64,000 bases of DNA. Origin: Cladosporium halotolerans. Its lineage: Eukaryota. A program made the translations under genes and the position numbers. Under the pieces are notes generated by a model that was not told the DNA's origin, did not search any database, and saw only the letters and a program-made list of their open reading frames with translations. Shown piece after piece: positions 1-64,000 of this stretch. Every line of letters begins with the position of its first letter. Within the stretch, counting starts at the first letter, position 1. Location: the NCBI RefSeq assembly GCF_011745625.1, contig NW_027191455.1, positions 310,001 to 374,000 of the forward strand. The letters are read 5' to 3'.

Positions 1-913
1 TGTTCTCCTGGGCGAGGGCCTCAGCGATCTGAGCGCTCAGGCTGGCCTCGACAGTGCCGAAGACAACCATGATGCGGGTGGGAGAGGCATGTCCGTGGTA
101 CTCAAAGCTCTTGTACTCGGTGCCGAGCTCCTCGTTGAGAGCAGACATGATCTTGGAGAGCTTGCCCTCGTTGGTGAGCTTCTTGGAGTGGAGGTCTTCC
201 TGGACGGTGGACAGGACGGAGTCGTAGCTGCGCTTGAGGCCGGCAACGCTGAGCGCATCAACGATGCGGGTGGTCTCACGGCCGACAGTGATGCCATCGT
301 AGGTGTGAACGGTCGGCTGGACAGAGGCAAGGAGCGTGGCCAGGAGAGACATGTGCTGGATCTCATAGGCGCTCTTGCTGGTGACGAGGCCCATACCGAG
401 CTCCTCGGCCAGAGCGAGAGAAGCAGTGTAGTCGGTGACAAGGCCGGCCTTGGTCTCGGCGGCATAGTCGACAGCCGCGACCTGGAGGGCAGTCGGGCTG
501 GCGACATCGTACAGCAGGCTCAACTCATCCAGCGCAGGACGCATCTGAGTCAGGCTGGCGGCGCTCGCCACGATGCTCTGGGGCCAACTCCTCCTGCTCA
601 TGTCGAAGCCGGGGTAGAACATGTAGCCGAGCGCCATGCTGCCGGCACCGTTCCTGGTTTGAAGAGACTTGACGTCCGTGACCTCGCCAAAGGCGTTCTT
701 CTCTTTCGCGGCCTGCCATGCTTGCGCTGCAACGTCGAGATCGAAGGACTCGGGCGAGTAGGCGAAGAGCTTGTTAGACAAGGCGTACGCGACCTGCTGG
801 ACGATTGTCTGGGCGGTCAGGTAGGTAGGGCCGGAGACGGACGACAGGGCGACATCCTGGCCGAAGGGCAGCGCGGACGACTTGTTGGCGAAGTTGTCCT
901 GAGGCTGGGCCAT
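1..913 (-). CDS. MET10: Sulfite reductase [NADPH] flavoprotein (alpha) subunit, 5' part; runs off the window start
   Basis: Hand translation of the minus strand from ATG 913 gives MAQPQDNFANKSSALPFGQDVALSSVSGPTYLTAQTIVQQVAYALSNKLFAYSPESFDLD...LQTRNGAGSMALGY...EYHGHASP, open to position 1. This resembles the N-terminus of fungal Met10. Not in the ORF track because the stop is outside the window. Confidence 0.85.
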   Translation of the reverse strand, partial: MAQPQDNFANKSSALPFGQDVALSSVSGPTYLTAQTIVQQVAYALSNKLFAYSPESFDLDVAAQAWQAAKEKNAFGEVTDVKSLQTRNGAGSMALGYMFYPGFDMSRRSWPQSIVASAASLTQMRPALDELSLLYDVASPTALQVAAVDYAAETKAGLVTDYTASLALAEELGMGLVTSKSAYEIQHMSLLATLLASVQPTVHTYDGITVGRETTRIVDALSVAGLKRSYDSVLSTVQEDLHSKKLTNEGKLSKIMSALNEELGTEYKSFEYHGHASPTRIMVVFGTVEASLSAQIAEALAQEN

Positions 914-1993
914 TTTCGGCGGCAGCGGGGTGGGATGGGGCGGGAGTCGTGGGATTGGTGCGACGGTGGTGAATTCCCGCAACAGGAGCCCGTAAACAAA
1001 GAAATGCAGACAGCAGGGCGATACAGGAAGGAAAACGCCAACAGATGCCGCTGCGAAGGAGAGTAGTGAAGGCGGGATGAATAATGGGGAATGGCAGCGG
1101 AGGCGAGTGGCCGAAGTCGCAGGCCGGACGACTTTTTGGCGCTTGTCAATCAACAATTCGCAGAACCCTGCAATCACGCCATCGCGACCTCGCGCTTTGT
1201 ACCGCAGCCTTCTCAAAAGCCGACGGAATTAGCGTCTGGTAGAATGAATTCGCGGGCTCTCGCAATGGGATTATTTGTGATTTTACCAGCTTCCATTGTT
1301 CTTCTTGATCTATGCAGCGCCTCTACTCAAGTGATAGAAGAAAATCTCGTCTGGTGAGCGCATCATGGACCGGTGTCGAACGCGCCTATAATTATGGCCG
1401 ATTTCGATAATCGAGGGACACCGGCATCCAACAGAATCAATGGAGAATCAGCAGCCGAGGATCCGGCAGTTCAGAAATTCGATGACTGGACATGCCGTCA
1501 GTACTTGCGTCTCTGATGTCTGAGACAACAATCGACCTCTCCAGGGACAAACCCAACAATTGCCTTATATCCCATCGCACAACCCTACATCTTCTAACCT
1601 TCAAGCCCGCATCGCACCCATGCACGCCCAGCAGATCTCAGATCCGGCGGCACGGGCCCGGGCCCGGGAGCCGCATCGCCAACGATGACCAAAGGACGTC
1701 CGGGGGAGGGCTGGAAGATCGCAGCGCGTGCGTGGGTGACGTCTAGCGGGCCATCTCACAGCGCGCGGTCGACCAAAATTCAACAGATCCATCCACACAT
1801 CTCGTCCTCTCCAACCCTACCATGTATCCTATACCAAACCCTCTCAAAATAGAAAAATAATACGAAGATGTCACCCCACAACCCGATATGAAGCGCCAGC
1901 CGCCCTCCCTCTAAAACCCAACTAAAACTACAGCTCAAACATCGCCGCATCCCACCCTAAGATAAAAGCCACCCACCACCCACCCCACCAACC

Positions 1994-3586
1994 ATGGCCG
2001 CCGACGACCCCCTCGCCAACCTCGAAGCCGAATACTGCCCACCCCTCGACTCCGCCCTCCTCTCCGCCATCGTCTCCGACTACGACCTCACTTCCGAACC
2101 CGGCCTCTCCTCCGCCCGCGCAACCCTCGACGCCCTCAAAGAATCCGCCCTGCTCGAAGAAGCCGCCGACTTCGACCCCTCCGGCACCGGCGGCGAAGAT
2201 CTCGAAGTATGGGACGAGACGGGCGCGTCGCGGTCGCGGGAGACGGACGCGACGAGCGTGTCGAACGGCGCGGAGTCGGAGGGCGAGGTGGGCGGCGCGG
2301 AGGATCTGGAGGCGCTGGACGAGGACGCGAAGGTCGCGTTGCTGAGGGAGATGTTTGGCGAGAGGCTGGGCGCGTATCATGTGCTGCATACGCTGAGGAA
2401 GTGCGGGGGGAGGTGGAATGGGGCGGTGGAGGAGTTGTTGAATCATGTTTATTTTGGGGAGGTCGGGGATGGACAGGAGGGGGAGGGGGTCAAGGCGAAG
2501 GGCGTGGAGGGGTTTTCGGAGGATAATCATATTGTGAAGAGGGGGAGGAAGACGAAGGCCAAAGGGCAGAAGATGAGGGCGATGGAGGAGAGGAGGGCGG
2601 CGAGCATGCCCGTTTCGCCTTCTGGGGACGGCAATGCGCAGACGGGGAATAAGTGGCTGACGGCGAAAGAGGACGTGGATTTCATCGCCAGCCGGACGGG
2701 CATCGAGATCCTCACGGTCAAATCGACTTACAACGAGCACGGCGCCAACGTCCCCAAGACCATCAACGCGCTCCTCAAGCAAACAATGGAAGAGACCAAG
2801 AAAGTCGTCACCGACGACGCCCTCGTGCAATCCCACGCCCACGCCCTCGGCGCCGCCTTCCCCTCCCTCGCACCCCACTACCTCACCGCCCTCATCCGCC
2901 TCACGCACCCCTCGACCTCCTCCGCGCACGACCTCGCAGCCGCCCTCGTCGCCAAACCCCCGCCGCAAACCGGCCTACAAGTAATCCCCATCTACGCGCG
3001 CCCAACAGCCTCCGACCTCGACCCCACGGACTCCGACCCCAGCCCCCGCGCCCCCCGCTCCGCCAACCCCTCCCTCGCCCGCGCCCCCGACGACCCAACC
3101 GTCGCTCTCCGCGGACAATCCTACGCCGCCGCCCGCGCGCAGGCCTTCGCGCAAGCGAGCGCCGCCCACCGCCGCGCGGGCTCCGACCGCCTCATGGGCG
3201 GCGCCGCCGCGTACTACTCGCAGCTGGGCCGCGAGCTGACGGCTCTATCGGCGGGCGCGACGGCCGACGCCGCGGACGCGCTGGCGGAGCGGCAGTCTGG
3301 GGCGGCGGTGCTGGATCTGCACGGCATCGATGTGCTGAACGGGGTGAGGATTGCGGTGGAGAGGGTCGAGGGGTGGTGGGAGGGGCTTGGGGAGAGGAGG
3401 GTTGGGGGCAGGAACGGGGCGGAGGAGAGGGGGGAGGGGTTTAGGGTCGTTGTTGGCGCGGGGAGGCACAGTGAGGGCGGGAAGGGGAAGTTGGGGCCGG
3501 CGGTTACGAAGGCTTTGAGGGCGAGGGGGTGGAGGGTGGAGGGGGCGGGTGCGGTGTTGGTTGTGAAGGGGAAGGCGAGGAGGTGA
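1994..3586 (+). CDS. CUE/Smr-domain protein (Cue2/N4BP2-like endonuclease family)
   Basis: 530-aa single-exon ORF with a C-terminal Smr signature (LDLHGIDV...VVVGAGRHSEGGKGKLGPAV), a preceding GGAAAYYSQLGR helix and N-terminal CUE-like segments. Confidence 0.85.
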   Translation: MAADDPLANLEAEYCPPLDSALLSAIVSDYDLTSEPGLSSARATLDALKESALLEEAADFDPSGTGGEDLEVWDETGASRSRETDATSVSNGAESEGEVGGAEDLEALDEDAKVALLREMFGERLGAYHVLHTLRKCGGRWNGAVEELLNHVYFGEVGDGQEGEGVKAKGVEGFSEDNHIVKRGRKTKAKGQKMRAMEERRAASMPVSPSGDGNAQTGNKWLTAKEDVDFIASRTGIEILTVKSTYNEHGANVPKTINALLKQTMEETKKVVTDDALVQSHAHALGAAFPSLAPHYLTALIRLTHPSTSSAHDLAAALVAKPPPQTGLQVIPIYARPTASDLDPTDSDPSPRAPRSANPSLARAPDDPTVALRGQSYAAARAQAFAQASAAHRRAGSDRLMGGAAAYYSQLGRELTALSAGATADAADALAERQSGAAVLDLHGIDVLNGVRIAVERVEGWWEGLGERRVGGRNGAEERGEGFRVVVGAGRHSEGGKGKLGPAVTKALRARGWRVEGAGAVLVVKGKARR

Positions 3587-4588
3587 TAGTCGAGACGTGA
3601 CGTTGGCCGTGTGTTCGTCGCCCGCGTCGGCGACGGCAGCCGCGGCACTGCTGGCGTAAGGTATATACTGGCCGCGTTATGATCGCCAGCCCGAGGCTGC
3701 CGTGTCGCGTGTCGCGTGTCGTGGGGTCCTGGAGAGCTCCTCTGACGCACGGCGGCAGCATCGCCGATGCGGTGTCGAAGGTTTCGAAGTATATCTCGCG
3801 GCCGAAGTCTGACCTTCCACTTGCGTGACGCGCAGACATACCACGTGAGGCCTGCGCGGTGCAGGAACAACGCAATCGTGCAGGCGCGCGAGGGATGAAT
3901 GAGTCGCGGCGCGGCGTGACTCGGTGGCCGGGTATAACCCTTGGGCTGCACCGCTTGCTGCGTCACCGCGCTGTGCTGGGCTGTGGAGTGGGTGTCGTGT
4001 CCGCCGCGCTGTGGACGATGGCCATTGATAGCGGAAAACGTCTCGTCAGGAGTCAGGAGACGGAGGCATACATACAGTGACAATAACACCACCGCAGCGC
4101 TCGCCCATCTTCACACCACCGCCAGGGTCCTCGCTACCTCAGGCGCAACTGGACGCCCCGCGGTTCATCACGCCGCTCGTCACACAACCCTTGAACCCCC
4201 ACGCCATCCGTCGCCCGCCCGGCTTTTGGCTTTCTGCCAGCCTTTTCTGCAGGAGCAGCAGACTTCCGCCCCACCAGCCAGCCAGCCCTGCACGGGAGCG
4301 CCCGCCCTCTCGCGCCAGCGCGGCTGATGACCTTTCGCCATCGCTGCCTCCGCGACTCGCCAGCTGCTCACCGACTGCCTCGCACTGCCACCCGCTATAA
4401 AAAGGCCTTCGCAGCCCGCAACGGCACAGGCTGCTGTCTGCCTGTTCTGTTCTGTTCTTTTCTTGGAATCCGCTGCTTGCTGTAATTCACCGACCGGATG
4501 ACCGACTGATTGCTCGCTCGCCCGAGAGAGATTTAAAAAGTTTCTCAACAAACAACCCAAGCCACCACCATTCACCCACCCACCCACC

Positions 4589-6661
4589 ATGGAACTCACC
4601 GAAATCGAACGCCAGCGCCAGCTCCTCGAAGCCAACGTCCAAAAGCTCCGTCAAAGCCTCAAGCACTGGCAGACCTGGGAAGCCGAGTACGAAGGGCTCA
4701 AAGAAGAGCTCGTCGCCACCGGGCCCGAAGACCTCACCGCCGACGCCGTCGCCTCCATCTCCCGCTCCTACGACGGCGCTCTCGTGACCGAGAAGGAGAT
4801 CCTGGACCTCGCTTTCGCGCAGCCGGCGGACGTGGCGACGCTGAGGCGCAGGGCGCAGATTCTGGGCCTGATTTCGCGCCGTCAGGAGTACGTGCTGCGG
4901 AACATCGAGACCGTCTCGAGGCAGTTTTTCGCCGCGGAGGGGAAGCTGGAGGAGTTTGCGTTCGCGAGTGTTACGGCTGCGGGGGTTTATGGGGATGGGG
5001 CGGGGGAGTTGGAGGATGAGGAGGAGGGTGGGTTGCCGCTTAGTGAGATCCATGAGGAGCTGGATGAGAGCGGGAATGTGCTTAGGGGTGAGGTGAGGAG
5101 GCCCGAGGAGGCGACGGGGCAGGTGCTGGAGCGGTTGAGGAAGGCGGGCCTGAGTGAGAGGGATTTGGGCATGGCTGGTGGTGAGAAGGCGAGCGAGCCG
5201 GCTGCTGTTGCGAGCGGTGCTGAGGTTTCGGCGCCTTCGCCTGCGATCAAGCCGGCGCCGGTTTCGAGTGTGTCGAAGGATGCGCCTGTGGACGAGGATG
5301 ATGGGCCTGACCGTCCGCCAATCCGCAAGAAGTCTGTCTCGTTCTCTGCCGACACGAAGGAGCCTGAGGAGAGGCCACGCTCGAACTCTGACGACAGCAA
5401 GAAGTCTGTGTCTTTCGCCGACAAGGTTGCCGTCGCTCGTGCTGCAGACCCGCCCGACACTCGATCTGTCTCGTTCTCACCCCAGGTGGAGGAGATCCCG
5501 GCGCAGACAGCTTCGACTGATTCCCCTCAGTCTCAGTCAGGCGAGCAGACTGCGGTCAACACAGATCCTGATCGCCAGAAGGATCTACGTGGCTACTTCA
5601 AGCCGGGCGACAGAGTCTTTGAGGTCAACGAAGACACCGAAACTACTACACCGCATGTCGTTATGCCGGAGAACGAGTCCGAAGAAGACGCTCGTCTCCG
5701 CCGTGAGATGCTCAACTACCACCTCAACGAAGTTCAAAATGTTGTGGCTACAATGGACCTGGATGATCCCGATGACGAACACGACGACAGCCACTCCGAT
5801 TTCACCGCATCTGAATACCAAGACGAAGACACACCATACACCAGTGGCCTCTCCGACTCCGACGCCGAAGACGAGGATGAATTCGGTCGATCAAGGAAGC
5901 CAGCCGTCACTGACGCCTACCGCGAAGAAATGGAGGCCCTGAAAGAGCGCCTCATCGGCAACCTTGGCAAGATCCCACTGCCCGAGGAAGGACACGACGA
6001 GGATGAAGATGAAGAAGATGCCGACCAAGACCTCAACCCCGCCGACGCCCGCCGCCTCGTCATCCGCCAAAAGCGCAGCTCCATCGCCAGCACCGCCTCC
6101 TCTACCTCGGACGCCGACGCCACCAACAACAAGAAATCCTCCACCGCCAAAAAGCGCGTCTCCTTCGCCCAAGACCTCGACGTCGCCGATCCACCCCACA
6201 AAGCCCCCAAAAACACCGAAGACTCCTCAGTCCCCGTCGCGCCCCTCGCATCCGGCGTCGTCGAGCGCTCCGCCACGACCTCAGCCTCCCCTTGTCTCCC
6301 CACTCCCACCGCTCCAGCAAAACTCTCCCGCTTCAAGCAGTCCCGCGCCGCTCAAGACGAGGACTCCACGTCCGGCGCTTCCGCCCCGAACCCCCCGCCC
6401 GGCATCCCCATGGCCGACACGCTGCTCGAGCGCTCCCCGGCCGCCGCCAAAGCCCCGGACCCAGATGGGTATGACCCGCTGCTGGCGCGCAGGGAGTTGG
6501 CGGCGGATTATTATCGGCGCAGGAACGATATGGTCCGGGAGCAGGGGGGTTTTAAGGGGACTAAAGAGGAGGATGAGGATAAGGGGGAGCTGATGGAGGA
6601 GGGAGATGATGGACGGGTCAAGAAGGTTAGTCGGTTTAGGGCGGCGAGGTTGGGGAAGTAG
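4589..6661 (+). CDS. BUD27: Unconventional prefoldin RPB5 interactor (URI/Bud27 family)
   Basis: 690-aa ORF: N-terminal prefoldin-like coiled coil (LRQSLKHWQTWEAEYEGLKEE), acidic middle region, C-terminal KKVSRFRAARL URI-box-like motif. Confidence 0.8.
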   Translation: MELTEIERQRQLLEANVQKLRQSLKHWQTWEAEYEGLKEELVATGPEDLTADAVASISRSYDGALVTEKEILDLAFAQPADVATLRRRAQILGLISRRQEYVLRNIETVSRQFFAAEGKLEEFAFASVTAAGVYGDGAGELEDEEEGGLPLSEIHEELDESGNVLRGEVRRPEEATGQVLERLRKAGLSERDLGMAGGEKASEPAAVASGAEVSAPSPAIKPAPVSSVSKDAPVDEDDGPDRPPIRKKSVSFSADTKEPEERPRSNSDDSKKSVSFADKVAVARAADPPDTRSVSFSPQVEEIPAQTASTDSPQSQSGEQTAVNTDPDRQKDLRGYFKPGDRVFEVNEDTETTTPHVVMPENESEEDARLRREMLNYHLNEVQNVVATMDLDDPDDEHDDSHSDFTASEYQDEDTPYTSGLSDSDAEDEDEFGRSRKPAVTDAYREEMEALKERLIGNLGKIPLPEEGHDEDEDEEDADQDLNPADARRLVIRQKRSSIASTASSTSDADATNNKKSSTAKKRVSFAQDLDVADPPHKAPKNTEDSSVPVAPLASGVVERSATTSASPCLPTPTAPAKLSRFKQSRAAQDEDSTSGASAPNPPPGIPMADTLLERSPAAAKAPDPDGYDPLLARRELAADYYRRRNDMVREQGGFKGTKEEDEDKGELMEEGDDGRVKKVSRFRAARLGK

Positions 6662-6968
6662 GGTGGATGTCTGACGAAGTGTTATCGATGAGGACGCTTG
6701 ATGACGAAAGAGGGCTGGAAGGCTTGTAGATGTAGAATGAGTGAAATGAGAAGCATGATTCAATCAATACCATCCATAGCGTTGAGATATGCAGGCAGCG
6801 TCACACATCGCCCGTCCCATTTCCCAGCTGCAACTTCCCCTACGCATGCGCGCGCTCTGATCCAAATCCCGCTCCCGCTCCATTCAGTCTCAGCAGAAAT
6901 AGCTCCCACTATCCTCCCCAACCCCTCAACGAAACCTCAATCCCATCCCACAAAGCCCCACACCCCGC

Positions 6969-8482
6969 TCACTCAACTTCCTCAAACCTCCCCTCATCCC
7001 TCGCCCTCTTTACGGGATTCTCCACATCCACCACCCCCGTCGCCCGCAACCTCTCAAACAGCACAAACAGCCTCTCCGCCTCGCGCTCCTTCTCCTCCTC
7101 CGTCATCTCCGGCCCCTCCCCTCCCCTCCCTGCTTCCTCGGCACTCCACCTCTGTCCCGTAACGGGATTCACGTCCTCTAGTCCCTCCTCGCTGCCGCCT
7201 CCTGCATTCGAAGCCGATGGAGGAACGGAGATATTGTGGCTCGCCAGAAAGCCCGCCGCGTTCCCGTACCCGACGTTCCGCACGAACGCGTCGGGGTCCG
7301 AGCCGCTGAGCTCGAAGAGCAGGGCCGCGACGTTCTCGCGCAGGGTCGGGAGGTGCGGGGCGCTGGCGAGCTGCAGCAGGCGCGCGGGGAGGTTGGTGCC
7401 TTTGCCGAGGGGCTGGGCGCGGTCGGCGGGGCTGGGGAGGAGGGTTGTGCGCAGGTGGGTTTGCGTGGGGCTGGAGGGGGGCGCGAGGGTGTGCAGGCGG
7501 CGGAGGAGGGTTATGGTGGGGTCGAGGTCGGGGGAGGGGGCGGGGGTTGTTTGGAGGGTTAGGGAGAGGAGGTGGGTGAGGTGGGTTGTGAGGGGGAGGT
7601 GGTCGGTGGCGGAGGCGAGGTCGAGGTTGAGCAGGGCGTTAATCAGGGCGCTGATTGGGGGTTGAAGGGGGGGTGAGGGCAGGGGGTGGTGGAGGAGGAT
7701 GGTGGTTAGGGGTTCGATGGAGGGGGTGAAGGTTGGTATTAGGTTGGGGTAGTGGGCGGTGAGGTTGAAGATGAGCTTGAGGGCTTCGGTCAGGGCCATG
7801 TCTTCCATGAGAGAACTTTGGGGTTTGTTGTGGCCGGGGTCCGAGAATGCTGTGCTGTGTTGGGCTATGCGCTTGTTGAGGCTGTCTGCCAGCTGGTGCT
7901 CGGTTGCGATGGCGTTGAAGTCGATGTTGGTGTTGTAGGTCAGCAGGAAGAGGATTCGACACGCGAGGAATTCATCGTCTATGCTGTCCGATTTCAATCT
8001 TTCTGCTGCTTTTGCTGCGAAACCTTGATCGACCACAATCTGTCGTGAGGGTTCGTTGAGCAGCAGCGCATTTGCAAGACAGCGGAGTGCCTCGTGCGAA
8101 GTTGGTCCGGATTCCTTGTCGAGACCATAGCGACATAAGGTTGTGATGTTCTGAACGACTGGTGAGCTCCTGAACAGCGTAATGATTCGATTATGGAGAC
8201 ACCAACTTCTGGCTTGAAAATTGGGCCGGCAGTTCTGGGATCTCTACCATAGACTTTGACTTTGGCCAAGAGATCCGATTGTTCTGTTGTGAGGTCAATC
8301 AGACATTATGCCTGACATATAGCGTGATGTGGCGGTAATCGAACCTTTTGACGATAGATTTGGTGTTTTCAGATCTTCTTTCAATTGATCTAAAAGACGC
8401 TCGAGGCCTTGAACTTGTCAGCGAATGCGCGCAGGCCAAGATGATGAGTCTCACCATCGCCGGCGCCCGAAAACGAAGCCAT
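6969..8482 (-). CDS. RIC8: Synembryn/Ric8 G-alpha guanine nucleotide exchange factor (spliced)
   Basis: The 3' exon encodes LFELSGSDPDAFVRNVGYGNAAGFL, VNPVTGQ and EMTEEEKEREAERLFVLFERL, typical of the Ric8 C-terminus. Short 5' exons run from ATG 8482 (MASFSG...) through KVYGRDP and EALRCLANALLL. Intron boundaries are approximate. Confidence 0.9.
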
Positions 8483-8857
8483 GTTGCTTGCTACTCAGGC
8501 TGATATTTTGATCTTCGTCAATTCATCGACTTCGACCCAAATCACAGATTTCTTTGCTGAAGCTAATTGTTGCTCCTGAACAATCGTCACAGTTTAAGCT
8601 TCCTGGAAGTGAACGTTCGGCTCACCTGCCGGTGACGTGCCCCGCGATTCCTCAGCTGCACAGACCCTGGTTGCCGCTGGCGAGCGGAAGTGCCCGCATG
8701 CTAGCGTACTTTGGACGCGACATGCTTAACGCGGTGCCGCGTCTTCCTTCACAACGGGGCATCTCGCAACTTCCGGCTCATTTCCTCATCGCTGGTCAAG
8801 CAACGACATGTGTGCGGCGGTTTGGCGGTTCCTCTGAATTGGCGTTAACGGGAAACA

Positions 8858-11800
8858 ATGCTGTCTTCATCGTCTTCGCTTTTCACATCATTGCCCGCAC
8901 GTCCGCCCACGCCACCTAAAGACATCCAGGAACACGTGAAGGACGCCCTCGACTTCCTGGAGAACGGCCACGAGGAGGCCGATGAAAATGCGTCAAATTC
9001 TGGAAAGCTTGAAATTACGACAGATACACCTCCAGGATCCTCGCCCGTGTCGTCGCAAGAAGTGAACGCTGTCTCGAATGCCGCCAAAAAGGTTGGCTTC
9101 TCACCTTTTCCACCCACATATCACGAGGTCCCTCAGATTGGCGTTTCAAACTCTCCCCGGGACAGATTACTCCGATCGGCGCCTCGGCCGCGCAACAGTA
9201 AGCCCGTCAAGTCGATCTTGAAGCTCTCAAGTTTTGCGCCACCGCCAACTCCAGACGAGCATGAACACAAGATTGGCTATTTCTCACCAGAAGATCCAAG
9301 CACTTTCGGAAAAATGCTGCAGTCGGTTTTGAAGGAGCTGGCCTCATCTTCAAGAAGTTCCCGTTTGGACGCATACCTGGCCCTGCACGGCGCTCTGACA
9401 GCATACGATGGCATTCCTGATCGCCAGGCCATGGCTGCCAACATGGCCCAAATCCAGCAGTACCTATCAAGGGATCTCATCTGGAGGGAGTCAGGTAGTC
9501 TGATCGAAACACAAGTTGCGACACAGGCCTTGAAATTGGCTTGCACACTGGTCTTCGACAATCAATTGTCCAAGGCCCTGGATGACGATTTCAGGATTTT
9601 CTTGATTGACCGCTCGATCACTGTCATGGAGCAGCCTGAGATCCCAAAAGCTCTGGTCAAGACACACCTCTATCTTGTTGCTCAGCAAAAGTTCCACCAC
9701 TCTATCATTACGCCAAATCGAGCAGAAAGAATGATCTCAGCCCTACGGACAATTGAAGATCGCTGCAGCGGTAACAGTCTCATTGCGACTAGGTTGGTCA
9801 TCTACCAAAGGCTCCTAGACCAAGCTCCAGTCGTGATGTGCAACAGGCTCCGGGATTGGCTGGAGCACGTGTTCCATGGTATGCTTAGTAGCATCAACGA
9901 TACCAAAATGAGGGCAATTGAGGTCGGAAACCACGCTGGCCTCAAGCTTGGCACCAACGCTGCTGCGTCCAAAGCACTTGAGGATCTCTTTGACATCGAG
10001 GTCGAAGAAGGACAGACATATTGCGACTACTTGGCCTTGCGTTTGACAGGCATGATGACGGATAAGCAAAAACAGACCGGCGTCCTTGTTCCGCAAATTT
10101 GGTCAGCAATAGTCCTATTTTTTCGGACGAAGAGACGGCCCCTAGAGAGATGGCCGAGACTCCGGACCTGGCTTCAGGTTCTTCAGAAGTGTCTGAATTC
10201 AAGCGATGTCAACATCAAGTATCAGGCAAATCTTGCCTGGAAGAAGCTTGTCTTCGCGGTCATGCCCGACGCTTCAACTGGACCGACGATGCTTTCGATG
10301 CTGAGAGTGCCCATCAGTGCTGGGTTCGAGAAGAGGAGCGGCGACAGGATAAGCAGGCAGGCTCGTCAAATTGCGCTCGATGGCTACCACAATCTTCTGC
10401 ATTACGGCATGCGCCCGTCTTTGTCACATGCGGATCTGGATGTCACTTGGGATGCTTACGTGCACCCCATCCTCTTGGAAATGATCAAAGCAAGCCCCAA
10501 GGGACGGCTCAACGCTTGTAAGATCTTGCATGGTCTGCTCAGTCCCAATGCTGGTCTTTGGAATGAGTTCGCGGCCATGGAGTCGACAGCCATCCAGTCT
10601 CACGACCTGCCGAGAATAGATTCTCGCTGGGTGCGATCTCGGCTGGCAAAGGTTTTGACGCTGGTGGAGCCGATCATGTCTGCGGAACTCTGGAACACGC
10701 AAGACGACAACATCCTGGCTACAAAGGTATGGAAACAAACCTTGCAGAGCATCGCAGAGGCTGGAGCCCAAGAGGTGAAAACATCCAACGAGCTTCGCGA
10801 AGCACTAGCTATGGTCATGAACATGTTCCAACGCTTGTGGGGGTCGTCTTTGGACTCAGATGAGCACAAATCTGCAATCACGTCGGAGTTCTTTCAGGAA
10901 ATGGTGCGAACGACTTGCCAATACATTGGGCCTTCGCTCCTCGCCGAGGACATGCTTGCTCGGTCGCCTCAGGGTGACGTCGAAGCTGCGCCGACTCCGT
11001 CTCACAGACCATCCAAACACCAGCATGCGCTGTATTCCCCGCTAGTGTTCACCCTCTCGATGATGTGTACACAGCCGCATCAAAGCGAAGGATCCCAATG
11101 GCGCTCTTTGGCAGCAGAGGTCATCGAGCTGTCTTGCAAGTCCACAGCAACCAGTGCCGCCAGACTTCAACTCGTCAACCGCACGCTACAGGCTTTACAA
11201 GCACTGAGTGTCACGGAAGATGCGAAGCAACAAATTGCTAAGCTCTGGACTTTGTTTGCGCAGCGTGCTACCGAAGCTCTTTGCCACTCGAAAACCGAAT
11301 CAACACCGAGTGGCATGCTCGGACAGAAGCTACGCGATGCGCTCAACATTCTTGTATACGGCCTTCCGCTTATGAAGACCGATGCCACAAACATTGTTGC
11401 TGGGCATGCACTCATTGAAGAAATGATATTGGTGGCACGATGTAAAGCTGGCGATGCTGGAGTTACACTTGCCGTAGTGGAGCCTGTGTCGAAAGCGCTG
11501 CTTGACAAAGACCGTGCCATTGAAATCACCATTGAGGTGCATGTTGCAGCTGTGTTGTTCAATTCAGCCGGCTGGCCTCAGAATCGGCAGGCTATGGAGC
11601 AGGGACGAAAGCTCCTATGGGGTGTGGGAAGTGGCCCGCTCAGAGCTGGTACCTTCGATCCGTACGAGCATGCGTATGGACTGATCAAAGACCTGTTTGA
11701 TGAGTGCTATTCCGGATTGAAAGGCGGAGCAAGCTGCGACCACCTAGCGATCAAAATGCTCAATGCCTTCCAAGCTTTCGTGAGCAATTGCCCTTTGGCA

Positions 11801-14086
11801 CTCCTCGTCAACACACTTCGCCAAATCCAAAGTGGCGTGGCTTTGTGGCTGGAAGATGGCGACAGAGTCGTTTTCTCCCGCCAACACGTAGCAGAAGCCA
11901 CGATAAAGCTGTGGGGTGGTCTTCTCAGTCAGATCGCTGGTCTTCCACGGAAAGACGGCGCGCTTCTGAGCCTTCTACAGCCGCTTTTTGTCGCCGGCTT
12001 CGCTAGTCCAAAACGCTCAATCGTCAATCGTACAATTACTTTCTGGAACGAAAACTTCGGAGATCAAGAGACACTCCGATATCCGGCCAAATTGGAGAAG
12101 GTCTTGCGTGCCGCTCTATCACACGTTGAACTCGACCTGCCTGACTTCCCTGAGAAGCAAATGGACGACGAGCTTATCGAATTACCTGCCTTTTCTGGAC
12201 AACAGGATGCGGATTCGCAGATCGAGCCTGAATCAACCTCAATCTCTAGATGGACAGGTCTTCCGCGAGGCACCGCAAGTCCCGCCAAACAAGCACTCGT
12301 TTCCCACGAAGTGTCATCGCATCTGCCCAGCATCAGTACTGGCGGTACTCACAGCGCAAGCAAGCCCACCTCGAAAGGCACAACGCCTAAGGCCCACCTC
12401 AGGCACGATGACTCACAGATCATGTTTGCGCCCATAGACTCTTCGCCTCTACCTGCGGCAGACGAGTCTCAACTTCTCACAGACCACCAGAAAGAGGTCC
12501 GAGCACGTCAGAATGAGGACGCGCAAATGTTCCCGGATCTGTCCTCCACGCCTGCGAGGAAGCAGACTCCCCACGTCCGGCGACGACCTCCGGGACCGCT
12601 GGCCTTCTCTGCGGACGTCGGACAGGAACCTGCCAGCGACGCGGTGGCTAGGTCGCCATTGGAGATGCCGGACGAACAAAATGAGATGAGTGGCTATCTG
12701 GGCTCCTCGCCGACTCCGAGAAGCTCAGACAAATCTAAGGCCGAGCAATTCAAGGTTGATGCGACAGCGCAAGATGATGAGCATGAATATGACGAAATCT
12801 CGTCTTCTCCGCCTCGGTCGCCATATCAAGCCGGTGAAAAAAGCGAAACTGGCGGAAAGGATCAAAAAACAAGCTTTGTGGCCGATAGCGTGCACGACAA
12901 GGACGAGTCATCAGAGGGTGATGCAGCGAAGGAGGACGCAAAGGAGGAGCCAGCGGATTTGGATCCTGCGTCTGATGATGCACGTCCTGCGGCACAACTA
13001 CAAATGGAAGCAGATGCTGCCGAGCATCACGGCGACCTGAACGACGACGCGCCAGGTGAGGCCGCTCAAGTCGACGCCACTACTGTTGTCGAGCCAACTG
13101 AGGTATTCGAGCAAGCTACAGGAGGCAATGACGACCAAGATGGCCTCGAGATGAGCAGAATCGAGAACTCGTTCCTCGAGCCGGATGCTGGCGCAGACCC
13201 TGCTGTCGATTCGTCTCCGGCAGGTAGTCATTACAGCACACGATCCGCCCGGAAGCGCAAGCGTGCATCGGCAGCGGCTGAGAGTCTTGCTTCGAAGAAG
13301 CAAAAGCATCAATCGCCGCTGCGTCGCGTTATGTCTGGCATTTTTGGGAGCTCGCAAAAGGAGGAGGAGGAGGAGGATGGGGACGAGATCGTCGTTGCCA
13401 GCAGTCAGCCTACTGACTCACCCACCAAAGTCGAACCACAGCAGCAGACTGAAGGGCTCAACGAGGGCATCGAAGAATCTGTCGCGTCAGTGACATCTTC
13501 ACAGCGACCCAAGCGCGGTCGGGGTCGTCCGCGCAAGTCGGAAACGCCCACGCCTCTTCCCACCTCGAATACGCCAGCTTCATCGACGAGAGCGAAGCGC
13601 AAGGCATTGGCGCTCAGCGAAGGCGATGCCGCGGGCTCGTCAGTGAACGTCGGTGAAGAGCCTGCGCCAGCGCCCAAGAGACAGCGCAGGCGTGCTCGTG
13701 CCAAGAAAGCCATCGAAGGCGCTCGTAAGTCGCAAGAAGCATCGCAAGAAGAGCCCGACTCCCGTCCGCCTTCCCGCCGCGAAGCAACAGGCGTGATCAT
13801 CGACCAGCCAGAAAGCGACGTCGACGTAAGTCAGACGCGCCTGGCGTCCGACGACGAGGCAGAGAGCGGCGCGGATGGCAAGACGAAGCCGGTCGAGCCT
13901 GCTGCAACGCCGTCGAAAGACCGTCCCAAGGCAACACCTAAGAGCATTCTGGGACGGTTGAGGGACGTCCTGGTCGATTGCAGTAATGCCATATTCGGCT
14001 CGCAGGAGGAGAGGGAGTTCGATGATATTTTGTTCAGGCTGAGGCAGGAGGTTCATGGCGCTGCTTATAGAGGCCGCTCGACTTGA
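8858..14086 (+). CDS. RIF1: Telomere length / replication-timing regulator Rif1
   Basis: 1742-aa ORF with N-terminal RPPTPP, KKVGF (RVxF) and KSILK PP1-docking motifs, a HEAT-like Rif1_N region, the LRHDDSQI motif and an AT-hook (RGRGRPRK). Confidence 0.92.
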   Translation: MLSSSSSLFTSLPARPPTPPKDIQEHVKDALDFLENGHEEADENASNSGKLEITTDTPPGSSPVSSQEVNAVSNAAKKVGFSPFPPTYHEVPQIGVSNSPRDRLLRSAPRPRNSKPVKSILKLSSFAPPPTPDEHEHKIGYFSPEDPSTFGKMLQSVLKELASSSRSSRLDAYLALHGALTAYDGIPDRQAMAANMAQIQQYLSRDLIWRESGSLIETQVATQALKLACTLVFDNQLSKALDDDFRIFLIDRSITVMEQPEIPKALVKTHLYLVAQQKFHHSIITPNRAERMISALRTIEDRCSGNSLIATRLVIYQRLLDQAPVVMCNRLRDWLEHVFHGMLSSINDTKMRAIEVGNHAGLKLGTNAAASKALEDLFDIEVEEGQTYCDYLALRLTGMMTDKQKQTGVLVPQIWSAIVLFFRTKRRPLERWPRLRTWLQVLQKCLNSSDVNIKYQANLAWKKLVFAVMPDASTGPTMLSMLRVPISAGFEKRSGDRISRQARQIALDGYHNLLHYGMRPSLSHADLDVTWDAYVHPILLEMIKASPKGRLNACKILHGLLSPNAGLWNEFAAMESTAIQSHDLPRIDSRWVRSRLAKVLTLVEPIMSAELWNTQDDNILATKVWKQTLQSIAEAGAQEVKTSNELREALAMVMNMFQRLWGSSLDSDEHKSAITSEFFQEMVRTTCQYIGPSLLAEDMLARSPQGDVEAAPTPSHRPSKHQHALYSPLVFTLSMMCTQPHQSEGSQWRSLAAEVIELSCKSTATSAARLQLVNRTLQALQALSVTEDAKQQIAKLWTLFAQRATEALCHSKTESTPSGMLGQKLRDALNILVYGLPLMKTDATNIVAGHALIEEMILVARCKAGDAGVTLAVVEPVSKALLDKDRAIEITIEVHVAAVLFNSAGWPQNRQAMEQGRKLLWGVGSGPLRAGTFDPYEHAYGLIKDLFDECYSGLKGGASCDHLAIKMLNAFQAFVSNCPLALLVNTLRQIQSGVALWLEDGDRVVFSRQHVAEATIKLWGGLLSQIAGLPRKDGALLSLLQPLFVAGFASPKRSIVNRTITFWNENFGDQETLRYPAKLEKVLRAALSHVELDLPDFPEKQMDDELIELPAFSGQQDADSQIEPESTSISRWTGLPRGTASPAKQALVSHEVSSHLPSISTGGTHSASKPTSKGTTPKAHLRHDDSQIMFAPIDSSPLPAADESQLLTDHQKEVRARQNEDAQMFPDLSSTPARKQTPHVRRRPPGPLAFSADVGQEPASDAVARSPLEMPDEQNEMSGYLGSSPTPRSSDKSKAEQFKVDATAQDDEHEYDEISSSPPRSPYQAGEKSETGGKDQKTSFVADSVHDKDESSEGDAAKEDAKEEPADLDPASDDARPAAQLQMEADAAEHHGDLNDDAPGEAAQVDATTVVEPTEVFEQATGGNDDQDGLEMSRIENSFLEPDAGADPAVDSSPAGSHYSTRSARKRKRASAAAESLASKKQKHQSPLRRVMSGIFGSSQKEEEEEDGDEIVVASSQPTDSPTKVEPQQQTEGLNEGIEESVASVTSSQRPKRGRGRPRKSETPTPLPTSNTPASSTRAKRKALALSEGDAAGSSVNVGEEPAPAPKRQRRRARAKKAIEGARKSQEASQEEPDSRPPSRREATGVIIDQPESDVDVSQTRLASDDEAESGADGKTKPVEPAATPSKDRPKATPKSILGRLRDVLVDCSNAIFGSQEEREFDDILFRLRQEVHGAAYRGRST

Positions 14087-14190
14087 TGTAGCGTAGTTCG
14101 TTTTGTAGATTACCTTATCATACCTTGGGGTGAGAACCCGGAAATGAAGAGATACCAGTTTACTGCGTCAAATATATTTGCGTCAACTAC

Positions 14191-14212
14191 TTTTTTTTTT
14201 TTTTTTTTTTTT
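14191..14212 (+). repeat. Poly(T) tract, 22 nt
   Basis: Direct read: 22 consecutive T about 100 bp downstream of the RIF1 stop. Confidence 0.95.
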
Positions 14213-15043
14213 ATAATAACAACGTTAAAATTTTGTGCATCTTTGGCCATTCAGTTTGTGCTTGCTCCAAGTGAACAGTTCAGCTAGACACTGCTTGCAG
14301 GCTTGCTACATCGTTACTGTCAAATGTGGGTCATTATCGTTTTCGTTCCAACAGGCTGACGGGCCATGAATGAAATTTTGAATTCAGCAGGATAATAAAG
14401 AAAATGTCATTTGAGACCATAGAAAGCAATGTAGCCACTCGAATATGATCACTTTAAAGCCGACAAATTCACCAGGTCTCAATCGTTTCAATGGATATGA
14501 ACTACCCCAACCCTAACCCTACGATCCCAAATCCGTGCTTGCACGCCCGCTGCAGGCCGAACTCGCAAGAGATGCCACGCTTCACGCGTCCCTCATTCCC
14601 ACCCGTACACGCTACCTAGGTACAGCGCGACCCATCACCATCCGCCGGCACCATACAGAAGATGACTAGCAAAAGCATAGCCCGATAGTGTACGACACTG
14701 CAATCGCTGCAAAGCCAAGACATTCGATGATTATTGGTGCCGCAGCTACTTCCCCCACTCCTCGCCCAAAATCACATTGCGGCCTTGCGTCTAGCTCAGG
14801 CTAGTCCAACCTTTGCGTGGCGGCCATGAGCATTAGCTGGCAAACGACGGTTCGTCCAATGGGTTGGAATTGTAAAACGGTAGCATGATCGGCGACAAGC
14901 AAAAGTTGGCGGTTGGTGGACATATACCTTAAAACTGATGGTTGCTATATATCATTCGAACTACGGTACAGTACACAAACTTGCTTTCTAAAGCCACCAA
15001 TCACTATTCCCCATCCACGTCTCACACTGAATATCTCAACATT

Positions 15044-16385
15044 ATGCCTTCTAGAGTATCGCCCTCTGGCTTCAAGGCTTTGGAAGGGACCTCGATGTTC
15101 CGCCCTTCCACAATTGGTCACCTCAAACTTGAACACAAAGTGGTGTTAGCTCCGCTGACGCGCATGCGTGCCACTAAGGAGTCGGAGGGTGTCTTTGTTC
15201 CTGGAGATCTCAACGTTGAATACTACTCACAAAGGGCCAGCAAGGGTGGCTTCATGCTCACAGAGGCGTGCCCTATCAGCAGGCTGGTAAGTTCACGCAC
15301 AGTAAATGACAGCAAAGCAATAGGTTGACCGTGTTTTCAGGCTGCTGGATATCCTGGGGTACCAGGCATCTTCACACAAACCCAGATCGACGGATGGAAT
15401 CGCGTGACGGACGCCGTTCACGAGAAGGGTGGTTTCATCTATTGCCAGCTGTGGCACGTTGGTCGTGCGACCACACCTTCTTTCCTCGGTGGCGAGAACC
15501 CCGTCAGTTCCAGCGATATTCCAATCAGTGGCAATGCTCTCGATGGCTCGCCTTACGCTCAAACCCCACCGAAGCCGATGACAGTAGCGCAGATCAAAGA
15601 GTTGACTCAAGAGTACGCTGCCGCCTCAAAGCGTGCACTCCAGGCCGGATTCGATGGCGTAGAGATTCACGGGTGAGATGATGACCATTTTGACACAGTA
15701 TTACCCGGAAGCTAAGTGTCTGCTCTCTAGGGCCAATGGATATCTTTTGGATCAATTCCTGCATGACAATGTCAACATTCGTGGAGACGGGTATGGCTCC
15801 AATATTGAAGGCCGTTGCCGCTTTCCGCTCGAGGTCATCAAAGCTGTCACGGAAGCTGTCGGCGCCGATCGCGTCGGAATCCGCCTGTCACCTTACAACT
15901 ACTTCCAAGACACTCGTGACTCGAAGCCTAACGAGCACTGGGAGTATCTTTGTGAGCAGATTGCCGCCATGCCAGAAAATCAACGCCTGTCCTACGTCCA
16001 CATGATCGAGCCTCGCTTCGACGAAGTGCTCGATGAGCAAGCTAAGATGGAATCTCTCACTGGCAACCCTGACGGAGGAAAGTTCGGCGGTAGGCCTAAC
16101 TCGCTCGTACCTTTCCGTCAGATCCTCGCCAAGGGCAGCGTGAAGTTCCTGAGCGCCGGCAGCTTCAACAGGGATAATGCTGCGCCTAAGATCGATGCTG
16201 GTGATGCTGACGCGATCGTCTTTGGCCGCTGGTTCATCGCCAATCCTGATCTTCCAAAGCGTCTTGCCGAAGGCTTGCCCCTGAACGACTACGACCGGAA
16301 CACCTTCTATGGCGCTGACCCTCCGGAGAAAGGCTACACTGATTACCCTGCTTTTGAGGCTGGTTCCAAAGGAGTTGAAGCCTGA
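15044..16385 (+). CDS. hxnT: Old yellow enzyme (NADH:flavin oxidoreductase / ene-reductase), HxnT-like; 2 introns
   Basis: Motifs VVLAPLTRMRA, YYSQRAS, QLWHVGR, GFDGVEIHG|ANGYLLDQF, FGRWFIANPDL and GYTDYP. Introns at about 15287-15340 and 15673-15730. Symbol inferred from family plus cluster context. Confidence 0.85.
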
Positions 16386-16877
16386 AAACCCTTTCGATGC
16401 TTTGATACATGAACGGAATACCTTGTAGCGATGCAAGTCAAAGGCTTTGCACGTGTCGGACTCTTCATTATCACAGCGACCCGTTTTCAGATTACATATC
16501 TGTTCTCAAGCATTAGGTTACATAACATCCATAGAGCTTTATCCAAGAACTGTATCACGTGATCCTTATCAGCAGTGAGGGCAAACTGCTTGAGCAACCC
16601 TGACCCACCCCACCCTGCCCACTCTTGGCAACGTGGACCAAAGGATTCCGATTCAAGATAACGTTTCCCAATCAATCTCAATCAATGTAATGCCCCTCAT
16701 GCTCCCGGCATCTGCCTATCGCTCATGCACATGATGGGATCCGGCAAGTCTACTCGGGCTCATGTTCGATGTAACCAGACGATAGGTCTGCCGTCAGTCT
16801 GGCCTGACGAGTTATCCAGCGCGATATTTGTCAAGTCTGTCTCATCAAACAATACAATCATTCCATAGGCTGCTTCA

Positions 16878-19775
16878 ATGGCTGGCAATGTGCGCAAGAA
16901 ACACTTATGTACATGGCCGGACTGCGGCAAATCATTTAACCGCTCTGACCACCTTCAAAGACACACCCTAAATCATGAAGCTGGGGATAGTACATGTCCA
17001 CGGTGCAGCGCCCACTTCAAGCGACAAGACCTTCTTGGTAGGTGCCCTGATGACATGTCGTAGCCATGGTACTAACCTTGTCCGAGAGCGCCACATGCAA
17101 AGGCATAAACAGAAGGACGAAGAAGCTGGCGGCGAAGGTCTAGGAATCGTATGCACACGCAAGCGCCTCTGGAGAGATGCCGATGGCAACATTGTCACCA
17201 AGCGACCAAAATCTTCGCTGCGGCCAGATGGCTCGACCGCCAACACCGAACACCTTTCGCTCGATGAGGCGGACGATCAGCCGCAACTGCACTCGCATTC
17301 AGAGTCGCCACAAGTTTACGAGCCGCCGTTGTCCCCACCTCCGTCTCTCACGAGCGCCGAGGCGCGCGCTCAAGATGAAATGGTCTATTGCATAGCTCCA
17401 AAAGACTTGCAAGCAGACTTCGATTTTCCGCCACTCATGGACACTGGAACTGATCCAGAGGCGATTGATTTCTTCGTTGACTCCCAATGGCCGCAGCAAC
17501 TGATCGAGCCGCCTTCGCTGGCATCCGGTGCTGCAGCTTTTGACGACGTTTTCAACCCAGACACAGGTATGGCTCAGACAACTCTCCACATAAAGGACTC
17601 TCTAATATGACATAGCAAGCTCTTTCAATATGCCTTTTACAACTATGAACAATTACAACTGGCTGTTTGATCTTGAGCAGCCCAACTTCCCAGTGAACAC
17701 TGATTCAACGACTACAGAGCGGACCCGCCCACTCATCACGACAACTCCCGAGTCATTTGGATTGAACCCGCAAAGCATGTGTGAGTTTCCAGAGTTCGCT
17801 ACGAATCATCTAGGCTCTCGGACAGCGTCTGTATCGTACGGGGTCCCAAGCCCGCAAAGCCAGCAAGAGCTATCAGTCCAATCTGGTCCACGATTGAAAA
17901 ACCCAAACCCCACTCCTGCACGAGAGCCGCATACACAGTCAGGGTTCTTACCGGATGCTCGGGAGGGAGTCCGCCAGCAGTACCATAACCCCATGCCCTC
18001 TTCTCCGGACTCGGATGGCTGTAATTCCTTCATGGGCAAGTCCTCAGAACAATCCCTGGTGCTTGATGACATCTCTCGTGGGCGGATCCTCGACTTGGTC
18101 GTCGAGGCCCGACCACAGACAGCGGAAGGAACACTTGTTACACGGGATCATCCATTATTGACGCTTGGAGCAATGCAAAGCTATTGCGACTTATTCTTCT
18201 ACCGCTTCAATAAGAGTTATCCGTTGATCCATCGAGCAACGTTTGAACCTTCGCGGGTGGAGCCGCTCTTGTTGCTATCTATCATGCTCCTCGGAGCCAC
18301 CTATGGAGGCAAGGATGCACACCGATTGGCAGTTTGCATCCATGATATTACGCGAACGCAAGTCATCCAGCACAGCGCTTTCACTGCAACGCCAGAGCTT
18401 TGGATGCTGCAAGTCATACTGCTCATAGAATGCTTTGGCAAGTCGAGAGCGGGACAGAAACAGCATGATATGTCCCACTTGTTCCATGGCATGCTTATCA
18501 AGTAGGTCAAGTTTGTGTCTTGCCACAGAACAATGCACTGACTTTGACAGTCTTATTCGACGGAGCGACTGCCAATCTGCCAAATTGCCCGAATACGTTG
18601 ACGAATCACTGGACATGGACACACGGTGGCGGGTGGCTATGGAAGTTGAGCAGCGGAAACGCCTTGCACTGCTTTGCTTCCTATGGGATACCCAGCACGC
18701 AGTCCTGTTCTCTCAATCTTTGTGCATGTCTGCATTTGAGCTTCGAACGAATCTACCTTGCAACCCTGATGTATGGGAAGCAGAGACAGCTTCCGAATGG
18801 GCAAGGCGTTCCGTCGGTTGCGCTGAAGTCACCTTCCTCTCTGTGCTCAAACTATACATGAACTCAACCCAGGCATCAACACCACCTCGGCTCAACGCAT
18901 TGTCACGCCTGCTTATACTCCATGGCTTGATGTCTGTCTTCTGGGATATGAAAAGGCGAGATCAAACCTCACTTGGTGAGTACGAGGATATGGCGCGTTC
19001 GCTTCTGACAGAGCTACTGACTGGTGATGTTGCAGGAGCTGTCGGCCCAAACGCAGAATGGAAGCCTCGTCTTGGTCAAGCATATGATGCTTGGAAGACG
19101 GACTTCGATGCATACTGCATGAACATGACAATGCATCTGAAAGAAAGTCCGGCAGTGAAAGGGGAATTCGTCCGCTTCAGCACCAGCGCGCTCGCCATAT
19201 ATCACGCCGCCCATATGGTCCTCAATGTCGAAGTGCTGGATCTGCAGATCTACGCAGGAGCGCGCCATATCATCGGCCGGCCAGTCAGCTTACATGACTA
19301 CGAAAGATCTAGGTTCATCGTGAAGCAATGGGTGGAGGAGGCCAGTTCGGCGAACAAAGCCGCGTGGCATGCCGCCCACTTGCTGAGAGACGGCATCATG
19401 AATCTCGAAGGCTGGGACGTCGACCAACAGTTCCATTACCCTTGGTGCCTATATCTGGCGACTCTGACTTGCTGGGCTTTCCATCATGCGAAGAACGATC
19501 GAGGCGTTGCTCATCGCGGGCCTCGGACACCTAATCACAGCTCGAATGAAAATACCAACCAAGAGTCTGGCATGAATGCACTGATCAGTAGTATGACAGC
19601 GATCGGCCCAGGAGGTCTGAGTCGCTTGGCGGGCAAGCAGTCGACGAGCGGCCTCATTGCTGTCGTCGCCAAACATTTGGGCAATATACGGTGGGCCGTG
19701 GTCTATGAAGGCATGAAAGTGTTGAAGGGCCTGGAGCCGGAGAAAGCAGGAGCACGCTATGACTTTATGAGGTAG
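16878..19775 (+). CDS. hxnR: C2H2 zinc finger plus fungal-specific TF domain regulator, HxnR-like; ~4 introns
   Basis: Two N-terminal C2H2 fingers (CTWPDCGKSFNRSDHLQRHTLNH; CPRCSAHFKRQDLL|ERHMQRH) and a Fungal_trans region (FNKSYPLIHRATF; CFLWDTQHAVLF; YPWCLYLATLTCWAF). Same architecture as HxnR and located inside the cluster. Confidence 0.85.
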
Positions 19776-20064
19776 CATTGAGATTTTCATCCATGGATTC
19801 TCGATCGATAAAAAATTCGATGACTGATTGACCGCACAGGAGAAGTCTCTCTGTATTTTCAACACGGCTCACCGTGCTACCATGTCTTATGGCGTATCCA
19901 AACCTGGCTCTGACAGGGAAAGCCTTTACAGATACGGCACGCCTTATAGTCAACGGTGGCCTCATTGCAAAGCCAGAGAAGGCCGTGCGTAAGACAACTG
20001 TTCGATTTATTCCTCAAAGAAGGAAAGCTTTGACTAATCTCTAGAACACCGTACCAGTCTAGTA

Positions 20065-21632
20065 CTATGACTTTCCTTGAACTCGAGCAGGACTGTCCAC
20101 CTTCACCTCGTTGATCTCAGATCCGCCCCAGTGCCAAAAGCGGTCAACATCCTCCTCCACTTTGTAGCCAAGTAGCTGAGGGGACAAGCCAGAGTCTCTC
20201 CACGCGAGAGCCTCGCCTTCCTCCTTAGCCTGCATTGCTCGATCGCGCTCCTCCTGCTCTGGTCCATCATGCAAATGGTACAGCCACTGCTGTCTGTTGC
20301 CACGCTCTACGACCATCTCTGTCCGCGGTTTCCTGCATTGCTCGTAGATCGTTAGCAATCGCCGTTTCTCCGCCGGGTCACGAGGATTCGCGCTACGGCC
20401 GAATATTTCGCCCAGGACAGCGGCATCTTCGAGAGCCATGCCGGCACTGAGAATTCAATTAGCCTGGACATTGCTGCATTCAAGACTGGATATGACTTAC
20501 CCCGAAGCCAAATACGGAAGCGTAGCATGGACGGCATCGCCCAACAGAGTGAATGCGCCGGAGGGATGACTCCAAGAGTCCATGCCAGATCTAATGCATA
20601 GCCGCCACTTGTATACAGACTCACAAAGTGCTAGCAGTTTGGGAATTCGATGATCCCAGTCTTTGTAGAGAGCGCGCATCTCCTCGACATCACCTGCTAG
20701 GGTATTGGCGCCTGCAGGCATGTCATCAGGAACTAGCAGAACCATATTGAAGAGCTCGCCTCCGCGGAGGACGTAGTTGACTGGAGAAAGTCAGCTCTGG
20801 ACGCTCATCATGGATGTTCAAGCTTACCTGCGTGTGCATCTGGGCCCAGCCAGTAGTTAACTTGAGGGTCCGTCACGAACGAAGCCAATTCTGGATCTTT
20901 GAGCATTTCTTTTGTTGACAGAAGTAGTCTGTACGCAAGATCGCCAGTCAAGATTGGAGGGTCTTCTCGACCGAGCATTATCTCGCGCAAATTGCTGTTG
21001 ATGCCGTCTGCACCAATGACAAGGTCAACCACGTGTTGCTCCCCATTCTCCAACGTCAAAGTAGCAAAGTCGCCTTCTGAAGAAGGTTCAACATTGGAAA
21101 CTCTTGCTTTAGTTCTGATATTTGCGCCGAGTTCAGCAGCACGGTCGAGCAGGCAACGATGGAGATTGGCTCTGTGAAAGTCCCAGTAGAAGGTCCCAGG
21201 ATATTGCGCGGCGGACGTTGCGAAGTCCATGTGCGAAATGACCCCGCCCTTCCAATGGAGCATATTGACTCTCGAAGGTTTGGTCGAGTACTTGTCAAGA
21301 GCTTCTTTCATGCCCCACGATTGTAGTACGCGGCTGCTGTTCGGGAGCACCTGGATCCCAGCACCGACTTCGCCGATCTCGTTCGCGGCTTCGAATATCT
21401 GGACGTCGTGGCCTGCCAGAAGGAGAGAAATGGCCGCGCCAATACCTCCCAAACCGGCGCCCACGATGATGATCTAGTATGTATCAGCAGTGCGAACGCT
21501 GGCCATACGTGCAGCGCCTCCATGTCCAGGAACCCTGCAATGATAACGCAGCCATCGAGCATCGAGGGTACGTACCTTGAGTTTGGTGCCATCCTCGCGG
21601 CGCTGCTGGTCTTTTATTGGAATCGCAGCCAT
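20065..21632 (-). CDS. hxnX: FAD-dependent monooxygenase (salicylate hydroxylase / 6-hydroxynicotinate 3-monooxygenase family), HxnX-like; spliced
   Basis: FAD fingerprints GAGLGG, DLVIGADG and LLGDAVHATLPYLASG|AGMALEDA. ATG 21632 (MAAIPIKDQQRREDGTKLK) is followed by an intron. Confidence 0.85.
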
Positions 21633-22050
21633 TTTCTTCCGGCTGATCTGATGAGGAACCGTGGGTGATATGGCCATAGACAGAAGTATTGTGCGGAATA
21701 GGAGGCTCTACAAAAGGTGATTCCCAATCATACACGAGACTCACATTCACCCTACAAGCCAGATAACTTAAACCTTTGACCAATGTTGCTTTGTCTTTGC
21801 TGAACTCCTCAAGCAGAATAAGCAGTGGGGTGCCTATCTTTGATGAAGACGTCTACCAGTCTGTGGGTGCCGATAGTCCCGGCATGCTACGTGCAAGACA
21901 GGGCAAGGCTCCGATGGACGCAACTAGTCGGGAACTTCCACGGCATGTAGAAAGCTGCACGATGGACGATATCGTGCATGCTCGGACCTGAGTAGATAGG
22001 CGAAAGCTGTACCTTGCCACTACTCAACGATGCGGTGGGAGTGCAGCAGG

Positions 22051-22061
22051 CAAGAGTGGGG
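22051..22061 (+). promoter_or_regulatory. CAAGAGTGGGG, candidate HxnR-binding site upstream of hxnX
   Basis: Exact 11-mer that also occurs at 32837 and, reverse-complemented, at 36589 and 39847. Contains the GHGGGG core. Confidence 0.6.
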
Positions 22062-22301
22062 GATAGGCGAGCAAGCTATGATTGGCTGGTTTTGACGGTC
22101 TCACAATTGCCAATAATGTAGTCGGCCGCTACAGACATACAGGTGCATGTGAGACAATGCATGGACTATTGAGAGACTGCAATACAAATCTGGAAGGCCG
22201 AAAGGAGCCTACTTGAAGATAGATCGACCATGATACGCTGCAATGTTGAGGCATGAAGACCCAAAGTTGTCTCAACGATGAAAATGACGTGTATTACGAG
22301 C

Positions 22302-23336
22302 CTACTTGAGCACAGCCGGCATCATGGCATCGGGAGGAGGCTTATTCTTTGACTTGAACTCATCTGCCATTTCTGCCATTGTCATCCATTCCACTCCTTC
22401 ATGCTTGTTGATGTATTCGATCAGTCTAGGACTCGTCAGTGCGGTCTGAGCTTGAGGTTACTTTAGCCCTCACATACCTCTCGTGCATAAGAAGAACGTG
22501 GGGTCTGCCTGAAACATCAGGATGACAAGTGATCGGAAAGATGCAGATCTTGCTGGGGTCCGGATCATCCGCAAGCTCACGGTAATAGTAATCGAAGTGG
22601 TCTCTCCAGATGTCCTCAACGTCGCGAGGGTTGACCCAACCGTGGCTGTTGGCACTGTTCTTCACAAACATCATTGGCGGAAGGTCGTCGATGTACCAAC
22701 TGCCAGGGATCTCGACCAGGCCAGTCTCCTTGCCTCGGACCAGTGGCTTCATCCAAGTCTCGGCTTTTTGAGTGTAGTCGATCTTTGTCCACGTGTCACC
22801 AGTCCTCAACCAATACATGTTGGCATCGTCATGAGACATGGAGTGATCATATTCGATGCCGTAGCTGAGCATAAGCTCAACGCCCTCGTGGCTGGTCTCC
22901 CACCATGGAGCTACACTGCCACGCGGTGGCTTGCCACAGAAGTCAGTCAGCAACTTGTGGGTCTTGTCAAGCACGTCACGCTGCTGCTCTAGTGTCATGT
23001 CTGACGGATTCTCGTGCGAATAGCCTGTAACACTATGGATCAGCAACCTTCTCCAAAAGCCAATTTGACACAGTTACCATGGAGTCCAATCTCGTGGCCA
23101 GCATCTCGTACCATAGCGCACTCTTCCGGAAACGTCTCCAATGTGTGCCCAGGGATGAACCAGGTGGCTTTGATGCTGTACTTATCAAAGAGCTTCAACA
23201 TTCGTCGAGTACCATGTGTGCCGGCCCAGAGGCCACGTGAGATATCGCTGGCCGAGTCTTCGCCACCGTAAGAGCCGAGCCATCCAGCAACGGCGTCGAT
23301 ATCAACGCCGTAAGCGCAGATGATTCTCTTTGGCAT
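22302..23336 (-). CDS. hxnM: Polysaccharide-deacetylase-fold amide hydrolase (cyclic imide ring opening), HxnM-like; 2 introns
   Basis: [38 protein letters not shown] and [16 protein letters not shown]. Last exon [13 protein letters not shown]...PAVLK* ends at 22302. Confidence 0.88.
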
Positions 23337-23759
23337 GATGATAGTTTGTGAATTCGCGTCTGGTGAATGGCAATACTATGCAAAGTAAGAGTGACCAATT
23401 AGCTTAACTGAGAGTCTTCTTGTAGCGTCCACCATGCCTCACTCGGTTGATATATGCTGGTCCAGAGGTACTTGATTGACGACCACCTCAAAAGTGGACG
23501 GGCGAATGCTGTCGCGCAGCGCACCGCCTCACGTACTGCAGCCAATCTGGAGCGCTTCGGATGGCCCACTCAACAGCGAGCCACTTAACGGACACAGCTA
23601 TTGTCTTCATGTCAGCTCTGGCTATCGCTGTACTGCAGGATATTTAGGCACGCAACAAAACAGCAAGTCTTCTGAATTCTCATTCTGGTGCCTTGCGAGG
23701 CTTCAAAATCGAGACAGCAATGAATGACTGAGCAATGCAAAGTGGCCGAATCAATTATC

Positions 23760-25630
23760 TCAAGCCTTACGCAAGACTTGCTCTACCTGTGTTGCGGCTC
23801 CGAGTATCTTTTCCTCATCGAAGCGCCGCCCGACAAGTTGTAACCCAACGTGATGGCCATCCATTGCTTCCGCGTCATACCTTTGCCAATTCCACGCATC
23901 GTTTGGGTTTCGAGGCTCGTATCCCTGCAGGGCAATATCATGCTTTGAAGCTTTGCCGGCAGGAAAGCTAAGCGCCGTATAGTCGAGTATGTTGAAGACC
24001 TTGGTGTACCCGACCCAGCGGCAGCTCCTGTGCGTCATTGCAGTATGCGGCATTGTCGGCATAAGAACGACGTCGACACAGCGGCCGGTGGGTGATCTTT
24101 TCTCGTTCCACATCGTGTGATACGCCTGTTGGGCAGCTATCTTCCTTTTGTTCAGCTGCCAATATTCGTAGACTGAGATCGGAGGAGCGCGATCAATCAG
24201 CGACTGGACGTGCGGGAGAAACGGCTCTCCGCCCTCAGTCACAGCTTGACGGATGTCTTCGCCGCCATCCGCAGTGTAGTACTCGTCCTATCATCGTCAG
24301 CGTCACCCCACATACATTTCACTTAAGATGTTTCCACTTAAAGTTCTTACCATGATGGAAATGCAGTCAGCGTGCAACGAGGCGTCCCACTCAACTATTT
24401 CATGTCCAGCGTCGATCAACTTTTCTACCGTCTCTTTGAGCACTCTCTCGACAGGTGGATGAACTTTGACAACTCCATCATCTAGTAGCACGCCAATGAC
24501 TAGCGGTCGATGCGAAAACGTTTGGAATTCGTTCTCTTTCCATGGCAATGGAGGTAGTTGAGGATCCGACTTCCATGGTTCTGATTCAATGACTGCCTTC
24601 GTGACCAGCGAAAGCGAGCTTAACGAGCGAGCCATGGGACCAACCGCGGACGGAACATGCTGCTGTCCCTCGGTCGACACCGCTACACCTTGATATGACA
24701 TGCGGCCGCTCTTTGTTGAATGTCAGCCAATTGACATACACGTTGGACAAAGGGGCGGGAAAACCTACGCTTGGTTTCAGACCCCAGAGCCCGTTCATAT
24801 GGCTCGGGATTCTTATAGATCCACCAATATCAGTACCCCAACCGATCAAAGAACCATTCAGCGCCAACAATGCGCCTTCCCCGCCGGATGAGCCACCTGA
24901 CGTAAATTTGGGATTGAGCGGGTGAGTTGTCAATCCCCAGAGAGGGTTCTCGCACTCGCACCACTGACTTATTAGATCAGTGAAATTTCTCGAGGTCAGA
25001 GGAAACATACCATGATACTCTGTGGGAGATTGGTCTTTGCGATGATGACCGCACCGAGCTGCCTGAGAACACTGACAAGTAGTGCATCGGAAGTCGCTGG
25101 AGCGAACGCTCGACCCACGTAGCCAAGAGAGGAATCGAATCCCTCCACGTCGAATTGGTCTTTCAGTGATACTGGAACGCCATGGAGAGGACCAACGAGC
25201 GCACCATATTCCATCATGGAAGCGTCAAGGCTTTTTGCTTGCTTCATGGCGTCTTCAAAGCAGATTTCCGTGAGGCAGTTCGTCTCAAGTATAGTTCAGC
25301 CGTATGTCCTCACTGCTGTATCAATAAACATACCTTGTTGTGTGCATCACATGCTCTGAGAGTCAGTTAGAGAGGCCCATTGTGGTCCAGTGAAGATTTG
25401 GCGTACTTATCTATGTAGGCCGTGATGACTTCTTGAACGGAAGCTTGGCCGCTCTGATACAGCTTCGTGAGTGGCTCGATGTCGGCAAGCTCTGTGAAAT
25501 TGATCACGGGCCTTCGAGTCTTGCTTAAGTCTCGAGGCTTCTTGATATGCTCTTCCCTGATGGCTCGTTTCGCTGCTACGACCTCTGTCCATGGCCTTTG
25601 AAGCGATGGAGAATCTTCGGCCACTGTCAT
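23760..25630 (-). CDS. hxnN: Amidase-signature family amidase, HxnN-like; multi-intron
   Basis: [20 protein letters not shown] and [11 protein letters not shown] (Lys-cisSer-Ser triad), with C-terminal [13 protein letters not shown]. Confidence 0.85.
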
Positions 25631-26327
25631 ATTGTGTGGTCTTGCTTTCCCTTGACAACGAACTTCGATATATCACAGGCTCATATGTACCGCTCCTTCA
25701 AATTCAATGACTAGGGCGCAGGTACTTTTAAGGCCCTCCAATTGAAGATTGTAGCTGGACGGGCGGCGGCTACGGTGTCGACTGCCTCGGCGGCCAAAGG
25801 TGGGGACTTGCTGGAATGCAATACCCGTCGGAGCGACCTTATCAACGACGCCCCACGCAGGTAACATTTCCGTCGCTCGGGTTGCGATCACGATCTTCGC
25901 TGGTCAGTCAATATCCATGCTCCACACGATCATTTAGAGCACGGCGAATGTCTGTCGAGACTGTACATAATAGATGCGACACCTTCGACTTGGTCTCGTG
26001 ACATGTCAACGATGAGCCACAATATCATAATGAGAGATCATTGAGAGATCATTGCGTATTCGTACAGTCACGTCTGATCTTTACCAAATCGAAAGGTCTG
26101 GTGTACAAATATCGGAAAGTAAATGAAGGCAGGACAAGGACGCCGCGTGTACTTCATGTGGGAGCAGGGGCCATCTTGGCGACTTCAGCGGAAATCAAGA
26201 GTCCCGAACTGTCCCATGGTGTATATATCAGTAGTGTAACTAAATTGTAAACCCTCTACGGGCTATCCACACGCGTCGTCTTTGCGATTTTGATGATACT
26301 CTCAAATGGGCGATAGCCGCTTCCCTT

Positions 26328-27970
26328 CTAGATGGCAGCGTGCCCAGCGGTCTCGAAGGGCAGACCAAACGCGACAGCCCCGACAGCGATCCACATAGCA
26401 GCACTGACATAGATTGGCACCACCGAGAACCCAGTATAGGTTCCGATGAGAGACGCGACGAGCGAACCGAGGCGAAGGTTCGTAGCTGCCTGACCGGTAC
26501 CAAGACCACGATGCGGACCTGGAAAAGACTCTGGCGTGATGGCGTACATGATAGCGTACATGAAATTAGCCAGCAGGCTGCTGACGCAGTTGAACGCCAA
26601 GTCCATTGATTGCGAGCCTGCCGCAGAGTAGCCATACAGGAAGGCCCCCGTTATGATTGCCGAACCACCCATACACCACCGTCGACCAAGCCTAGTCCTC
26701 ACGAGGAGCGAGGCCGAGATTGGACCACAAACGCCGACCGCCGAGACGATGCAGTAGTTCCTGTAGGTGTCGTCGAAAGATCCGGAGGGAAATCGTTGAG
26801 CCAAGTATGTCGGCAGGAAATTGAAGAAGAGTGGATATGCGATACCGATGGTTAGCCAGATCAACCAGAGAATACCTGTCTGTTGGCCGAGTTTGCGAGT
26901 CGAAAAGAGAGCCGCGTAGTTCATGGGCTTGAAGTCGCGCACATTATCTCTCAATATCTGAGCCTTGGATAGCTTCTTCGTCTGGCCTTCTTCAACATTC
27001 GTCACAAGGCCCAGCTGTGCGTCCACCTCCTGTAGCATTGCAAGCGTCAAGGGCTCAGGCACCTCGTTGCATCTGGCAATGTAGTTGACAGCCTCGACTG
27101 CTTGCTCGTCTCGGCCCTTTGCAAGCAAGAATCGGGGCGACTCTGGCATCTTGAAGAAGAAGATTCGGATCACCGCAAATGCGAGAGCTATGCCACCCAG
27201 TGTGATCATCGTGTATCTCCAGCCCATATTGTCGGTCTTTTGGCAAATCTCGGCGTCGGAAGCGCAGCTAAAGTTTGCCAGGAATACCCAGGCTATCAGA
27301 GACACGATCACCTGGCCGAGATTCCACCAAGCAGACAATGCAGTAACCAGATACTGGTGCGATCCCGGTATGAACTCGAGGAAGATCATAGAGTCTACTG
27401 GGACGTTCCCGCCCGCGGCGGTGCCAATGATCGACCAGAAGAAACAGAATGCTCCAAAGTTATCGAGCCCTGCAACAGCGGCACCGAAAACTGCACCGAT
27501 CAGGATTGTCGCATTGAAGGCCATTTTGCGTCCGGTGAAGTCGCATGACATTCCCCAAAACGAAGCTCCAAAAATCATGCCGGCATAGTATGCGATCGAA
27601 CTAATGGTAACCCGGCTGACGTCGGTGAACTCCAAGGCGACTGCGGGCTGGATCGCGCTTATGCTTTGAGACCAGCTTCTCATTGTGTCAGTGCGACGTT
27701 TTGACAAGACTTGGTCAAGGAGCCTCACAAATTGTCCGTGATCCAGCCGAAACCAGTCACCACAAAGAGCGCCCACTGGTAGCGACCCATTCCAATCTCG
27801 GTCATACACCCAGCCACGAGCTCAGACTTCATACGATATGACTCCGAGATCGAGCCTCCAAAGAAGTCTTTATTTGCCTGAGCATCGGTTGACTCAACGA
27901 TGCCGACGGCATGGTCAGAATCAGCCTCGACGCTGTATTCGTTTACCTTCTCAGCCGCGGCAAGAGCCAT
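26328..27970 (-). CDS. hxnZ: MFS transporter (SV2/sugar-transporter-like), HxnZ-like; 1 intron
   Basis: MGRYQWALFVVTGFGW, SCDFTGRK, GGNVPVD, MPESPRFL and TPESFP, with multiple hydrophobic helices. Intron at about 27677-27727. Confidence 0.75.
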
Positions 27971-28611
27971 GAGGAAAACTTGGTGTCAAACGTTGACGAC
28001 GAATTCAAGGCACAAATTGGGGTTTTACCACCCTGATCTTCGAGACTCGAATATATCTATGTAATGGCTAATCAAGCCCATCCTCTATGCCGTGGCCAAT
28101 CATCTTCATGACTCTGCCAGAATGCTGAGAGTGGGGGAAAGCCTGAAAGCCGGGGGTCCTATCACGTTCATTGCGCCACAATCGGCGTGACAGATACGCA
28201 CCTGCTGTCTATCTCGACAGCAAGACCCATGTATGTCAGGCCTTTAGAAAGTGGCTAGAGCAGCGCGCAATGCTTTCCGCCAAGATACCAGTATTCACGG
28301 GCCCACCATTGCACCCTCTACTGATGTGGTCAGTCAATTCGAATGACGTGAGCAGAGGGCTTCCTGAGTGGACGCTTTCGCGATGCATGGACATCCACAT
28401 TGATTGCTGCGGAAGCTGCCTAGTTCGATTGTGACACCAATCACTTCGACGGATTAGGGAAAATGGGAGGCTCAACCAATGAGGACTTAGTCAAACATTG
28501 TTACCTTTGTTGCATCTTTAGTCTTGTGAGAACATCGATGATCGCTTTGGTACGACTTCGATACGTTCATTGGGAGAGTTTGAGCATGGCTAAATTTAAA
28601 TAATGACTCTT

Positions 28612-30718
28612 TCAAGCTTCCAGAAATCCAGCGAAATAGTCATCGATCCAAATCGCAGCTTCCTGGCCATTACCTTGGAGACCATGGTCCCACCGCTTCA
28701 GTGTCCCAACGTACCCATCTGGTCGAACAATTACTACTGCAACTTCGGAAACGTCCAGACCACCCAGCCAAGCTTGACTACAGCTTCGTACGCCGCCCAT
28801 CGCATTGGGGATATCGTCCAAGTAGAAAGCCCAACTACTGCTCTGGAGAAGAGGGTGTAGGTCCGCGATCTCCACAGTTGATTTCGGAGCTGTCGTGACG
28901 ACCGCAGGTGTGTACAGCCGCGAGACAGCAGTGTATCTTTGTGGCTGCATGTAGATGGCAGAATCTGGGATCGGCGTATTGAGTCTTCCATAGCTTGTCT
29001 CTGCAAGTGCCGACGCACGGTAGAGGCAAGACTGTTCATTGCCTCCAATGTAGTCAGAGACATTGTTGAGAAAAGTGGAAGCGGCGTGAACATCAGGCAC
29101 GAAGAAGAAAACCCTGAATTGACCAAGCATCGGTATGTCCAGCTGGAGGTCGAGAGGGTTGGCGTCGATGTATCTGGTGACTCGCGCAGGCGTGAGAAGG
29201 CATCCCGCTTTGAGCTGGCCTTTAGGAGTGGTTTCGGGCTGGTTGAGAACGTTGGCGTTGTACTTGACACCCGCCCCGGATATGAAGCTGATGTTATTCG
29301 AGAAGTTTTCGGCTAACGCTTTGTCGTCGCCAGCTGCGAAAGCATTCGCGTGTTCGAAATCAAAATTGACCAAATCCTGGGCAATCTTCCTACGCTCATG
29401 CTCATAAGTCGCGAGTAGCGACGGCTTAGCCAGGCCACGAAGGGCCAGATTGAGCTTCCAAGAGAGATTGAAAGTATCATGCATGCTCGTATTCATGCCC
29501 TGTGCGGCTTTTGGCGAGTGTGTGTGACAAGCCTGTGTAGTGTCAGCGCTCCAGGTAAGGCCCACTGCATGGTACATGGTGTCTTACATCTCCTGCCAGG
29601 AACACTCGGTTCGAGTCGTCTGAGAAGCCGCTTGCCACCCTCTGTCCAACTTTGTACACGGAGAACCACTCTGCAGAGAATGAGCGAGTGTACCTCCCAA
29701 GCATGCGAGGAATAACTCACCAATGCTGTCCCATTCTAGAGTATAAGGTGCAATGATCTCTCGAGCCCGACGGATCACAAATTCCTGCTTCTCTTGTTCG
29801 GAGGTGAATGAGGCTTCGAAGCCGGAGCTCAATTCGATGTAGAGTCGGGTCATGTTTCGTTCGCGAGGGATCAACAGGATCGTGCCTTTGGTCTCAGAAT
29901 GGATAACCACCTTTGACCAAAGATCCGGGAAATCAGTCTTGATGACACCATCCAACACTCCCCAGGGTGCTTTACTTGGCTCGCCTTCCATGGCAAGGTT
30001 GGGAATTGCTTTTCGGACTTTCGAATGCGCCCCATCGCAACCGACCAAATACTTCGTCTTCAGCAAAGTTGTTTGGCCCGACTTTGGACTGGTGTAAGAG
30101 ACCACAAGTGGATCAATGGCAGTCTCGCTGCTTGCATAGGTGACGAATGGGGAGCTGCGGTCGACCGCAACATTTCTCTCGGCCATGTCTGTCAACAATA
30201 CATCTTCCATCATGCCTTGGTGGACTAGCAGGATGTAGGGATCCTTGACATTGACACTCTCAGGATAATGTATTTCACGTCCAGTCCGGTGGAGCGACGC
30301 ATCGCTTGAAGAATTCTGACACCCGCGTCAGCGAGTACACTTAACAGTGGATTAGGTAGAAAGCCACACCCAGAAACAAATGTCATAGACTTTGACACCA
30401 TTGCGCAGAAGATCATCTCCGAGGTTTAACTGTCGCAATGTTTCTATCGACTTGGGTTGCAAGCCATCTGCCCTTCCAGTAGCAGTTTTGTCGGGTCTAT
30501 CGTCCAAGATTCTGCTTCTAATGCCGTAACGTGCCAGTGTGCATCTGAGCCCGTCGAGTCAGTCTATGCCGCATCTCTAATTACGATCGAACTTCTACCT
30601 ACGCGAGCATCAAACCTGCTGGGCCGGCGCCCGCAATGACGACGTCTTCGATATCAACGTTTCGGAACACATCGTTTCCAGCAATTGTAGAGTCGTCACC
30701 AAGGGCCATAGGTGCCAT
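28612..30718 (-). CDS. hxnV: Phenol 2-monooxygenase-family FAD monooxygenase, HxnV-like; ~4 introns
   Basis: ATG 30718 reads ...[12 protein letters not shown], then [44 protein letters not shown] and C-terminal VIVRPDGYV. The first three exons splice in frame by hand. Confidence 0.88.
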
Positions 30719-31210
30719 CCTGATGAGAGTGAATTTATTCAATGTGTTATTGTCGCCTCTCTCGCATAGATGAGATGACCTGACAATTAATGCATATTCT
30801 CCAAAGACCCGTACGTAGGTCGACCTACCGTGATCCCTCAGTCAACGATCCCTAGGCAGCTTGCAGTCCACGTTTAGCCACATGATCCCCCACTTCTGCG
30901 GGTTGGCCGGGTCTTACGCAGACATGAGCGGGTCCACTCCAGTCACTCGCAGGAAGGTTGTTTGTCAGATCAAGGGCAACGCGATAAGACAGAGAAGTCA
31001 TCCGCCGAGCGGCTTGTGCTGCCGCCCCAGGCTTGGCACCACCACGGCATGTATCTCTCCACAACATGGGATCGCGGCCATCGTTGCCGACGGGACAAAC
31101 GGAGCGACTCAATAGTGACAAATGTATAGCTGCTGCGAGCGTTTGATGGCTGAAATTACTGCAGTATTGCCGTTGCTCTTCGAACACTCCTTCAACCCTT
31201 AATGTTGCCC

Positions 31211-31240
31211 CGCGATAGCCTGCGATAGCCCGCGATAGCG
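31211..31240 (+). repeat. Three tandem 10-bp units (YGCGATAGCS), each with an HGATAR GATA-factor site
   Basis: Reads cgcgatagcc tgcgatagcc cgcgatagcg, about 500 bp upstream of the hxnV-like ATG. Confidence 0.8.
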
Positions 31241-31373
31241 TTGTACAGCATCATGGCACACACACATCCGGAGTGACACTGTTCGATACATGCGTATCTC
31301 CCAATTCTCTACCTCAATTTGCGTTCCCGTGACTAAAGATACCATCTTGCCTTGCGTTTGCTGCACACGAAGA

Positions 31374-32708
31374 TCACCAGGCGAGATTGGGCCTTTCAGC
31401 TGCACAACTTTCGACCTGAGAGCAGAACGCTTCGTCTTCGGCCCCTTTAGAAGATCCGACAGATGGCTTGGACTTTGCAGGCCAAATCTGTCTTCCTTCT
31501 TGCTGTTCAAGCTTCCAGTGCACCGACAAGGCCTCCCTCACACGTTGCTGGAAGAAGATATGGCCCTGAGGGTCAAATGTCAGTCACTGTGTGCGTAGTG
31601 TCCTGGTTGCATACGTACACTTTCTTTCCGCGGATGCAGTTGCCCTGATGTGAAGACGCCTGCCTCCAGGTTCACTTGGCTTCCCTCACACAAGGCTTTG
31701 TCTTCATCAAGGACCTGTTTGTAAAACTCGCAGATGTTGGCGAACTCCTGGTCACTCGCATTCTTATGGCGGTACACTTCGTTCTCAATCTTGCTTCTAG
31801 TTGCTGAGAGAGGTACCATGCGCTGAATGTAGAAGAAGTTATCCCTGTCATAGGTCAGCCGGCGGTGACGAAACTTGCGGATGCGTTGCAGTCGATGGCT
31901 TACGTGCAAGTCACAGAAGTCGTCGGATAGCAGAAGGTGATCGCTCTTCGAAATTGAGCATCACTCGACTCTTTGTTGAAAATGTAATGCCGCATCTGAG
32001 ATCCGGTGGGCTCAACGCGGTACTTGTTAAGATCCGACACGCCTGCAATCAAGGGTGTGAGGTGGCACAGTGATAGCACTCATTGTAGTTGTCGATCAAA
32101 GACTTCCAGTTCGCCGACACGTTCATGGACCAGCAGTGATCCAGCTTAAATTCTTCTTCAAACTTGAATTGGCTCATCATTTCCTCATCGACCCCTTCGT
32201 TGCTTTTCTCCCAGCTGATGTCAGGCTCACCGGCTTGTAGGTTCGCCCAGATGAAGCCAAATTTGTCGGTATGGATGTTGACAGGAAAGAGGCTTTGCTG
32301 TGACTTGTCAAATCCCTCCACAGTATCGAAACGTGGAGCCTTCGCAAGCTTTCCGTTAAGACCATAACTCCAGCCGTGGTATTTGCAACTGAGAATGGTG
32401 GCAGTACCACTTTCAGATTGCACAACCGGGAACGCTCGGTGGCGGCAAACATTATGGAACCCGTTGATCTTGCCCTGGCGGTCCCTAACAAGGAAGAAGG
32501 AGTAACCGGCTATGTTGAACTGCTGGTAGTCTCCGGCTTGCGAAAATCGAAGAGTGTGCGTGAGAAGTAGCCAGTCGCGTGAAAAGATGGCCCGGCGTTC
32601 CAATTCATACAGACTTTCTGCCTTGTACCAAGATGCGGGCAAGTTTCGAGGTATGTCATCATTGGCCGGGCAGTCCGAGTTTTGGCGGGTGAAGTAGTGC
32701 CACAACAT
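31374..32708 (-). CDS. Rieske [2Fe-2S] non-heme iron oxygenase alpha subunit (choline monooxygenase-like); 2 introns and an apparent 1-nt frameshift near 32053
   Basis: Rieske motif NVCRHRA...SCKYHGWSY and mononuclear Fe motif [20 protein letters not shown]. After the frameshift it continues [15 protein letters not shown]...[13 protein letters not shown]...GQLHP...RPNLAW*, stop at 31374. Confidence 0.85.
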
Positions 32709-32836
32709 GATGTCGTCAGGGTAAGTAGCTTAGCGATCAGTCTTACAATTTCGGGGAGTCAATGGCTAAGAAGTCTTTGCTTGGATAGCGCGAAGCCCTC
32801 CTTCTCTCAACATCGGTCGGTCAATACTAATACCTA

Positions 32837-32847
32837 CAAGAGTGGGG
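32837..32847 (+). promoter_or_regulatory. CAAGAGTGGGG, candidate HxnR-binding site upstream of the Rieske gene
   Basis: Exact copy of the cluster 11-mer about 130 bp upstream of the Rieske ATG, with AGATAG (GATA) at about 32860. Confidence 0.6.
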
Positions 32848-33338
32848 GGATTAGCGGGTAGATAGGCGTGAGCGGCTCGAGGAAGCCCTAGTTGCCGGTG
32901 ATAGCACTTGGCCTGTCAGACAAACTGCGAGGAATCTTGAGTCCATGACATTGTCTTGAATCCCGGTGAGTCCAATCGTTTAAGTTTTCTGCGCCACCTC
33001 GAGGGCTTTCTCGAAGGCAGGATCTCGATGCCAAATGACGAACTGCGCTAATGTCACCGTAGATTTCCAAGGGGCGGTTAATTATGCTCGAGGTGCGCAT
33101 AATTTGCGGATAATTGGTCGCTTCTTAAAATATTGACCAATGCAGCCAACTGCGTTCAAACGTCTTCAGCACAGTTCGTGTCGTTGGCACAAGGAACAGC
33201 ATTGCGAGAGGTTGCTGGAGATCAGCAGAAGAGCAGTTTGTTTTCCGAAAGCTTCCGTTCCGTCTTGTGCCGACTCACGCCTTTCTCCTTGCGCGACATG
33301 CGGCATTGTGATACAATCCGACCCATCTCATCAATTGG

Positions 33339-34204
33339 CTACCATTTTGTCACTCCGCCATCTACTAGGATATCCTGGCCCGTCATGTATTTGCTCGCGT
33401 CTGAGGCAAGGAATATACAGGCTCCACGAATGTCGTCTGGGTCCGCCACTGCTCCATTCATGATTTCGTCCTTCCAGTTTTCTAACAGTTGTGGAAATGG
33501 CGCTTTGGCATGTCAGTAAAAATGGACACGCAGTATCAGGACATTCTTACGCACCTGTCATTTCCGTTCGGACATAGCCGGGAGAGATGCTGTTGACTCT
33601 TATCCCGTGTTGCGCCAACTCCACTGCCATTGGTGGACACATCGACTTCACAGCACCCTTGGTGCCGCAGTAAGCACTGGACATTTGGCCTCGAACGGCT
33701 CTGGAAGCCGCAATGGATGCTACCATAACAATCGAGCCTTTGCTGGTCCTGTTGGCGATCATTGCTTTGGCAGCCAGTTGCGCCGTGAAGAATGCGCCTT
33801 TCACATTGACAGAATTCAGCTGATCGAATGCAGTTTCATCAGTCTCAGTGAAAGCCACGTTACGATTCGTTCCTGCGCAGACGACGCATATGTCCAAGGC
33901 TCCATTGGTCACCTTTAGAAAGGACGCGAAGGCCTCTCTGAGACTTGCCACCGAGCTCACATCCGCTTTGAAATCCCAAGTCTTGACAGAGTGTTTGGTG
34001 CTGATTAGGTGAAAGTCCGGAGAAGGATCTATGAGATCAAGTACGACGATGTCCGCCCCAGCTTCCGCGAGGCCCTCTGCAAAGGAGAGACCGCATCCTC
34101 TTGCGCCGCCTGTCACTACGGCGGTGCGGCCCTTGAGTGAGAACTATCGATCTTGTTAGCACAAAGCATCGACATACTGTGACATTTCGTACCCTTGCTA
34201 ACAT
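33339..34204 (-). CDS. hxnW: Short-chain dehydrogenase/reductase (polyol dehydrogenase-like), HxnW-like; 2 introns
   Basis: MLAR|FSLKGRTAVVTGGARGCG (TGxxxGxG), catalytic YCGTK, IRVNSISPGY and C-terminal YMTGQDILVDGG. The start exon is tentative. Confidence 0.85.
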
Positions 34205-34559
34205 TGAGAGAACGTCGTTCCTGCTGATGAACCTACGATCTAGATTGTTGCGAGGTCCCCTTTGCTCAAATAGTCTCTTTCAAAGGACTGATGGCTATTC
34301 AAGCCATAGGTGGACGCCCCCCACCTGCTACCCACTTCTCGCCACATCTTGCTCTGACGGCCCATGGTATCGGTAGACACCTGAGGGTACCTGAAACTAC
34401 GTGCGACTCCTATACAGGTGCCACACATGTGGTCAGACACGCAATTTGCAATGGTACGCATGTTGATTTCGTCCTCTCTTGGTGACTCCTTGCCGTCGTT
34501 GCAATCGTGAAACCCCCATCTACTGACCTGCAGTGCTGTATCCAGCCAAGCGGTGTGTC

Positions 34560-36181
34560 TCAGACGAAATAACGCCAGTCCGGTGACTTCTCGCCCGCTT
34601 GGAGAAGATCTGTATCCACTTCTCCCGCCTTGAGAATGCGTCCTTGCTCGCGGTTCCTACGGTTATTCTCTCTGCGCATCCAAAAACTCATTCCAAGGAC
34701 CGCTGTAATCGATACCACGTTACACAAGGCCGTCGCCGCCAAAGTAGGCCAGTATGAGGGTGCATACTCTGTTCGGAATGTCGCTCCCGAGATGATACCG
34801 CCGAGGTTACCCAGACCAACCAGGAATCCAGTCCTCGCGGCACGGCTGGATTCATCAAGATCATTGTTATTGTGCCTAAACACCGTCAGCGCATGTTCCG
34901 TCGCGCACGATCAAGATCGCCTACCAGGAATGCACCAGCACTGAAGGAATGTAGGCGCCGGAGGCCATGAGGAAGCAAGAGAAATATGCAACGCCTTGAT
35001 GCTCGAGAGCGTCGATGCTGGCGAGTATGACCATGCCGATGAGAGAAATTGTAAGGGCACCCACAATATGGAAGCCGCGCTCTCGGAACTTGTCTGATGA
35101 TTTAGCGAAGCAGAGCAGGACAACGAAGCCGACGCAGTTGGGCGCAACAGTACAGAGATTAGTCTTGACCGTCGAATATCCAAGACGCTGTACTGTCGCC
35201 TTGTCAGCTCGAGACCTCTTAGTTCATTCCACGAGTAGCTCACCAATCTGGGGAAGAAAATTAGACGTGGTGCTGAAGGCCACTGGATACGTAAAACAAA
35301 TGATCGCCCAGTGTGCAAAATGCCAGCTCTTCCAGCTGGCAAAAGCATCCCTCATGCTGAGCTTTGCATTGATCTTGTTGGAGCTGTCTCTCAGCATTCG
35401 AGCTCTCGCCGCAGCCTTCTCCCGCTCATCCAGGAACCACGCAGTTTCCGGCCGTGCCGGCAGGAAGAAGTATGCGATTACGCCGACAATGACGGTCGCG
35501 GCACCTTCGATGAGAAACAACCACTGCCATCCATGAATGCCTGGATAGTTGATCTGGAAGACTCCAAAGCTAATGAGCCCGCTGAACGCTGCCGCCAACA
35601 GCGCACTTCCGAAGAACATGGCCAGCCTGAAACTGAGTTCGCCTCGGGTGTAGAAAAGCGTCAGGTAAAATATGACACTGCAGTAGAATCCGGCCTCGAA
35701 ACTAGCCAGTAGGAGGCGCAGTGGGAGCATCCCCGCGAAGCTCGTGGCGGCAGCCTGGATAGTAGCCATCGATCCCCAACCAACAATGAGCACGGGAAGC
35801 ATTGTTCTGGCCGAAAATCGCTTCGTTAACAACGTCAAAGGAAGGTCCATGACGCCAAACGGCACGCTGAAGAGTAGGATAAGCAAGGAGTATTGGTTGC
35901 CGGTGAAGTTCATGTCTTTGTCCATGCCATCTGTTTTGGCATTCCCGATATTACTCTGTTTTGATGTTAGCACCGACATGTGTAAGAGTAAGTAAGACTT
36001 CGCGTACGCGATCGACTGCGCTAAAAAAGTAGCACAGCGACAAAAACGGCAGCAAATAATAGTCAAGCTTTCTCACGTATGAGCGTTCTGCGTCTTCATC
36101 GATCCCAAGCACTACGTTGCCAACTGCGACTTCTAGTGCTTTCCCCCCGGGCTGAGTCGGCGGATCCGATTTGTAGTCCAT
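34560..36181 (-). CDS. hxnP: MFS anion:cation symporter (Tna1/Dal5 nicotinate permease family), HxnP-like; ~3 introns
   Basis: VRKLDYYLLPFL, DR|SNIGNAKTDGM, LFYTRGELSFR, GWQWLFLIEGAAT and C-terminal DWRYFV. Confidence 0.85.
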
Positions 36182-36588
36182 TGTGGCGAAATCTCTGGGC
36201 AGTGAGAAGATGCTTTTCCCAGTCCGAGACGCAACGAATAAATATACAGTGATCGTTCTCATTTCAAGCTATACTACTGCAAATCATTTATATGCCTATC
36301 GCACCATGCAATTCATGCGCGCATTTTGATATGCTGCACATTTTATCTATTCGCGACTTTTTAGCTTCAGCCACTTGGTGACAGCAGTGGGGTAGATATC
36401 CAATTGCGGTCTTTGGCAGTGTATTCCCATGCGAGGAGTATGTTGTTGCGTGATATGTGCCTGTACGAGTCATTGTCATTGAAGATAGGGCAAAGATAGG
36501 GCTCCGCCTTGGGTGGCCGCTGCCGTTGTTCTCCGCAATTCACCATGCAACGGCCGGCGGCACGCTCAGTCGGTGTTCCCCCCCATCT

Positions 36589-36599
36589 CCCCACTCTTG
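36589..36599 (-). promoter_or_regulatory. CCCCACTCTTG (reverse of CAAGAGTGGGG) in the hxnP/hxnY divergent promoter
   Basis: Exact reverse-complement copy. A second core (AGCAGTGGGG) lies at 36383-36392. Confidence 0.6.
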
Positions 36600-36794
36600 A
36601 GCTACATGTTGAGGGACCCTGGGGCATGCCGGGATCGCCGGCGAGATACGTCCGGTCGGAAGAATGTTGCGACATGATTGGATATATAGAAGGATAATGT
36701 GTTAAGACACAGACGACCCTTTACAGCACATACCTTGAAGCATTCGTCTGAGACTCAACACCCCTTGCATCTGCTCGCCAGACATCTGTTCAAC

Positions 36795-38119
36795 ATGACA
36801 GCCACTGTTCAAGCGCCTCCGATTCTCGACTTTTCCGGTATGTTGCCGCACAGTCCTCCATGCGGACTCTTGTTGACGTCTCTAGTGTTCTACGGCAACG
36901 ATGATGCCGCCAAAACCAAGCTTGTCGACGATGTGCGGACCTGCTGCCTCCACAATGGTAAGAGACATTTCTGAATGCTTCTGCCTGACTCGCGAGCTGA
37001 TATTGGTCGGGCAGGCTTTTTCCAAATCGTTGGTCATCGAGTGCCAGCTGAACTTCAGGAAAATGTTCTCGACAGCCTGAAGTCTTTCTTCTCTTTGCCA
37101 CTAACCGAAAAAGAAAAGGTCCACAAAGGTCAGATTGCTTCTTTGCTCAGATCGGCTGCTGCCTAAAACTCACTCCTTTTTAGATAACACAACCTGGAAC
37201 CGAGGCTATGAGAACATCGGATCTCAGATTCTAGAAGCCGGTGCCAACCCTGACCAGAAAGAAGGGTTCTACGTTGGGGAAGAGATCACCAAGGATCACC
37301 CGTATTTCCTGGGCAAGAAGCTCAACTCAGGACCTAACCAGTGGCCTCAGGATTTCCCGAATGCTGAGAAGTTCCGGAAATCTTCAATGGCCTACTACAC
37401 TGAAATGCACGCGTTGGCTAGAGATATCCTGTCTGTCATCGCGCAGACTCTCTACCTGGACGCTAATTACTTTGACACCTTCACGAGCGGCGCTGTTGCA
37501 ACCCTTCGCTACCTTCATTATCCTCCACAGCCGAAGGACTCGGATGAAAAGCTCTCCCGCGGCATTGGAGCTCACACCGACTTCGGTTCTGTGACCCTTC
37601 TTATGCAAGACGATGTTGATGGGCTGCAGGTGTGGGAGAAGACTACCCAGGAGTGGCTTGATGTGAGTGATATTCTCAATGACGATTCTGTAAAAAAGCG
37701 CTCACATCCGATAGGTCATGCCCATTAAGGGTGCTTACGTGGTCAATCTTGGGAACATGTTTATGCGATGGTAAGCGGTCTGCAAAGGACCATAGTCAAT
37801 AATGCAAGCTGACAAAGCAAGGTCCAACGATCGCTACATCAGCAACTTGCACAGAGTCATCAACAAGAGTGGGAAAGAACGTTACTCTGTTCCCTTCTTT
37901 TACAGCGGCAACCCTGACTACCAGATCGACTGTCTTCCCAACAGCCGTGAGGAAGGGGTTCCTGCTAAGTATCCTCCAGTCACTGTCATGGATTGCGTCG
38001 GAGCGAGTTATCGGGACTCGTACGGCAAGGCCACGGCCTTTAAATTAGCCGCGGCCGCTACACAAGCCACAGAGTTGCCTAAGGGGCTCTCGATGTCTGC
38101 ACAGCCAATTCTTGCATGA
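36795..38119 (+). CDS. hxnY: 2-oxoglutarate/Fe(II) dioxygenase (IPNS/DIOX-like), HxnY-like; multi-intron
   Basis: PPILDFS, GFFQIVGH, NRGYE, LRYLHYPPQ, GIGAHTDFG (HxD), SNLHRV and RYSVPFF. Confidence 0.87.
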
Positions 38120-38376
38120 AAACGTCTTATGAGGTCCCATTGAATACAGGATATCGGTAGTCAACCCCTAATCAAATCATCCACAATATCCGAGTACCAG
38201 ACGTCAAGATGCATCAAATTTCTACCGCGGCGTCCTTGCCTCAGAGAGGCTGAGAAGTGTTGTTTTTTCCACAAGGCTCTAAGGGAAAGATCAGCAATGG
38301 AACACCCTCGTAGTCAATCAACGAAAAAATGATGCTGCAGAGAAGATTATGCCGCAATATAGTGATAACTTCAGAG

Positions 38377-39666
38377 CTATAGCCGTGCAATGCCAAATCC
38401 ATCCCTCCTTCGAAGGCCCAAAAACTTCTTGTCGATGCCTCGGATGTTGGGGATCCCTGCTAATGCCATGGTCCTAGATAGTTCGCGCTCCAGAATGTTG
38501 GCCACCAGCTCAACGCCTATCTGCCCATCGTAAGCCAGGCCCCACAGAACGGGTCTTCCGACAAGGACGAGATCTGCACCCAAAGCGATCGCCTTGAAGA
38601 CATCACTGCCGTGCCTGACGCCTCCGTCGAAAAGGATCGGTATCTGCCCTTTGGTTGCGGCCGCAATGGATGGGAGTGCTTCAATCGTTGCCGGCGCAGA
38701 GTCAAGCTGTCTGCCTCCGTGGTTCGATACAACAATGGCGTCGACTCCATGTTTGACCGCCAACTCGGCGTCTTCCTCAGTCATCACGCCTTTGAGAATG
38801 ATCTTCATAGAAGTCGCACTTCGTAGCCAACTGATGGTCTCGGTCCACGTCAGCGAGGAGCTGTGAATACTACCTCCTGCATCTCGCACCACCTGCTTCG
38901 CTTGAGCTGCTGTTGGCGCATCTAATAGTTGCCGCTCTTGACTTGGTCTGTAGTTATCGGCTTTGGTCTTCTCTGAACCTTTGTAATTAGCAAGATGAAG
39001 ATTCGAGGGCAGGACGAGAGGCGTCTTTCGTTCGTTGATACGGTTTCCGAGGAGCGGCGTGTCAACAGTGATCACCAGAGCTGTATATCCAGCATCTACC
39101 ACCTGTCAGCAAAATGACGAGAAGTTAGCTCGGATTGAACTGTCTCACTTGCTGCTCTCTTAATCAAGGGAGTGCTAAGAGCTGAATTTTCGGTCACATA
39201 GAGCTGGAACCACCGCTCGGGTCCATCGGGTGTATTTGGCATCAACGATGCAATGTCTTCGAGAGATGTTGTCGACTGCGACGAAATCGTCATATTGACC
39301 CCGAGTCTTTGCGCGGCCCGTGCAACGCTCTCTTCGCCTTGCGGGTGAGCGAGCTTCTGCATTGCAGAGGGAGCAAAAGCGATTGGAAAAGGGTATTCCA
39401 CGCTGAACAAACGTGTGGAAGTATCAACTTTTGATACGTCAACCATCACTCTCGGCCGGATGAGGATGCTTTAAAAGGTATAAGTCCATGCTCGTTTGTA
39501 TTGCGTGAAGGCGCACCAACCGGTCAAAAGCCGCTCGGTTCCGAATCAGACATTTCTGATCGTCCGCTCCGGATGCATAGTAGTCGTAGACATTTTTCGG
39601 TAACTTTTGTCTCGCGAGGGATTCCAGTTCATCGATCGTGACAGGGTTCACGATCGTCTCCGCCAT
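38377..39666 (-). CDS. FMN-dependent (S)-2-hydroxy-acid oxidase (glycolate/long-chain hydroxy-acid oxidase family), C-terminal PTS1 ARL; 2 introns
   Basis: YDYYASGADD, ILIRPRVMVDV, APSAMQKLAH, ITVDTPLLGNR, ILKGV, VSNHGGRQLD, DGGVRHGSDV and GRPVLWGL. No cytochrome b5 domain. Exons splice in frame. Confidence 0.9.
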
Positions 39667-39846
39667 ATCGTCCAGTTCTTGTCATCCGATGCCTATTCAC
39701 TCAATTGACGATTGCAGCATTCATTACAAAATCCAATAAGTATCGACACTAGAACAATGCCATTGTGGGTCAACCATTCTACAACCGCTAGGGTAGCGCT
39801 TGTTTACGTGGCCTGTCGTCGCCATCCCCCACCCGTCCGCCTGACT

Positions 39847-39857
39847 CCCCACTCTTG
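39847..39857 (-). promoter_or_regulatory. CCCCACTCTTG in the divergent promoter of the hydroxy-acid oxidase and SnoaL-like genes
   Basis: Exact reverse-complement copy of the cluster 11-mer, with a second CCCCAC core at 39827-39832. Confidence 0.6.
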
Positions 39858-40045
39858 ACATTTGCGAACCGATACGGCCGCTCCATAACCCACCAGCCTG
39901 CGGAATTGAGCAGCGAGTGGAGGAGACAACAGGGATGGACAGGTTCAATCACTGAATCGATATGTAAGTCGAAGCTTTGTGTCGATGCAACCCAGATCGA
40001 AGACCACCCTCGCCGCCAGAGCAGATGCCGACCAATTAGTATTCC

Positions 40046-40513
40046 TTGGCCACTTATATCAACCAGTGTGTGCTCACGCTATATGTCAGACTTTCAGCCA
40101 TACTGATCAACGACTTAGTGGGCGATCAAGAAGCGATCACCAGTCTTTTACATTCCTATGGCGACGTCCTTTCTTCACGCTCTCTCGCAGATGTTCTATC
40201 AATCTACACATCAGATGGCGTTTTCATGGCACCTGGATACCAGCCTTCAGTCGGTACAGATGCATTGAAGGCGTCATACAAACGCATCTTCTCAACCATC
40301 AAGCTGGATATTGAGTTCAGCATCAACGAAATAGTGGTGATGGATGGTGTATCATGGGCGTTTGCGGGAACCACAGCAGAAGGCACTAAGCATTGGCTGC
40401 AGAAGGAAACCGATGAGAGCCATCACAACCAAGAGATATTTGTTTGTCAAAAGGTTGATGGAGACTGGAAGATTGCGAGATACTGCTTTTCCAGTATGAA
40501 ACCATTGACTTAG
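40046..40513 (+). CDS. SnoaL/NTF2-like (DUF4440-type) small protein; true start uncertain, probably a small upstream exon
   Basis: DQEAITSLLHSY...IYTSDGVFMAPG..SVGTDALKASYKRIF...NQEIFVCQKVDGDWKIARYCFSS follows the ketosteroid-isomerase-like pattern. The ORF-track start is a TTG. Confidence 0.75.
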   Translation: MATYINQCVLTLYVRLSAILINDLVGDQEAITSLLHSYGDVLSSRSLADVLSIYTSDGVFMAPGYQPSVGTDALKASYKRIFSTIKLDIEFSINEIVVMDGVSWAFAGTTAEGTKHWLQKETDESHHNQEIFVCQKVDGDWKIARYCFSSMKPLT

Positions 40514-40671
40514 GATTCAGTTTTCTAGGACTGAGCGGTAGAACACAAATGAACACAGATCAACCCAGAAAGCCGTACCGTTCTATTCATGGATCGTATC
40601 ATACATATGACAGGCCGTGCGCTAGTTTATAATACAGAGTCGAAGCGTTGCAAGAGTTAATATGCGCAAGT

Positions 40672-41585
40672 TTACGACTTGCGCTCGTTCTCGCTCGCGA
40701 TGCTCTGGGCCTGGCTCGCGAGGCCGCCCTTATGCGCGGCACCGGTAGCCTTAACCTCCTTCGAGTGTGCCTTGTCACCATCTTCCTTCGTGATAGCTCC
40801 AGGGTTGTTGGCCATCTTGTCGGTGATGCTGTCAGCGACTTGGTCGAGGTTGCCCACGCGGTCGGCAGCGCTCTGAGTTGCGGAAAGGTTTTGCATGTTC
40901 TCATTGGCAAGGCTTTGGGCTTGTGCAGCAACGCCACCCTTCGAGGTGGTTCCAAATGCCCGAGTCTCACGAGAGTGAGCAAGGTCAGCGTCCTCCTTGG
41001 TCACAGCCTGCGGGTTGGTGGCCATCTTGGTAACAATGTTTTCGGCCTCCTTCTCAAAGTTCGCAGCGCGGTCAGCAGCACTCTGGCTGACAGGGTCGGA
41101 GGGGCCAGTCGATGAACTGGACTTTGTGGCACCCTCGTTGCGAGATGCAAGACGCTCGGCGTCCGATGCGATCGAGTCCGACGGAGGCTGGTTCTGGCCA
41201 ATCGCGCGAGCCTCACGGGACTTAAGGTAAGCCGCATCCTACCTAGGTGTCAGTTGAAGTATCGTGCCTTTCGAATTTCTGCTAAACAAACCTCGCTGGA
41301 GACAGTCTCAGGCGCGGCTTGCATCTTGTGACCGACTTCCTGGGCGGCTTGCTCGAAGTTTCTCGTCTTTCCGACTTCGCTCTGCATTTGCGCAGATGTG
41401 GAGCCATGCGCAGGACCGCCTTCCTGCTTTGCAGTCTGAGAAATAATGTTGCTGGTGGGTGTAGGGTTGGCCATGTTTGAAATCGAGGTCGAGAATTGGT
41501 TCGTAGAAATCGAGGGCTGGGCCAAGGCTCTGTTGTGAGCAGAAATGGAAGAGATGCGTGAAAGGGGTAGACGAAGGAAAGACAT
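40672..41585 (-). CDS. Seed-maturation-protein (SMP/LEA-like) repeat protein; 1 intron
   Basis: Three hydrophilic repeats of type (V/I)TKEDADLAHSRE.RA.G....GG.A.QAQS.A.EN. Intron at about 41241-41291. Confidence 0.75.
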
Positions 41586-42318
41586 GATGCTAACAAGCTG
41601 TGATACTTTTCAACTCAAACCCTGCGTGAGAAGCTCCGGTTTTAATTGTTCTTCCCTCCTGTTGTGCCTGTGCTCCTGCCTTCATAGTGATGCAAGCGCC
41701 AGGCCAGGGAATGAGATCATATGGAGAACCGATGACCCGTACAATCACAAGAGAGGGCAAGGCTACAGCCTTGCAGTCAAACTACCGTTGACAAGCATCG
41801 CGATCCTGAAGGTCTTTCGCGGTCCGATGGGGGAAAGTCGGAAAGATGCTCGAGCTTGACAAGGATGCAGGCGACGCACCAGGTTGGCGTTCGAGAACGA
41901 AGACATGGCGTAGATGGATCGCCACATGCGGTATGGTCTCTACGCGGTTGAGCCCAATGATACGCATCCTGCGAAATACGCGGCTGATGCGGCCATCTCC
42001 GCCGGGCCCGCGAACCTTCCGCTGCCACATTTAGCAGACTTGTGTTTTTCAGATAGTATCCAGATCGGTATGCCTGACATTCAATTTTGCTGCGCTTCCT
42101 GAGATTGTTGGAAGTACACTTCTTGATGTCTGAACCAGTTTGAAGGCTTGACCGCCGGCGAGTTGTCAATGCACCAACGCACTTTAGCTGGCAGTGAGGC
42201 GAGGCTGAACATTTCGGCAAACACGTTTCGATGCAAGCGCGATGCAGAGGCGCCCACCCAATATTCCCTATTGGATCAGGCTTGATAACGAAGCCGGGCG
42301 AGGCTGATATGTCTTCCA

Positions 42319-44271
42319 ATGTCTCGTCAGTCAATCATCCTCACATTCTTATCAACCCTTTGTTTCCTGTTTGACAAAGCACTCGATATGCCGCGATACC
42401 GAATTCCGAAAGTTCACCTACCTTTCTTGTCTAGATGGCGCCAGAGTCCGAGTGATCTGTCGAAGATCGAACTCAGAGGGCACAGATGGACCTGGGCGAC
42501 TCAACTGTGCTGCCACTTGCTCTCGACGGGAGCCATCTTGACAGCCTTGGGCTTCGGTGGCTCGTCGAGAGTTTTCACACTCAAGACGCAAATGGTCTTG
42601 GGGAATTCTGTCGATCCTGATTTGCAACTAGCATTTCTAGGCCTGATCAACAAGATCATGGATCTTTTGCTGACCAAGGCACTTCAAATCACCGCAGGTG
42701 TCATCGTCACGCTATGGATGACCCGGTCACGACGGTCATCGGGTGCTCGAGGCGCTCGCTTAGCCGATTTCGAGCTTTCTGAAGAGTTGACAAAGCCTTG
42801 GGCAGCCTTGTCGCAGTTCACAAAGAGATGGTCCAACAATGGGTGGAAAGGTGCCGGCAAGACACGCTTCCTCATTACCTTGTCGATATCGGTTTGCGTT
42901 CTCTTGCAAGGTCTCGCAGTCAACACCATCGGGGTTCCAAAACAACGCTGGTGGCCAGAGTCATCGGATGCGCTGAACGTGTCCCATCCACTTTGCAATC
43001 TGAGAAGTCTTGATTGGATGAACTTTTGGGACTCTTCATGGGGCACAGTCGGTGGAGGCGACATATCCTGGGACGTTATGGGTAGCTACATTGCTACTTC
43101 TTCGCACCTTGCTTTTCAGGACTTCGCAACCAGAATGGATTCCAACCCTCGCGGATGGCAGGACTTTCGTCGGGAGAACTCTGGCGCTTTTGTCGCCCTT
43201 GATACTCGGCACAACGGATCATCAACTAGAGGCTTCGCGTTGCATACAAGCCAAGCGGTGGATGCATTTACTTGGATGCAAACCAATGGTACAGCCGATG
43301 CTCGCCGCGCCTCTGGAATTAGCGCAGAGCTCAAGCTGACAGTCCCCGGGACGCTCGTGTCGTGCCGGACTTCTGAGTTGAGGCCTTTCTTGGATGCCAA
43401 TGCCCTGTCTGTGACGGTCGATAAACCACTTCATACTTTGGCCGGAGCAACAAATTTTTCAATCAATCTACTCTTCGCGAATACGAACAGTGACGATTTC
43501 GAAGGCGCCACTTGCGAGGTGCAATTCCACCGCATGGTGTTTCCGGCAAGCATCTGGATTATTGACGGCGCGTCTACTGCTGATGCATCCGTGAATGGGT
43601 ATGGCAAGAAATACGACACCGAACCCAAGATTCTGCCTTTCGCGCGAGAGGATAGTGATATGGCTGGTTCGTTGGCGAGTCAGGTTGAGGATACAGCGAC
43701 ACGTCTTGAGCATCTGAGTCAATCCTTGAATTCCTCGCAATGGCTTATGAGCATCGCTCAGGAAGTACGTAGACGCCGCCCCGAGTACGTGTCTAATGTC
43801 GAAGCTCTGGCGCCGACAATCGCTCTCCTTACAAACCACCTGTTGACCATCGCAAATTGGGATACAATTCTCAGCGACGTCGATCGAGTCGCGTCGAAAT
43901 CGGTCAGATGGCAGCTATTTGGCTCTGGGCCGCGTCTACCTTGGGAATGGGTTACAGCTACCGTGCTGGGCGTTCTAATCCTGTCGTTGGCCACGAGTCT
44001 AGCACTGTCACTGTACTACATGATAGTCCCGGGTGAATGGCTGAAAGCTGGTGGCATGCTCGTTGCTGCAAATTGCTCGCCGCCAATGGTTGTAATCAAG
44101 GACACTATCAACAAGCCCAGTGGCGAGCTCGAAAATACACGCTTCCGGGTGAGTCAAGTAGCCAACGCAGGCACGGCAGGCACGGTAGACGTGGCTGCTT
44201 TGGTCAATGCGAAGGATGGAGGCGACAGTATCGACTACGGAGCCCGGTATCAATGGCGGGGGCCTTCTTGA
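42319..44271 (+). CDS. Hypothetical multi-pass membrane protein; start may be 42388
   Basis: Intronless long ORF with several N-terminal hydrophobic helices, a large N-glycosylation-rich loop and a C-terminal TM helix. No family recognised. Confidence 0.7.
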   Translation: MSRQSIILTFLSTLCFLFDKALDMPRYRIPKVHLPFLSRWRQSPSDLSKIELRGHRWTWATQLCCHLLSTGAILTALGFGGSSRVFTLKTQMVLGNSVDPDLQLAFLGLINKIMDLLLTKALQITAGVIVTLWMTRSRRSSGARGARLADFELSEELTKPWAALSQFTKRWSNNGWKGAGKTRFLITLSISVCVLLQGLAVNTIGVPKQRWWPESSDALNVSHPLCNLRSLDWMNFWDSSWGTVGGGDISWDVMGSYIATSSHLAFQDFATRMDSNPRGWQDFRRENSGAFVALDTRHNGSSTRGFALHTSQAVDAFTWMQTNGTADARRASGISAELKLTVPGTLVSCRTSELRPFLDANALSVTVDKPLHTLAGATNFSINLLFANTNSDDFEGATCEVQFHRMVFPASIWIIDGASTADASVNGYGKKYDTEPKILPFAREDSDMAGSLASQVEDTATRLEHLSQSLNSSQWLMSIAQEVRRRRPEYVSNVEALAPTIALLTNHLLTIANWDTILSDVDRVASKSVRWQLFGSGPRLPWEWVTATVLGVLILSLATSLALSLYYMIVPGEWLKAGGMLVAANCSPPMVVIKDTINKPSGELENTRFRVSQVANAGTAGTVDVAALVNAKDGGDSIDYGARYQWRGPS

Positions 44272-44659
44272 AGTATGCTTTTTAGCGCAAGCTTTTGTGT
44301 CAGTGTTGGTATTCAGCACCGTTCAGCAGGAATGCTTTGTCTTTTGTAGCGATCGGATAATAAAGTAGATCGGACGGATTATCCTAGATCAAGGGAGCAA
44401 ACAGCTATATGCCTATCCGGTTCAAGCGAAGTAGAGCGGCTCCTGGCAGTCTCCGAATTCCTATTTGAATAAATCTAGACCTGCAATTGTTTGATGGTAA
44501 GCAATAGGACGAGGAGCAACGGCGGAGCGAGCTTCATGTGATCTCAACCGATTCCTTTTCCTAAAGGGGAAGTGCTCCGCACCAGTTCCGGCTTACGCTT
44601 CGTACTGCCACTACGAAGTCCAAATCATCCAGTCGCATTGTTTGGACAGCACTCACAAC

Positions 44660-44959
44660 ATGGCGAAGAAAGGTACGCTTGACTCGGACTGTAATACACA
44701 GAACTCAGTATCTAACATTTCATTCAGCGAAGTCAAGAACCGTGGCGGTGCGACTCATGTCGATGGCCCTGACGGGCTTCTTCATGACCTTCCGCCGCCC
44801 TCGTACCCACCGCCCGCTCAGCATGCTGAAGTATGATCCTGTTGGTACGTTTGTCCTTCCATGTGCGAGTGGATCATTTCTCCTGGATTGGCGCTGACAG
44901 GACCATAAACAGTCAAGAAAAAGGTCCTGTTTCTTGAGGCAAAGCGCGGTGGAAAGTAA
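44660..44959 (+). CDS. MRPL39: Mitochondrial ribosomal protein bL33m; exons 44660-44672, 44728-44844, 44913-44959
   Basis: Hand splicing of two GT-AG introns gives 58 aa: [58 protein letters not shown], with the L33 signature KYDP..K.VLF.E. Confidence 0.92.
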
Positions 44960-45539
44960 GCAACAAAGCCCGAAAACGACACGACGACTATACTTTGATT
45001 GCGCCGAAAACACTTTACGCCCACGACTGGGCAGGAGGCCCGATTCGTGAGGAGACGAGCAGGCAATGTTCCAGGAGGGTAGTGTACGATAGGGGCCGAC
45101 ACAGGGGGCAATCAAAGAAGAAGTGGGCGGGGCTGTAATTGCCCCGGCTCAAAATGTTAAGGATACCCAAGAGCTGCAGAACGGTCACATTCAAGAGCAG
45201 GCATAAAGACTGGCCGTCCTGGTGTGAGTTCTGCCGCAGCGAGAATCGGGCAGAGGAAAATGAAAGAATTTGTATAAATACGCCGAACACAGCCATGGGC
45301 AAAATGCAATGATTGAAAAGCATACTTACGCTTCCAAAATCAAGGGTTTGAGAATGAACAGGGCCTGATGTGGGAAAAAGCAGAAGAGCAGCAGGACTCA
45401 GGTCATCGAAAGACATCTTGGAAGGAGCAAAAGGATTCATTCGCGATCGTTGGCAGATTGTTACATTATTTACATGACTGGTTGGTCATTGTGCTTCCTG
45501 GCGCAAAATCACCCACAGGGTACTCAGAATGTTCAACTC

Positions 45540-46565
45540 TTACGCCTCGGCTGCAGCATTCAATACGGCATCAATCTTTTGCTCCAACTGTGCGCCTGTC
45601 GCTCTCTCCAGCAGCACGACAAACGCACGTTTTTTCTTCGCCTCTTCTCCATCTCCAGCCAAATGCTTCGTCTCGAGCTTCTTCCAATGTTCCTCAATCA
45701 GCCCTTCCAATTCACTCCCGTCCTGCGGCAATCCGAGCATCCTTAGGCTATCGGCCGTTCTTCCATCGATATTAGGAAAGGCCGCAGTCCAGATCCATTG
45801 CACACGACGAAAGAAAATCTCCAAGCCCGTTTTACCAAGTCCTTTGATATGGGATTTAAGCTGATTGGCAGCTTCGCCAATGTCATCGCCACAATCGTCG
45901 CGCAGCTTCTGCAGCTCCGTCCCATCTTTATCGCTGCTTGAGGTGAAGTTGTCCAGCACGGCTTCGGCAATGATGCCCATTTGCGCTGCCGTTTTGTCCT
46001 TGTGCTGAGTTCTTGCGTCGTAGACGGATTTCAAGCGTTTCTCCTCACCAGCATCCTTCAGCGAACGAGCAGAGTTGAAGTTGTACGGATCATTGAGCAC
46101 CGTGCGGATTGTTCTGAGGCCCAGGCGATGACTGATCGGCCGTGACAGTATCACGGCACAGAGAAGCTCTTCGAAAGGACTGAGTACACTTGCCGAGTAG
46201 GTCTTGATCTCTCCGCGCGACTGTACGTCTTCAATCTCATCGTCAGGACGTGTGAGCTCCGCCGCCGCAGGTGAGATCATGTAGTTGAGGAGCTGCTGCT
46301 TTGACGGTTCGCTTTTGGCGCCACTTCGGTTAGAACGACGAGATGCTTTGCGCGGTTCGTCGGTTGAGGCGTCTTTGCCACGTTTCTTTGGCGCTTTACC
46401 ATCTGCTTCTTGATCTTTACGCGCAGAAGCATTGCTCTCGGGCTCAGGCTTGATCTCCTCATCTTTGATGGCATTGGTCTCTTCTTTTGAATGTTTCTCT
46501 ACGGTGTTCGTCATTTCATCACCATTGACAGTCTTCGCCTTGGGTGTCTTTTTCTTGGGAGGCAT
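45540..46565 (-). CDS. Conserved hypothetical protein with HhH-GPD/endonuclease III-like fold
   Basis: 341-aa ORF with a basic/acidic disordered N-terminus, then SPFEELLCAVILSRPISHRLG and a helix-hairpin-helix-like IKGLGKTGLEIFFRRVQ. Confidence 0.7.
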   Translation of the reverse strand: MPPKKKTPKAKTVNGDEMTNTVEKHSKEETNAIKDEEIKPEPESNASARKDQEADGKAPKKRGKDASTDEPRKASRRSNRSGAKSEPSKQQLLNYMISPAAAELTRPDDEIEDVQSRGEIKTYSASVLSPFEELLCAVILSRPISHRLGLRTIRTVLNDPYNFNSARSLKDAGEEKRLKSVYDARTQHKDKTAAQMGIIAEAVLDNFTSSSDKDGTELQKLRDDCGDDIGEAANQLKSHIKGLGKTGLEIFFRRVQWIWTAAFPNIDGRTADSLRMLGLPQDGSELEGLIEEHWKKLETKHLAGDGEEAKKKRAFVVLLERATGAQLEQKIDAVLNAAAEA

Positions 46566-46960
46566 TTTGCAGATTCTGCCAGAAAAATGAAAGTATGCCG
46601 CGAGAGTACTAGTTTTTGGTCGCGGTCGTCAATCACTGTGCAGGGTGGTTGGGTGGGTGATCATTTGCATCAATGACGTCACAAACTGTCTTCGATCAAC
46701 ATACATGTACCGTACGTTGCGCATCCGAAAGTTTGTAGGCTTTTGAAGATTACGACGCGTTCTTGAGAGTGAATCTATTCCTCTCCGGGTAGAAGTTTGA
46801 ACTCAATAGCCTATGGTAAAAGATAGTACCACAAACACATGCCGTACGTCTGGTTATCTGACATGCTCAAGCGATGGCATAGACAAACTCAGACGTGACA
46901 GCCATTGACTTCGATACACAGATCAAGATAGTTGCACAATGGGTTCAGATCAGCATTGTC

Positions 46961-47840
46961 TCACGGCCTAGCGCCATCGCTATGGTCGATAGTCGGGTAG
47001 AAGAGCCCAATCACCGCAACCGCATAGCAGCCGCCCGCGAACGCGCTGGTCAAGGTAACAAATGCTGCGATCTCCTCGCTCATCAGCCAATCGAGCCACG
47101 GCGCCATCCAAACAAAACCAGCTCCAAACCATGAATAACGAGAAGAACAGGAAAACTCACCTTCACCCTCTCCTCCTCCCATTCCCAACCCACCCTCCCC
47201 GCCTCCACCCAAACCTCAATCGCCAACCCGACCAAAAACCACAGCACGCTCAGCTTCAGCAGCATCCCCGGCGTGCCCCAAATCCACGGTTGCAGAATAC
47301 GAGGCTTCCACTCGTTGCCTCCACTTCTTCCTGCCCCTGCGACGCGATAACCCATGACCTCGCGAGTGCGCGCCGTGCGGTCCGCGCGACACTTGAGCCG
47401 TAGCAGGCTGCCACTGCAGAGGCCCGAGGCACTGATGGATGCAAGCGCAAAGACGAGACCCGAGTACCAGCTCGCGCGCGTCGCCCAGTGCGAGGTCGGG
47501 ATGCTGGGCCAGGAGAAGGCGCTGGAGATTACGCCGGCTATGAGGGCGGACTGGCGTGAGAGTGTTAGTGGGCGCGCTTTGGGTTGGAACGGGAGAGGGA
47601 GGGGAGACGTGCGGTCAGCCCGGTCGTGCTCATGGTGCTGAGCGTGCTGGTCACGAAGTCGGAGGTGAGGGTTTCGCGCTCAGAGAGGCTTGGAGCGTTT
47701 AGGAAGGATTGGGTTGTGCTGCGAGTCCATCGGGAGGGGATGAAGAGATCTGCGAGGCTGTGGGTGAGGGAGTGCGTGGCGGTTTTTGTGCGGGCGATGG
47801 TCGTTTCAAGGGCGTCAAGACATTGGTGGAGGGTCTTCAT
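46961..47840 (-). CDS. Hypothetical small multi-pass membrane protein; 2 introns, the first GC-AG
   Basis: Splicing 47612-47551 and about 47160-47076 joins the ORF-track fragments into one frame with about four TM segments (SALIAGVISSAFSWP; WYSGLVFALASI; LSVLWFLVGLAI; IAAFVTLTSAF). Confidence 0.65.
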
Positions 47841-48421
47841 GACAGTCTGGTTTGATGGCGATGCTGCTGGAAACGGGCAAAGATCCTGATCGTTCTGAGG
47901 TGAGTTTTGATGCGAAAAGCATCAAAATTACGGATCTCGAGAGCCCAGCCTTGCGAAGCGGGAGGTTTGTGTTGGCTATGGACGAATAGCAGCATAGTCC
48001 ATACCAGTACGGCAAGGCGTGATATGCAAGATGCAAGCCTCGTCGGCTCAGTGTGACACGATGTGAGGCTGAAGAGATCGACATGCAGGACGGCGTGGCG
48101 TGTGGATGGATCGGCTGTCAGATGTACTACATCGAAAATCGTGCTAGACCTAACTTGTTAGGAGTCTACCTTAGTTTGAATCATGTTTTCCATGCACAGA
48201 TAGTTGATCTCAGTGGGATCGAATGCTCAGAAAACCATCGAACCCGCCGCGTCGTGACCGCCATTCTACTTTTGAATGCAGCATTTCAGCTCCCCACTTC
48301 TCGCTTCACGCTTGTAGATCAACACTCTCTCGACTATCTGGACTGCAAAATAAAGATTGGTACTGTCGGCTGCGCCACAAGATGGAAGCGTAACGTAAAG
48401 TCTAGCAATGATCATCAAGTT

Positions 48422-49356
48422 ATGACAGGCGACAGAGGAGTTTCTGGAGAGAGCTCTATGGTTAGGATTGGGGTTGCGAGAGGCGAGATCTCTATCGCTG
48501 GTAGGGCGCACTGTCTGTATCAGCTCCAAAAAAAGTGCTGACCATGGTTGAGGCTGGTGAGATCGACGGCATCGTCTTTGCGCCTCTCAACAAAAGCTCA
48601 CTTAAGCTGGCGGGGAGGACCGAGGAGGACGAGCTGCGGTGGTTTGAAAAGCAGTTAGACTTTGAAGGGACCACAAGCGAGATCAATATCTCTGGGCCGC
48701 TTTGTACACGAGAGTGACCAGCCATAACGCCCTTGCTGGTGTTGCTGAGTGCATCACTCAGGGATCTGTTTCCAACGCCATTGAGTTGCTGCAGAGATTG
48801 AGGTGTGCACCAAGATTTTGTCTGACATGTATGTTACTAACTTATGATAGCTGGGAGTCTGGCATTGATTCACCGCGCCTCGCATGCGCTCTCAACCCTC
48901 ACAATGGTGAGAACGGTTCCCTCGGGCGTCAAGAGATAGATCACATCCTCGCCCCATCGTTGCAGCCGCCCGAGAAAAAGATGTCGACGTCCAAAGATCG
49001 TATCAGTGCGATACTTCTTTTTTGAAGGGTGAAGATTCCGATGTTATCGTCACGATTCGCCAGAACCAAGGTCAGATTGCGATGAAGCTGTTGTCATTCG
49101 ATGTCGGGATAACCGTTCAGGGAGGCCTGCCATGCCCGTCGCAACACCCGCTGATGGCACGGCGTTTGATATTGCGGGAAAGAACATGGCGGATGTCAAA
49201 AGCACACAGAACGCTTTTGACATTGCGGTTACGATGGCAGAAAGGGAGATATTGAAGGAGGTCCGGCCACCACGGCAAGGGCTCGATTTCCAGTTGACCA
49301 AACCTGGTCTTCCTATCACGAAGACGACAATTTTAGAGATTCTCTCATGCTGTTAG
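48422..49356 (+). pseudogene. pdxA: Decayed PdxA-family (4-hydroxythreonine-4-phosphate / sugar-acid phosphate dehydrogenase) gene
   Basis: Consecutive fragments in shifting frames: IDGIVFAPLNK, VTSH, ALNPHNGENG.LGRQE, QGQIAMKLLSFD.G.TVQGGL and TPADGTAFDIAGK. At least four frame changes; conserved His positions altered (YHDQG to RQNQG, HGTA to DGTA). Confidence 0.85.
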
Positions 49357-49824
49357 CACTGGTAGTACACGGCCTAATTCGGTGCATTCCACGAAGACTG
49401 ATACGCTATGTCAATTTTTCCTTTGTCATGCCAATAGTTCTGGGATGACAATTCCCGGAAGCAGAGAGATTCACGTAGTGTTGTCTTTCCTCATCGACTA
49501 TCGAGGCCGCAATTTCCCTGGGGAGTCTAGCATGTTCACTATACTAGAACACGTGATGGTCTTCCAAAAGCGACACACGAAGGTTGCGCGACTGGACATC
49601 CAAGTTCCACAACATACCTGTTTGATGCCTGAGTTGGTGCCTGCAGATCTCAGGCATCAACCAACACGTGAAGCGTGTGAGTCTCTCGCGCCGGACCCTT
49701 CCATTGGCGGGGCAAGGCTTCTGGTTTTACCTCTAGGCTCTTGTTCGCGTCGCCCACCTTGACCCATTAAAATACTTGGGCAGATTCCTGGCAGAAGGCA
49801 GCGTGCGCTGTAAGCGCCTGCAGT

Positions 49825-52722
49825 ATGAGCACGCCAACGCAAAATGGCAAGCGCAAAGCCATTGAGACCGTGGACCTCACGGGAGATGATAGCGACGACG
49901 AACCGGACTCAGCAAAGCGCAGGATGACGCCCCGATCTAGTATTCCTCAATCTGCTGGCCGAGGAAGCCACGTCGACTTTGCACGGAATACCTATAGCTC
50001 ATCTTTCAATTTTCCTTCGAGCAGGCCGTCTATGTCAGTCAATGGCCGGCATGCGGACGCCGAACGCAACGACTGGCTCAATGAGGATGAAGACGACATC
50101 AACGAGGTCGTCGCCTCGACTCAAGACGATGCGGAGGGAACTGAGCAGCTCCACCATTATGGCGATGTAGACACCAAGATCGTTGGTATTCAGTACTATC
50201 GAGGCTTTGCCAGCACTGGCGAGGTAATTCTGATCCGTAGAGAGCCACGCAACCCGTATGACGCGAACGCTATCCGAGTTGACAATGTAAATCGTCAACA
50301 AATTGGCCATATCCCAAGACGAATGGCCGAAAAACTGGCTAAATACATTGACAACAGCTGGTTGCATGTCGAGGGTAGATTGGCAGGACCCAAGGGTCAA
50401 TTTGACTGCCCTTTAACTATCGCCATGTTTGGACCAGACCCGAATACTGATGCGGGGCGCAATCTCGCGAGCCGCATGACCGAGGACAAGCTCTCTACCA
50501 AAGCACTCATAGAAGCTGAGCGTGTCCGCAAGAAGAGAGAGAAGGAACGCGAGCAAGCGGAAAAGCGTCGCCGTGCCGAAGCCTTGAGAGCTGCTGGTCG
50601 CGGTCAAGGCGGTCGCGTAATGAACCAGTCTGCTACCCGATGGAGGAATCAGATGACTCCTGGCGACGACCCTAGCGAGCCACTCATGGAAGATATCCTC
50701 GAGGCGTCGCAACGCTTCAATCCTAGAGAAATTGGCCAAACGGCAGATCAGTGTGGCCTGCAGGAAGACACTTTGAAGTCAATGCCAATGGCGGCAAAGC
50801 CTGCTGAGATCAGGATCAGAATGCTCCCTTACCAATTGCAAGGTCTCCAGTGGCTCCTCGACCATGAATCTCCCGCATTGCCGGGTAGCAGCGACTGTGA
50901 GACCGTTCAACTTTGGAAAAAGCATCCTAGAACTCCTGGGGCTTACATCAACCTGGCGACCAACTACAGCATTCAAGGGTCGCCCGGGTTTGCCAGCGGA
51001 GGCATTTTGGCTGACGATATGGGGCTCGGGAAGACTCTCGAGATGATCGCGCTTTTGATTGCGGATAACGAGAAGTGTGGCGGCAAAGCTGGAACAACGT
51101 TGATCGTCTCTCCCCTATCTGTCATGTCAAACTGGAGCGATCAAATTACTCGTCACGTTCATGAGCACCACGCGCTAAGCGTCTACACTTATCACGCCGC
51201 TGGCCGCATCCACATGAAAGCTGCAGATTTCGCCAGGTACGATGTTGTGATAACGACATACCAGACTCTCGCGTCGGACTTTATGCCACGAGGCAAAGCC
51301 AAGGAGCCCGGCAAAGGCTTGCGTTCGTCAGGACTGTACAGCATGGATTGGCGTCGTATAATTCTTGACGAAGGTCACACTATTCGCAACCCTTCATCAA
51401 AAGGCGCCGCTGCCGTGATGGCAGTGACCGTGAGGAGCCGTTGGGTTTTGACAGGAACACCAATCATCAACTCACTCAAGGATCTCTACTGTTTGCTTCG
51501 TTTCATTGGGATTACAGGCGGACTTGAACAGCTCGAAGTGTTCAACAGCGTCCTTGTTCGTCCGCTCAAAAACGGAATTGCGGATGCGACCTTGTTGCTC
51601 CAAGCGATCATGGCCGCGTTCACCTTACGCCGCAGGAAAGAAATGTCTTTCATCGACCTCAAGTTGCCGTCCATCGAGGAATACAAGCATATGATTACCT
51701 TTACGGCAAAGGAGAAAGCCCGCTACGAAGCTTTTGAGAAGCAGGCGAAAGGCCAGCTCTCCAAGTACCAAAATCAGTCGTCGAACGGAGTCAGGAAGAA
51801 CAAGGCTTTCCAGATTCTACTGGAGATCTTGTTGCGCATGCGTCAATGTTGCAATCACTGGCAGCTCTGCGAAGAGCGTGTCTTGGAGGTAATGGAGGTC
51901 CTCGAGAAGCAGGGCAGCGTCACCCTCAATGATGAGACTGTCAAAGGCCTACAAGGCCTCCTGCAGATTCACATCGAGTCGCAAGAAGATTGCGCCGTCT
52001 GTCTGGACGGCTTGCACAGTCCCGTCATAACGACATGCGGCCACTTCTTTGGCTACGAATGCATATCGAAGGTCATCGAGACCCAGCATAAATGCCCCAT
52101 GTGCCGGGCCGACCTCCAGGATGAAACCTGTCTCGTCCATCCCGCCAACGATTGCGGTGACGCGTCCGCCGACGACGAAATAGACATGAGCACATCCAGC
52201 AGCAAGATCGAAGCCATGATGAACATCCTCTCCGCCACCAAAGCAAAGGAGGAAAAGACCGTCATCTTCAGCCAGTGGACCCGCTACCTCGACATCGTCG
52301 GCACGCGGCTGGCAAGCGAAGGATACAAATTCTGCCGCATCGACGGCACCATGAAGGCGCAGAGCCGCGACGACGCCCTCCACGCCCTCGAGAGCGACAG
52401 CGACACCACGATCATGCTGGCTTCACTGGGCGTGTGTGCCGTGGGCCTCAATCTCACGAGCGCAAACCAAATCATCCTGAGCGACTCGTGGTGGGCGCCT
52501 GCCATCGAAGACCAAGCCGTCGACCGCGTTCACCGTCTCGGCCAGACGAGGGACTGCCGCATTTTCCGCTTAGTCGTCGAAGGCACAATCGAGGATAAAG
52601 TTCTCGATATCCAGCAGGACAAGCGCAAGTTGATGCGTCTGGCTTTCGGTGAGAAGAAGGGCAAGCGCGACGAGGTGAAGACCGGGCGGTTGGCGGACAT
52701 CCAGAGGTTGCTGCGCGATTGA
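49825..52722 (+). CDS. HIRAN-SNF2-RING helicase / ubiquitin ligase (Rad5/HLTF-like)
   Basis: HIRAN (IVGIQYY...REPRNPYDANAI...IGHIPR), GGILADDMGLGKT, ILDEGH, LTGTP, C3HC4-like RING (CAVC...CGH...CPMCR) and QAVDRVHRLGQ. Confidence 0.93.
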   Translation: MSTPTQNGKRKAIETVDLTGDDSDDEPDSAKRRMTPRSSIPQSAGRGSHVDFARNTYSSSFNFPSSRPSMSVNGRHADAERNDWLNEDEDDINEVVASTQDDAEGTEQLHHYGDVDTKIVGIQYYRGFASTGEVILIRREPRNPYDANAIRVDNVNRQQIGHIPRRMAEKLAKYIDNSWLHVEGRLAGPKGQFDCPLTIAMFGPDPNTDAGRNLASRMTEDKLSTKALIEAERVRKKREKEREQAEKRRRAEALRAAGRGQGGRVMNQSATRWRNQMTPGDDPSEPLMEDILEASQRFNPREIGQTADQCGLQEDTLKSMPMAAKPAEIRIRMLPYQLQGLQWLLDHESPALPGSSDCETVQLWKKHPRTPGAYINLATNYSIQGSPGFASGGILADDMGLGKTLEMIALLIADNEKCGGKAGTTLIVSPLSVMSNWSDQITRHVHEHHALSVYTYHAAGRIHMKAADFARYDVVITTYQTLASDFMPRGKAKEPGKGLRSSGLYSMDWRRIILDEGHTIRNPSSKGAAAVMAVTVRSRWVLTGTPIINSLKDLYCLLRFIGITGGLEQLEVFNSVLVRPLKNGIADATLLLQAIMAAFTLRRRKEMSFIDLKLPSIEEYKHMITFTAKEKARYEAFEKQAKGQLSKYQNQSSNGVRKNKAFQILLEILLRMRQCCNHWQLCEERVLEVMEVLEKQGSVTLNDETVKGLQGLLQIHIESQEDCAVCLDGLHSPVITTCGHFFGYECISKVIETQHKCPMCRADLQDETCLVHPANDCGDASADDEIDMSTSSSKIEAMMNILSATKAKEEKTVIFSQWTRYLDIVGTRLASEGYKFCRIDGTMKAQSRDDALHALESDSDTTIMLASLGVCAVGLNLTSANQIILSDSWWAPAIEDQAVDRVHRLGQTRDCRIFRLVVEGTIEDKVLDIQQDKRKLMRLAFGEKKGKRDEVKTGRLADIQRLLRD

Positions 52723-53803
52723 GATGTGCACTTCACCAAGGCTTGCTCCGTACCGGTTGCGCAGATGTATCTTATTAACGTGCCCTCTTAGCTATACGAC
52801 TCACGAAATATTACGACTTCACTGATATAGCAAATTGTATAACTACTACAGCAAGCTTGATTAAAAAACGCAGTCTATCGCAACCCAAAAAAACTATTGT
52901 AAACCAAGTAGAAAGACACCCAAAGCCACCTTATCATCAAGGTCCAACCACCAACTGACCATTTGGAATCCCCACGTCTCAATATACAATTTACGCTTTC
53001 TTGGCGGCCACTGACTAAACCTTATCTGAAGCACACTCAATCGACGATGTCGCCATGACGGAGGGGGTGGCCTGAGGCAGACGTAATCTCATACCACTAG
53101 GGTACTGTATACTCAGCCATCACATCAAGTCAGGCGTTCCATCTAGGAAACCGGCGTTGGAATGTGAGAGCCCTTCCTTGAGGCGAATCCAGATCGACGA
53201 AACGTATCAAGTGGGAAATCAATCTCGATCAATCAAAAGTATTTCATATTTCATTCAATTCGCTCCACTCCTCTCGATCCCCATAGCTATCCATTCCTCG
53301 CGTTCCCTTCCACCATCCAAAACCCCCACCCAACCAAGCTCCCATGTTGCGCCTCAAGGGCAGGTATCCTAATGAAAAACACAAGCAGCAACAAAACAAG
53401 ACAAAGAGACAAGATAGGTCTATGAGAGAGATAGAGAGGAAGCAATGAGAAGAGCCGCCCCGTCTTGCCAGAGAAAACTGGAAAGGGGTATATGCAAGCG
53501 AAGCGAGCGAGCTGGGTTGTCGAATCGAGAGCCCTCTGGGCTGTGGGATGGTAAGGAAATGGAAGGAATCGCTTGGAGAAAGGGAAGAAACGAGCTGACT
53601 GGGAGGAGGGCTCGTAAGTGTACGTTTCGGGACGTGAAGTTGTGGGCGGTGTTCGGTGGGAGCGGCGGAGTGAATTGTGGTCTTGAGGTCTCCACAAGTG
53701 GTGGCTTTCGGGGTAGTCGACCTTTTGTACATTCGCATGTTCGAGAATGCAATGGGGAACCCGCGATCCACGTTCAAGAATCCAGAACCAAGGCCAGGCC
53801 ACC

Positions 53804-54850
53804 TTAATCGCTCAAATCCGGGTTGGCGACAAACAGTCTTCCAGCGTTCATGGTCATAGCGCGATCGTCCACACTGCCGCGTCGCCGGAGCTCTTCGCTC
53901 GTTTTCCGCTCACTCTCTGCTCTTGCCCGTTGCTGCACAGGCGGCAGCCCAGAAGATTGACCGAACTGCCTCTCGACCTCACCGCTAGATCCGCTGCCAC
54001 CTTGTCCGCCCGCATGACCAAAGTAGTCATCACTCTGCTTGCCATACAAGTTAGGCGTCGGTGTTTCATCGTCGAGGCCGAGAGGGCTGTTGGCAGATGG
54101 CGTCGAATTCGTCGAATAGCCGCGCTGAATATACTGGCTGTGGACTCGCTGGCCGCTACCAAGGCTCGAGCGGCCGGAGCCACTGCGTTGGTGGTAGCGG
54201 GGCTCTTCGTCGCTGTCGCCTTCCTCCACTTCGGTGGCACTCAGACGCATGGGCACGCCGGCTCCAGAGTGTGCGACGGCGTTGTAGGCGCTGGCCTTGA
54301 CGGCGCCGTGGTGTCTGATCTTGCTCCTCATGCCGCCGGCAATACCGGAAGAATTTGTGCCGGTTCGTGTGCCACCAACGACGTGCTGTGATCCCGCCAC
54401 CTCCATTGTAGCCCGCATCTTTGCCTGCCGTTGTGCTGCCAGGATTCTTGGGTCTTCGTGTTGTGCTCGATCGCACCAGACAGTGGCCTTCTGTTTGCGC
54501 ATCAGGGCGACATATGAGGTAGGGCTGGTGGTGGAGGTGCTGCGGGAGGATGTGGAGCGGCGGACGCTGCTGGGGTAGTTGCCCTGCTGGTTGCGCTGGG
54601 CGTTTGTGTTGGTGCTGTTAGAGGAGGAGGAGGTGGCCACGGAGGGCGTGCGGCGGGCGTGGGCGAACTGTTGCTGTTGCATTGGAGGAGAAACTCGAAG
54701 GGGTGGTACTGTCGAGGATGTGCTGTTAAGAGAGTATGTGTTCTGAGAGAATTGCTGCGCAGATGCTTGAGAGGTCTGCGAGTAAGGAGCAGGCGGCGCA
54801 CGGCCGGGGACTGGCTTCCTTTGCGGTGGCATGTTCATGACGGCGGCCAT
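53804..54850 (-). CDS. Conserved fungal hypothetical Ser-rich protein
   Basis: 348-aa ORF with the conserved-looking block SYVALMRKQKATVWCDRAQ.EDPR and C-terminal RLFVANPD. Confidence 0.8.
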   Translation of the reverse strand: MAAVMNMPPQRKPVPGRAPPAPYSQTSQASAQQFSQNTYSLNSTSSTVPPLRVSPPMQQQQFAHARRTPSVATSSSSNSTNTNAQRNQQGNYPSSVRRSTSSRSTSTTSPTSYVALMRKQKATVWCDRAQHEDPRILAAQRQAKMRATMEVAGSQHVVGGTRTGTNSSGIAGGMRSKIRHHGAVKASAYNAVAHSGAGVPMRLSATEVEEGDSDEEPRYHQRSGSGRSSLGSGQRVHSQYIQRGYSTNSTPSANSPLGLDDETPTPNLYGKQSDDYFGHAGGQGGSGSSGEVERQFGQSSGLPPVQQRARAESERKTSEELRRRGSVDDRAMTMNAGRLFVANPDLSD

Positions 54851-57800
54851 TGTGCTGATGTGAGAGTCTGCTGATCGGAGGGAGGTACAGCGGGACGCCG
54901 GCAGTCCAGATCGGGATGCCGAGGGGTAATTGTTTGTGCTCCGGATGGGACAGCTGTTTGGTAGAAAGGCTCCGAGCCGTCACTGTCTGTCGAGCGATGT
55001 TGCCAAAATCTTGCTTCTGGTGGGAGTGTTTCGTGTGAGAGGTCCCGAGCGTCGGGTATCCAAGCCGGGGGTGCTGCAGCAAGCCGGGTGGTGCAAGGGA
55101 GTGCGGTGTGCGTGTGCGTGTGCGTGTGCAAGGGGCGGTAAGGGTGTTGTATGTGAGCAGAAGATGCGAGGGAGGAGCGGCGAGGCAGGCTGATAGCAGT
55201 CGCAGTATCTCGCGCAGCAGCGGAGTCGCCGGCGCCCGCTCACCTCGCAACGTGGTGAGGGTGGAGTATGGGTGGCAGATGCGATGATGCTAGCGGCTAG
55301 CGCTGAGGCACGAGCCACGCCGTAGCAGGCTGCTCGGCTTGATGCAGGCGCGCGTGCACGGGAGCGTCTGTCTGGCGCGTTAGCAGCTGCTGGGCCGGCG
55401 ATGGGTGGATGGGTGCAGGGAGCAGCCCCGCCAGCACTGCGCGCCACGGCCTGACCGCCGGCGTGGAGGAAGCATGTGCGAGAGCGTGCCGTGGGCATTG
55501 GGCGGAGGGCGCGACTTACCGCAGGCAGATGGCAGATGGCGTGAGACACTCAGCTGCGGCACGCAAAGAGGCAAAGAGGGGCGCCCGCCAGAACCGCCGT
55601 TGCAGCTTGCGTCCAACTTCCAAGGCAGCGTGCGGCAGCAAGGCTGGTTGCAGCAGGGTGTGGACCAGTGGCAGAGGCCGGCGGAGTCGTGATCCTGGAG
55701 GCGCGGGACGGCGGGAGGAAGAGTCTATCTGGGATTGCAAGGTGCGCTGGCCGCCTGACGGAGCAGTTCTGTGGTGAGCGTAAGGTAGTAGGTGATTCCC
55801 TTCCAGCGCAGTGCAGGGTGGCTGTCCGGCGAGGCGAGCGCGCGGGCAAGGCGATTTATTCACGAGGCTATCAGTGGAATGAGCGAGCAGCGCGAAGAAT
55901 ACCGCGAGGGTCACGCTACCAACTGCCACTACGCACCCGTCTCGCTTGGTGTCGGCAGTGAATTACACGCTGCTGGGCGGTGCTAGCTGTGTCTATAAGG
56001 GCCGAACAGCAGATCAGGGCTCGTCGTCGCCAATGGCACGAGCAGATCGGCGCGACACCACGCCGCTGCGTCCCTACAGCGCTGCTCGATCGCACACAGC
56101 GGCCGCGGCGGCGAATGAGACGGCGCGACACGGGCGCGGTGTTGAAACGGATCCTCCAACTTTCTCTCTCACACATGCCATCGTGCATCATGCCTGTGCG
56201 CACCGCGAGCACCAAGTGGAGCCTGCCCGGTCGCCGGCCGTCGCGCTAGCCCGCGCAGGCCGAAGGCAGAGAGGAAACAGAGACGAGAGAGGCTCGTCTT
56301 GCGCGCTGCCACGCTTGCCACGCCGCCGCCTGTCATGCCAACCCTGCCGTCCTGCCCGTGCCGTGCGGAGGAGGGTGCGGGATGGGCAGGCACATCGCCC
56401 GATTGCTCGCCCACCACCATGCCATTTGCCTCCGTTGGGGTGGATTTTGAGGCAAATACCCCAGCGAGACGCATGCTCTTGTGCCATCTCTGCCATCTCT
56501 GCCTTTCAGCCGCCGCTCCAAGACCTGCTCCGGAGCTGGCGCCGTGCCGCGCGGGCGTGTCTTCGGTGCACGGTGGCGCGGTGCCAAAGAGAGACAGCGG
56601 TCCTTGTCGCCAAACGTCTGCACAAGGAGCTTGGCCAATGCATGCCAGAAACCGCTGCAGACGCCTCTGGTTGATCGTATCCAAACCGTCGGATGACGCT
56701 CTTCGCGCGAATCACCCGCTGCCGGCCCGCCAAGCCACCCTCGTTTTCGGCAGAGTGACATCCGACGAGGGGCGCAAGAACAAATCTCCTACCGAAACAC
56801 GCCTAGTCCGTCGTCAAACACCGCGCCGTCCGCTTCACGGACGCCGTGCTATTTTCTCCCTGCGAGGAGGGCGCGACGTCATTTCGTAAAGGGTCCTGTC
56901 GTGTGCGCCCTGGAGGAAAAAGCAAATGCTACGGCAATCATACTTTCAGAGCTACCTGACCTGCTATACTACGCTTACATACGCCGCATACTATTTCTGA
57001 CACCTCGGGTGCTCCCCGACCATGCAACGCCGTGATCTCCTAAAGCACCAAACACGAGCCCACCTCCGCCACCCTCGCCCGCTTCCCCATCCCCCTACTG
57101 CTATTTTCTCCCATAGCGTCAGAACCGCCTCACAGACTAAAATTCCTCGCCTCAACCGGAGCGCGTTCGCTCCGCTCCGATGCCCGGAATGCAGCCGGGG
57201 TAGACAAGCGCGTCGAGGCTCGCGCCTGGATATCCACCAGAAGCCGGAGCCGGCCATCTCGCGCACAGCCTCGCCAGCGCCAGCACTAAGACTGCTCGTA
57301 GAACGCGTTAGAATGTCCTGTCTCGCGCTTGCGGGAGCCCATCAACGGCCAGACTGGTCCCTGCCAGAAACCCTCCGACACTTCCAGCGGCCGAACAATT
57401 CACGGTCTTCCAGGTAGCGCCAAAAAAGCGACCTCGGCGCGCCTGTAGACCCGCATCTCTCAAGCTATACCATACCGTGCTAAGCAAATCCTGCAGAGAA
57501 CTATAGCAAGCGACCCCGGCCTTGGATCCTGCGAGACCTACATCCACCCACTTCCCAGATAATCTCCCCCCTCCAGCGCGCTGATAAGGGCCCACTCCTG
57601 ACTCGCACTGTCTCCCTCACCACTCGCGCTGACCGCCGCTCGCGCCTTATCACCAGATCTCTCTCGCGCGCTGCGCTGCGCTAGAGCGTTGGAACCGCTG
57701 CAGGGCCGACAATCTTGCTCGGCTCCCACCGAGTATGCACTCTTATGCAGGTGCCTTACTCGACGCTGCTCGTCTCTCTCGGATCCAACTCCATCTCTGG

Positions 57801-58463
57801 CCTGCGTGGGCTGGCGATGGGACCTTACTCGCCGCACAGCGACCGTGGACGCTTGATTTTCACCGCCGGACAGGAACGAAAGTGGCGTGCTCTCGTAAAC
57901 TGCCTGCAGCCCTACAGTGCGCACGACGGGACGTGCGCCCATTCGATCGCTTGCTTGCTTGCTCGCCTTCCCCGCCCGTCCGCTGCTTGCGTCGTGCAGG
58001 GCGCGTCTGTTTTGATGAAGATGCTCAGGAGAACAGCCAAAAGCCAAACTCCAAAATCCACAAACACGAATGCCCCCCCTCGAAACACCCCCTCTCCTCG
58101 TATATACACTCAACTCGAAATCCCTCTCGCGCCTCCATGCAACAACCCGCGCCCGCGGGTCTTCAAAACATCCCCTCCAACGCCCCCTCAAATTACAGGA
58201 CAAGGGCCCCCCACTCCACACGCCCGCTTCCAGGGCTCCAGCGACGCAAGGATCCCCCACGCTCCCGCCTGACCTACTGTCTCGTACGGTACCATGTCTG
58301 CCTGCACTTCGAACCCGACCCTAAGGGTCCAATGGGGAAATATCGCATATAGGTAATTCGACGGTAAGGGATGAAACTACTCGGATCCTTCGAGGACCCC
58401 GCTTTCGGCGGCTTCGGTGCTTTTATTATCGTGAGGGCTCCTGGAGGGGGGGAGGAGGGTGAT

Positions 58464-58572
58464 CTACATACGGGCAGGGTAGGCAGGTGTCGTGGGTGGG
58501 CTGGTGGCGGGTCGTGAGACGGTGGATGGGGAGGTCGTGTGAGGATCGGTTTCGTTTGAGATGGTGTGCTTC

Positions 58573-58605
<33 letters not shown>

Positions 58606-58718
58606 GCGAACGGACGATCGGTTCCTTGTCTGGTCGTCTTCGCGCTCGGCGCTGCGAAGTACAGGCCGGGCTCGATGGGCGCTACCTTGGTTTCTTCTTT
58701 GAGGCTCGGAGACGCCAT
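58464..58718 (-). CDS. Possible small hypothetical protein with a poly-Asp tract
   Basis: 84-aa ATG ORF containing the GAC repeat in frame as D9. No family recognised; it may be non-coding. Confidence 0.3.
58576..58605 (+). repeat. (TCG)10 microsatellite
   Basis: Direct read. Confidence 0.95.
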
Positions 58719-59284
58719 CGTGACTCCACGCGTCTAAAAGGTGTAGACGCGCAATGTTGCAACACCATTGCTGCAATAATTGTTGTTTGCGCGCGTCCCA
58801 GCGCTGCTCGTGTGAGAGCTTTGGACAGACTCGATTGAGGTGATCGAAGCAGTGACTCTGACGCGTAACGTAGGGAACATTGAATAAGTTGGGTAATTGA
58901 ACTTGTACGTGAGGCTCGGATTGGTCAACAAGGTTACACGAGAAGCCACGGCGAGATCTCGCTCTCAATGGCCAGCTATGTACAGTCTGTACGGAATATG
59001 AGGCAGCACCAGGTTATTTTGAACGATACAATATCATGACCAAGTCCCTCTGGTACAACTCATCAATTCAATGGCCTCATACAATTAATCTATGTTCATC
59101 GATGAAGGCAGCACCTCACTGTAATATTTTACAGCAGAGAAGCCACTTTCACATGCAAACGCCGGAGTGGCCCAAGCTCCCAGAATTGTTTCCAATGACC
59201 TCGCGCGAACGCCCGCAACGCCCACCTAAACACCAACAAGCCACTTGACCACGCCGCTCTGTCGCTTCTGCTGTCGCTACCGCA

Positions 59285-60213
59285 ATGATGTTGCTAACGA
59301 CTATAGTCTCCGCGCCCACCGCCGACGACTTCACCCCGTTGTCGGAGCACAACGAGCAGACGCCCGGCAGTTTCTTCGCCGGCAAGCCCGTCCTCCACCT
59401 GCAGGCGCCCGCCGCGAGGCTGCAGATCACGAAGGAAGACCTCGAGTCGCAGGAGGCCATCAAGGCCCTCGTCGCGACCACAGACGATGTCGCCGCCGAC
59501 GACCAGGGCCTGATCGAGGTCCAGGACATCGACGTCTGGGTCACGTCGAGGTACGAACGCATGCGAACGACAAGCGGCTGCAAACGTTACTAACACCCCA
59601 TCGCAGACACCTCACTCTCTGGTCGCCGACGACCAACAAAGGCGCGCAGATCTCCTACCAGGCCATCACGGTCCACGCGCAAGTCGGCGACGCCGTCCTG
59701 CTCGAGCTCAACCTCTCCAACTCTAGTAACGTCGCTGACGAGGACATCGAGCACCTGCAGCTGCGCATCGCGCCCGGCGAGGTCGTCTCGTCCGCCGCCG
59801 CCGACGCCGATGACAATGCCAACGGCGGCGCGAACGGCCACGCGAACCCGAGCTTCAAGCTCTACATGGCGATCGGCGACTGCCAGAACCTCAACCCGGA
59901 TCCAGCGCAGGATGATGAGGATGAGGAGGGTGAGAATGGGTTTGACGAGACTGCGCCCGGCGCTACAGGGTGGATTACGAGCGAGAATATGCATGAGTAC
60001 ACGGATGAGAATGGGAACTTTGTTATGCCGGAGGGCGCCACGGTTATTGGCGACGAGGAAGACGAGGCTGCGAACGGCAATGGCCAAGAGGCTGAGAATG
60101 GGGACGAGAACGAGGCTCTCGGCGAGGGAGCGGGAAGGGTCAGGAGGGCTGACGAGATCAACGGATTGGATGGCGCGAATGACGAGGAGACCAAGTGGCA
60201 GAAGACTGGTTGA
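59285..60213 (+). CDS. LOT5: pICln/Lot5 (Voldacs domain) methylosome subunit; 1 intron at about 59551-59606
   Basis: FTPLSEHNEQTPGSFFAGKPVLH, DVWVTS|RHLTLWS...GAQISYQAITVHA, LYMAIGDCQNLNPDP and an acidic tail with GWIT.EN. Confidence 0.88.
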
Positions 60214-60548
60214 GCGACTGGTATGGGATAGGACGAGCGTCCTGCAACGTCTGACGACTGAGGCGCAAGGCGGGATTGGACTGCTGCTTGCGACATGATA
60301 CCCAAAAGAATTGCGCGCATACGATGGATACGATACACAACGGACGGTTTCTAGTTCATCGAGAGGACTGACGCATCGCTTGTTGGATTACTCTCCAATA
60401 GCACTAACAACGGCATAAGGCCTCGCCATTCGCCTGCTGATATACAGCGAAAAAATCGGTGACCTCCGGAATGCAGATCTAAGACAGAACTTACTGTTCA
60501 TCATTTCCCATTCCTCAATACTTCACGCCCACTAACCCTGACCTCTTC

Positions 60549-63500
60549 CTAAGTCTTCAGAAACCCGTCCGCGTCGTACAAACTCCTCGGCGTCACCATC
60601 ACGCTCGGCGACCGCATGCGAGCCCACCTGCTGCCAAACCCATGATTCTCTATCGCGTACATCCTCGGCGTCTGTATCGCCGCCCTCGCCTTGTCTGCAT
60701 CCGACGGGCTACTCCCAGGAATCGTGCTCAGGCTTGTCCGGTCCCAGAACTTCTCCCCATCCTCCCACACGCTCGATGACCGCTCGTCCTCATCCTCTTC
60801 CTCGCCCGCACACCCCCGCGCCCACACCGGCGACTCGCACTCTCCCTCCTCCCGCTCCCGTTCCTGCTCCTCAACCGCAACCGGAACCTCAAACCCCGCC
60901 AGCGCCCCCTCCAGCCTGCGCTCAATATCCGACAAATCGACATTATCCAGCGCGCTCGCCGGCGCCTCGCCCTCCCCCACCTCACCCTCCCCCGCTTCCT
61001 CCGCACCGCCCCGCGCATCCCGCCCGAAATCGAAATCAAACATGTCGTTGCAGCTCTCGCTCGGATCCGGCGACCCGATCCACGGCAGCAGCGGCGAGGG
61101 CTCGCGCGCCAGCCCGTGCACGTACCGCCGCGTCTGGTGCGACGTCGACGCGTCCATCTCGCTGTTCATGCGGCGCAGGGTGACGATCTGCTTGGCGAGG
61201 GATTTGGCGGGCGGAGAGCGCGGGCCGATGGGGCTGGGTGGTTTTTGGGGGCCGGGGAGGAGGGTGGTGGGGATTGGAGGGGCGGGCGCGGGGCGTTGGG
61301 GTTGCAGGTAGGTCGAGTGGGTGGAGAGGGAGCGGTTGCGGGCGGTGTTGAGGGGGAAGGGCACCGGGCTGTCGTCTATGGGTGGTGGGAGGATGGGCGC
61401 GCCGGGGAAGGTGACGTTGGGTCTGTGCGTTTGGATGCGCGCCATGATTGTGCTGGCGATGGCGGAGGTGAGGGGTTCGTTTGAGTAGTCGATTTGAGGG
61501 GTGGAGGAGCCGGAGCGGGAGGCTGGGGTTGAGGGGGGGAGGCTGTCGAAGCCTTGTGGTACGGTTTTGGGCGAGCATGGAGGCGACTCGGGTTGGTATT
61601 CTTCGCCGTATGATACCGGTCTTCTGTAGCGCGCGGTGTCGTCTGAGAAGGTCACTGTGCTGGCCAACGGAGAGGTGTGGTCTGTATCTTTTGGGCTCTG
61701 CACGAAAGTCGGACTCGCGGGATCATACTCCTGAGATCCATCACGTCTCGGAGCATCGATAATTGGCCAAGCAGGATCATACTCCTCCACTTTCGACACT
61801 GGCAGAGGTGGACTCGATGGAAGATCTGCGTTGTCTGCTACAGATCCGTCGAATCTCGGTGGACTGCCCCGATCCCATCCAAAGTCGAAAGAAGGTTCAT
61901 CAGTACTCGGGCGGGTGAAATGAAATTCTGGTACGGGCTGATCCCTCTGTACCGCGGTCACAGTCGTTTTACTTGGACTTGGGAACGAAGGAATGCTGAG
62001 ATTAGATGACTGTCCGGAGTGCCGAGATCCAGATCGATTTCCTGTGAAACCAGAAGATGCCGAAGCCGAGAGTGCAGAATCTGAGGGCTGAGAAGCGATC
62101 CCTGGTTCCTGAAACGTCGTCCAGCTGCTCAAGACTGGGGAAGCCGAAGTTAGAGATGCCCTCAGAGTTGAAATGCGCAAGTGAGGTGCGAACACGGTAG
62201 CACTGGGCGGTCTTGAGAGGCGAGACTGGTTAGAGACAAAGGGAAGACCTCCCATGAAATTGTCCGAGCTGGCATCTAAGGGCTCTTCTTCGATGCCATG
62301 CATGATGCTAGGACTTGTTGGCCTGCTCGGTGGTGGGCCCAATATCTGCGGTGTGAGCGTGGAGATACGGACACAATTCTGTCTTCTATGACCCTTGCGG
62401 GCATTGGGGCTTCCTTTCAATGCTGAGGGCTTCTGCAAAGGTACGCTGTCCCACTGGAAAGGGTTGCCGTTGCTACTTCGCGATGAGAACTGAGTTGCAT
62501 TCGATGGCTGTCGAGAAGGCGTGCAAGCGTTGCCACTGATATCACGCAAGACATTGATCTTTTGTCTCTCAGCTGGTGAACCATTCTCGGAGACCGTCGT
62601 TGAGCATCGCGACACCTTTCGTGGTGTGATAATCTTCTTGACAGCTGTATCGCTCCTGAGAGAAGTGACGGACGAAACGCTTCGTATACTGACACGATCG
62701 GCGGTACCCAGCCGTGGGATTGAAAGTCGATTGTTGCCGCTCTCATCAAGCGAGGAAGCCATGCTGTTGGTTGACAGTTGCCGGCTGAGCTGGCTGCCGG
62801 CGCTGTAGCGCGCGATGTTGCTTCGAATCGATGGCTTACGCTGATGCCCACCCATCGCAGAAGCAGGTACTGTAGGCGATGTATCCGGAATAGGCCTTGG
62901 TCCTGCAATCAACGGATTCTGCCACGTTCTTTGCGACACGGTCTTCAACGAGGCATCACTATCTTCAGCAACCATTTGTTCAAGGCTCGGTGAGGGCATG
63001 TTTGGCTCAGCGCCACGCAGGATCGGGCTCGTGATTAGCACAGAACTACTCGTGGACTCCAGGCTTGAGTTCGATATTCGAGAGAGGCAGAATCCACTGC
63101 GCGCCCTGTCGATCTGCACGTTGTGGGGCGCTATGACTGGCAATGGTGGTACAGGACCTGCTGGTGGTTGATTGGCAGCTCTTTGGGCACCGAGGCTGAT
63201 CGAACGCGCGTGCATATGTGGTCTACCGTCACCATTACCCTGAGCAAAGACGTCGTCGTTGGTTATCGGGGTGATCAAAACCCCAAGCGAATGCGTTCGT
63301 TTCGGTTTCGGGCTACCTTCAACCAAGATTGCGCCGTATCGACTCGGCGAGCCGATCGCAAAAGATGGAAGAATACCGGGTTTCGGGCTCGACGATCTGG
63401 TATCGATTTCACCATCATCCAATCCTTGATGCTCTCCACCGACGGCATTATTCGCAGGGTGACGCGAACGATTGTTCGGAGACGGCAACTCTGGTAGAAT

Positions 63501-64000
63501 CTCAATCTCAGGCGTAGGCGAGTTAGCAGACCGACTCCGTGGACTTTCGATGATCGCCGAAAGATGTTTCAAGCGTCTAAGGGGAACTCCTTGCTGCTTG
63601 ATCCGTCTCGGAAGTGAGACGTAAGATCGCCGTTTCTGGGCCGGCTGCAATGCGCGTTCTGTGTCGTTGATCTCCTCGTTCGACCCGAGAGCGCCCCAAC
63701 CGCCTTTCCCGTGGATAGGGACAAATCTTCCAACACGTGCAAAGCTTATAGGCCTCGGCATTTCACATCGCGCGTTTTGCGCTTGCGCAACCTGGATGGT
63801 GTGTCCCTGCTCAAGTTCTGCCAGCTGTCTCCTGTGCTCGATTCTCTTGCGCACGATCTGAACGATGACCACGATACAAGCAAGCAGCAAGGCGCCTCCA
63901 ACGCCTAATCCAATGCCAAGGTAGGGGGAATTGTTTGTCGCTGCGGTCGCCTCAAGAGCCTGTGCTGGCTGAGGCGCGGTGGCAGCTTCCAATGGGTTAG
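60549..64000 (-). CDS. Large Ser/Pro-rich protein with one N-terminal TM helix; 5' end outside the window
   Basis: Open frame of more than 1147 codons continuing to the window edge, with a TM helix (GIGLGVGGALLLACIVVIVQIV), KGHRRQNCVRI, LRRMNSE and terminal TPRSLYDADGFLK. Confidence 0.8.
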   Translation of the reverse strand, partial: NPLEAATAPQPAQALEATAATNNSPYLGIGLGVGGALLLACIVVIVQIVRKRIEHRRQLAELEQGHTIQVAQAQNARCEMPRPISFARVGRFVPIHGKGGWGALGSNEEINDTERALQPAQKRRSYVSLPRRIKQQGVPLRRLKHLSAIIESPRSRSANSPTPEIEILPELPSPNNRSRHPANNAVGGEHQGLDDGEIDTRSSSPKPGILPSFAIGSPSRYGAILVEGSPKPKRTHSLGVLITPITNDDVFAQGNGDGRPHMHARSISLGAQRAANQPPAGPVPPLPVIAPHNVQIDRARSGFCLSRISNSSLESTSSSVLITSPILRGAEPNMPSPSLEQMVAEDSDASLKTVSQRTWQNPLIAGPRPIPDTSPTVPASAMGGHQRKPSIRSNIARYSAGSQLSRQLSTNSMASSLDESGNNRLSIPRLGTADRVSIRSVSSVTSLRSDTAVKKIITPRKVSRCSTTVSENGSPAERQKINVLRDISGNACTPSRQPSNATQFSSRSSNGNPFQWDSVPLQKPSALKGSPNARKGHRRQNCVRISTLTPQILGPPPSRPTSPSIMHGIEEEPLDASSDNFMGGLPFVSNQSRLSRPPSATVFAPHLRISTLRASLTSASPVLSSWTTFQEPGIASQPSDSALSASASSGFTGNRSGSRHSGQSSNLSIPSFPSPSKTTVTAVQRDQPVPEFHFTRPSTDEPSFDFGWDRGSPPRFDGSVADNADLPSSPPLPVSKVEEYDPAWPIIDAPRRDGSQEYDPASPTFVQSPKDTDHTSPLASTVTFSDDTARYRRPVSYGEEYQPESPPCSPKTVPQGFDSLPPSTPASRSGSSTPQIDYSNEPLTSAIASTIMARIQTHRPNVTFPGAPILPPPIDDSPVPFPLNTARNRSLSTHSTYLQPQRPAPAPPIPTTLLPGPQKPPSPIGPRSPPAKSLAKQIVTLRRMNSEMDASTSHQTRRYVHGLAREPSPLLPWIGSPDPSESCNDMFDFDFGRDARGGAEEAGEGEVGEGEAPASALDNVDLSDIERRLEGALAGFEVPVAVEEQEREREEGECESPVWARGCAGEEEDEDERSSSVWEDGEKFWDRTSLSTIPGSSPSDADKARAAIQTPRMYAIENHGFGSRWARMRSPSVMVTPRSLYDADGFLKT

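Follow-up and report, generated by a model that had tools for sequence, protein, structure and literature searches.

A nicotinate (hxn)-type gene cluster of Cladosporium halotolerans with linked Rieske oxygenase and peroxisomal hydroxy-acid oxidase genes

Described hxn clusters

According to the published accounts, the HxnR regulon of Aspergillus nidulans converts 6-hydroxynicotinate to (S)-2-hydroxyglutaramate by way of 2,5-dihydroxypyridine, trihydroxypyridine and piperidine-diones; 2-hydroxyglutarate and ammonium are then formed, the end product having the (S) configuration (PMC5746545, PMC8478523, PMC9304392). Single-locus clusters of 11 genes are described from Cyphellophora europaea and Hymenoscyphus repandus, and a single-locus 10-gene cluster without hxnS from Monascus ruber (PMC5746545, PMC8478523, PMC9304392). 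The gene hxnS is present in A. nidulans, of section Nidulantes; PMC8478523 places it in the cluster of Aspergillus section Nigri as well and reports that Talaromyces stipitatus and Aspergillus section Flavi lack it. In the literature covered, every nicotinate hydroxylase described is a molybdenum enzyme. Two additional genes, nfsA and pfdB, were judged unnecessary for nicotinate use; pfdB encodes a peroxisomal FMN-dependent dehydrogenase and was recruited into hxn clusters within the Eurotiales, being inserted in those of Penicillium, Talaromyces and Aspergillus section Flavi (PMC8478523). The sections of these cluster accounts covered here mention no Rieske oxygenase, GOX-type oxidase or SnoaL gene.

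Gene content of the locus

We analysed a 64-kb stretch of C. halotolerans DNA (the window), in which splice-aware gene models place 13 intron-containing genes at 15.1-40.5 kb, a span of 25.4 kb with intergenic gaps of 190-700 nt. The models were made for this analysis and their exon borders are approximate; the contigs aligned to the stretch contained no splice joints. Pfam scans of stop-to-stop ORF pieces gave the order Oxidored_FMN (+), Fungal_trans (+), FAD_binding_3 (-), Polysacc_deac_1 (-), Amidase (-), MFS_1/Sugar_tr (-), FAD_binding_3 + Phe_hydrox_dim (-), Rieske + Ring_hydroxyl_A (-), adh_short (-), MFS_1 (-), DIOX_N/2OG-FeII_Oxy (+), FMN_dh (-) and SnoaL (+). All 13 families of an earlier sequence-only reading were recovered in this way with their order and strands, the C2H2 fingers by translation. 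The frame is open in every gene except the Rieske gene (12 of 13). Housekeeping genes flank the locus, with a Rif1_N gene upstream and an SMP-like gene followed by an SNF2/HIRAN/RING helicase downstream. Among named proteins, the closest are those of Cladosporium, Rachicladosporium and Oleoguttula, and on sequence grounds the locus is a hxn-type catabolic cluster of a Dothideomycete.

The first gene encodes a HxnT-type old yellow enzyme (15095..16385, +; about 392 aa, 2 introns), with Oxidored_FMN on three exon pieces covering profile positions 2-342; Table 1 of PMC8478523 gives 388 aa for A. nidulans HxnT. Next to it lies the gene for a HxnR-type transcription factor with two N-terminal C2H2 fingers and a fungal-specific TF domain (16878..19775, +). 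The domain is matched by Fungal_trans, and the fingers, which the Pfam scan did not report, are seen in the translation of 16878-17110 after removal of a 49-nt intron. Its best relatives are C2H2+PF04082 proteins (55-61% identical); of the 120 relatives listed, 2 bear the name 'Nicotinate catabolism cluster-specific transcription factor', and others are fused models with an OYE, FAD-monooxygenase or MFS partner.

The HxnX-type FAD monooxygenase (20065..21632, -; about 454 aa; FAD_binding_3) is of the decarboxylating hydroxylase type, the class of its nearest PDB entries, which include 6-hydroxynicotinate 3-monooxygenase 5eow (1.3e-23), and shares 62% identity with the N-terminal half of fused models from Talaromyces and Aspergillus section Flavi. 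In the HxnN-type amidase (23760..25630, -; about 520-530 aa; Amidase on four exon pieces), the model contains a GGSSGG stretch, which we take to be the amidase-signature motif. Between these two lies the gene for a HxnM-type cyclic-imide hydrolase with a CE4/HpPgdA-like fold (22302..23336, -; Polysacc_deac_1); its match, PDB 3qbu (2.2e-67), belongs to the fold class given for HxnM in Table 1 of PMC8478523. The HxnZ-type MFS transporter (26328..27970, -; 523 aa; MFS_1/Sugar_tr) ends in AAI, matching the C-terminus reported for A. nidulans HxnZ, and is 80% identical to its orthologue on a related metagenome contig, L001. The HxnV-type phenol-2-monooxygenase-like enzyme (28612..30718, -; about 618 aa; FAD_binding_3 + Phe_hydrox_dim) has PDB 1pn0 and 2dkh among its matches and 56% identity with the second half of a Rachicladosporium fused model (P0001), and the HxnW-type short-chain dehydrogenase (33339..34365, -; about 254 aa, first exon uncertain; adh_short 3.3e-40) has 62-72% identity with the SDR half of an Aureobasidium fused model (P0010). 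The gene for the HxnP-type MFS transporter (34560..36181, -; MFS_1), whose C-terminus is YFV versus YFL in HxnP, is divergent from that for the HxnY-type 2-oxoglutarate dioxygenase (36795..38119, +; 4-5 introns; DIOX_N + 2OG-FeII_Oxy), as in the published hxnP-hxnY couple. The latter enzyme has thymine dioxygenase 5c3p among its PDB matches and 69-82% identity with its L001 orthologue.

Protein lengths are close to the A. nidulans values in Table 1 of PMC8478523, and the nearest PDB folds of the HxnX, HxnM, HxnY and HxnV types are those that the hxn authors reported. Judged by family and architecture, ten of the genes correspond to members of the HxnR regulon (R, T, X, V, W, M, N, Y, P and Z), and the presence of all ten families, as previously proposed, is upheld by the HxnR architecture and these lengths. 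The locus thus resembles the regulon of Amon 2017, Bokor 2021 and Bokor 2022 in its ten families, its C2H2 + PF04082 regulator and its divergent hxnP/hxnY. It is a single locus like those of C. europaea and H. repandus and has the 10-gene form without hxnS known from Monascus ruber; no hxnS was found in the 64-kb window. Because single-locus clusters with or without hxnS are published, the unified layout is not new. Set against the described regulon and clusters, the locus has no hxnS, neither hxnN/hxnV nor hxnM/hxnW forms a divergent couple, hxnV and hxnW are separated by a Rieske gene, and hxnY is followed by genes for a GOX-type oxidase and a SnoaL protein.

The Rieske oxygenase gene

The Rieske gene (31374..32708, -; about 405 codons, frameshifted; Rieske + Ring_hydroxyl_A) encodes a protein with the marks of group Va monooxygenases, which act on quaternary-ammonium substrates. 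The nearest solved structures are CntA (6y8j; 1.7e-36) and Stc2 (3vca; 1.3e-33), with which it shares the Rieske CxH...CxxH. Its own sequence DNYNECYHC bears group Va marks, and residues matching Y203 (pi-cation contact), E205 (bridging glutamate), C206 and C209 as a pair, and H208/H213 are all present. CntA is distant, however (the match covers residues 20-342), and its pocket residues N270, Y295 and F319 correspond to S, I/N and L in the alignment as read. In contrast to CntA and Stc2, the protein is eukaryotic, is encoded in a pyridine-catabolism cluster and lacks an adjacent reductase gene; no reductase partner was visible in the cluster by Pfam scans.

Linkage of such genes to hxn genes recurs in other fungi. 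Nine of the 120 Rieske relatives listed are models fused with hxn-type partners (partner checked by tblastn for 6 of the 9), and all nine fall with the window's gene in one 58-row clade with support 100. In several lineages, members of this clade either adjoin a gene of the hxnV, hxnW, hxnX or hxnZ type or form one annotated model with it. In the annotations of Talaromyces stipitatus and Aspergillus section Flavi, the Rieske sequence shares a model with a HxnX-type gene or follows it immediately. Contig L001 has the order Rieske, hxnZ, hxnY, hxnP, with a Rieske protein 83% identical to that of the window. In Rachicladosporium the locus tags are 02832 for the TF and 02840 for the Rieske/HxnV model; in Neodothiora the Rieske and oxidase tags are 005024 and 005027, and the HxnR-like match is on a different contig from the Rieske gene; in Venturia effusa the Rieske tag is about 96 tags from a HxnR-like gene. 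No hxn genes occur on eleven longer loci whose Rieske copies share 48-63% identity with that of the window and probably belong to other clades. Co-occurrence of Rieske and hxn genes elsewhere was found in the fused models, L001 and the 58-row clade. Our literature search returned no report tying a Rieske gene to hxn, and the linkage appears to be new.

A 1-nt deletion at 32052/32053 shifts the Rieske frame in the window, and runs X1 and X2 show the same shift. Runs X5 and X15 have one more base and with it an open frame, which is intact in two close relatives. The deletion in this strain's lineage is probably recent; the frameshifted gene in this lineage also appears to be new. The family and linkage of the gene given in the sequence-only reading hold, but that reading missed the frameshift, which breaks the gene in this strain.

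The FMN oxidase and SnoaL genes

The gene at 38377..39666 (-; FMN_dh on three exon pieces) encodes an FMN enzyme of the peroxisomal (S)-2-hydroxy-acid oxidase type with the C-terminus ARL. Its match to HAO1/GOX (about 1e-53) is stronger than that to flavocytochrome b2 (about 1e-27), a cytochrome b5 domain is missing, and the full-length close relatives listed end in ARL, SRL, SKL or AKL; by these features it is a GOX/HAO-type enzyme with a PTS1 ending. Like pfdB, it is a PF01070 enzyme with a PTS1 ending in a hxn cluster. Unlike pfdB, it lacks cytochrome b5, is nearer HAO1/glycolate oxidase than flavocytochrome b2, and is located after hxnY rather than between hxnZ and hxnM. We rejected pfdB orthology for these three reasons, which point to a separate recruitment. 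An FMN enzyme as an extra cluster gene is thus already published as pfdB, and what is distinct here is the subtype. In two Cladosporium species the oxidase occurs at 79-80% identity, yet these species are absent among the top 120 Rieske or TF relatives, so that the oxidase may be a general peroxisomal enzyme beside the cluster.

The SnoaL-like (NTF2-fold) ORF (40040..40513, +) has an intact domain with SnoaL_2/3/4 matches, as in SnoaL-/ketosteroid-isomerase-like proteins (PDB 3d9r, 1.4e-16). No start codon was found in the models, and the start probably lies in a short upstream exon. It has 813 relatives, the best 67% identical, and no characterised protein was found among its matches. Its link to the hxn genes is confined to a shared promoter, which perhaps ties it to the regulon. 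Neither this gene nor the FMN oxidase lies within the 7.6 kb of L001.

A shared promoter box

K-mer counting identified, post hoc, a G-rich 11-mer, CAAGAGTGGGG, with exactly four copies in the 64 kb, all in cluster promoters: 22051..22061 (+), 419-429 nt upstream of the HxnX-type ATG; 32837..32847 (+), 129-139 nt upstream of the Rieske ATG; 36589..36599 (-), in the divergent HxnP/HxnY promoter; and 39847..39857 (-), between the FMN oxidase and SnoaL genes, 181-191 nt upstream of the FMN_dh ATG. With up to one mismatch there are eight copies versus 1.43 expected, a number reached in 0 of 100 shuffles, and 10 of 11 promoter regions contain the box core. On L001, boxes lie at matching distances before the hxnY/hxnP, hxnZ and Rieske genes: a 2-mismatch copy precedes the Rieske ATG by 128-138 nt, oriented as in the window, and one exact copy stands in the hxnP/hxnY promoter, its distances to the two genes being 188-198 and 424-434 nt (196-206 and 408-418 nt in the window).

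The Rieske and FMN oxidase genes have this box in common with hxn genes. We found no published HxnR site for comparison in the literature, and the sharing of a box across hxn, Rieske and FMN oxidase/SnoaL promoters appears to be new. The box is a putative site of the C2H2 regulator, through which the ten hxn genes, the Rieske and FMN oxidase genes and perhaps SnoaL may form one regulon.

Alternative explanations and proposed pathway

It is unlikely, in our view, that the Rieske, FMN oxidase and SnoaL genes are bystanders with unrelated functions, in or beside what would be an ordinary hxn cluster of ten genes. Bystander status would agree with a Rieske gene that is broken, hence dispensable, in this lineage, with the oxidase of Cladosporium species lacking HxnR or Rieske relatives in the top lists, with the position of the oxidase and SnoaL genes at the cluster edge and off L001, and with the published judgement on nfsA and pfdB. 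It fits poorly with the Rieske gene lying inside the cluster, with its clade standing beside four different hxn partners in differing arrangements, with the exact box before both the Rieske and the oxidase gene, and with the conserved distance of the Rieske box in L001. More doubtful is the earlier proposal that the Rieske enzyme replaces HxnS, hydroxylating nicotinate at C6 with O2 so that the pathway starts without hxnS. Such a role is suggested by the absence of hxnS from the window and by the association of Rieske and HxnX-type genes (substrate 6-hydroxynicotinate) in the hxnS-lacking T. stipitatus and section Flavi. However, the protein marks and nearest structures are those of group V enzymes for quaternary-ammonium substrates, not of ring hydroxylases, which makes the proposal improbable; the clade also includes species of the hxnS-bearing sections Nigri and Nidulantes, and the nicotinate hydroxylases in the literature covered are molybdenum enzymes throughout.

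Even less probable is that the whole cluster degrades a pyridine or N-heterocycle other than nicotinate with recruited hxn-like paralogues. The nearest structure to the HxnX-type enzyme is indeed a 4-hydroxybenzoate decarboxylating hydroxylase (6.4e-50) and not NicC (about 1e-23 to 1e-24), but all ten families occur together with a HxnR-type regulator, relatives of this regulator in other fungi include proteins named as nicotinate-cluster factors and models joined to hxn-type neighbours, and the proteins agree with their Hxn counterparts in length and in the C-termini AAI and YFV.

The reading that we favour, with modest confidence, is a hxn cluster extended by a trigonelline-type entry and a 2-hydroxyglutarate oxidation exit within one box-linked regulon. 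Both added functions are predicted. The Rieske protein would be a group Va monooxygenase binding a cationic N-methyl (pyridinium) substrate, and would most likely strip the N-methyl group from trigonelline or a related N-methylated pyridine carboxylate. This would yield nicotinate or 6-hydroxynicotinate, feeding the pathway; nicotinate would require hxnS, which is absent from the window. At the other end, the peroxisomal (S)-2-hydroxy-acid oxidase may convert the end product (S)-2-hydroxyglutarate to 2-oxoglutarate. With the 1-nt deletion in the Rieske gene, the entry step should be lost in this strain and its lineage. The Rieske oxygenase and the peroxisomal oxidase may thus give the nicotinate pathway a new first and a new last step.

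Gene Content and Identity of the Cluster

The window is eukaryotic DNA with short introns, and stop-to-stop open reading frame (ORF) pieces with a minimum length of 70 aa were taken from its 14.9–44.3 kb part. Pfam scans of these pieces (78 + 95) recovered all thirteen gene families that the sequence-only reading had proposed for the cluster at approximately 15.1–40.5 kb, in the same order and on the same strands. Long ORFs of the window itself served to train a splice-aware dynamic-programming gene finder, which generated the gene models, with start codons forced and problem spots read by eye. An open frame was obtained for 12 of the 13 modeled genes; exon borders are approximate, and the wrong acceptor sites remaining in exons 1/2 and the last exon of the HxnV-type gene, intron 1 of the FMN_dh gene, exons 1/2 of the amidase gene, and the first exon of the SDR gene make their coordinates approximate as well.

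The cluster is flanked upstream by a gene encoding a Rif1_N protein (8849–14083) and downstream by an ORF similar to seed maturation proteins (SMP), a 660-aa ORF without a family, and a SNF2/HIRAN/RING helicase, all as judged from Pfam. The SMP-like ORF (40675–41238, minus strand), which lies directly behind the SnoaL gene, has two matches to PF04927, an unusual family in a fungus. GC content is 0.58–0.68 at 1–8000 and 54000–62000 of the window vs ~0.51 in the cluster, and these two regions contain many long ORFs that overlap on both strands and have no Pfam family.

The transcription factor (TF) gene starts at 16878 and encodes two C2H2 fingers within 16878–17110, CTWPDCGKSFNRSDHLQRHTLNH and CPRCSAHFKRQDLL/ERHMQRH, the second of which is split by a 49-nt intron; a Fungal_trans domain (PF04082) follows downstream. 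Two N-terminal C2H2 fingers combined with a fungal-specific TF domain are the composition of HxnR, the regulator of the nicotinate (hxn) genes. When the last TF exon was searched against longer proteins, 385 of 7997 scored sequences matched at E ≤1e-3; the top relatives were C2H2 and PF04082 proteins of Oleoguttula, Rachicladosporium, Exophiala, and others with 55–61% identity. Among the best 120 listed, two bear the name "Nicotinate catabolism cluster-specific transcription factor" (51 and 41% identical), and in five the TF is joined in the annotation to an OYE, FAD monooxygenase, or MFS gene, all of them typical hxn neighbors.

Genes of the hxn types T, X, V, W, M, N, Y, P, and Z are present with the published domains and sizes (Table 1 of PMC8478523). 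The lengths in the window and in Aspergillus nidulans, respectively, are 392 and 388 aa for T, 454 and 461 for X, ~618 and 620 for V, ~254 and 254 for W, 523 and 533 for Z, ~520–530 and 543 for N, and ~300 and 307 for M. The nearest solved structure to the HxnM-type hydrolase is the HpPgdA-like 3qbu (2.2e-67), and the PDB neighbors of the HxnV-type monooxygenase include 1pn0 and 2dkh. Those of the HxnX type are decarboxylating hydroxylases, including NicC, and thymine dioxygenase 5c3p is among the neighbors of the HxnY type without being its top match. For all four types, these entries agree with the published assignments. The C-terminus of the Z-type transporter, AAI, is that reported for HxnZ, whereas the P-type transporter ends in YFV instead of the YFL of HxnP, as described in excerpts of PMC13705651. 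Domains, sizes, regulator type, and PDB neighbors are close to those of the published Hxn proteins, which supports the proposed hxn-type identity.

Different from the published divergent couples (hxnP–hxnY, hxnN–hxnV, hxnM–hxnW, and hxnS–hxnT), only hxnP–hxnY is kept here, and the N, V, M, and W genes are all on the minus strand. No xanthine-dehydrogenase-type domain, and therefore no hxnS, was seen in the window in scans of the cluster ORF pieces, of 8849–14083, and of 45 out of the 111 flanking ORFs with a length of 110 aa or more. PMC8478523 describes Talaromyces hxn clusters that likewise lack the conserved divergent couples, and also hxn clusters at a single locus, as well as one of 10 genes that lacks hxnS. 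The unified single-locus layout has thus been published before, and the cluster as such is a further member of the known hxn cluster type.

The Rieske Enzyme and Its Linkage to hxn Genes

The Rieske gene (31374–32708, minus strand) encodes the [2Fe-2S] ligands CRHR...CKYHGW and the mononuclear-iron His pair, which are invariant in an alignment of Rieske relatives (A1). A full-length member of its clade has its nearest solved structures in CntA, a carnitine monooxygenase (1.7e-36), and Stc2, which demethylates stachydrine (1.3e-33); its matches to classical ring dioxygenases are no better than 1e-23. According to excerpts of PMC7948474 and PMC10952381, features of group V Rieske enzymes are a pi-cation aromatic residue at 203 (clade Va), a bridging E205, and a Cys-X-X-Cys pair. 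All three occur in the window's protein, in which DNYNECYHC aligns with DNYMECYHC of CntA, and all three are invariant in A1. In an alignment counted by eye, and therefore less certain, Y225, F258, and Y315 of CntA are kept, whereas N270, Y295, and F319 are replaced by S, I/N, and L, which suggests that the cation site is retained in an otherwise different pocket. Our best guess from these residues is that the substrate would be a cationic N-methyl compound, for which trigonelline (N-methylnicotinate) or an N-methyl-pyridone carboxylate would be the obvious candidate in a nicotinate cluster. No reductase family that could serve as partner of the Rieske protein was identified in Pfam scans of the cluster.

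Linkage of the Rieske gene to hxn genes recurs elsewhere, in annotation models fused with hxn-type genes in several genera and in the neighbors on a metagenome contig. A total of 801 proteins among 987 candidates matched the Rieske protein at E ≤1e-3, with the best relatives in Rachicladosporium and Oleoguttula (71–72% identity). In nine of the best 120 listed, the Rieske model is joined to an hxn-type partner, and tblastn against the window (nine proteins tested) showed this partner for six of them. The partner is of the HxnV type in Rachicladosporium and Oleoguttula (56–60% identical to the window's gene), of the HxnW type in Aureobasidium (62–72%), and of the HxnX type in Talaromyces stipitatus and two Aspergillus section Flavi species (59–62%); in three further section Flavi models, likewise of 816 aa, it was assigned by Pfam lists alone. 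These models are known from annotation and may be either true fusions or merged gene calls. The HxnX–Rieske models have no spacer at the junction, with a constant length of 816 aa in section Flavi (P0058, P0062, P0065, P0080, and P0105) and 845 aa in T. stipitatus (P0029). HxnX of A. nidulans has been published with a terminal PTS1 signal, which an HxnX–Rieske fusion would lose.

In a FastTree tree of the 120 listed relatives and the window's gene, a single 58-row clade with a support of 100 contains the latter together with all nine hxn-fused models, and HPLI[AS]GVSDL is a marker of this clade. Five Rieske models of Aspergillus and Penicillium that are annotated as fused to a fungal-specific transcription factor (P0070, P0082, P0083, P0099, and P0111), four of which carry HPDVA[NK], lie in the tree's other half, which suggests that other small Rieske-plus-regulator modules may exist outside the hxn-linked clade.

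A metagenome scan with alignment A1 retained 80 loci, and the 31 fungal-like ones were compared with all genes of the window. One contig of 7.6 kb (L001) carries a Rieske gene (plus strand, 83% identity) together with genes of the hxnZ type (minus strand, 80%) and hxnY type (minus strand, 69–82%) and the start of an hxnP-type gene (plus strand, 90%); blastn of this contig against the window gave no match under default megablast settings. Two other contigs with Rieske copies (L002 and L004) are too short for neighboring genes to show, and hxn genes are absent from eleven loci of 9.5–20.6 kb whose Rieske copies are 48–63% identical. The TF and the Rieske/HxnV model of Rachicladosporium are eight locus tags apart. 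In Myriangium, Xylariales sp. AK1849, and Colletotrichum camelliae, TF and Rieske protein are listed with contigs of equal length, which is a weak hint that the two genes share a contig. No link between a Rieske gene and hxn or fungal nicotinate clusters was found in the literature searched, and "Rieske" is not mentioned in PMC8478523, PMC9304392, PMC7842363, or PMC13705651. Titles and abstracts of the papers listed on trigonelline and Rieske enzymes contain no fungal enzyme.

A Frameshift in the Rieske Gene

The Rieske gene does not have an intact frame in the window, because the minus-strand frame ends at a TGA and resumes in the −1 frame owing to a 1-nt deletion at 32052/32053; it is otherwise free of interrupting stops. 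Three full-length relatives read through the break site uninterrupted (tblastn). An intron bridging the frameshift was rejected, since the only GT..AG pairs span 26–37 nt and their removal would delete iron ligands.

Contigs of public sequencing runs were aligned to 31300–40600 of the window. Run X1, possibly the source of the window itself, covers the whole stretch on one contig with zero differences at a depth of 32.6, and run X2, a metagenome of another study with a depth of ~3.5, has the window's sequence; both contain the deletion, and at least in X1, as assembled independently by Logan, it is real. One extra base follows 32052 in run X5, which shows 34 differences from the window over 8.8 kb, and in run X15, which is more divergent. 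The result is CAC CCC TTG ATT (H-P-L-I) and an intact frame, which indicates that the break is a 1-nt deletion in a C run specific to the window's lineage. The contigs of X15, the RNA origin of which is only a guess, are unspliced and contiguous on the stretch. This run is also short of one base at 36578 (hxnP/hxnY intergenic region) and at 37778 (presumed intron of the 2OG dioxygenase gene), with coding frames unaffected.

An intron is located exactly at HPL|IAG in L001, L002, and L004 and has been lost from the window's lineage. The frameshift (32049–32057, minus strand) coincides with the site of this intron (1315–1428 in L001 and 842–952 in L002). A second intron of ~45–60 nt, which splits exon 1 in L001 and L002, has also been lost in the window's lineage.

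FMN Oxidase and SnoaL Genes

The FMN enzyme (38377–39666, minus strand) begins at position 1 of the FMN_dh profile and ends in ARL, a canonical PTS1. An FMN dehydrogenase as an extra gene of hxn clusters, pfdB, has been published before, and the subtype here differs. According to PMC8478523, pfdB of hxn clusters has a cytochrome b5 domain. An identity as pfdB was rejected because the enzyme is GOX-like, with FMN_dh (PF01070) alone and without cytochrome b5 (PF00173), for which the 270–370 nt upstream provide too little space; relatives P0242 and P0270 likewise consist of FMN_dh alone. PDB matches are ~1e-53 to 1e-50 for HAO1/glycolate oxidase vs ~1e-27 for flavocytochrome b2.

Among 8000 sequences scored, 7989 matched the oxidase at E ≤1e-3, and the closest of the best 120 listed are from Cladosporium inversicolor and C. 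fusiforme (79–80% identity) and Neodothiora populina (68%). The 20 full-length relatives inspected all begin without a b5 domain, and 18 of them end in ARL, SRL, SKL, or AKL, the remaining two, from Penicillium, ending in SRI or SKI. According to the literature on the pathway, its last amide is (S)-2-hydroxyglutaramate, the configuration of which would fit an (S)-2-hydroxy-acid oxidase as the next step; no discussion of such an oxidation was found in the portions of the hxn literature searched. In Neodothiora, the oxidase (locus tag 005027) and the Rieske gene (005024) have nearby tags. Neither C. inversicolor nor C. fusiforme appears in the lists of the 120 best matches to the TF and to the Rieske protein, so the oxidase may instead be a general enzyme rather than a pathway step.

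The SnoaL ORF (40040–40513, plus strand) has an intact domain and 813 relatives at E ≤1e-3 (best 67% identical, typical length ~136 aa); no start codon was identified for it in the gene models or by eye. Its nearest structure, 3d9r, has no assigned function.

Promoter Box and GATA Sites

K-mer counts in eleven promoter regions (6.2 kb) were compared post hoc with the rest of the window, which yielded the G-rich 11-mer CAAGAGTGGGG. Its four exact copies in the window are all in cluster promoters, namely those of the HxnX-type gene and the Rieske gene and the divergent hxnP/hxnY and oxidase/SnoaL regions. With up to one mismatch, eight matches occur vs 1.43 expected, a count reached in none of 100 shuffles; the four near copies are in the TF promoter, the TF coding region, the 2OG dioxygenase gene, and one site outside the cluster. 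All but one of the 11 promoter regions contain the core [AG]GTGGG[GC].

The box count on contig L001 is by itself not significant (three matches with up to two mismatches vs 2.0 expected), and the weight lies in position and orientation. An exact box lies 188–198 nt from the hxnY ATG (196–206 nt in the window) and, shared between the two genes, 424–434 nt from the hxnP ATG (408–418 nt in the window). A copy with one mismatch is 157–167 nt from the hxnZ ATG, where the window has a two-mismatch variant at 156–166 nt, and one with two mismatches is 128–138 nt from the Rieske ATG (129–139 nt in the window). Orientation is identical in all four cases. From this sequence pattern we infer that CAAGAGTGGGG is a putative HxnR site; the passages of PMC5746545 searched give no HxnR site for comparison.

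The 8-mer GCGATAGC occurs five times vs 0.05 expected in the HxnV-, HxnN-, and HxnM-type promoters (30719–31373, 25631–26327, and 23337–23759). The density of HGATAR ranges from 0 to 10.2 per kb across the eleven promoter regions, nine of which exceed the mean of the window (1.89 per kb). These observations fit control by AreA, the GATA factor under which hxn genes are regulated.

Proposed Role and Significance

The fungal nicotinate pathway was elucidated only in 2017–2022. The Rieske linkage, the promoter box, and the GOX-type oxidase make the present cluster a variant worth a bench test, with functions that are candidates predicted from sequence. We propose, at low confidence, that the conserved group Va Rieske clade would be an HxnR-controlled, undescribed entry enzyme of this pathway, which would demethylate N-methylated pyridinium or pyridone carboxylates, such as trigonelline or N-methyl-6-pyridone-3-carboxylate, to nicotinate or 6-hydroxynicotinate, and that a peroxisomal 2-hydroxy-acid oxidase, recruited separately, would close the pathway to 2-oxoglutarate.

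The broken Rieske allele of the window and the intact alleles of near-identical strains provide a natural control pair. The 11-bp box, whose position is conserved between two species, is a candidate HxnR recognition sequence, and the peroxisomal (S)-2-hydroxy-acid oxidase is a candidate for the fate of the end product 2-hydroxyglutarate. The Rieske clade traveling with hxn genes is a candidate answer to what clusters without hxnS feed on. If the proposal is true, it would account for the retention of hxn clusters in fungi that lack HxnS. The Rieske reaction would then be the first catabolic step of the trigonelline type in a eukaryote, and group Va enzymes would have their first pyridinium substrate.

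Follow-up and report, generated by a model that had tools for sequence, protein, structure and literature searches.

The hxn-type gene cluster for the catabolism of nicotinate (vitamin B3) in a 64,000-nt stretch of the Cladosporium halotolerans genome (the whole of the DNA analysed, here called the window) contains a gene for a Rieske/non-haem-iron oxygenase. This gene is a genuine resident of the cluster and shares a promoter word with other genes of it. The interpretation that is favored, with a confidence only a little better than even, is that the gene specifies a group V Rieske oxygenase subunit, which would be an accessory, hitherto undescribed member of the cluster and would act on an N-alkylpyridinium carboxylate. 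The fungal nicotinate pathway has been presented as complete with 11 genes (PMC8478523), and in the available text of that study the A. nidulans hxn regulon comprises hxnS, T, R, P, Y, Z, X, W, V, M and N, and no Rieske gene. The initial annotation of the window had already stated that no Rieske enzyme belongs to the characterized pathway, and in agreement with this the word was absent from the hxn literature found, apart from a possible unlabelled drawing in the supplementary cluster maps of PMC8478523. The literature found also contained no characterized fungal member of the Rieske family and no mention of the A. niger orthologue An07g00790.

The gene is located on the minus strand at positions 31374..32708 and was modelled with three exons, which comprise 407 codons and a stop codon, using Pfam matches, tblastn comparison with orthologues and an end-to-end alignment. 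In the minus-strand open reading frames of 31374-32729 Pfam detected the Rieske domain PF00355 (1.7e-15) and two matches to Ring_hydroxyl_A PF00848 (4.1e-09 and 1e-06), which lie on either side of a frame break. In the orthologue-guided model exon 1 (31904..32708, with the ATG at 32708) holds the Rieske domain and the start of the catalytic domain. Alignment with the orthologues placed exon 2 (31619..31844), which continues the catalytic domain and holds its Asp ligand, and exon 3 (31374..31565), which encodes a C-terminal tail ending with L-A-W and has the stop codon at 31374-31376. Both introns are canonical. Intron 1 (31845..31903) has 59 nt of the form GTAAGC..CTGAC..AG, and its change of frame agrees with tblastn; intron 2 (31566..31618) has 53 nt of the form GTACGT..CTGAC..CAG. 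The 407 codons are colinear with the orthologues in the end-to-end alignment, through the final residue. None of the sequencing runs listed for the stretch is recorded as RNA; in the contigs of one related run that was guessed to be RNA (X13) intron 1 was kept unspliced and no joints were present.

The hxn-type part of the window includes T, R, X, M, N, V, W and Y-like genes together with two MFS genes and an FMN_dh gene, and the Rieske gene is part of a block of such genes that spans 25 kb. Its downstream neighbor is an hxnV-like gene for a phenol-hydroxylase-type FAD monooxygenase (28612..30770, with FAD_binding_3 and Phe_hydrox_dim domains), and its upstream neighbor is an hxnW-like short-chain dehydrogenase (SDR) gene (33339..34260); the 5′-ends of both are approximate. 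All three genes are on the minus strand, and thus the initial annotation had correctly described the Rieske gene as sitting in the middle of the cluster, co-oriented with its neighbors. It had also reported a cluster-specific 11-mer in the promoter, and an exact copy of CAAGAGTGGGG is indeed present on the plus strand at 32837..32847, 128 nt upstream of the Rieske ATG and antisense to the gene. The other three of the four exact occurrences in the window are located upstream of the hxnX-like gene (22051..22061, plus strand), in the divergent promoter of an MFS and the hxnY-like gene (36589..36599, minus strand) and in the divergent promoter of the FMN_dh and a SnoaL gene (39847..39857, minus strand). 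When up to one mismatch was allowed, 8 matches were found versus 1.43 expected, at least 8 were reached in none of 100 shuffles, and seven of the eight fall within 16.6-39.9 kb. In a metagenome contig that carries an orthologue (L008), a copy of CAAGAGTGGGG with two mismatches aligns at an equal distance from the Rieske gene and in the same orientation, and an exact copy is present in the corresponding MFS/hxnY-like intergenic region. The word is probably the site of an HxnR-type C2H2 factor, and as a candidate HxnR site it would place the Rieske gene under common regulation with the hxn genes.

The expression "frame-repaired" in the initial annotation had implied a frame break, and this was traced to a deletion of one nucleotide at 32052, between the codons for ...SHP and LIAG... 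(frameshift site 32050..32053, minus-strand gene). The window has three G on the plus strand at this site, while four are present in all four related runs that were aligned (X2, X3, X6 and X13), so that the missing base is found in each of them. The two nearest relatives, X2 and X3, have a nonsense change of their own in common at codon 119 (G119*). Four substitutions distinguish the coding sequence of the window from X2/X3, and all of them change the protein, none being synonymous; the window copy is also altered at an invariant Pro. Across the four related runs together, 13 non-synonymous versus 8 synonymous coding variants were counted, which indicates that the constraint on the gene is only moderate. 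The deletion in the window and the nonsense change shared by X2 and X3 suggest that the Rieske gene is decaying in this sublineage, and the excess of protein-changing substitutions fits the neutral decay that would be predicted for a dispensable gene. If the deletion does not stem from a mistake in the assembly, the window copy is most likely a pseudogene of recent origin, which would correspond to an accessory and dispensable step. The hxnX, hxnV and hxnW genes of the window, unlike the Rieske gene, look intact. What looked like damage to hxnV, a stop codon in the frame together with a shift of the frame, was explained by two canonical introns, and two stops within the alignment of hxnX fall in an in-frame intron of 54 nt. 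The initial proposal of a new entry enzyme for the pathway is retained as far as residence in the cluster is concerned, and is considered improbable for a working enzyme in this genome, where the copy is frameshifted and probably a young pseudogene, with a nonsense change in X2/X3.

The orthologues form one Pezizomycotina-wide clade, which comprises 58 of the 121 rows of the tree with an SH-aLRT support of 100. The phylogeny that had been recommended in the initial annotation thus placed the Rieske gene in a clade which holds all nine gene models fused to hxn genes, and the seven other multi-domain models are outside of it. In Rachicladosporium and Oleoguttula the Rieske gene is fused to hxnV in gene models, in the order of the window, in Aureobasidium melanogenum it is fused with an hxnW-like SDR, and in Talaromyces stipitatus and five representatives of Aspergillus section Flavi it is fused with hxnX. 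A Rieske domain is present in 6 of 11 long HxnX-like models. In A. flavus the two genes are separate models with adjacent tags, AFLA_005413 for the Rieske protein and AFLA_005414 for a 458-aa FAD enzyme ending with ESRL. The contig L008, which belongs to the clade, carries the Rieske gene with orthologues of MFS1 (80%), hxnY (82%) and MFS2 (90%). Linkage to hxn genes therefore occurs in at least four arrangements (beside hxnV, hxnW, hxnX or an hxn transporter) in two classes, while 20 paralogue contigs with a length of 6.5 kb or more all lacked a close hxn neighbor. Among 64 long HxnV-like models, 40 join hxnV and the SDR without an intervening Rieske gene. The 90% cluster that contains the close relatives of the Rieske gene lists no A. 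nidulans entry.

The initial annotation had regarded orthologues that are generally unlinked to hxn genes as evidence against a role in the pathway. This check came out in favor of linkage, which was seen in several lineages. These make up a minor part of the clade, outside of its 26 Sordariomycete rows and of the sections Nigri and Nidulantes, and the downstream neighbor of one orthologue, on contig L001, is an AMP-binding-like, non-hxn gene. Upstream of this orthologue no HxnX C-terminus was detectable within the 166 nt of sequence present. In the tree T. stipitatus is placed together with section Flavi (94/89); monophyly of Aspergillus was rejected (p-AU 0.009). This phylogeny mirrors the transfer of the whole cluster from Talaromyces to Flavi that has been proposed in PMC8478523, and the Rieske gene thus travels with the hxn cluster. 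In this it resembles the "additional genes" that accompany the A. nidulans-type regulon in some taxa only, such as nfsA, pfdB and others; unlike nfsA and pfdB, the Rieske gene is not named in section 2.5 of PMC8478523. If it is unrelated to pyridines, the finding would amount to another additional gene of a plastic cluster.

The latter would apply if the enzyme is an oxygenase of the betaine/choline/carnitine type whose substrate is a quaternary amine other than a pyridine, and if its position among hxn genes is an accident of cluster rearrangement and transfer, an explanation that is considered unlikely. It would account for the non-hxn neighbor on L001, for the dispensability of the gene in the lineage of the window and for the presence of the clade in many Sordariomycetes, many of which have lost the hxn cluster (PMC8478523). 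It would also be in line with the "choline monooxygenase" of the databases and with the characterized members of group V, all of which have aliphatic or alicyclic quaternary amines as substrates (PMC7948474). An accident is difficult to reconcile with at least four linkage arrangements in two classes, compared with an absence of linkage from 20 of 20 paralogue contigs, and with a promoter copy of CAAGAGTGGGG at conserved distance and orientation. The substrate pocket, which differs from those of CntA and of the fungal paralogues, also speaks against it.

The protein has the complete set of Rieske and mononuclear-iron ligands that had been claimed initially. The [2Fe-2S] ligands are contained in CRHR (32436-32447, codons 88-91) and CKYHGW (32370-32387, codons 108-113), the motif Y-N-E-C-Y-H-C-x3-H within 32053..32090 provides the pi-cation Tyr, the bridging Glu, the Cys pair and two His, and the Asp iron ligand lies in LDEDKALC in exon 2 (31688-31711), all on the minus strand. 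The H-x4-H of ECYHCATSH and the Asp of LDEDK align with H208, H213 and D323 of CntA, and the iron motif of the window matches CntA Y203/E205/C206/H208/C209/H213. At these six positions the first residue is Y in 55 and F in 3 of the 58 clade members, and E, C, H, C and H are each present in 58/58. A bridging Glu and an aromatic pi-cation residue are features of group V (PMC7948474), as is a Cys-x-x-Cys pair beside the iron site (PMC10952381). In the protein of the window the bridging Glu, the Tyr at the pi-cation position of subgroup Va and the C-Y-H-C pair are all present, and on these residues it is assigned to the group V (quaternary-ammonium) Rieske oxygenases, the group to which it had initially been assigned; CntA is the best solved relative.

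CntA/YeaW, the oxygenase subunit of carnitine monooxygenase (group Va, PDB 6y8j), was matched with 1.7e-36 over residues 20-342 of an orthologue (P0003). Y-x-E-C-x-H-C-x3-H, the Asp ligand, Y225, F258 and Y315 are kept between CntA and the fungal clade. Within the CntA pocket set (Y203, Y225, F258, N270, Y295, Y315 and F319) four of seven residues are kept in the fungal protein, the exchanges being N270 to S, Y295 to N and F319 to L; Y295 contacts the substrate of CntA by a polar interaction (PMC7948474). The fungal protein further differs by about 65 extra residues at the C-terminus, by the lack of a CntB-type reductase gene nearby, and by a genomic context of pyridine catabolism instead of carnitine. 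The group Vb enzymes GbcA (glycine betaine monooxygenase) and Stc2 (stachydrine demethylase, PDB 3vca) share with it the superfamily and the group, the bridging Glu and the Cys pair, and they N-demethylate carboxylate betaines, which is the chemistry proposed for trigonelline. Stc2, which ranks second to CntA among the solved relatives with an alignment that is strong over the N-terminal half only, carries Asn and no aromatic residue in the pi-cation position. The NCBIfam equivalog of GbcA (NF058607, cut-off 670) was not reached by the fungal protein, with 135.6 bits for P0003, 129.7 for exon 1 of the window and 144.8 for a further protein (P0147). CntA or GbcA proper were thus excluded as identities, by the four of seven CntA pocket residues and the GbcA score below the cut-off. 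The plant choline monooxygenase, which is plastidial and ferredoxin-dependent, is a eukaryotic Rieske enzyme like the fungal protein, while the latter is set apart by the hxn cluster as its context. By its published description the plant enzyme belongs to group Va and has Tyr at the pi-cation position (PMC7948474). UniRef labels the fungal clade "choline monooxygenase".

At the CntA-aligned pocket positions that were compared, the residues of the clade are F (56/58), N (46/58) and Y (58/58), whereas the 63 fungal paralogues have L, M or I at the first, Y at the second (63/63) and F (41) or Y (22) at the third. The pocket of the clade is thus unlike both that of CntA and that of the fungal paralogues, and a specificity of its own is predicted. 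If this includes a pyridine substrate, a large family of fungal proteins that is labelled "choline monooxygenase" would for the first time be given a function.

Electrons would have to be supplied by a reductase that is encoded elsewhere. A domain scan covered all 91 stop-to-stop open reading frames of at least 95 aa that overlap 14.0-41.5 kb and the longest of those of at least 150 aa in the rest of the window; none of these matched a domain of the ferredoxin, FNR-type reductase, cytochrome b5 or xanthine-dehydrogenase kind, although short exons might escape such a scan. With this proviso, the initial statement that the window encodes no reductase or ferredoxin partner was borne out. PfdB, the product of the neighboring FMN_dh gene, was considered as an electron donor via cytochrome b5 and dismissed, as no b5 domain was matched; the FMN_dh gene of the window begins directly with the FMN_dh domain. 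Bacteria have a Rieske dioxygenase and dihydrodiol dehydrogenase pair, HpoBCDF/HpoE, which leads to 2,3,6-trihydroxypyridine. With this precedent, and with the SDR gene hxnW adjoining the Rieske gene in the window and in Aureobasidium, a side-entry or detoxifying step on 2-pyridone, 2,5-dihydroxypyridine or a related ring was considered, possibly paired with the adjacent SDR. Unidentified redundant enzymes and toxic intermediates have been reported for the hxn pathway (PMC9304392), which would suit such a step. Nevertheless it is highly improbable: the pi-cation Tyr and bridging Glu are marks of group V and not of the ring-dihydroxylating groups I-IV, no beta subunit is present, and the SDR is the HxnW orthologue, for which a step has already been assigned.

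For the favored N-alkylpyridinium carboxylate, hydroxylation would take place at the carbon adjoining the charged ring or methyl nitrogen, and nicotinate or 6-hydroxynicotinate as the product would enter the Hxn pathway. Trigonelline (N-methylnicotinate), an abundant plant betaine, is the leading guess for the substrate and is put forward tentatively. Perchat et al. (2018, PNAS) reportedly assigned the first step on trigonelline in Acinetobacter baylyi to TgnAB, an oxygenase with a separate reductase; that reaction is reported to be a ring opening and not a demethylation. No hxnS or XDH-type open reading frame was found in the window in the same scan, and if the cluster is truly devoid of HxnS, the nicotinate formed by demethylation of trigonelline could not enter it. 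The occurrence of the Rieske gene beside hxnX, hxnV or hxnW in several hxnS-less fungi, together with the promoter word of the cluster, makes it a candidate for an alternative entry to the pathway, with trigonelline as one possible starting compound.

The hxnS gene is lacking from section Flavi, from Talaromyces and from most Penicillium species, which keep hxnR and the remaining cluster and have been inferred to use only 6-hydroxynicotinate (PMC8478523). It is conceivable, yet quite unlikely, that the Rieske clade supplies the entry enzyme which such clusters lack (these three groups and the Dothideomycete of the window) and provides an O2-dependent, molybdenum-independent route from nicotinate or trigonelline to 6-hydroxynicotinate. 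Such an entry enzyme would be the first eukaryotic example of a Rieske enzyme that alpha-hydroxylates or dealkylates a pyridinium ring, and would explain why an HxnR-controlled pathway is kept without a nicotinate hydroxylase. The narrower proposal of a surrogate for HxnS, which with O2 would hydroxylate nicotinate, or trigonelline at C6, to 6-hydroxynicotinate without molybdenum, is regarded as very unlikely. Alpha-hydroxylation of a pyridine ring adjacent to the nitrogen is not known to be performed by enzymes other than molybdenum hydroxylases, which use water, and this counts against a surrogate, as does the possible location of hxnS elsewhere in the genome. Decay of the Rieske gene next to hxnX, hxnV and hxnW genes that look intact would be odd for a sole entry enzyme, and the clade also has members in sections Nigri and Nidulantes, which keep hxnS (PMC8478523). 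The absence of an XDH-type open reading frame from the window would agree with a surrogate, as would the Rieske gene abutting hxnX in the hxnS-less taxa, i.e., section Flavi, Talaromyces and most Penicillium, which retain hxnR and the cluster (PMC8478523), and the ability of CntA-type enzymes to hydroxylate the carbon adjoining a charged nitrogen (PMC7948474).

The C-terminal tail of about 65 residues lies outside of the CntA-aligned region and ends with L-x-W. Of 57 clade members, 52 end in W, and 35 of these end in LAW. Clients of the cytosolic Fe-S assembly machinery can carry a C-terminal TCR signal, [LIM]-[DES]-[WF], and choline monooxygenase is named among the proteins with such a C-terminal CIA signal, in cytosolic forms (PMC10623007). 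In the L-A-W of the window the positions -2 and 0 match this motif and the middle position does not, and the strict motif is present in 7 of the 57 clade members. The eukaryote-type L-x-W tail resembles the recruitment signal for this machinery.

The frames of the window were searched against Pfam and the PDB, and an hxn-type block was found to extend from about 15 to 40 kb. It begins on the plus strand with an hxnT-like gene of the Old-yellow-enzyme type (15.0-16.4 kb) and an hxnR-like gene for a Fungal_trans regulator (17-19.8 kb). These are followed on the minus strand by genes for an hxnX-like decarboxylating FAD hydroxylase (20.1-21.5 kb; PDB matches including 6-hydroxynicotinate 3-monooxygenase, 2.6e-24), an hxnM-like, HpPgdA-like CE4 hydrolase (22.4-23.4 kb; 3qbu, 2.2e-67), an hxnN-like amidase (23.7-25.3 kb), a first MFS transporter (MFS1, 26.3-27.8 kb), an hxnV-like enzyme of the phenol-hydroxylase type (28.6-30.7 kb), the Rieske oxygenase (31.4-32.7 kb), an hxnW-like SDR (33.3-34.2 kb) and a second MFS transporter (MFS2, 34.5-36.1 kb). 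An hxnY-like 2OG-Fe(II) dioxygenase gene (plus, 36.8-38.1 kb), the gene of an FMN-dependent dehydrogenase ending in ARL (minus, 38.4-39.7 kb) and a SnoaL-like gene (plus, 40.0-40.5 kb) complete the block. The Rieske gene lies mid-cluster and is co-oriented with its hxnV-like and hxnW-like flanks, all on the minus strand, as the initial annotation had stated. By its predicted gene content, the block is the hxn gene set published in PMC8478523 minus hxnS: no xanthine-dehydrogenase-type (hxnS) domain was detected in any frame of at least 95 aa between 14.0 and 41.5 kb or in the longest frames elsewhere in positions 1-64000. The same frames contained no ferredoxin, FNR-type reductase or cytochrome b5 domain, in accordance with the earlier remark that the window encodes no reductase or ferredoxin partner.

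The identity of hxnV was backed by merged protein models, as the HxnV-like part aligned with 64 long proteins, 40 of them Eurotiales fusions of hxnV with an SDR, and other long models were merged with an amidase or OYE. In these 40 Eurotiales representatives (proteins P0177-P0220) the public models fuse hxnV to the adjoining SDR gene hxnW, which is a systematic annotation error; PMC8478523 likewise notes that hxnV is modeled incorrectly in the database. In the window, hxnX, hxnV and hxnW appear intact once introns are allowed for.

The Rieske gene was modeled by aligning close homologues to the DNA and reading the splice signals. On the minus strand, exon 1 (31904-32708, ATG at 32708) is followed by a 59-nt intron (31845-31903, GTAAGC...CTGAC...AG), exon 2 (31619-31844), a 53-nt intron (31566-31618, GTACGT...CTGAC...CAG) and exon 3, which extends up to 31565 and has its stop codon at 31374-31376. 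The open frames of 31374-32729 matched PF00355 (Rieske, 1.7e-15) and PF00848 (Ring_hydroxyl_A, 4.1e-09 and 1e-06), and the 407 codons matched eight orthologues from end to end, including the C-terminal ...LAW. The [2Fe-2S] ligand motifs CRHR and CKYHGW and the iron ligands, an H-x4-H motif and the Asp in LDEDKALC, are complete, as had been claimed.

The best solved relative of the orthologue P0003 was the carnitine monooxygenase CntA (6y8j, 1.7e-36, residues 20-342), followed by the stachydrine demethylase Stc2 (3vca, 1.3e-33), which matched chiefly in the N-terminal half. Rieske oxygenases with quaternary-amine substrates form group V, which is set apart by a bridging Glu (E205), and its subgroup Va by an aromatic residue (Y203) in pi-cation contact with the substrate (PMC7948474); a Cys-x-x-Cys pair beside the iron is a further feature (PMC10952381). 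CntA residues Y203, E205, C206, H208, C209 and H213 are matched position for position in the window protein, and within the 58-row Pezizomycotina clade of its orthologues Y203 is Tyr in 55 rows and Phe in three, and the other five are invariant. The bridging Glu, the pi-cation Tyr and the Cys pair uphold the earlier assignment to the quaternary-ammonium group. The clade also keeps the CntA pocket residues Y225, F258 and Y315, but has N270 replaced by S, Y295 by N (46/58) and F319 by L, and 63 fungal paralogues differ from it at three of these pocket positions. The NCBIfam equivalog for GbcA scored 135.6 bits, short of its cut-off at 670. Judged by its motifs, pocket differences and low GbcA score, the protein is therefore a predicted group V enzyme with a pocket of its own, neither CntA nor GbcA. 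A tail of about 65 residues extends beyond the CntA alignment; of 57 clade members, 52 have W as its last residue, and in 35 of these it ends with LAW. The L-A-W of the window comes close to the C-terminal signal [LIM]-[DES]-[WF], by which the cytosolic Fe-S assembly complex is recruited and among whose bearers choline monooxygenase is named (PMC10623007); this would be consistent with a cytosolic protein that depends on that complex for its maturation.

A literature search yielded no mention of "Rieske" in the hxn literature found and no characterized fungal member of the family. The "additional genes" in section 2.5 of the main text of PMC8478523 comprise nfsA and pfdB together with genes for a kinase, a phosphorylase-like protein and an amidase, and do not include a Rieske gene. 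This literature agrees with the initial annotation that no Rieske enzyme belongs to the characterized pathway. The protein is thus a known kind of enzyme in a new pathway context, with a broken local copy and a putative function.

From the 801 proteins retrieved with exon 1, the 120 top-ranking ones were considered. Among these, the two best matches (71-72% identity) were merged models from Rachicladosporium and Oleoguttula, which on the window aligned to Rieske and then hxnV, the window's order. The Rieske part was merged with an hxnW-like SDR in Aureobasidium melanogenum, whereas in Talaromyces stipitatus and five representatives of section Flavi its fusion partner was an HxnX-like enzyme; in the reverse search with HxnX, six of 11 long proteins contained a Rieske domain. 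In A. flavus, the Rieske protein AFLA_005413 and the FAD enzyme AFLA_005414 are two separate models whose tags and accession numbers are adjacent, and the latter has the C-terminus ESRL, in line with the SRL signal described for HxnX (PMC13705651). A tree of 121 rows placed all nine hxn-merged models and the window in the 58-row clade (SH-aLRT 100, stem 0.32), which spans Dothideomycetes, Sordariomycetes and Eurotiomycetes, and seven other multi-domain models (cupin, Fungal_trans) in paralogue clades. In metagenome contigs 80 loci were detected; FastTree placement was possible for 43 of them, four inside the clade and 39 outside. The only one of the four with useful flanks, L008, has the Rieske gene beside orthologues of MFS1 (80%), hxnY (82%) and MFS2 (90%) in a different order; in another, L001, the downstream gene is AMP-binding-like and the upstream sequence is too short to judge. 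Close hxn neighbors were absent from all 20 paralogue loci with a length of 6.5 kb or more, the nearest case being an FMN_dh at 30% identity in L035. The initial annotation had named a general lack of linkage to hxn genes as evidence against its proposal; linkage was found in several lineages and in L008. In a 31-row tree T. stipitatus was sister to section Flavi (94/89), and an AU test rejected a single Aspergillus clade (p 0.009, for a group named after the first tree had been seen). The same pattern has been reported for a proposed transfer of the whole hxn cluster (PMC8478523).

The promoter word CAAGAGTGGGG occurs exactly at 22051, 32837, 36589 and 39847. With up to one mismatch, eight matches were found (1.43 expected), a number reached in none of 100 shuffles, and seven of them lie within 16.6-39.9 kb; the 9-mer core AGAGTGGGG is also present at 28128, upstream of MFS1. 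Together, the sites (16617, 17908, 22051, 28128, 32837, 36589, 37864 and 39847) mark the promoters of the hxnR-, hxnX-, MFS1-, Rieske-, MFS2/hxnY- and FMN_dh/SnoaL-like genes, and two copies, 17908 and 37864, lie in coding sequences. The exact copy at 32837-32847, already noted in the initial annotation, is situated 128 nt upstream of the Rieske ATG, antisense to the gene, and was invariant in all four related sequencing runs. In L008 an exact copy (6785-6795) is present in the orthologous hxnY/MFS promoter, and a copy with two mismatches, CAGAAGTGGGG, precedes the Rieske ATG by about 130 nt; it has the orientation of the window's copy and aligns with it, while the rest of the promoter has diverged; the L008 count by itself is not significant (three matches versus 2.02 expected). 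The word may be the binding site of an HxnR-type C2H2 factor. The text of the 2017 hxn paper, reference list aside, describes no binding site, and the phrase "HxnR binding" is absent from the 2021 paper.

A group V oxygenase that resides in the cluster, has its promoter word in common and is recurrently linked to hxn genes is, by a slight preference, best read as an accessory cluster resident with an N-alkylpyridinium carboxylate as candidate substrate. The gene would be co-regulated with the hxn genes, the substrate would carry a positively charged nitrogen, and the product would enter the Hxn pathway (steps as in PMC9304392). That the enzyme instead acts on an unrelated betaine seems unlikely. 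Within the preferred reading, an N-methylpyridinium substrate is a tentative option; trigonelline would be the obvious pyridine betaine, its N-demethylation yielding nicotinate. However, nicotinate needs HxnS, which is absent from the window, so that trigonelline demethylation is in tension with the gene content, which leaves room for the unrelated betaine and for direct formation of 6-hydroxynicotinate. Section Flavi, Talaromyces and most Penicillium species lack hxnS altogether (PMC8478523), which, like its absence here, would suit a Rieske enzyme replacing HxnS by making 6-hydroxynicotinate directly; we consider this improbable. A side step on a hydroxypyridine appears more doubtful still.

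The sole defect of the window gene is a frame change at 32052, between ...SHP and LIAG..., in a run that counts three bases in the window and four in its relatives. Logan contigs from four further runs, each of a different study, were aligned on 31200-33000, and all four had the extra base that restores the frame; this was the only indel in 1.8 kb. The 36 listed substitutions were classified by coding effect. Only the window has the deletion and P346H, the latter replacing a Pro that all clade members share. The closest runs, X2 and X3, are seven substitutions apart from the window and keep the frame at 32052, but have in common a C>A change at 32354 that turns Gly119 (GGA) into TGA, as well as two changes at conserved sites, T269S and I105V. 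The coding sequences of the window and of X2/X3 differ by four substitutions, every one of them non-synonymous. In X6 the whole gene lies in one contig, with five non-synonymous and five synonymous changes and no stop, and no stop was present in the covered portion of X13 (31701-31747 lies outside coverage). The window deletion could be an assembly error at a short homopolymer. Two independent disabling changes are present in the window/X2/X3 sublineage, within a single species group, and more distant relatives are intact, and this was therefore read as recent decay of a dispensable gene. The closest intact orthologue is that of L008, which has five exons and ends in DLAW. Its two extra introns (L008 1136-1181 and 1315-1428) fall within the equivalent of the window's exon 1, one directly after ...SHPL beside the site of the frame break, and both are absent from the window and the four runs.

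Some further features of the region were observed. The hxnX-like protein of the window (20125-21533, minus strand) ends in ...QGKS, whereas its HxnX orthologues in A. flavus and Penicillium terminate in the peroxisomal signal ESRL; the enzyme may thus have a different location in C. halotolerans. The FMN-dependent dehydrogenase gene at the cluster edge (38377-39681) begins directly with the FMN_dh domain and, unlike PfdB (PMC8478523), lacks a cytochrome b5 domain; its ARL end is a peroxisomal-type tripeptide, and as a guess it might oxidize alpha-hydroxyglutarate, the pathway end product. It has a divergent, motif-bearing promoter, with the fourth exact 11-mer, in common with the SnoaL-like gene (40040-40510), which is outside the published hxn set. 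A short (CGA)n trinucleotide repeat is located at 58576-58600, well outside the cluster.

Follow-up and report, generated by a model that had tools for sequence, protein, structure and literature searches.

Here, we describe a gene next to the nicotinate (hxn) cluster of Cladosporium halotolerans which encodes an FMN enzyme of the glycolate-oxidase/HAO1 type without cytochrome b5 and with a PTS1-type ending. The analysis covered a stretch of 64 kb, referred to as the window, in which the gene occupies positions 38377-39666 of the minus strand. As a whole, the best explanation is that of a cluster-member oxidase acting on the (S)-2-hydroxy acid at the end of the pathway, and to this we give about half of our confidence. 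The two parts of this explanation differ in strength. Membership of the gene in the nicotinate cluster appears much better founded, because it is linked to the nicotinate genes in two fungal orders, falls into a clade made up of linked copies only, and shares a conserved promoter motif with the cluster; the substrate, 2-hydroxyglutarate or 2-hydroxyglutaramate, is what we infer.

The window harbors hxnT, hxnR, hxnX, hxnM, hxnN, hxnZ, hxnV, hxnW, hxnP and hxnY together with a gene for a Rieske oxygenase (Table 1), and hxnS was not found in the hxn cluster of these 64 kb. The preliminary description of this DNA had named an intact FMN hydroxy-acid oxidase gene as the neighbor of hxnY, with a PTS1 tripeptide at the end of its product and no cytochrome b5 domain, and all four points are borne out by the results given below. 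The neighboring gene, convergent (tail-to-tail) with the oxidase gene, encodes a 2OG-Fe(II) dioxygenase, and one of its exons aligns ungapped, at 61% identity over 160 aa, with the dioxygenase half of an Aspergillus granulosus gene model in which HxnY and HxnZ are fused. Four GT..AG joints of hxnY were found in RNA-like contigs. For the SnoaL-like protein encoded on the other side of the oxidase gene, the nearest solved structure is 3d9r.

Table 1. Positions of the oxidase gene, its neighbors and the shared promoter motif in the window.
Feature	Position	Strand	Remarks
Remainder of hxn cluster (hxnT, hxnR, hxnX, hxnM, hxnN, hxnZ, hxnV, Rieske oxygenase, hxnW, hxnP)	14939..36268		Pfam; hxnZ by naming
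Further motif copies, rest of hxn cluster	16616-16626, 22052-22062, 28128-28136, 32838-32848	-, +, +, +	
Identical 11-mer AAGAGTGGGGA, hxnP/hxnY two-way promoter	36588..36598	-	Exact match
hxnY, 2OG-Fe(II) dioxygenase gene	36700..38119, start approximate	+	Pfam DIOX_N and 2OG-FeII_Oxy
Exon 3 and stop, with catalytic Lys (ILKGV), His/Arg pair (SNHGGRQLD), FMN-phosphate loop (FDGGVR) and C-terminal ARL (38380-38388)	38377..39095	-	FMN_dh profile 135-348 of 350, E 7e-78; HAO1 alignment
Intron 2, 53 nt, GTGAGA...GCTAAC...TAG	39096..39148	-	Product alignment ungapped over junction
Exon 2, with SSQSTTS segment and FQLY motif	39149..39468	-	FMN_dh profile 33-132 of 350, E 5e-29; solved-structure matches
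Intron 1, 52 nt, GTTGGT...AAG	39469..39520	-	Product alignment ungapped over junction
Exon 1, ATG at 39666-39664	39521..39666	-	Gene model; FMN_dh profile 1-31 of 350, E 7e-6; kept in related loci
Spacer between oxidase gene and SnoaL-like gene, probably a two-way promoter	39667..40225		559 nt
Second GTGGGG core, inside GGGTGGGGGAT	39827..39832	-	Aligns with second half of the tandem element of relatives
AAGAGTGGGGA, copy of cluster-wide motif CAAGAGTGGG(G), with one GTGGGG core	39846..39856	-	Equivalent element kept in 9 orthologous loci
SnoaL/NTF2-like gene, divergent from oxidase gene	40040..40513, open frame, start not fixed	+	Pfam; synteny

The oxidase gene is intact and consists of three exons, the 394-aa product of which ends in GFGIARL. 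Spliced in this way, the product aligns gap-free over both junctions with annotated full-length orthologues, and the three-exon layout is seen again in related contigs. The use of the introns is predicted from this homology. Among the four presumed RNA runs, X17 and X18 contain spliced contigs on hxnY and leave the oxidase gene uncovered, which is no evidence either way, while X7 and X16 continue through the introns and look like DNA.

Exon by exon, the gene matches nearly the complete profile of the Pfam family FMN_dh (PF01070). Among proteins of solved structure, human HAO1 (182 bits) and spinach glycolate oxidase (171 bits) match best, with flavocytochrome b2 at 97 bits. The motifs YDYY, FQLY, TVDTP, GNR, ILKGV and SNHGGRQLD supply the Tyr, Tyr, Asp, Arg, Lys, His and Arg set for catalysis and carboxylate binding, residue roles which we take from the glycolate oxidase literature, and the alignment with HAO1 retains TVDTPxLGNR, KG, SNHGxRQLD and DGGVR. 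A predicted model of the 64%-identical orthologue from Neodothiora, used in place of the window protein, has a pLDDT of 88.4 and superimposes on 1gox and HAO1 with TM values of 0.92-0.94 (target-normalised), E-values of 1e-38 to 4e-40 and 39-43% identity, so that the oxidase is predicted to form a (beta/alpha)8 barrel of the glycolate oxidase type. No cytochrome b5 domain was found: the FMN_dh profile begins at residue 18 of exon 1, and none of the three open frames of at least 90 aa in the 560-nt upstream spacer belongs to a Pfam family. The terminal ARL has its counterparts in all 38 full-length homologues, which end in ARL, SKL, AKL, SRL, SKI, TKL or SRI. Peroxisomal location and an activity as oxidase rather than dehydrogenase are suggested by these features. 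No PTS1 was seen at the ends of the final long open frames of hxnX, hxnM, hxnN, hxnV and others; as open frames rather than gene models, these carry no weight for or against a PTS1 on the other cluster enzymes.

With spinach glycolate oxidase (1gox) and HAO1, the enzyme has in common the fold, as judged from the orthologue model, the catalytic Lys/His/Arg/Tyr set, the lack of b5 and the peroxisomal C-terminal tripeptide. Unlike glycolate oxidase, it carries a Gln, within the SSQSTTS segment, at the position of Trp108 according to the solved-structure matches; this Trp is the residue by means of which glycolate oxidase fits glycolate. In addition, the lid loop exceeds that of HAO1 by about 14 residues, and the genomic context is a nicotinate cluster, whereas the context of glycolate oxidase and HAO1 is photorespiration or glyoxylate metabolism.

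The linkage of the gene to hxn genes is conserved. Orthologues with 74-82% identity were found on 14 metagenome contigs, and in all 11 of these which extend that far the next gene past the stop codon is a gene of the hxn cluster. Which gene this is varies, with hxnV in nine contigs, hxnW in one and the Rieske gene in one, as compared with hxnY in the window. In Neodothiora populina, the orthologue AAFC00_005027 is followed in numbering by hxnZ (AAFC00_005028), both being listed with a longest contig of 1,981,150 bp, and for Aureobasidium pullulans, A. melanogenum and A. subglaciale the GenBank numbers of orthologue and hxnZ are consecutive in many assemblies (e.g. THY73477/THY73476, KEQ66405/KEQ66406 and KAI5247668/KAI5247667). 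The linkage spans two orders of Dothideomycetes despite the differing internal order of their clusters.

Such linkage has to be weighed against the alternative that a general-purpose peroxisomal 2-hydroxy-acid oxidase, for glycolate, lactate or fatty 2-hydroxy acids, lies in a conserved flank and plays no role in nicotinate use. Members of the family occur widely among Pezizomycotina, with PTS1 endings everywhere, and by locus tag the homologues from Oleoguttula, Penicillium manginii and A. wentii lie far from hxnZ. Furthermore, the oxidase gene could be part of a conserved flank and not of the cluster, because the SnoaL, SMP and orf41253 genes are likewise syntenic among close relatives and the SnoaL gene also remains close by in Neodothiora and Aureobasidium. 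A. nidulans has no such cluster gene and still uses nicotinate, and the available text on the FMN dehydrogenase gene pfdB states that this gene is unrelated to and not needed for nicotinate catabolism, since A. nidulans lacks it (Bokor et al. 2021, PMC8478523). On the other hand, a mere flank position does not readily account for a linkage that outlasts the reshuffling within the cluster and extends over two orders, nor does a general-purpose function sit well with the Gln in place of the glycolate-fitting Trp discussed above.

Phylogeny speaks against this alternative as well. One clade (SH-aLRT 98) unites the window protein, two further Cladosporium proteins, Neodothiora_005027 and five Aureobasidium-type proteins; all three unlinked homologues named above fall outside it, and its sister is an unlinked paralogue from the same Neodothiora genome, Neodothiora_002377 (SH-aLRT 90). 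Seven residues are specific for the linked clade (A79, F80, H90, Y193, E209, L213 and L331), three of them in the lid loop and two just ahead of APSAMQ, a conserved segment in exon 2. Among the seven there is no Arg or Lys that could hold a distal carboxylate, and a Glu is newly introduced, which is a point against the substrate proposed above. Another metagenome homologue with 55% identity, L026, was considered as a Pfd-type sequence and ruled out as such, being a further paralogue without b5 that ends in ARL.

Further evidence comes from the promoter, which contains the top motif of the cluster. When k-mers were counted without prior bias in 13 non-coding segments of the cluster (9,041 nt), CAAGAGTGGG ranked first, being present in five of the segments, the oxidase promoter included, and in six copies in the whole window. 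In the form CAAGAGTGGG(G) it is common to the oxidase promoter and the non-coding segments of hxnR, hxnX/M, the Rieske gene and hxnP/Y. The 9-mer AGAGTGGGG occurs five times against 0.54 expected, a count reached in none of 100 shuffles, and all five copies lie in non-coding cluster DNA. Of the 11-mer AAGAGTGGGGA there are exactly two copies in the 64 kb, one in the oxidase promoter and one in the hxnP/hxnY promoter, and this sharing exceeds chance. Further right in the window, the motif is absent. Among relatives, a tandem AAGAGTGGG element located 170-220 nt upstream of the ATG is kept in all nine aligned orthologous loci, and in L003 and L012 the motif is also found upstream of the Rieske, hxnW and hxnP/hxnY genes. 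The frequency of the motif 8-mer in 204 kb of unrelated loci is at chance level (6 versus 6.2 expected).

The preliminary description had pointed to two GHGGGG cores upstream of the gene, including the exact 11-mer. Both cores are present as GTGGGG on the oxidase strand, one at 39827 (166 nt before the ATG) and one at 39847 (186 nt), and the 11-mer is non-random, but the cores alone are no more than chance, because the 131 GHGGGG sites of the window correspond to an expectation of about 1.1 for 559 nt (P of at least two, ~0.3). In addition, the strict core is missing from the oxidase promoter in eight of nine related loci, and strict GHGGGG was rejected as too weak a shared signal. GHGGGG is a computer-predicted HxnR site only, and GTGGGG also matches the CreA consensus SYGGRG. 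The candidate for the HxnR site is probably CAAGAGTGGG(G), and co-regulation of the oxidase gene with the cluster is suggested by its presence, although in a two-way promoter the motif may act on the SnoaL-like gene rather than on the oxidase gene. For HGATAR (GATA/AreA), the oxidase spacer of the window has one site versus two to six in other cluster spacers, and a CTTATC beside the motif is kept in nine related loci and absent in the window. With linkage, clade structure and promoter element considered together, we judge it unlikely that the gene is a general-purpose bystander.

If it is a cluster member, the oxidase may have a place in the known pathway. According to the available text of Bokor 2022, HxnM yields (S)-alpha-hydroxyglutaramate, which HxnN then converts to alpha-hydroxyglutarate, with any further step undescribed. 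The (S) configuration of the published intermediate fits the FMN_dh family, which oxidises (S)-2-hydroxy acids, and of the published intermediates only the open-chain (S)-2-hydroxy acids suit the chemistry of this family. We propose that the gene is an accessory hxn member of Dothideomycetes which arose by duplication of a gene for a peroxisomal hydroxy-acid oxidase and which would be switched on with the cluster via CAAGAGTGGG(G). Its product would act as a peroxisomal FMN-dependent (S)-2-hydroxy-acid oxidase that passes electrons to O2 and so produces H2O2 within the peroxisome. Most likely, it would form 2-oxoglutarate from (S)-2-hydroxyglutarate or, acting one step earlier, 2-oxoglutaramate from (S)-2-hydroxyglutaramate, and either oxidation would hand the ring carbon to central metabolism. 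That the oxidase regenerates the co-substrate of HxnY is speculation.

The first of these reactions is catalyzed by E. coli LhgO/YgaF and human L2HGDH, which are FAD-dependent proteins of the DAO family with a fold unrelated to that of the oxidase (available text of Rembeza and Engqvist 2021). In that study of 24 FMN_dh proteins with six substrates, the accessible text gives oxidation of L-2-hydroxyglutarate only for FAD-dependent DAO-family proteins, and in the literature we found no FMN_dh-family enzyme acting on 2-hydroxyglutarate or 2-hydroxyglutaramate. If the oxidase has 2-hydroxyglutarate activity, it would represent a second, independent solution beside LhgO and L2HGDH.

A cluster member could also act on another substrate, either a ring intermediate with an alpha-carboxylate, in the manner of FUB9, or a product of a lineage-specific side branch that also involves the Rieske and SnoaL-like genes, for instance one degrading pyridine carboxylates with methyl or other substituents. 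The fusaric acid cluster protein FUB9 belongs to the same fungal FMN_dh family without b5, and several homologues of the oxidase are labelled 'Oxidase FUB9' in databases. FUB9 is a secondary-metabolite FMN oxidase said to oxidise a nitrogen heterocycle in fusaric acid synthesis, and it is not known to be linked to hxn genes. The Rieske and SnoaL-like genes are outside the A. nidulans regulon and have a share in the motif or the promoter, the best matches of the Rieske protein are two enzymes with betaine substrates, carnitine monooxygenase and stachydrine demethylase, and the clade-specific residues in the lid loop and before APSAMQ would also be compatible with a different substrate. Nevertheless, we consider this reading improbable, because the oxidase has the carboxylate-binding Arg/Tyr set of its family while the ring intermediates after HxnX are without carboxylate in the available text of Bokor 2022, which leaves the open-chain acids.

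A precedent for the proposed cluster-member oxidase exists in Eurotiales. The accessible text of Bokor et al. 2021 (PMC8478523) describes pfdB as a gene for a putative peroxisomal FMN dehydrogenase which lies within hxn clusters in Aspergillus section Flavi, in Penicillium and in Talaromyces. PfdB likewise has an FMN_dh domain (PF01070) and PTS1, and pfdB, located beside hxnZ, originated by duplication of a non-cluster paralogue followed by entry into the hxn cluster, as the oxidase gene probably did. However, PfdB contains cytochrome b5, is encoded by five exons and is typically shorter than the ~500-aa PfdA, whereas the oxidase has 394 aa, three exons and no b5; it therefore lies outside the Pfd family as defined by b5 plus FMN_dh and five exons. 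The distinction between the Dothideomycete clade of the oxidase and PfdB of Eurotiales follows the published descriptions of Pfd proteins and not a common tree. Since the clusters of Eurotiales hold this different FMN dehydrogenase with cytochrome b5, the recruitment of the FMN enzyme type into clusters of Eurotiales and Dothideomycetes looks convergent. The main text of that paper, as far as available, does not discuss Aureobasidium, Cladosporium or Capnodiales, and it brings up Dothideomycetes only for a transfer of hxnM.

From this comparison a broader and more tentative reading can be derived, which we put forward with some doubt. A peroxisomal FMN step, from (S)-2-hydroxyglutarate or its amide to the 2-oxo acid, may have been missed in the eukaryotic nicotinate pathway, one for which A. 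nidulans would have no dedicated gene and which was recruited independently, as pfdB in Eurotiales and as a glycolate-oxidase-type enzyme in Dothideomycetes. If this is true, the protein would be the first L-2-hydroxyglutarate oxidase of the FMN_dh family, and these fungi could use the carbon of nicotinate and not only its nitrogen.

The published fungal nicotinate pathway ends at alpha-hydroxyglutarate and accounts for the use of nitrogen but not for the fate of the carbon skeleton. The gene described here represents a second, unrelated-looking recruitment of this FMN enzyme class into hxn clusters, beside the pfdB that was set aside, and this recurrence, together with the peroxisomal signal, the linkage and the shared motif, makes the final step likely enough for a direct test. 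Moreover, CAAGAGTGGG provides a concrete candidate for the binding site of HxnR, for which the existing site is computer-predicted only. A positive result would connect the end of the pathway with the TCA cycle, reveal a new substrate class of FMN_dh enzymes with relevance to 2-hydroxyglutarate biology and sensing, and give a clear example of convergent cluster assembly.

All long open frames were scanned against Pfam, which gave the gene order of the cluster. After Rif1 come genes for an hxnT-like old yellow enzyme, an hxnR-like fungal transcription factor, an hxnX-like FAD monooxygenase, an hxnM-like deacetylase-fold protein, an hxnN-like amidase, an MFS transporter orthologous to hxnZ, and an hxnV-like phenol hydroxylase. 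The order continues with a Rieske ring-hydroxylating oxygenase, an hxnW-like short-chain dehydrogenase, a second MFS transporter (hxnP), hxnY, the oxidase gene convergent with hxnY, a divergent SnoaL/NTF2-like gene, a seed maturation protein (SMP) domain gene and further genes. The nicotinate hydroxylase gene hxnS was not detected by Pfam scan in the window, including positions 8849-14938 left of and up to hxnT. hxnY was identified by two Pfam domains and by a gap-free match, 61% identical, to the dioxygenase portion of an Aspergillus granulosus gene model in which HxnY and HxnZ are fused, and contigs of two sequencing runs presumed to be RNA contain four GT..AG splice joints inside it. In its 5' part (36837-36888), contigs of the runs X17 and X18 skip 50 nt with GT..TG ends and carry two extra letters between the sides, in contrast to the four clean GT..AG joints, which come further on in the gene; the oddity may reflect a strain difference or an assembly artefact. 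The window ends (1-8000 and 54000-64000) have a G+C content of 58-67% versus about 51% in mid-window, many reading frames there being open over long stretches, with few Pfam matches (prefoldin/DUF3835, Ric8, Voldacs).

Positions of genes, exons and motif sites in the window and in related metagenome contigs
Feature	Position	Strand	Remark
Rif1	8849-14083		long open frame left of hxnT
Rieske oxygenase gene	31583-32729	-	inside cluster, between hxnV and hxnW
Rieske gene, contig L002	5611-6866
Rieske gene, contig L003	14277-15540
Rieske gene, contig L004	4396-5655
Rieske gene, contig L012	13930-15141
Oxidase gene, three exons	39666-39521, 39468-39149, 39095-38377	-	intact model
Oxidase paralogue, contig L026	9400-10760
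SnoaL/NTF2-like gene	40040-40513	+	divergent from oxidase gene; spacer and motif in common
SMP-domain gene and small open frame	40675-41609	-	small frame 41253-41609; beside SnoaL-like gene
CAAGAGTGGG(G) sites	16616-16626, 22052-22062, 28128-28136, 32838-32848, 36588-36598, 39846-39856

The preliminary description had claimed an intact FMN hydroxy-acid oxidase gene adjoining hxnY, whose product ends in ARL and lacks a cytochrome b5 domain, and all of this was borne out. The exons, separated by two short introns with canonical fungal ends and a GCTAAC branch site, cover positions 1-31, 33-132 and 135-348 of the 350 positions of Pfam FMN_dh (PF01070) in a profile search. The spliced product of 394 residues, with the C-terminus GFGIARL, aligns gap-free at both exon junctions with annotated full-length orthologues, and the exon layout is the same in related contigs. 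No cytochrome b5 domain was found, the FMN_dh profile starting at residue 18 and the open frames of the upstream spacer of about 560 nt matching no Pfam family. Among solved proteins, human HAO1 (182 bits) and spinach glycolate oxidase (171 bits) are closest to exon 3, with flavocytochrome b2 at 97 bits. The catalytic Asp/Arg (TVDTPxLGNR), Lys (KG) and His/Arg (SNHGxRQLD) and the FMN-phosphate loop are all kept in the alignment with HAO1, and YDYY and FQLY occur in exons 1 and 2. Structure prediction with the 64%-identical Neodothiora orthologue in place of the window oxidase gave a model with pLDDT 88.4 and TM scores of 0.92-0.94 against spinach glycolate oxidase (1gox) and HAO1, at 39-43% identity. 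Judged from alignment ranges, the oxidase has Gln where glycolate oxidase has Trp108; the family consensus is likewise Gln. A 55%-identical paralogue without a b5 domain, ending in ARL, has Tyr at this position; it lies on L026, a contig from the same metagenome as several hxn-linked orthologues, and neither the 10 kb upstream nor the 2 kb downstream of it contains an hxn gene. All 38 full-length homologues from the first homologue search end in ARL, SKL, AKL, SRL, SKI, TKL or SRI, and judged from these termini the whole family looks peroxisomal. The window does not stem from Aspergillus nidulans: the best named relatives are proteins of Cladosporium spp. (79-80% identity), then of Neodothiora and Aureobasidium (66-68%).

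Three independent lines, namely synteny, phylogeny and promoter signals, make it likely that the oxidase gene belongs to the hxn cluster. Gene order in Dothideomycetes is otherwise heavily scrambled (mesosynteny). Window genes were placed by tblastn on 14 metagenome contigs carrying orthologues at 74-82% identity. In each of the 11 contigs extending past the oxidase stop codon, the gene beyond it is an hxn-cluster gene (hxnV in nine, hxnW in one, the Rieske gene in one), the corresponding neighbour in the window being hxnY. Since this neighbour differs between contigs, the cluster has been reshuffled internally with the oxidase gene kept at its edge. None of the homologues at or below 56% identity (L015-L040) has an hxn gene beside it. 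In Neodothiora populina the oxidase orthologue AAFC00_005027 is followed by hxnZ, AAFC00_005028. Oxidase and hxnZ also bear consecutive GenBank protein numbers in many assemblies of Aureobasidium pullulans, A. melanogenum and A. subglaciale, adjacency being deduced here from submission numbering; in a few Aureobasidium assemblies the numbers lie 2 to 22 apart, and in A. melanogenum CBS 110374 the numbered partner is a fused hxnY-hxnZ gene model.

The SnoaL-like gene lies on the other side of the oxidase gene in all ten contigs reaching far enough, most of which also carry the SMP gene and the small open frame. In Neodothiora it is AAFC00_005025, two locus tags from the oxidase, and in Aureobasidium it also stays close, matched by assembly records to oxidase or hxnZ proteins. 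Because it stays close too, the synteny test cannot separate the oxidase from its divergent partner. The SnoaL-like protein shares 70-78% identity with Aureobasidium proteins and, among solved structures, is nearest to the ketosteroid-isomerase-like 3d9r; its gene may count as the cluster's second accessory gene. The SMP gene and the small frame hold their place beside it in the related contigs reaching there (small frame 9/10); the open frame 42289-44268 has no match in related contigs, and synteny stops just past the SMP gene and small frame.

In a tree built with IQ-TREE (quick search, SH-aLRT support only) from 39 full-length members of the family, the window oxidase groups with two Cladosporium proteins, Neodothiora AAFC00_005027 and five Aureobasidium-type proteins in one clade (SH-aLRT 98). 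Its sister (support 90) is AAFC00_002377, another Neodothiora gene, from a different place in that genome. With locus tags far from hxnZ, the homologues of Oleoguttula, Penicillium manginii and Aspergillus wentii fall outside the clade. The picture suggested by the tree is that the oxidase gene was duplicated and one copy was then attached to the hxn cluster.

To our knowledge, the HxnR binding site has never been determined experimentally. GHGGGG is a computer-predicted HxnR site only, according to the main text of Bokor et al. 2021 (PMC8478523). Two such cores had been reported upstream of the oxidase gene; both are present, although with about 1.1 expected in the spacer they are not significant alone. 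Also reported was the exact 11-mer AAGAGTGGGGA. It occurs exactly twice in the window, once in this spacer between the oxidase and SnoaL-like genes and once in the promoter of hxnP and hxnY. AGAGTGGGG has five copies in the window versus 0.54 expected, all in non-coding DNA of the cluster, and none of 100 shuffles reached five. When all 8-, 9- and 10-mers in 13 non-coding segments of the cluster were counted without bias, the cluster motif came first at every length, CAAGAGTGGG being found in five of the segments and six times in the whole 64 kb. Alignment of the oxidase/SnoaL spacer from the window and nine related loci (L013, with the layout of L012, was omitted) revealed a tandem AAGAGTGGG[C/T]GGAAGAGTGG 170-220 nt before the oxidase ATG, kept amid otherwise diverged sequence in the nine loci. 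AAGAGTGGGG also precedes the Rieske, hxnW and hxnP/hxnY genes in L003 and L012, and the 8-mer was at chance level (6 found, 6.2 expected) across 204 kb of unrelated loci. Three points weigh against the promoter argument: the strict GHGGGG core is absent from the oxidase promoter in eight of nine relatives, GTGGGG also matches the CreA consensus, and the shared promoter may act for the SnoaL-like gene. In the relatives' oxidase promoters the last G of CAAGAGTGGG(G) is C or T. On sequence grounds, CAAGAGTGGG(G), which exceeds the predicted GHGGGG in length, can be put forward as a concrete candidate HxnR site.

The cluster motif also precedes the Rieske gene, which is kept in five related contigs; the word "Rieske" is absent from the main text of Bokor et al. 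2021 (PMC8478523). Nearest among solved proteins are two betaine enzymes, carnitine monooxygenase CntA (129 bits) and stachydrine demethylase (98 bits). One idea, by analogy, is that the Rieske enzyme might feed the pathway by demethylating trigonelline (N-methylnicotinate).

A related enzyme is known from other hxn clusters. The main text of Bokor et al. 2021 (PMC8478523) describes pfdB, a putative peroxisomal FMN-dependent dehydrogenase gene between hxnZ and hxnM in Aspergillus section Flavi, Penicillium and Talaromyces, which arose by duplication of the ubiquitous pfdA in the progenitor of the Penicillia and whose function is unknown. Since A. nidulans does without it, the authors judged it dispensable for nicotinate use, and this main text does not mention the Dothideomycete oxidase gene. 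A literature search on pfdB and nicotinate returned nothing relevant beyond that paper and its preprint. As described there, Pfd proteins have a cytochrome b5 domain and five-exon genes, PfdA being about 500 residues long and PfdB typically shorter. The window oxidase, in contrast, is of the b5-less glycolate-oxidase/HAO type and belongs to a Dothideomycete clade. Therefore this enzyme class appears to have been recruited twice to the nicotinate cluster, judged from domain architecture, gene structure and the published pfdB origin, with Pfd compared by description rather than in a joint tree.

FMN_dh enzymes convert (S)-2-hydroxy acids to 2-oxo acids. In the pathway as presented in the text of Bokor 2022, where HxnX is peroxisomal, ring opening by HxnM gives (S)-alpha-hydroxyglutaramate, an amide that HxnN hydrolyses to alpha-hydroxyglutarate; no later step is given there, in agreement with the preliminary description. 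Of the published intermediates, only these two open-chain acids fit FMN_dh chemistry, so that oxidation of 2-hydroxyglutarate or its amide is favoured for the oxidase. The enzyme would oxidize (S)-2-hydroxyglutarate to 2-oxoglutarate, or the amide to 2-oxoglutaramate, in the peroxisome with O2 as acceptor, a proposed reaction that is plausible and stereochemically apt. Several points speak against it. Where 24 FMN_dh proteins were screened and L-2-hydroxyglutarate was among the substrates, the text gives this activity only for FAD-dependent DAO-family enzymes (Rembeza and Engqvist 2021), and our literature search found no FMN_dh enzyme using 2-hydroxyglutarate or its amide. Among the seven residues marking the linked clade (A79, F80, H90, Y193, E209, L213, L331) no basic residue is gained; three lie in the lid loop, changes compatible with altered specificity that point to no particular substrate. 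The full statement, comprising oxidase gene, cluster membership and 2-hydroxy-acid reaction, seems to us evenly balanced between holding and failing.

What is new here is that hxn clusters have a second kind of peroxisomal FMN oxidoreductase linked to them. The finding matters because two independent recruitments, as they appear to be, would open a missing last step of nicotinate breakdown in eukaryotes to direct testing.
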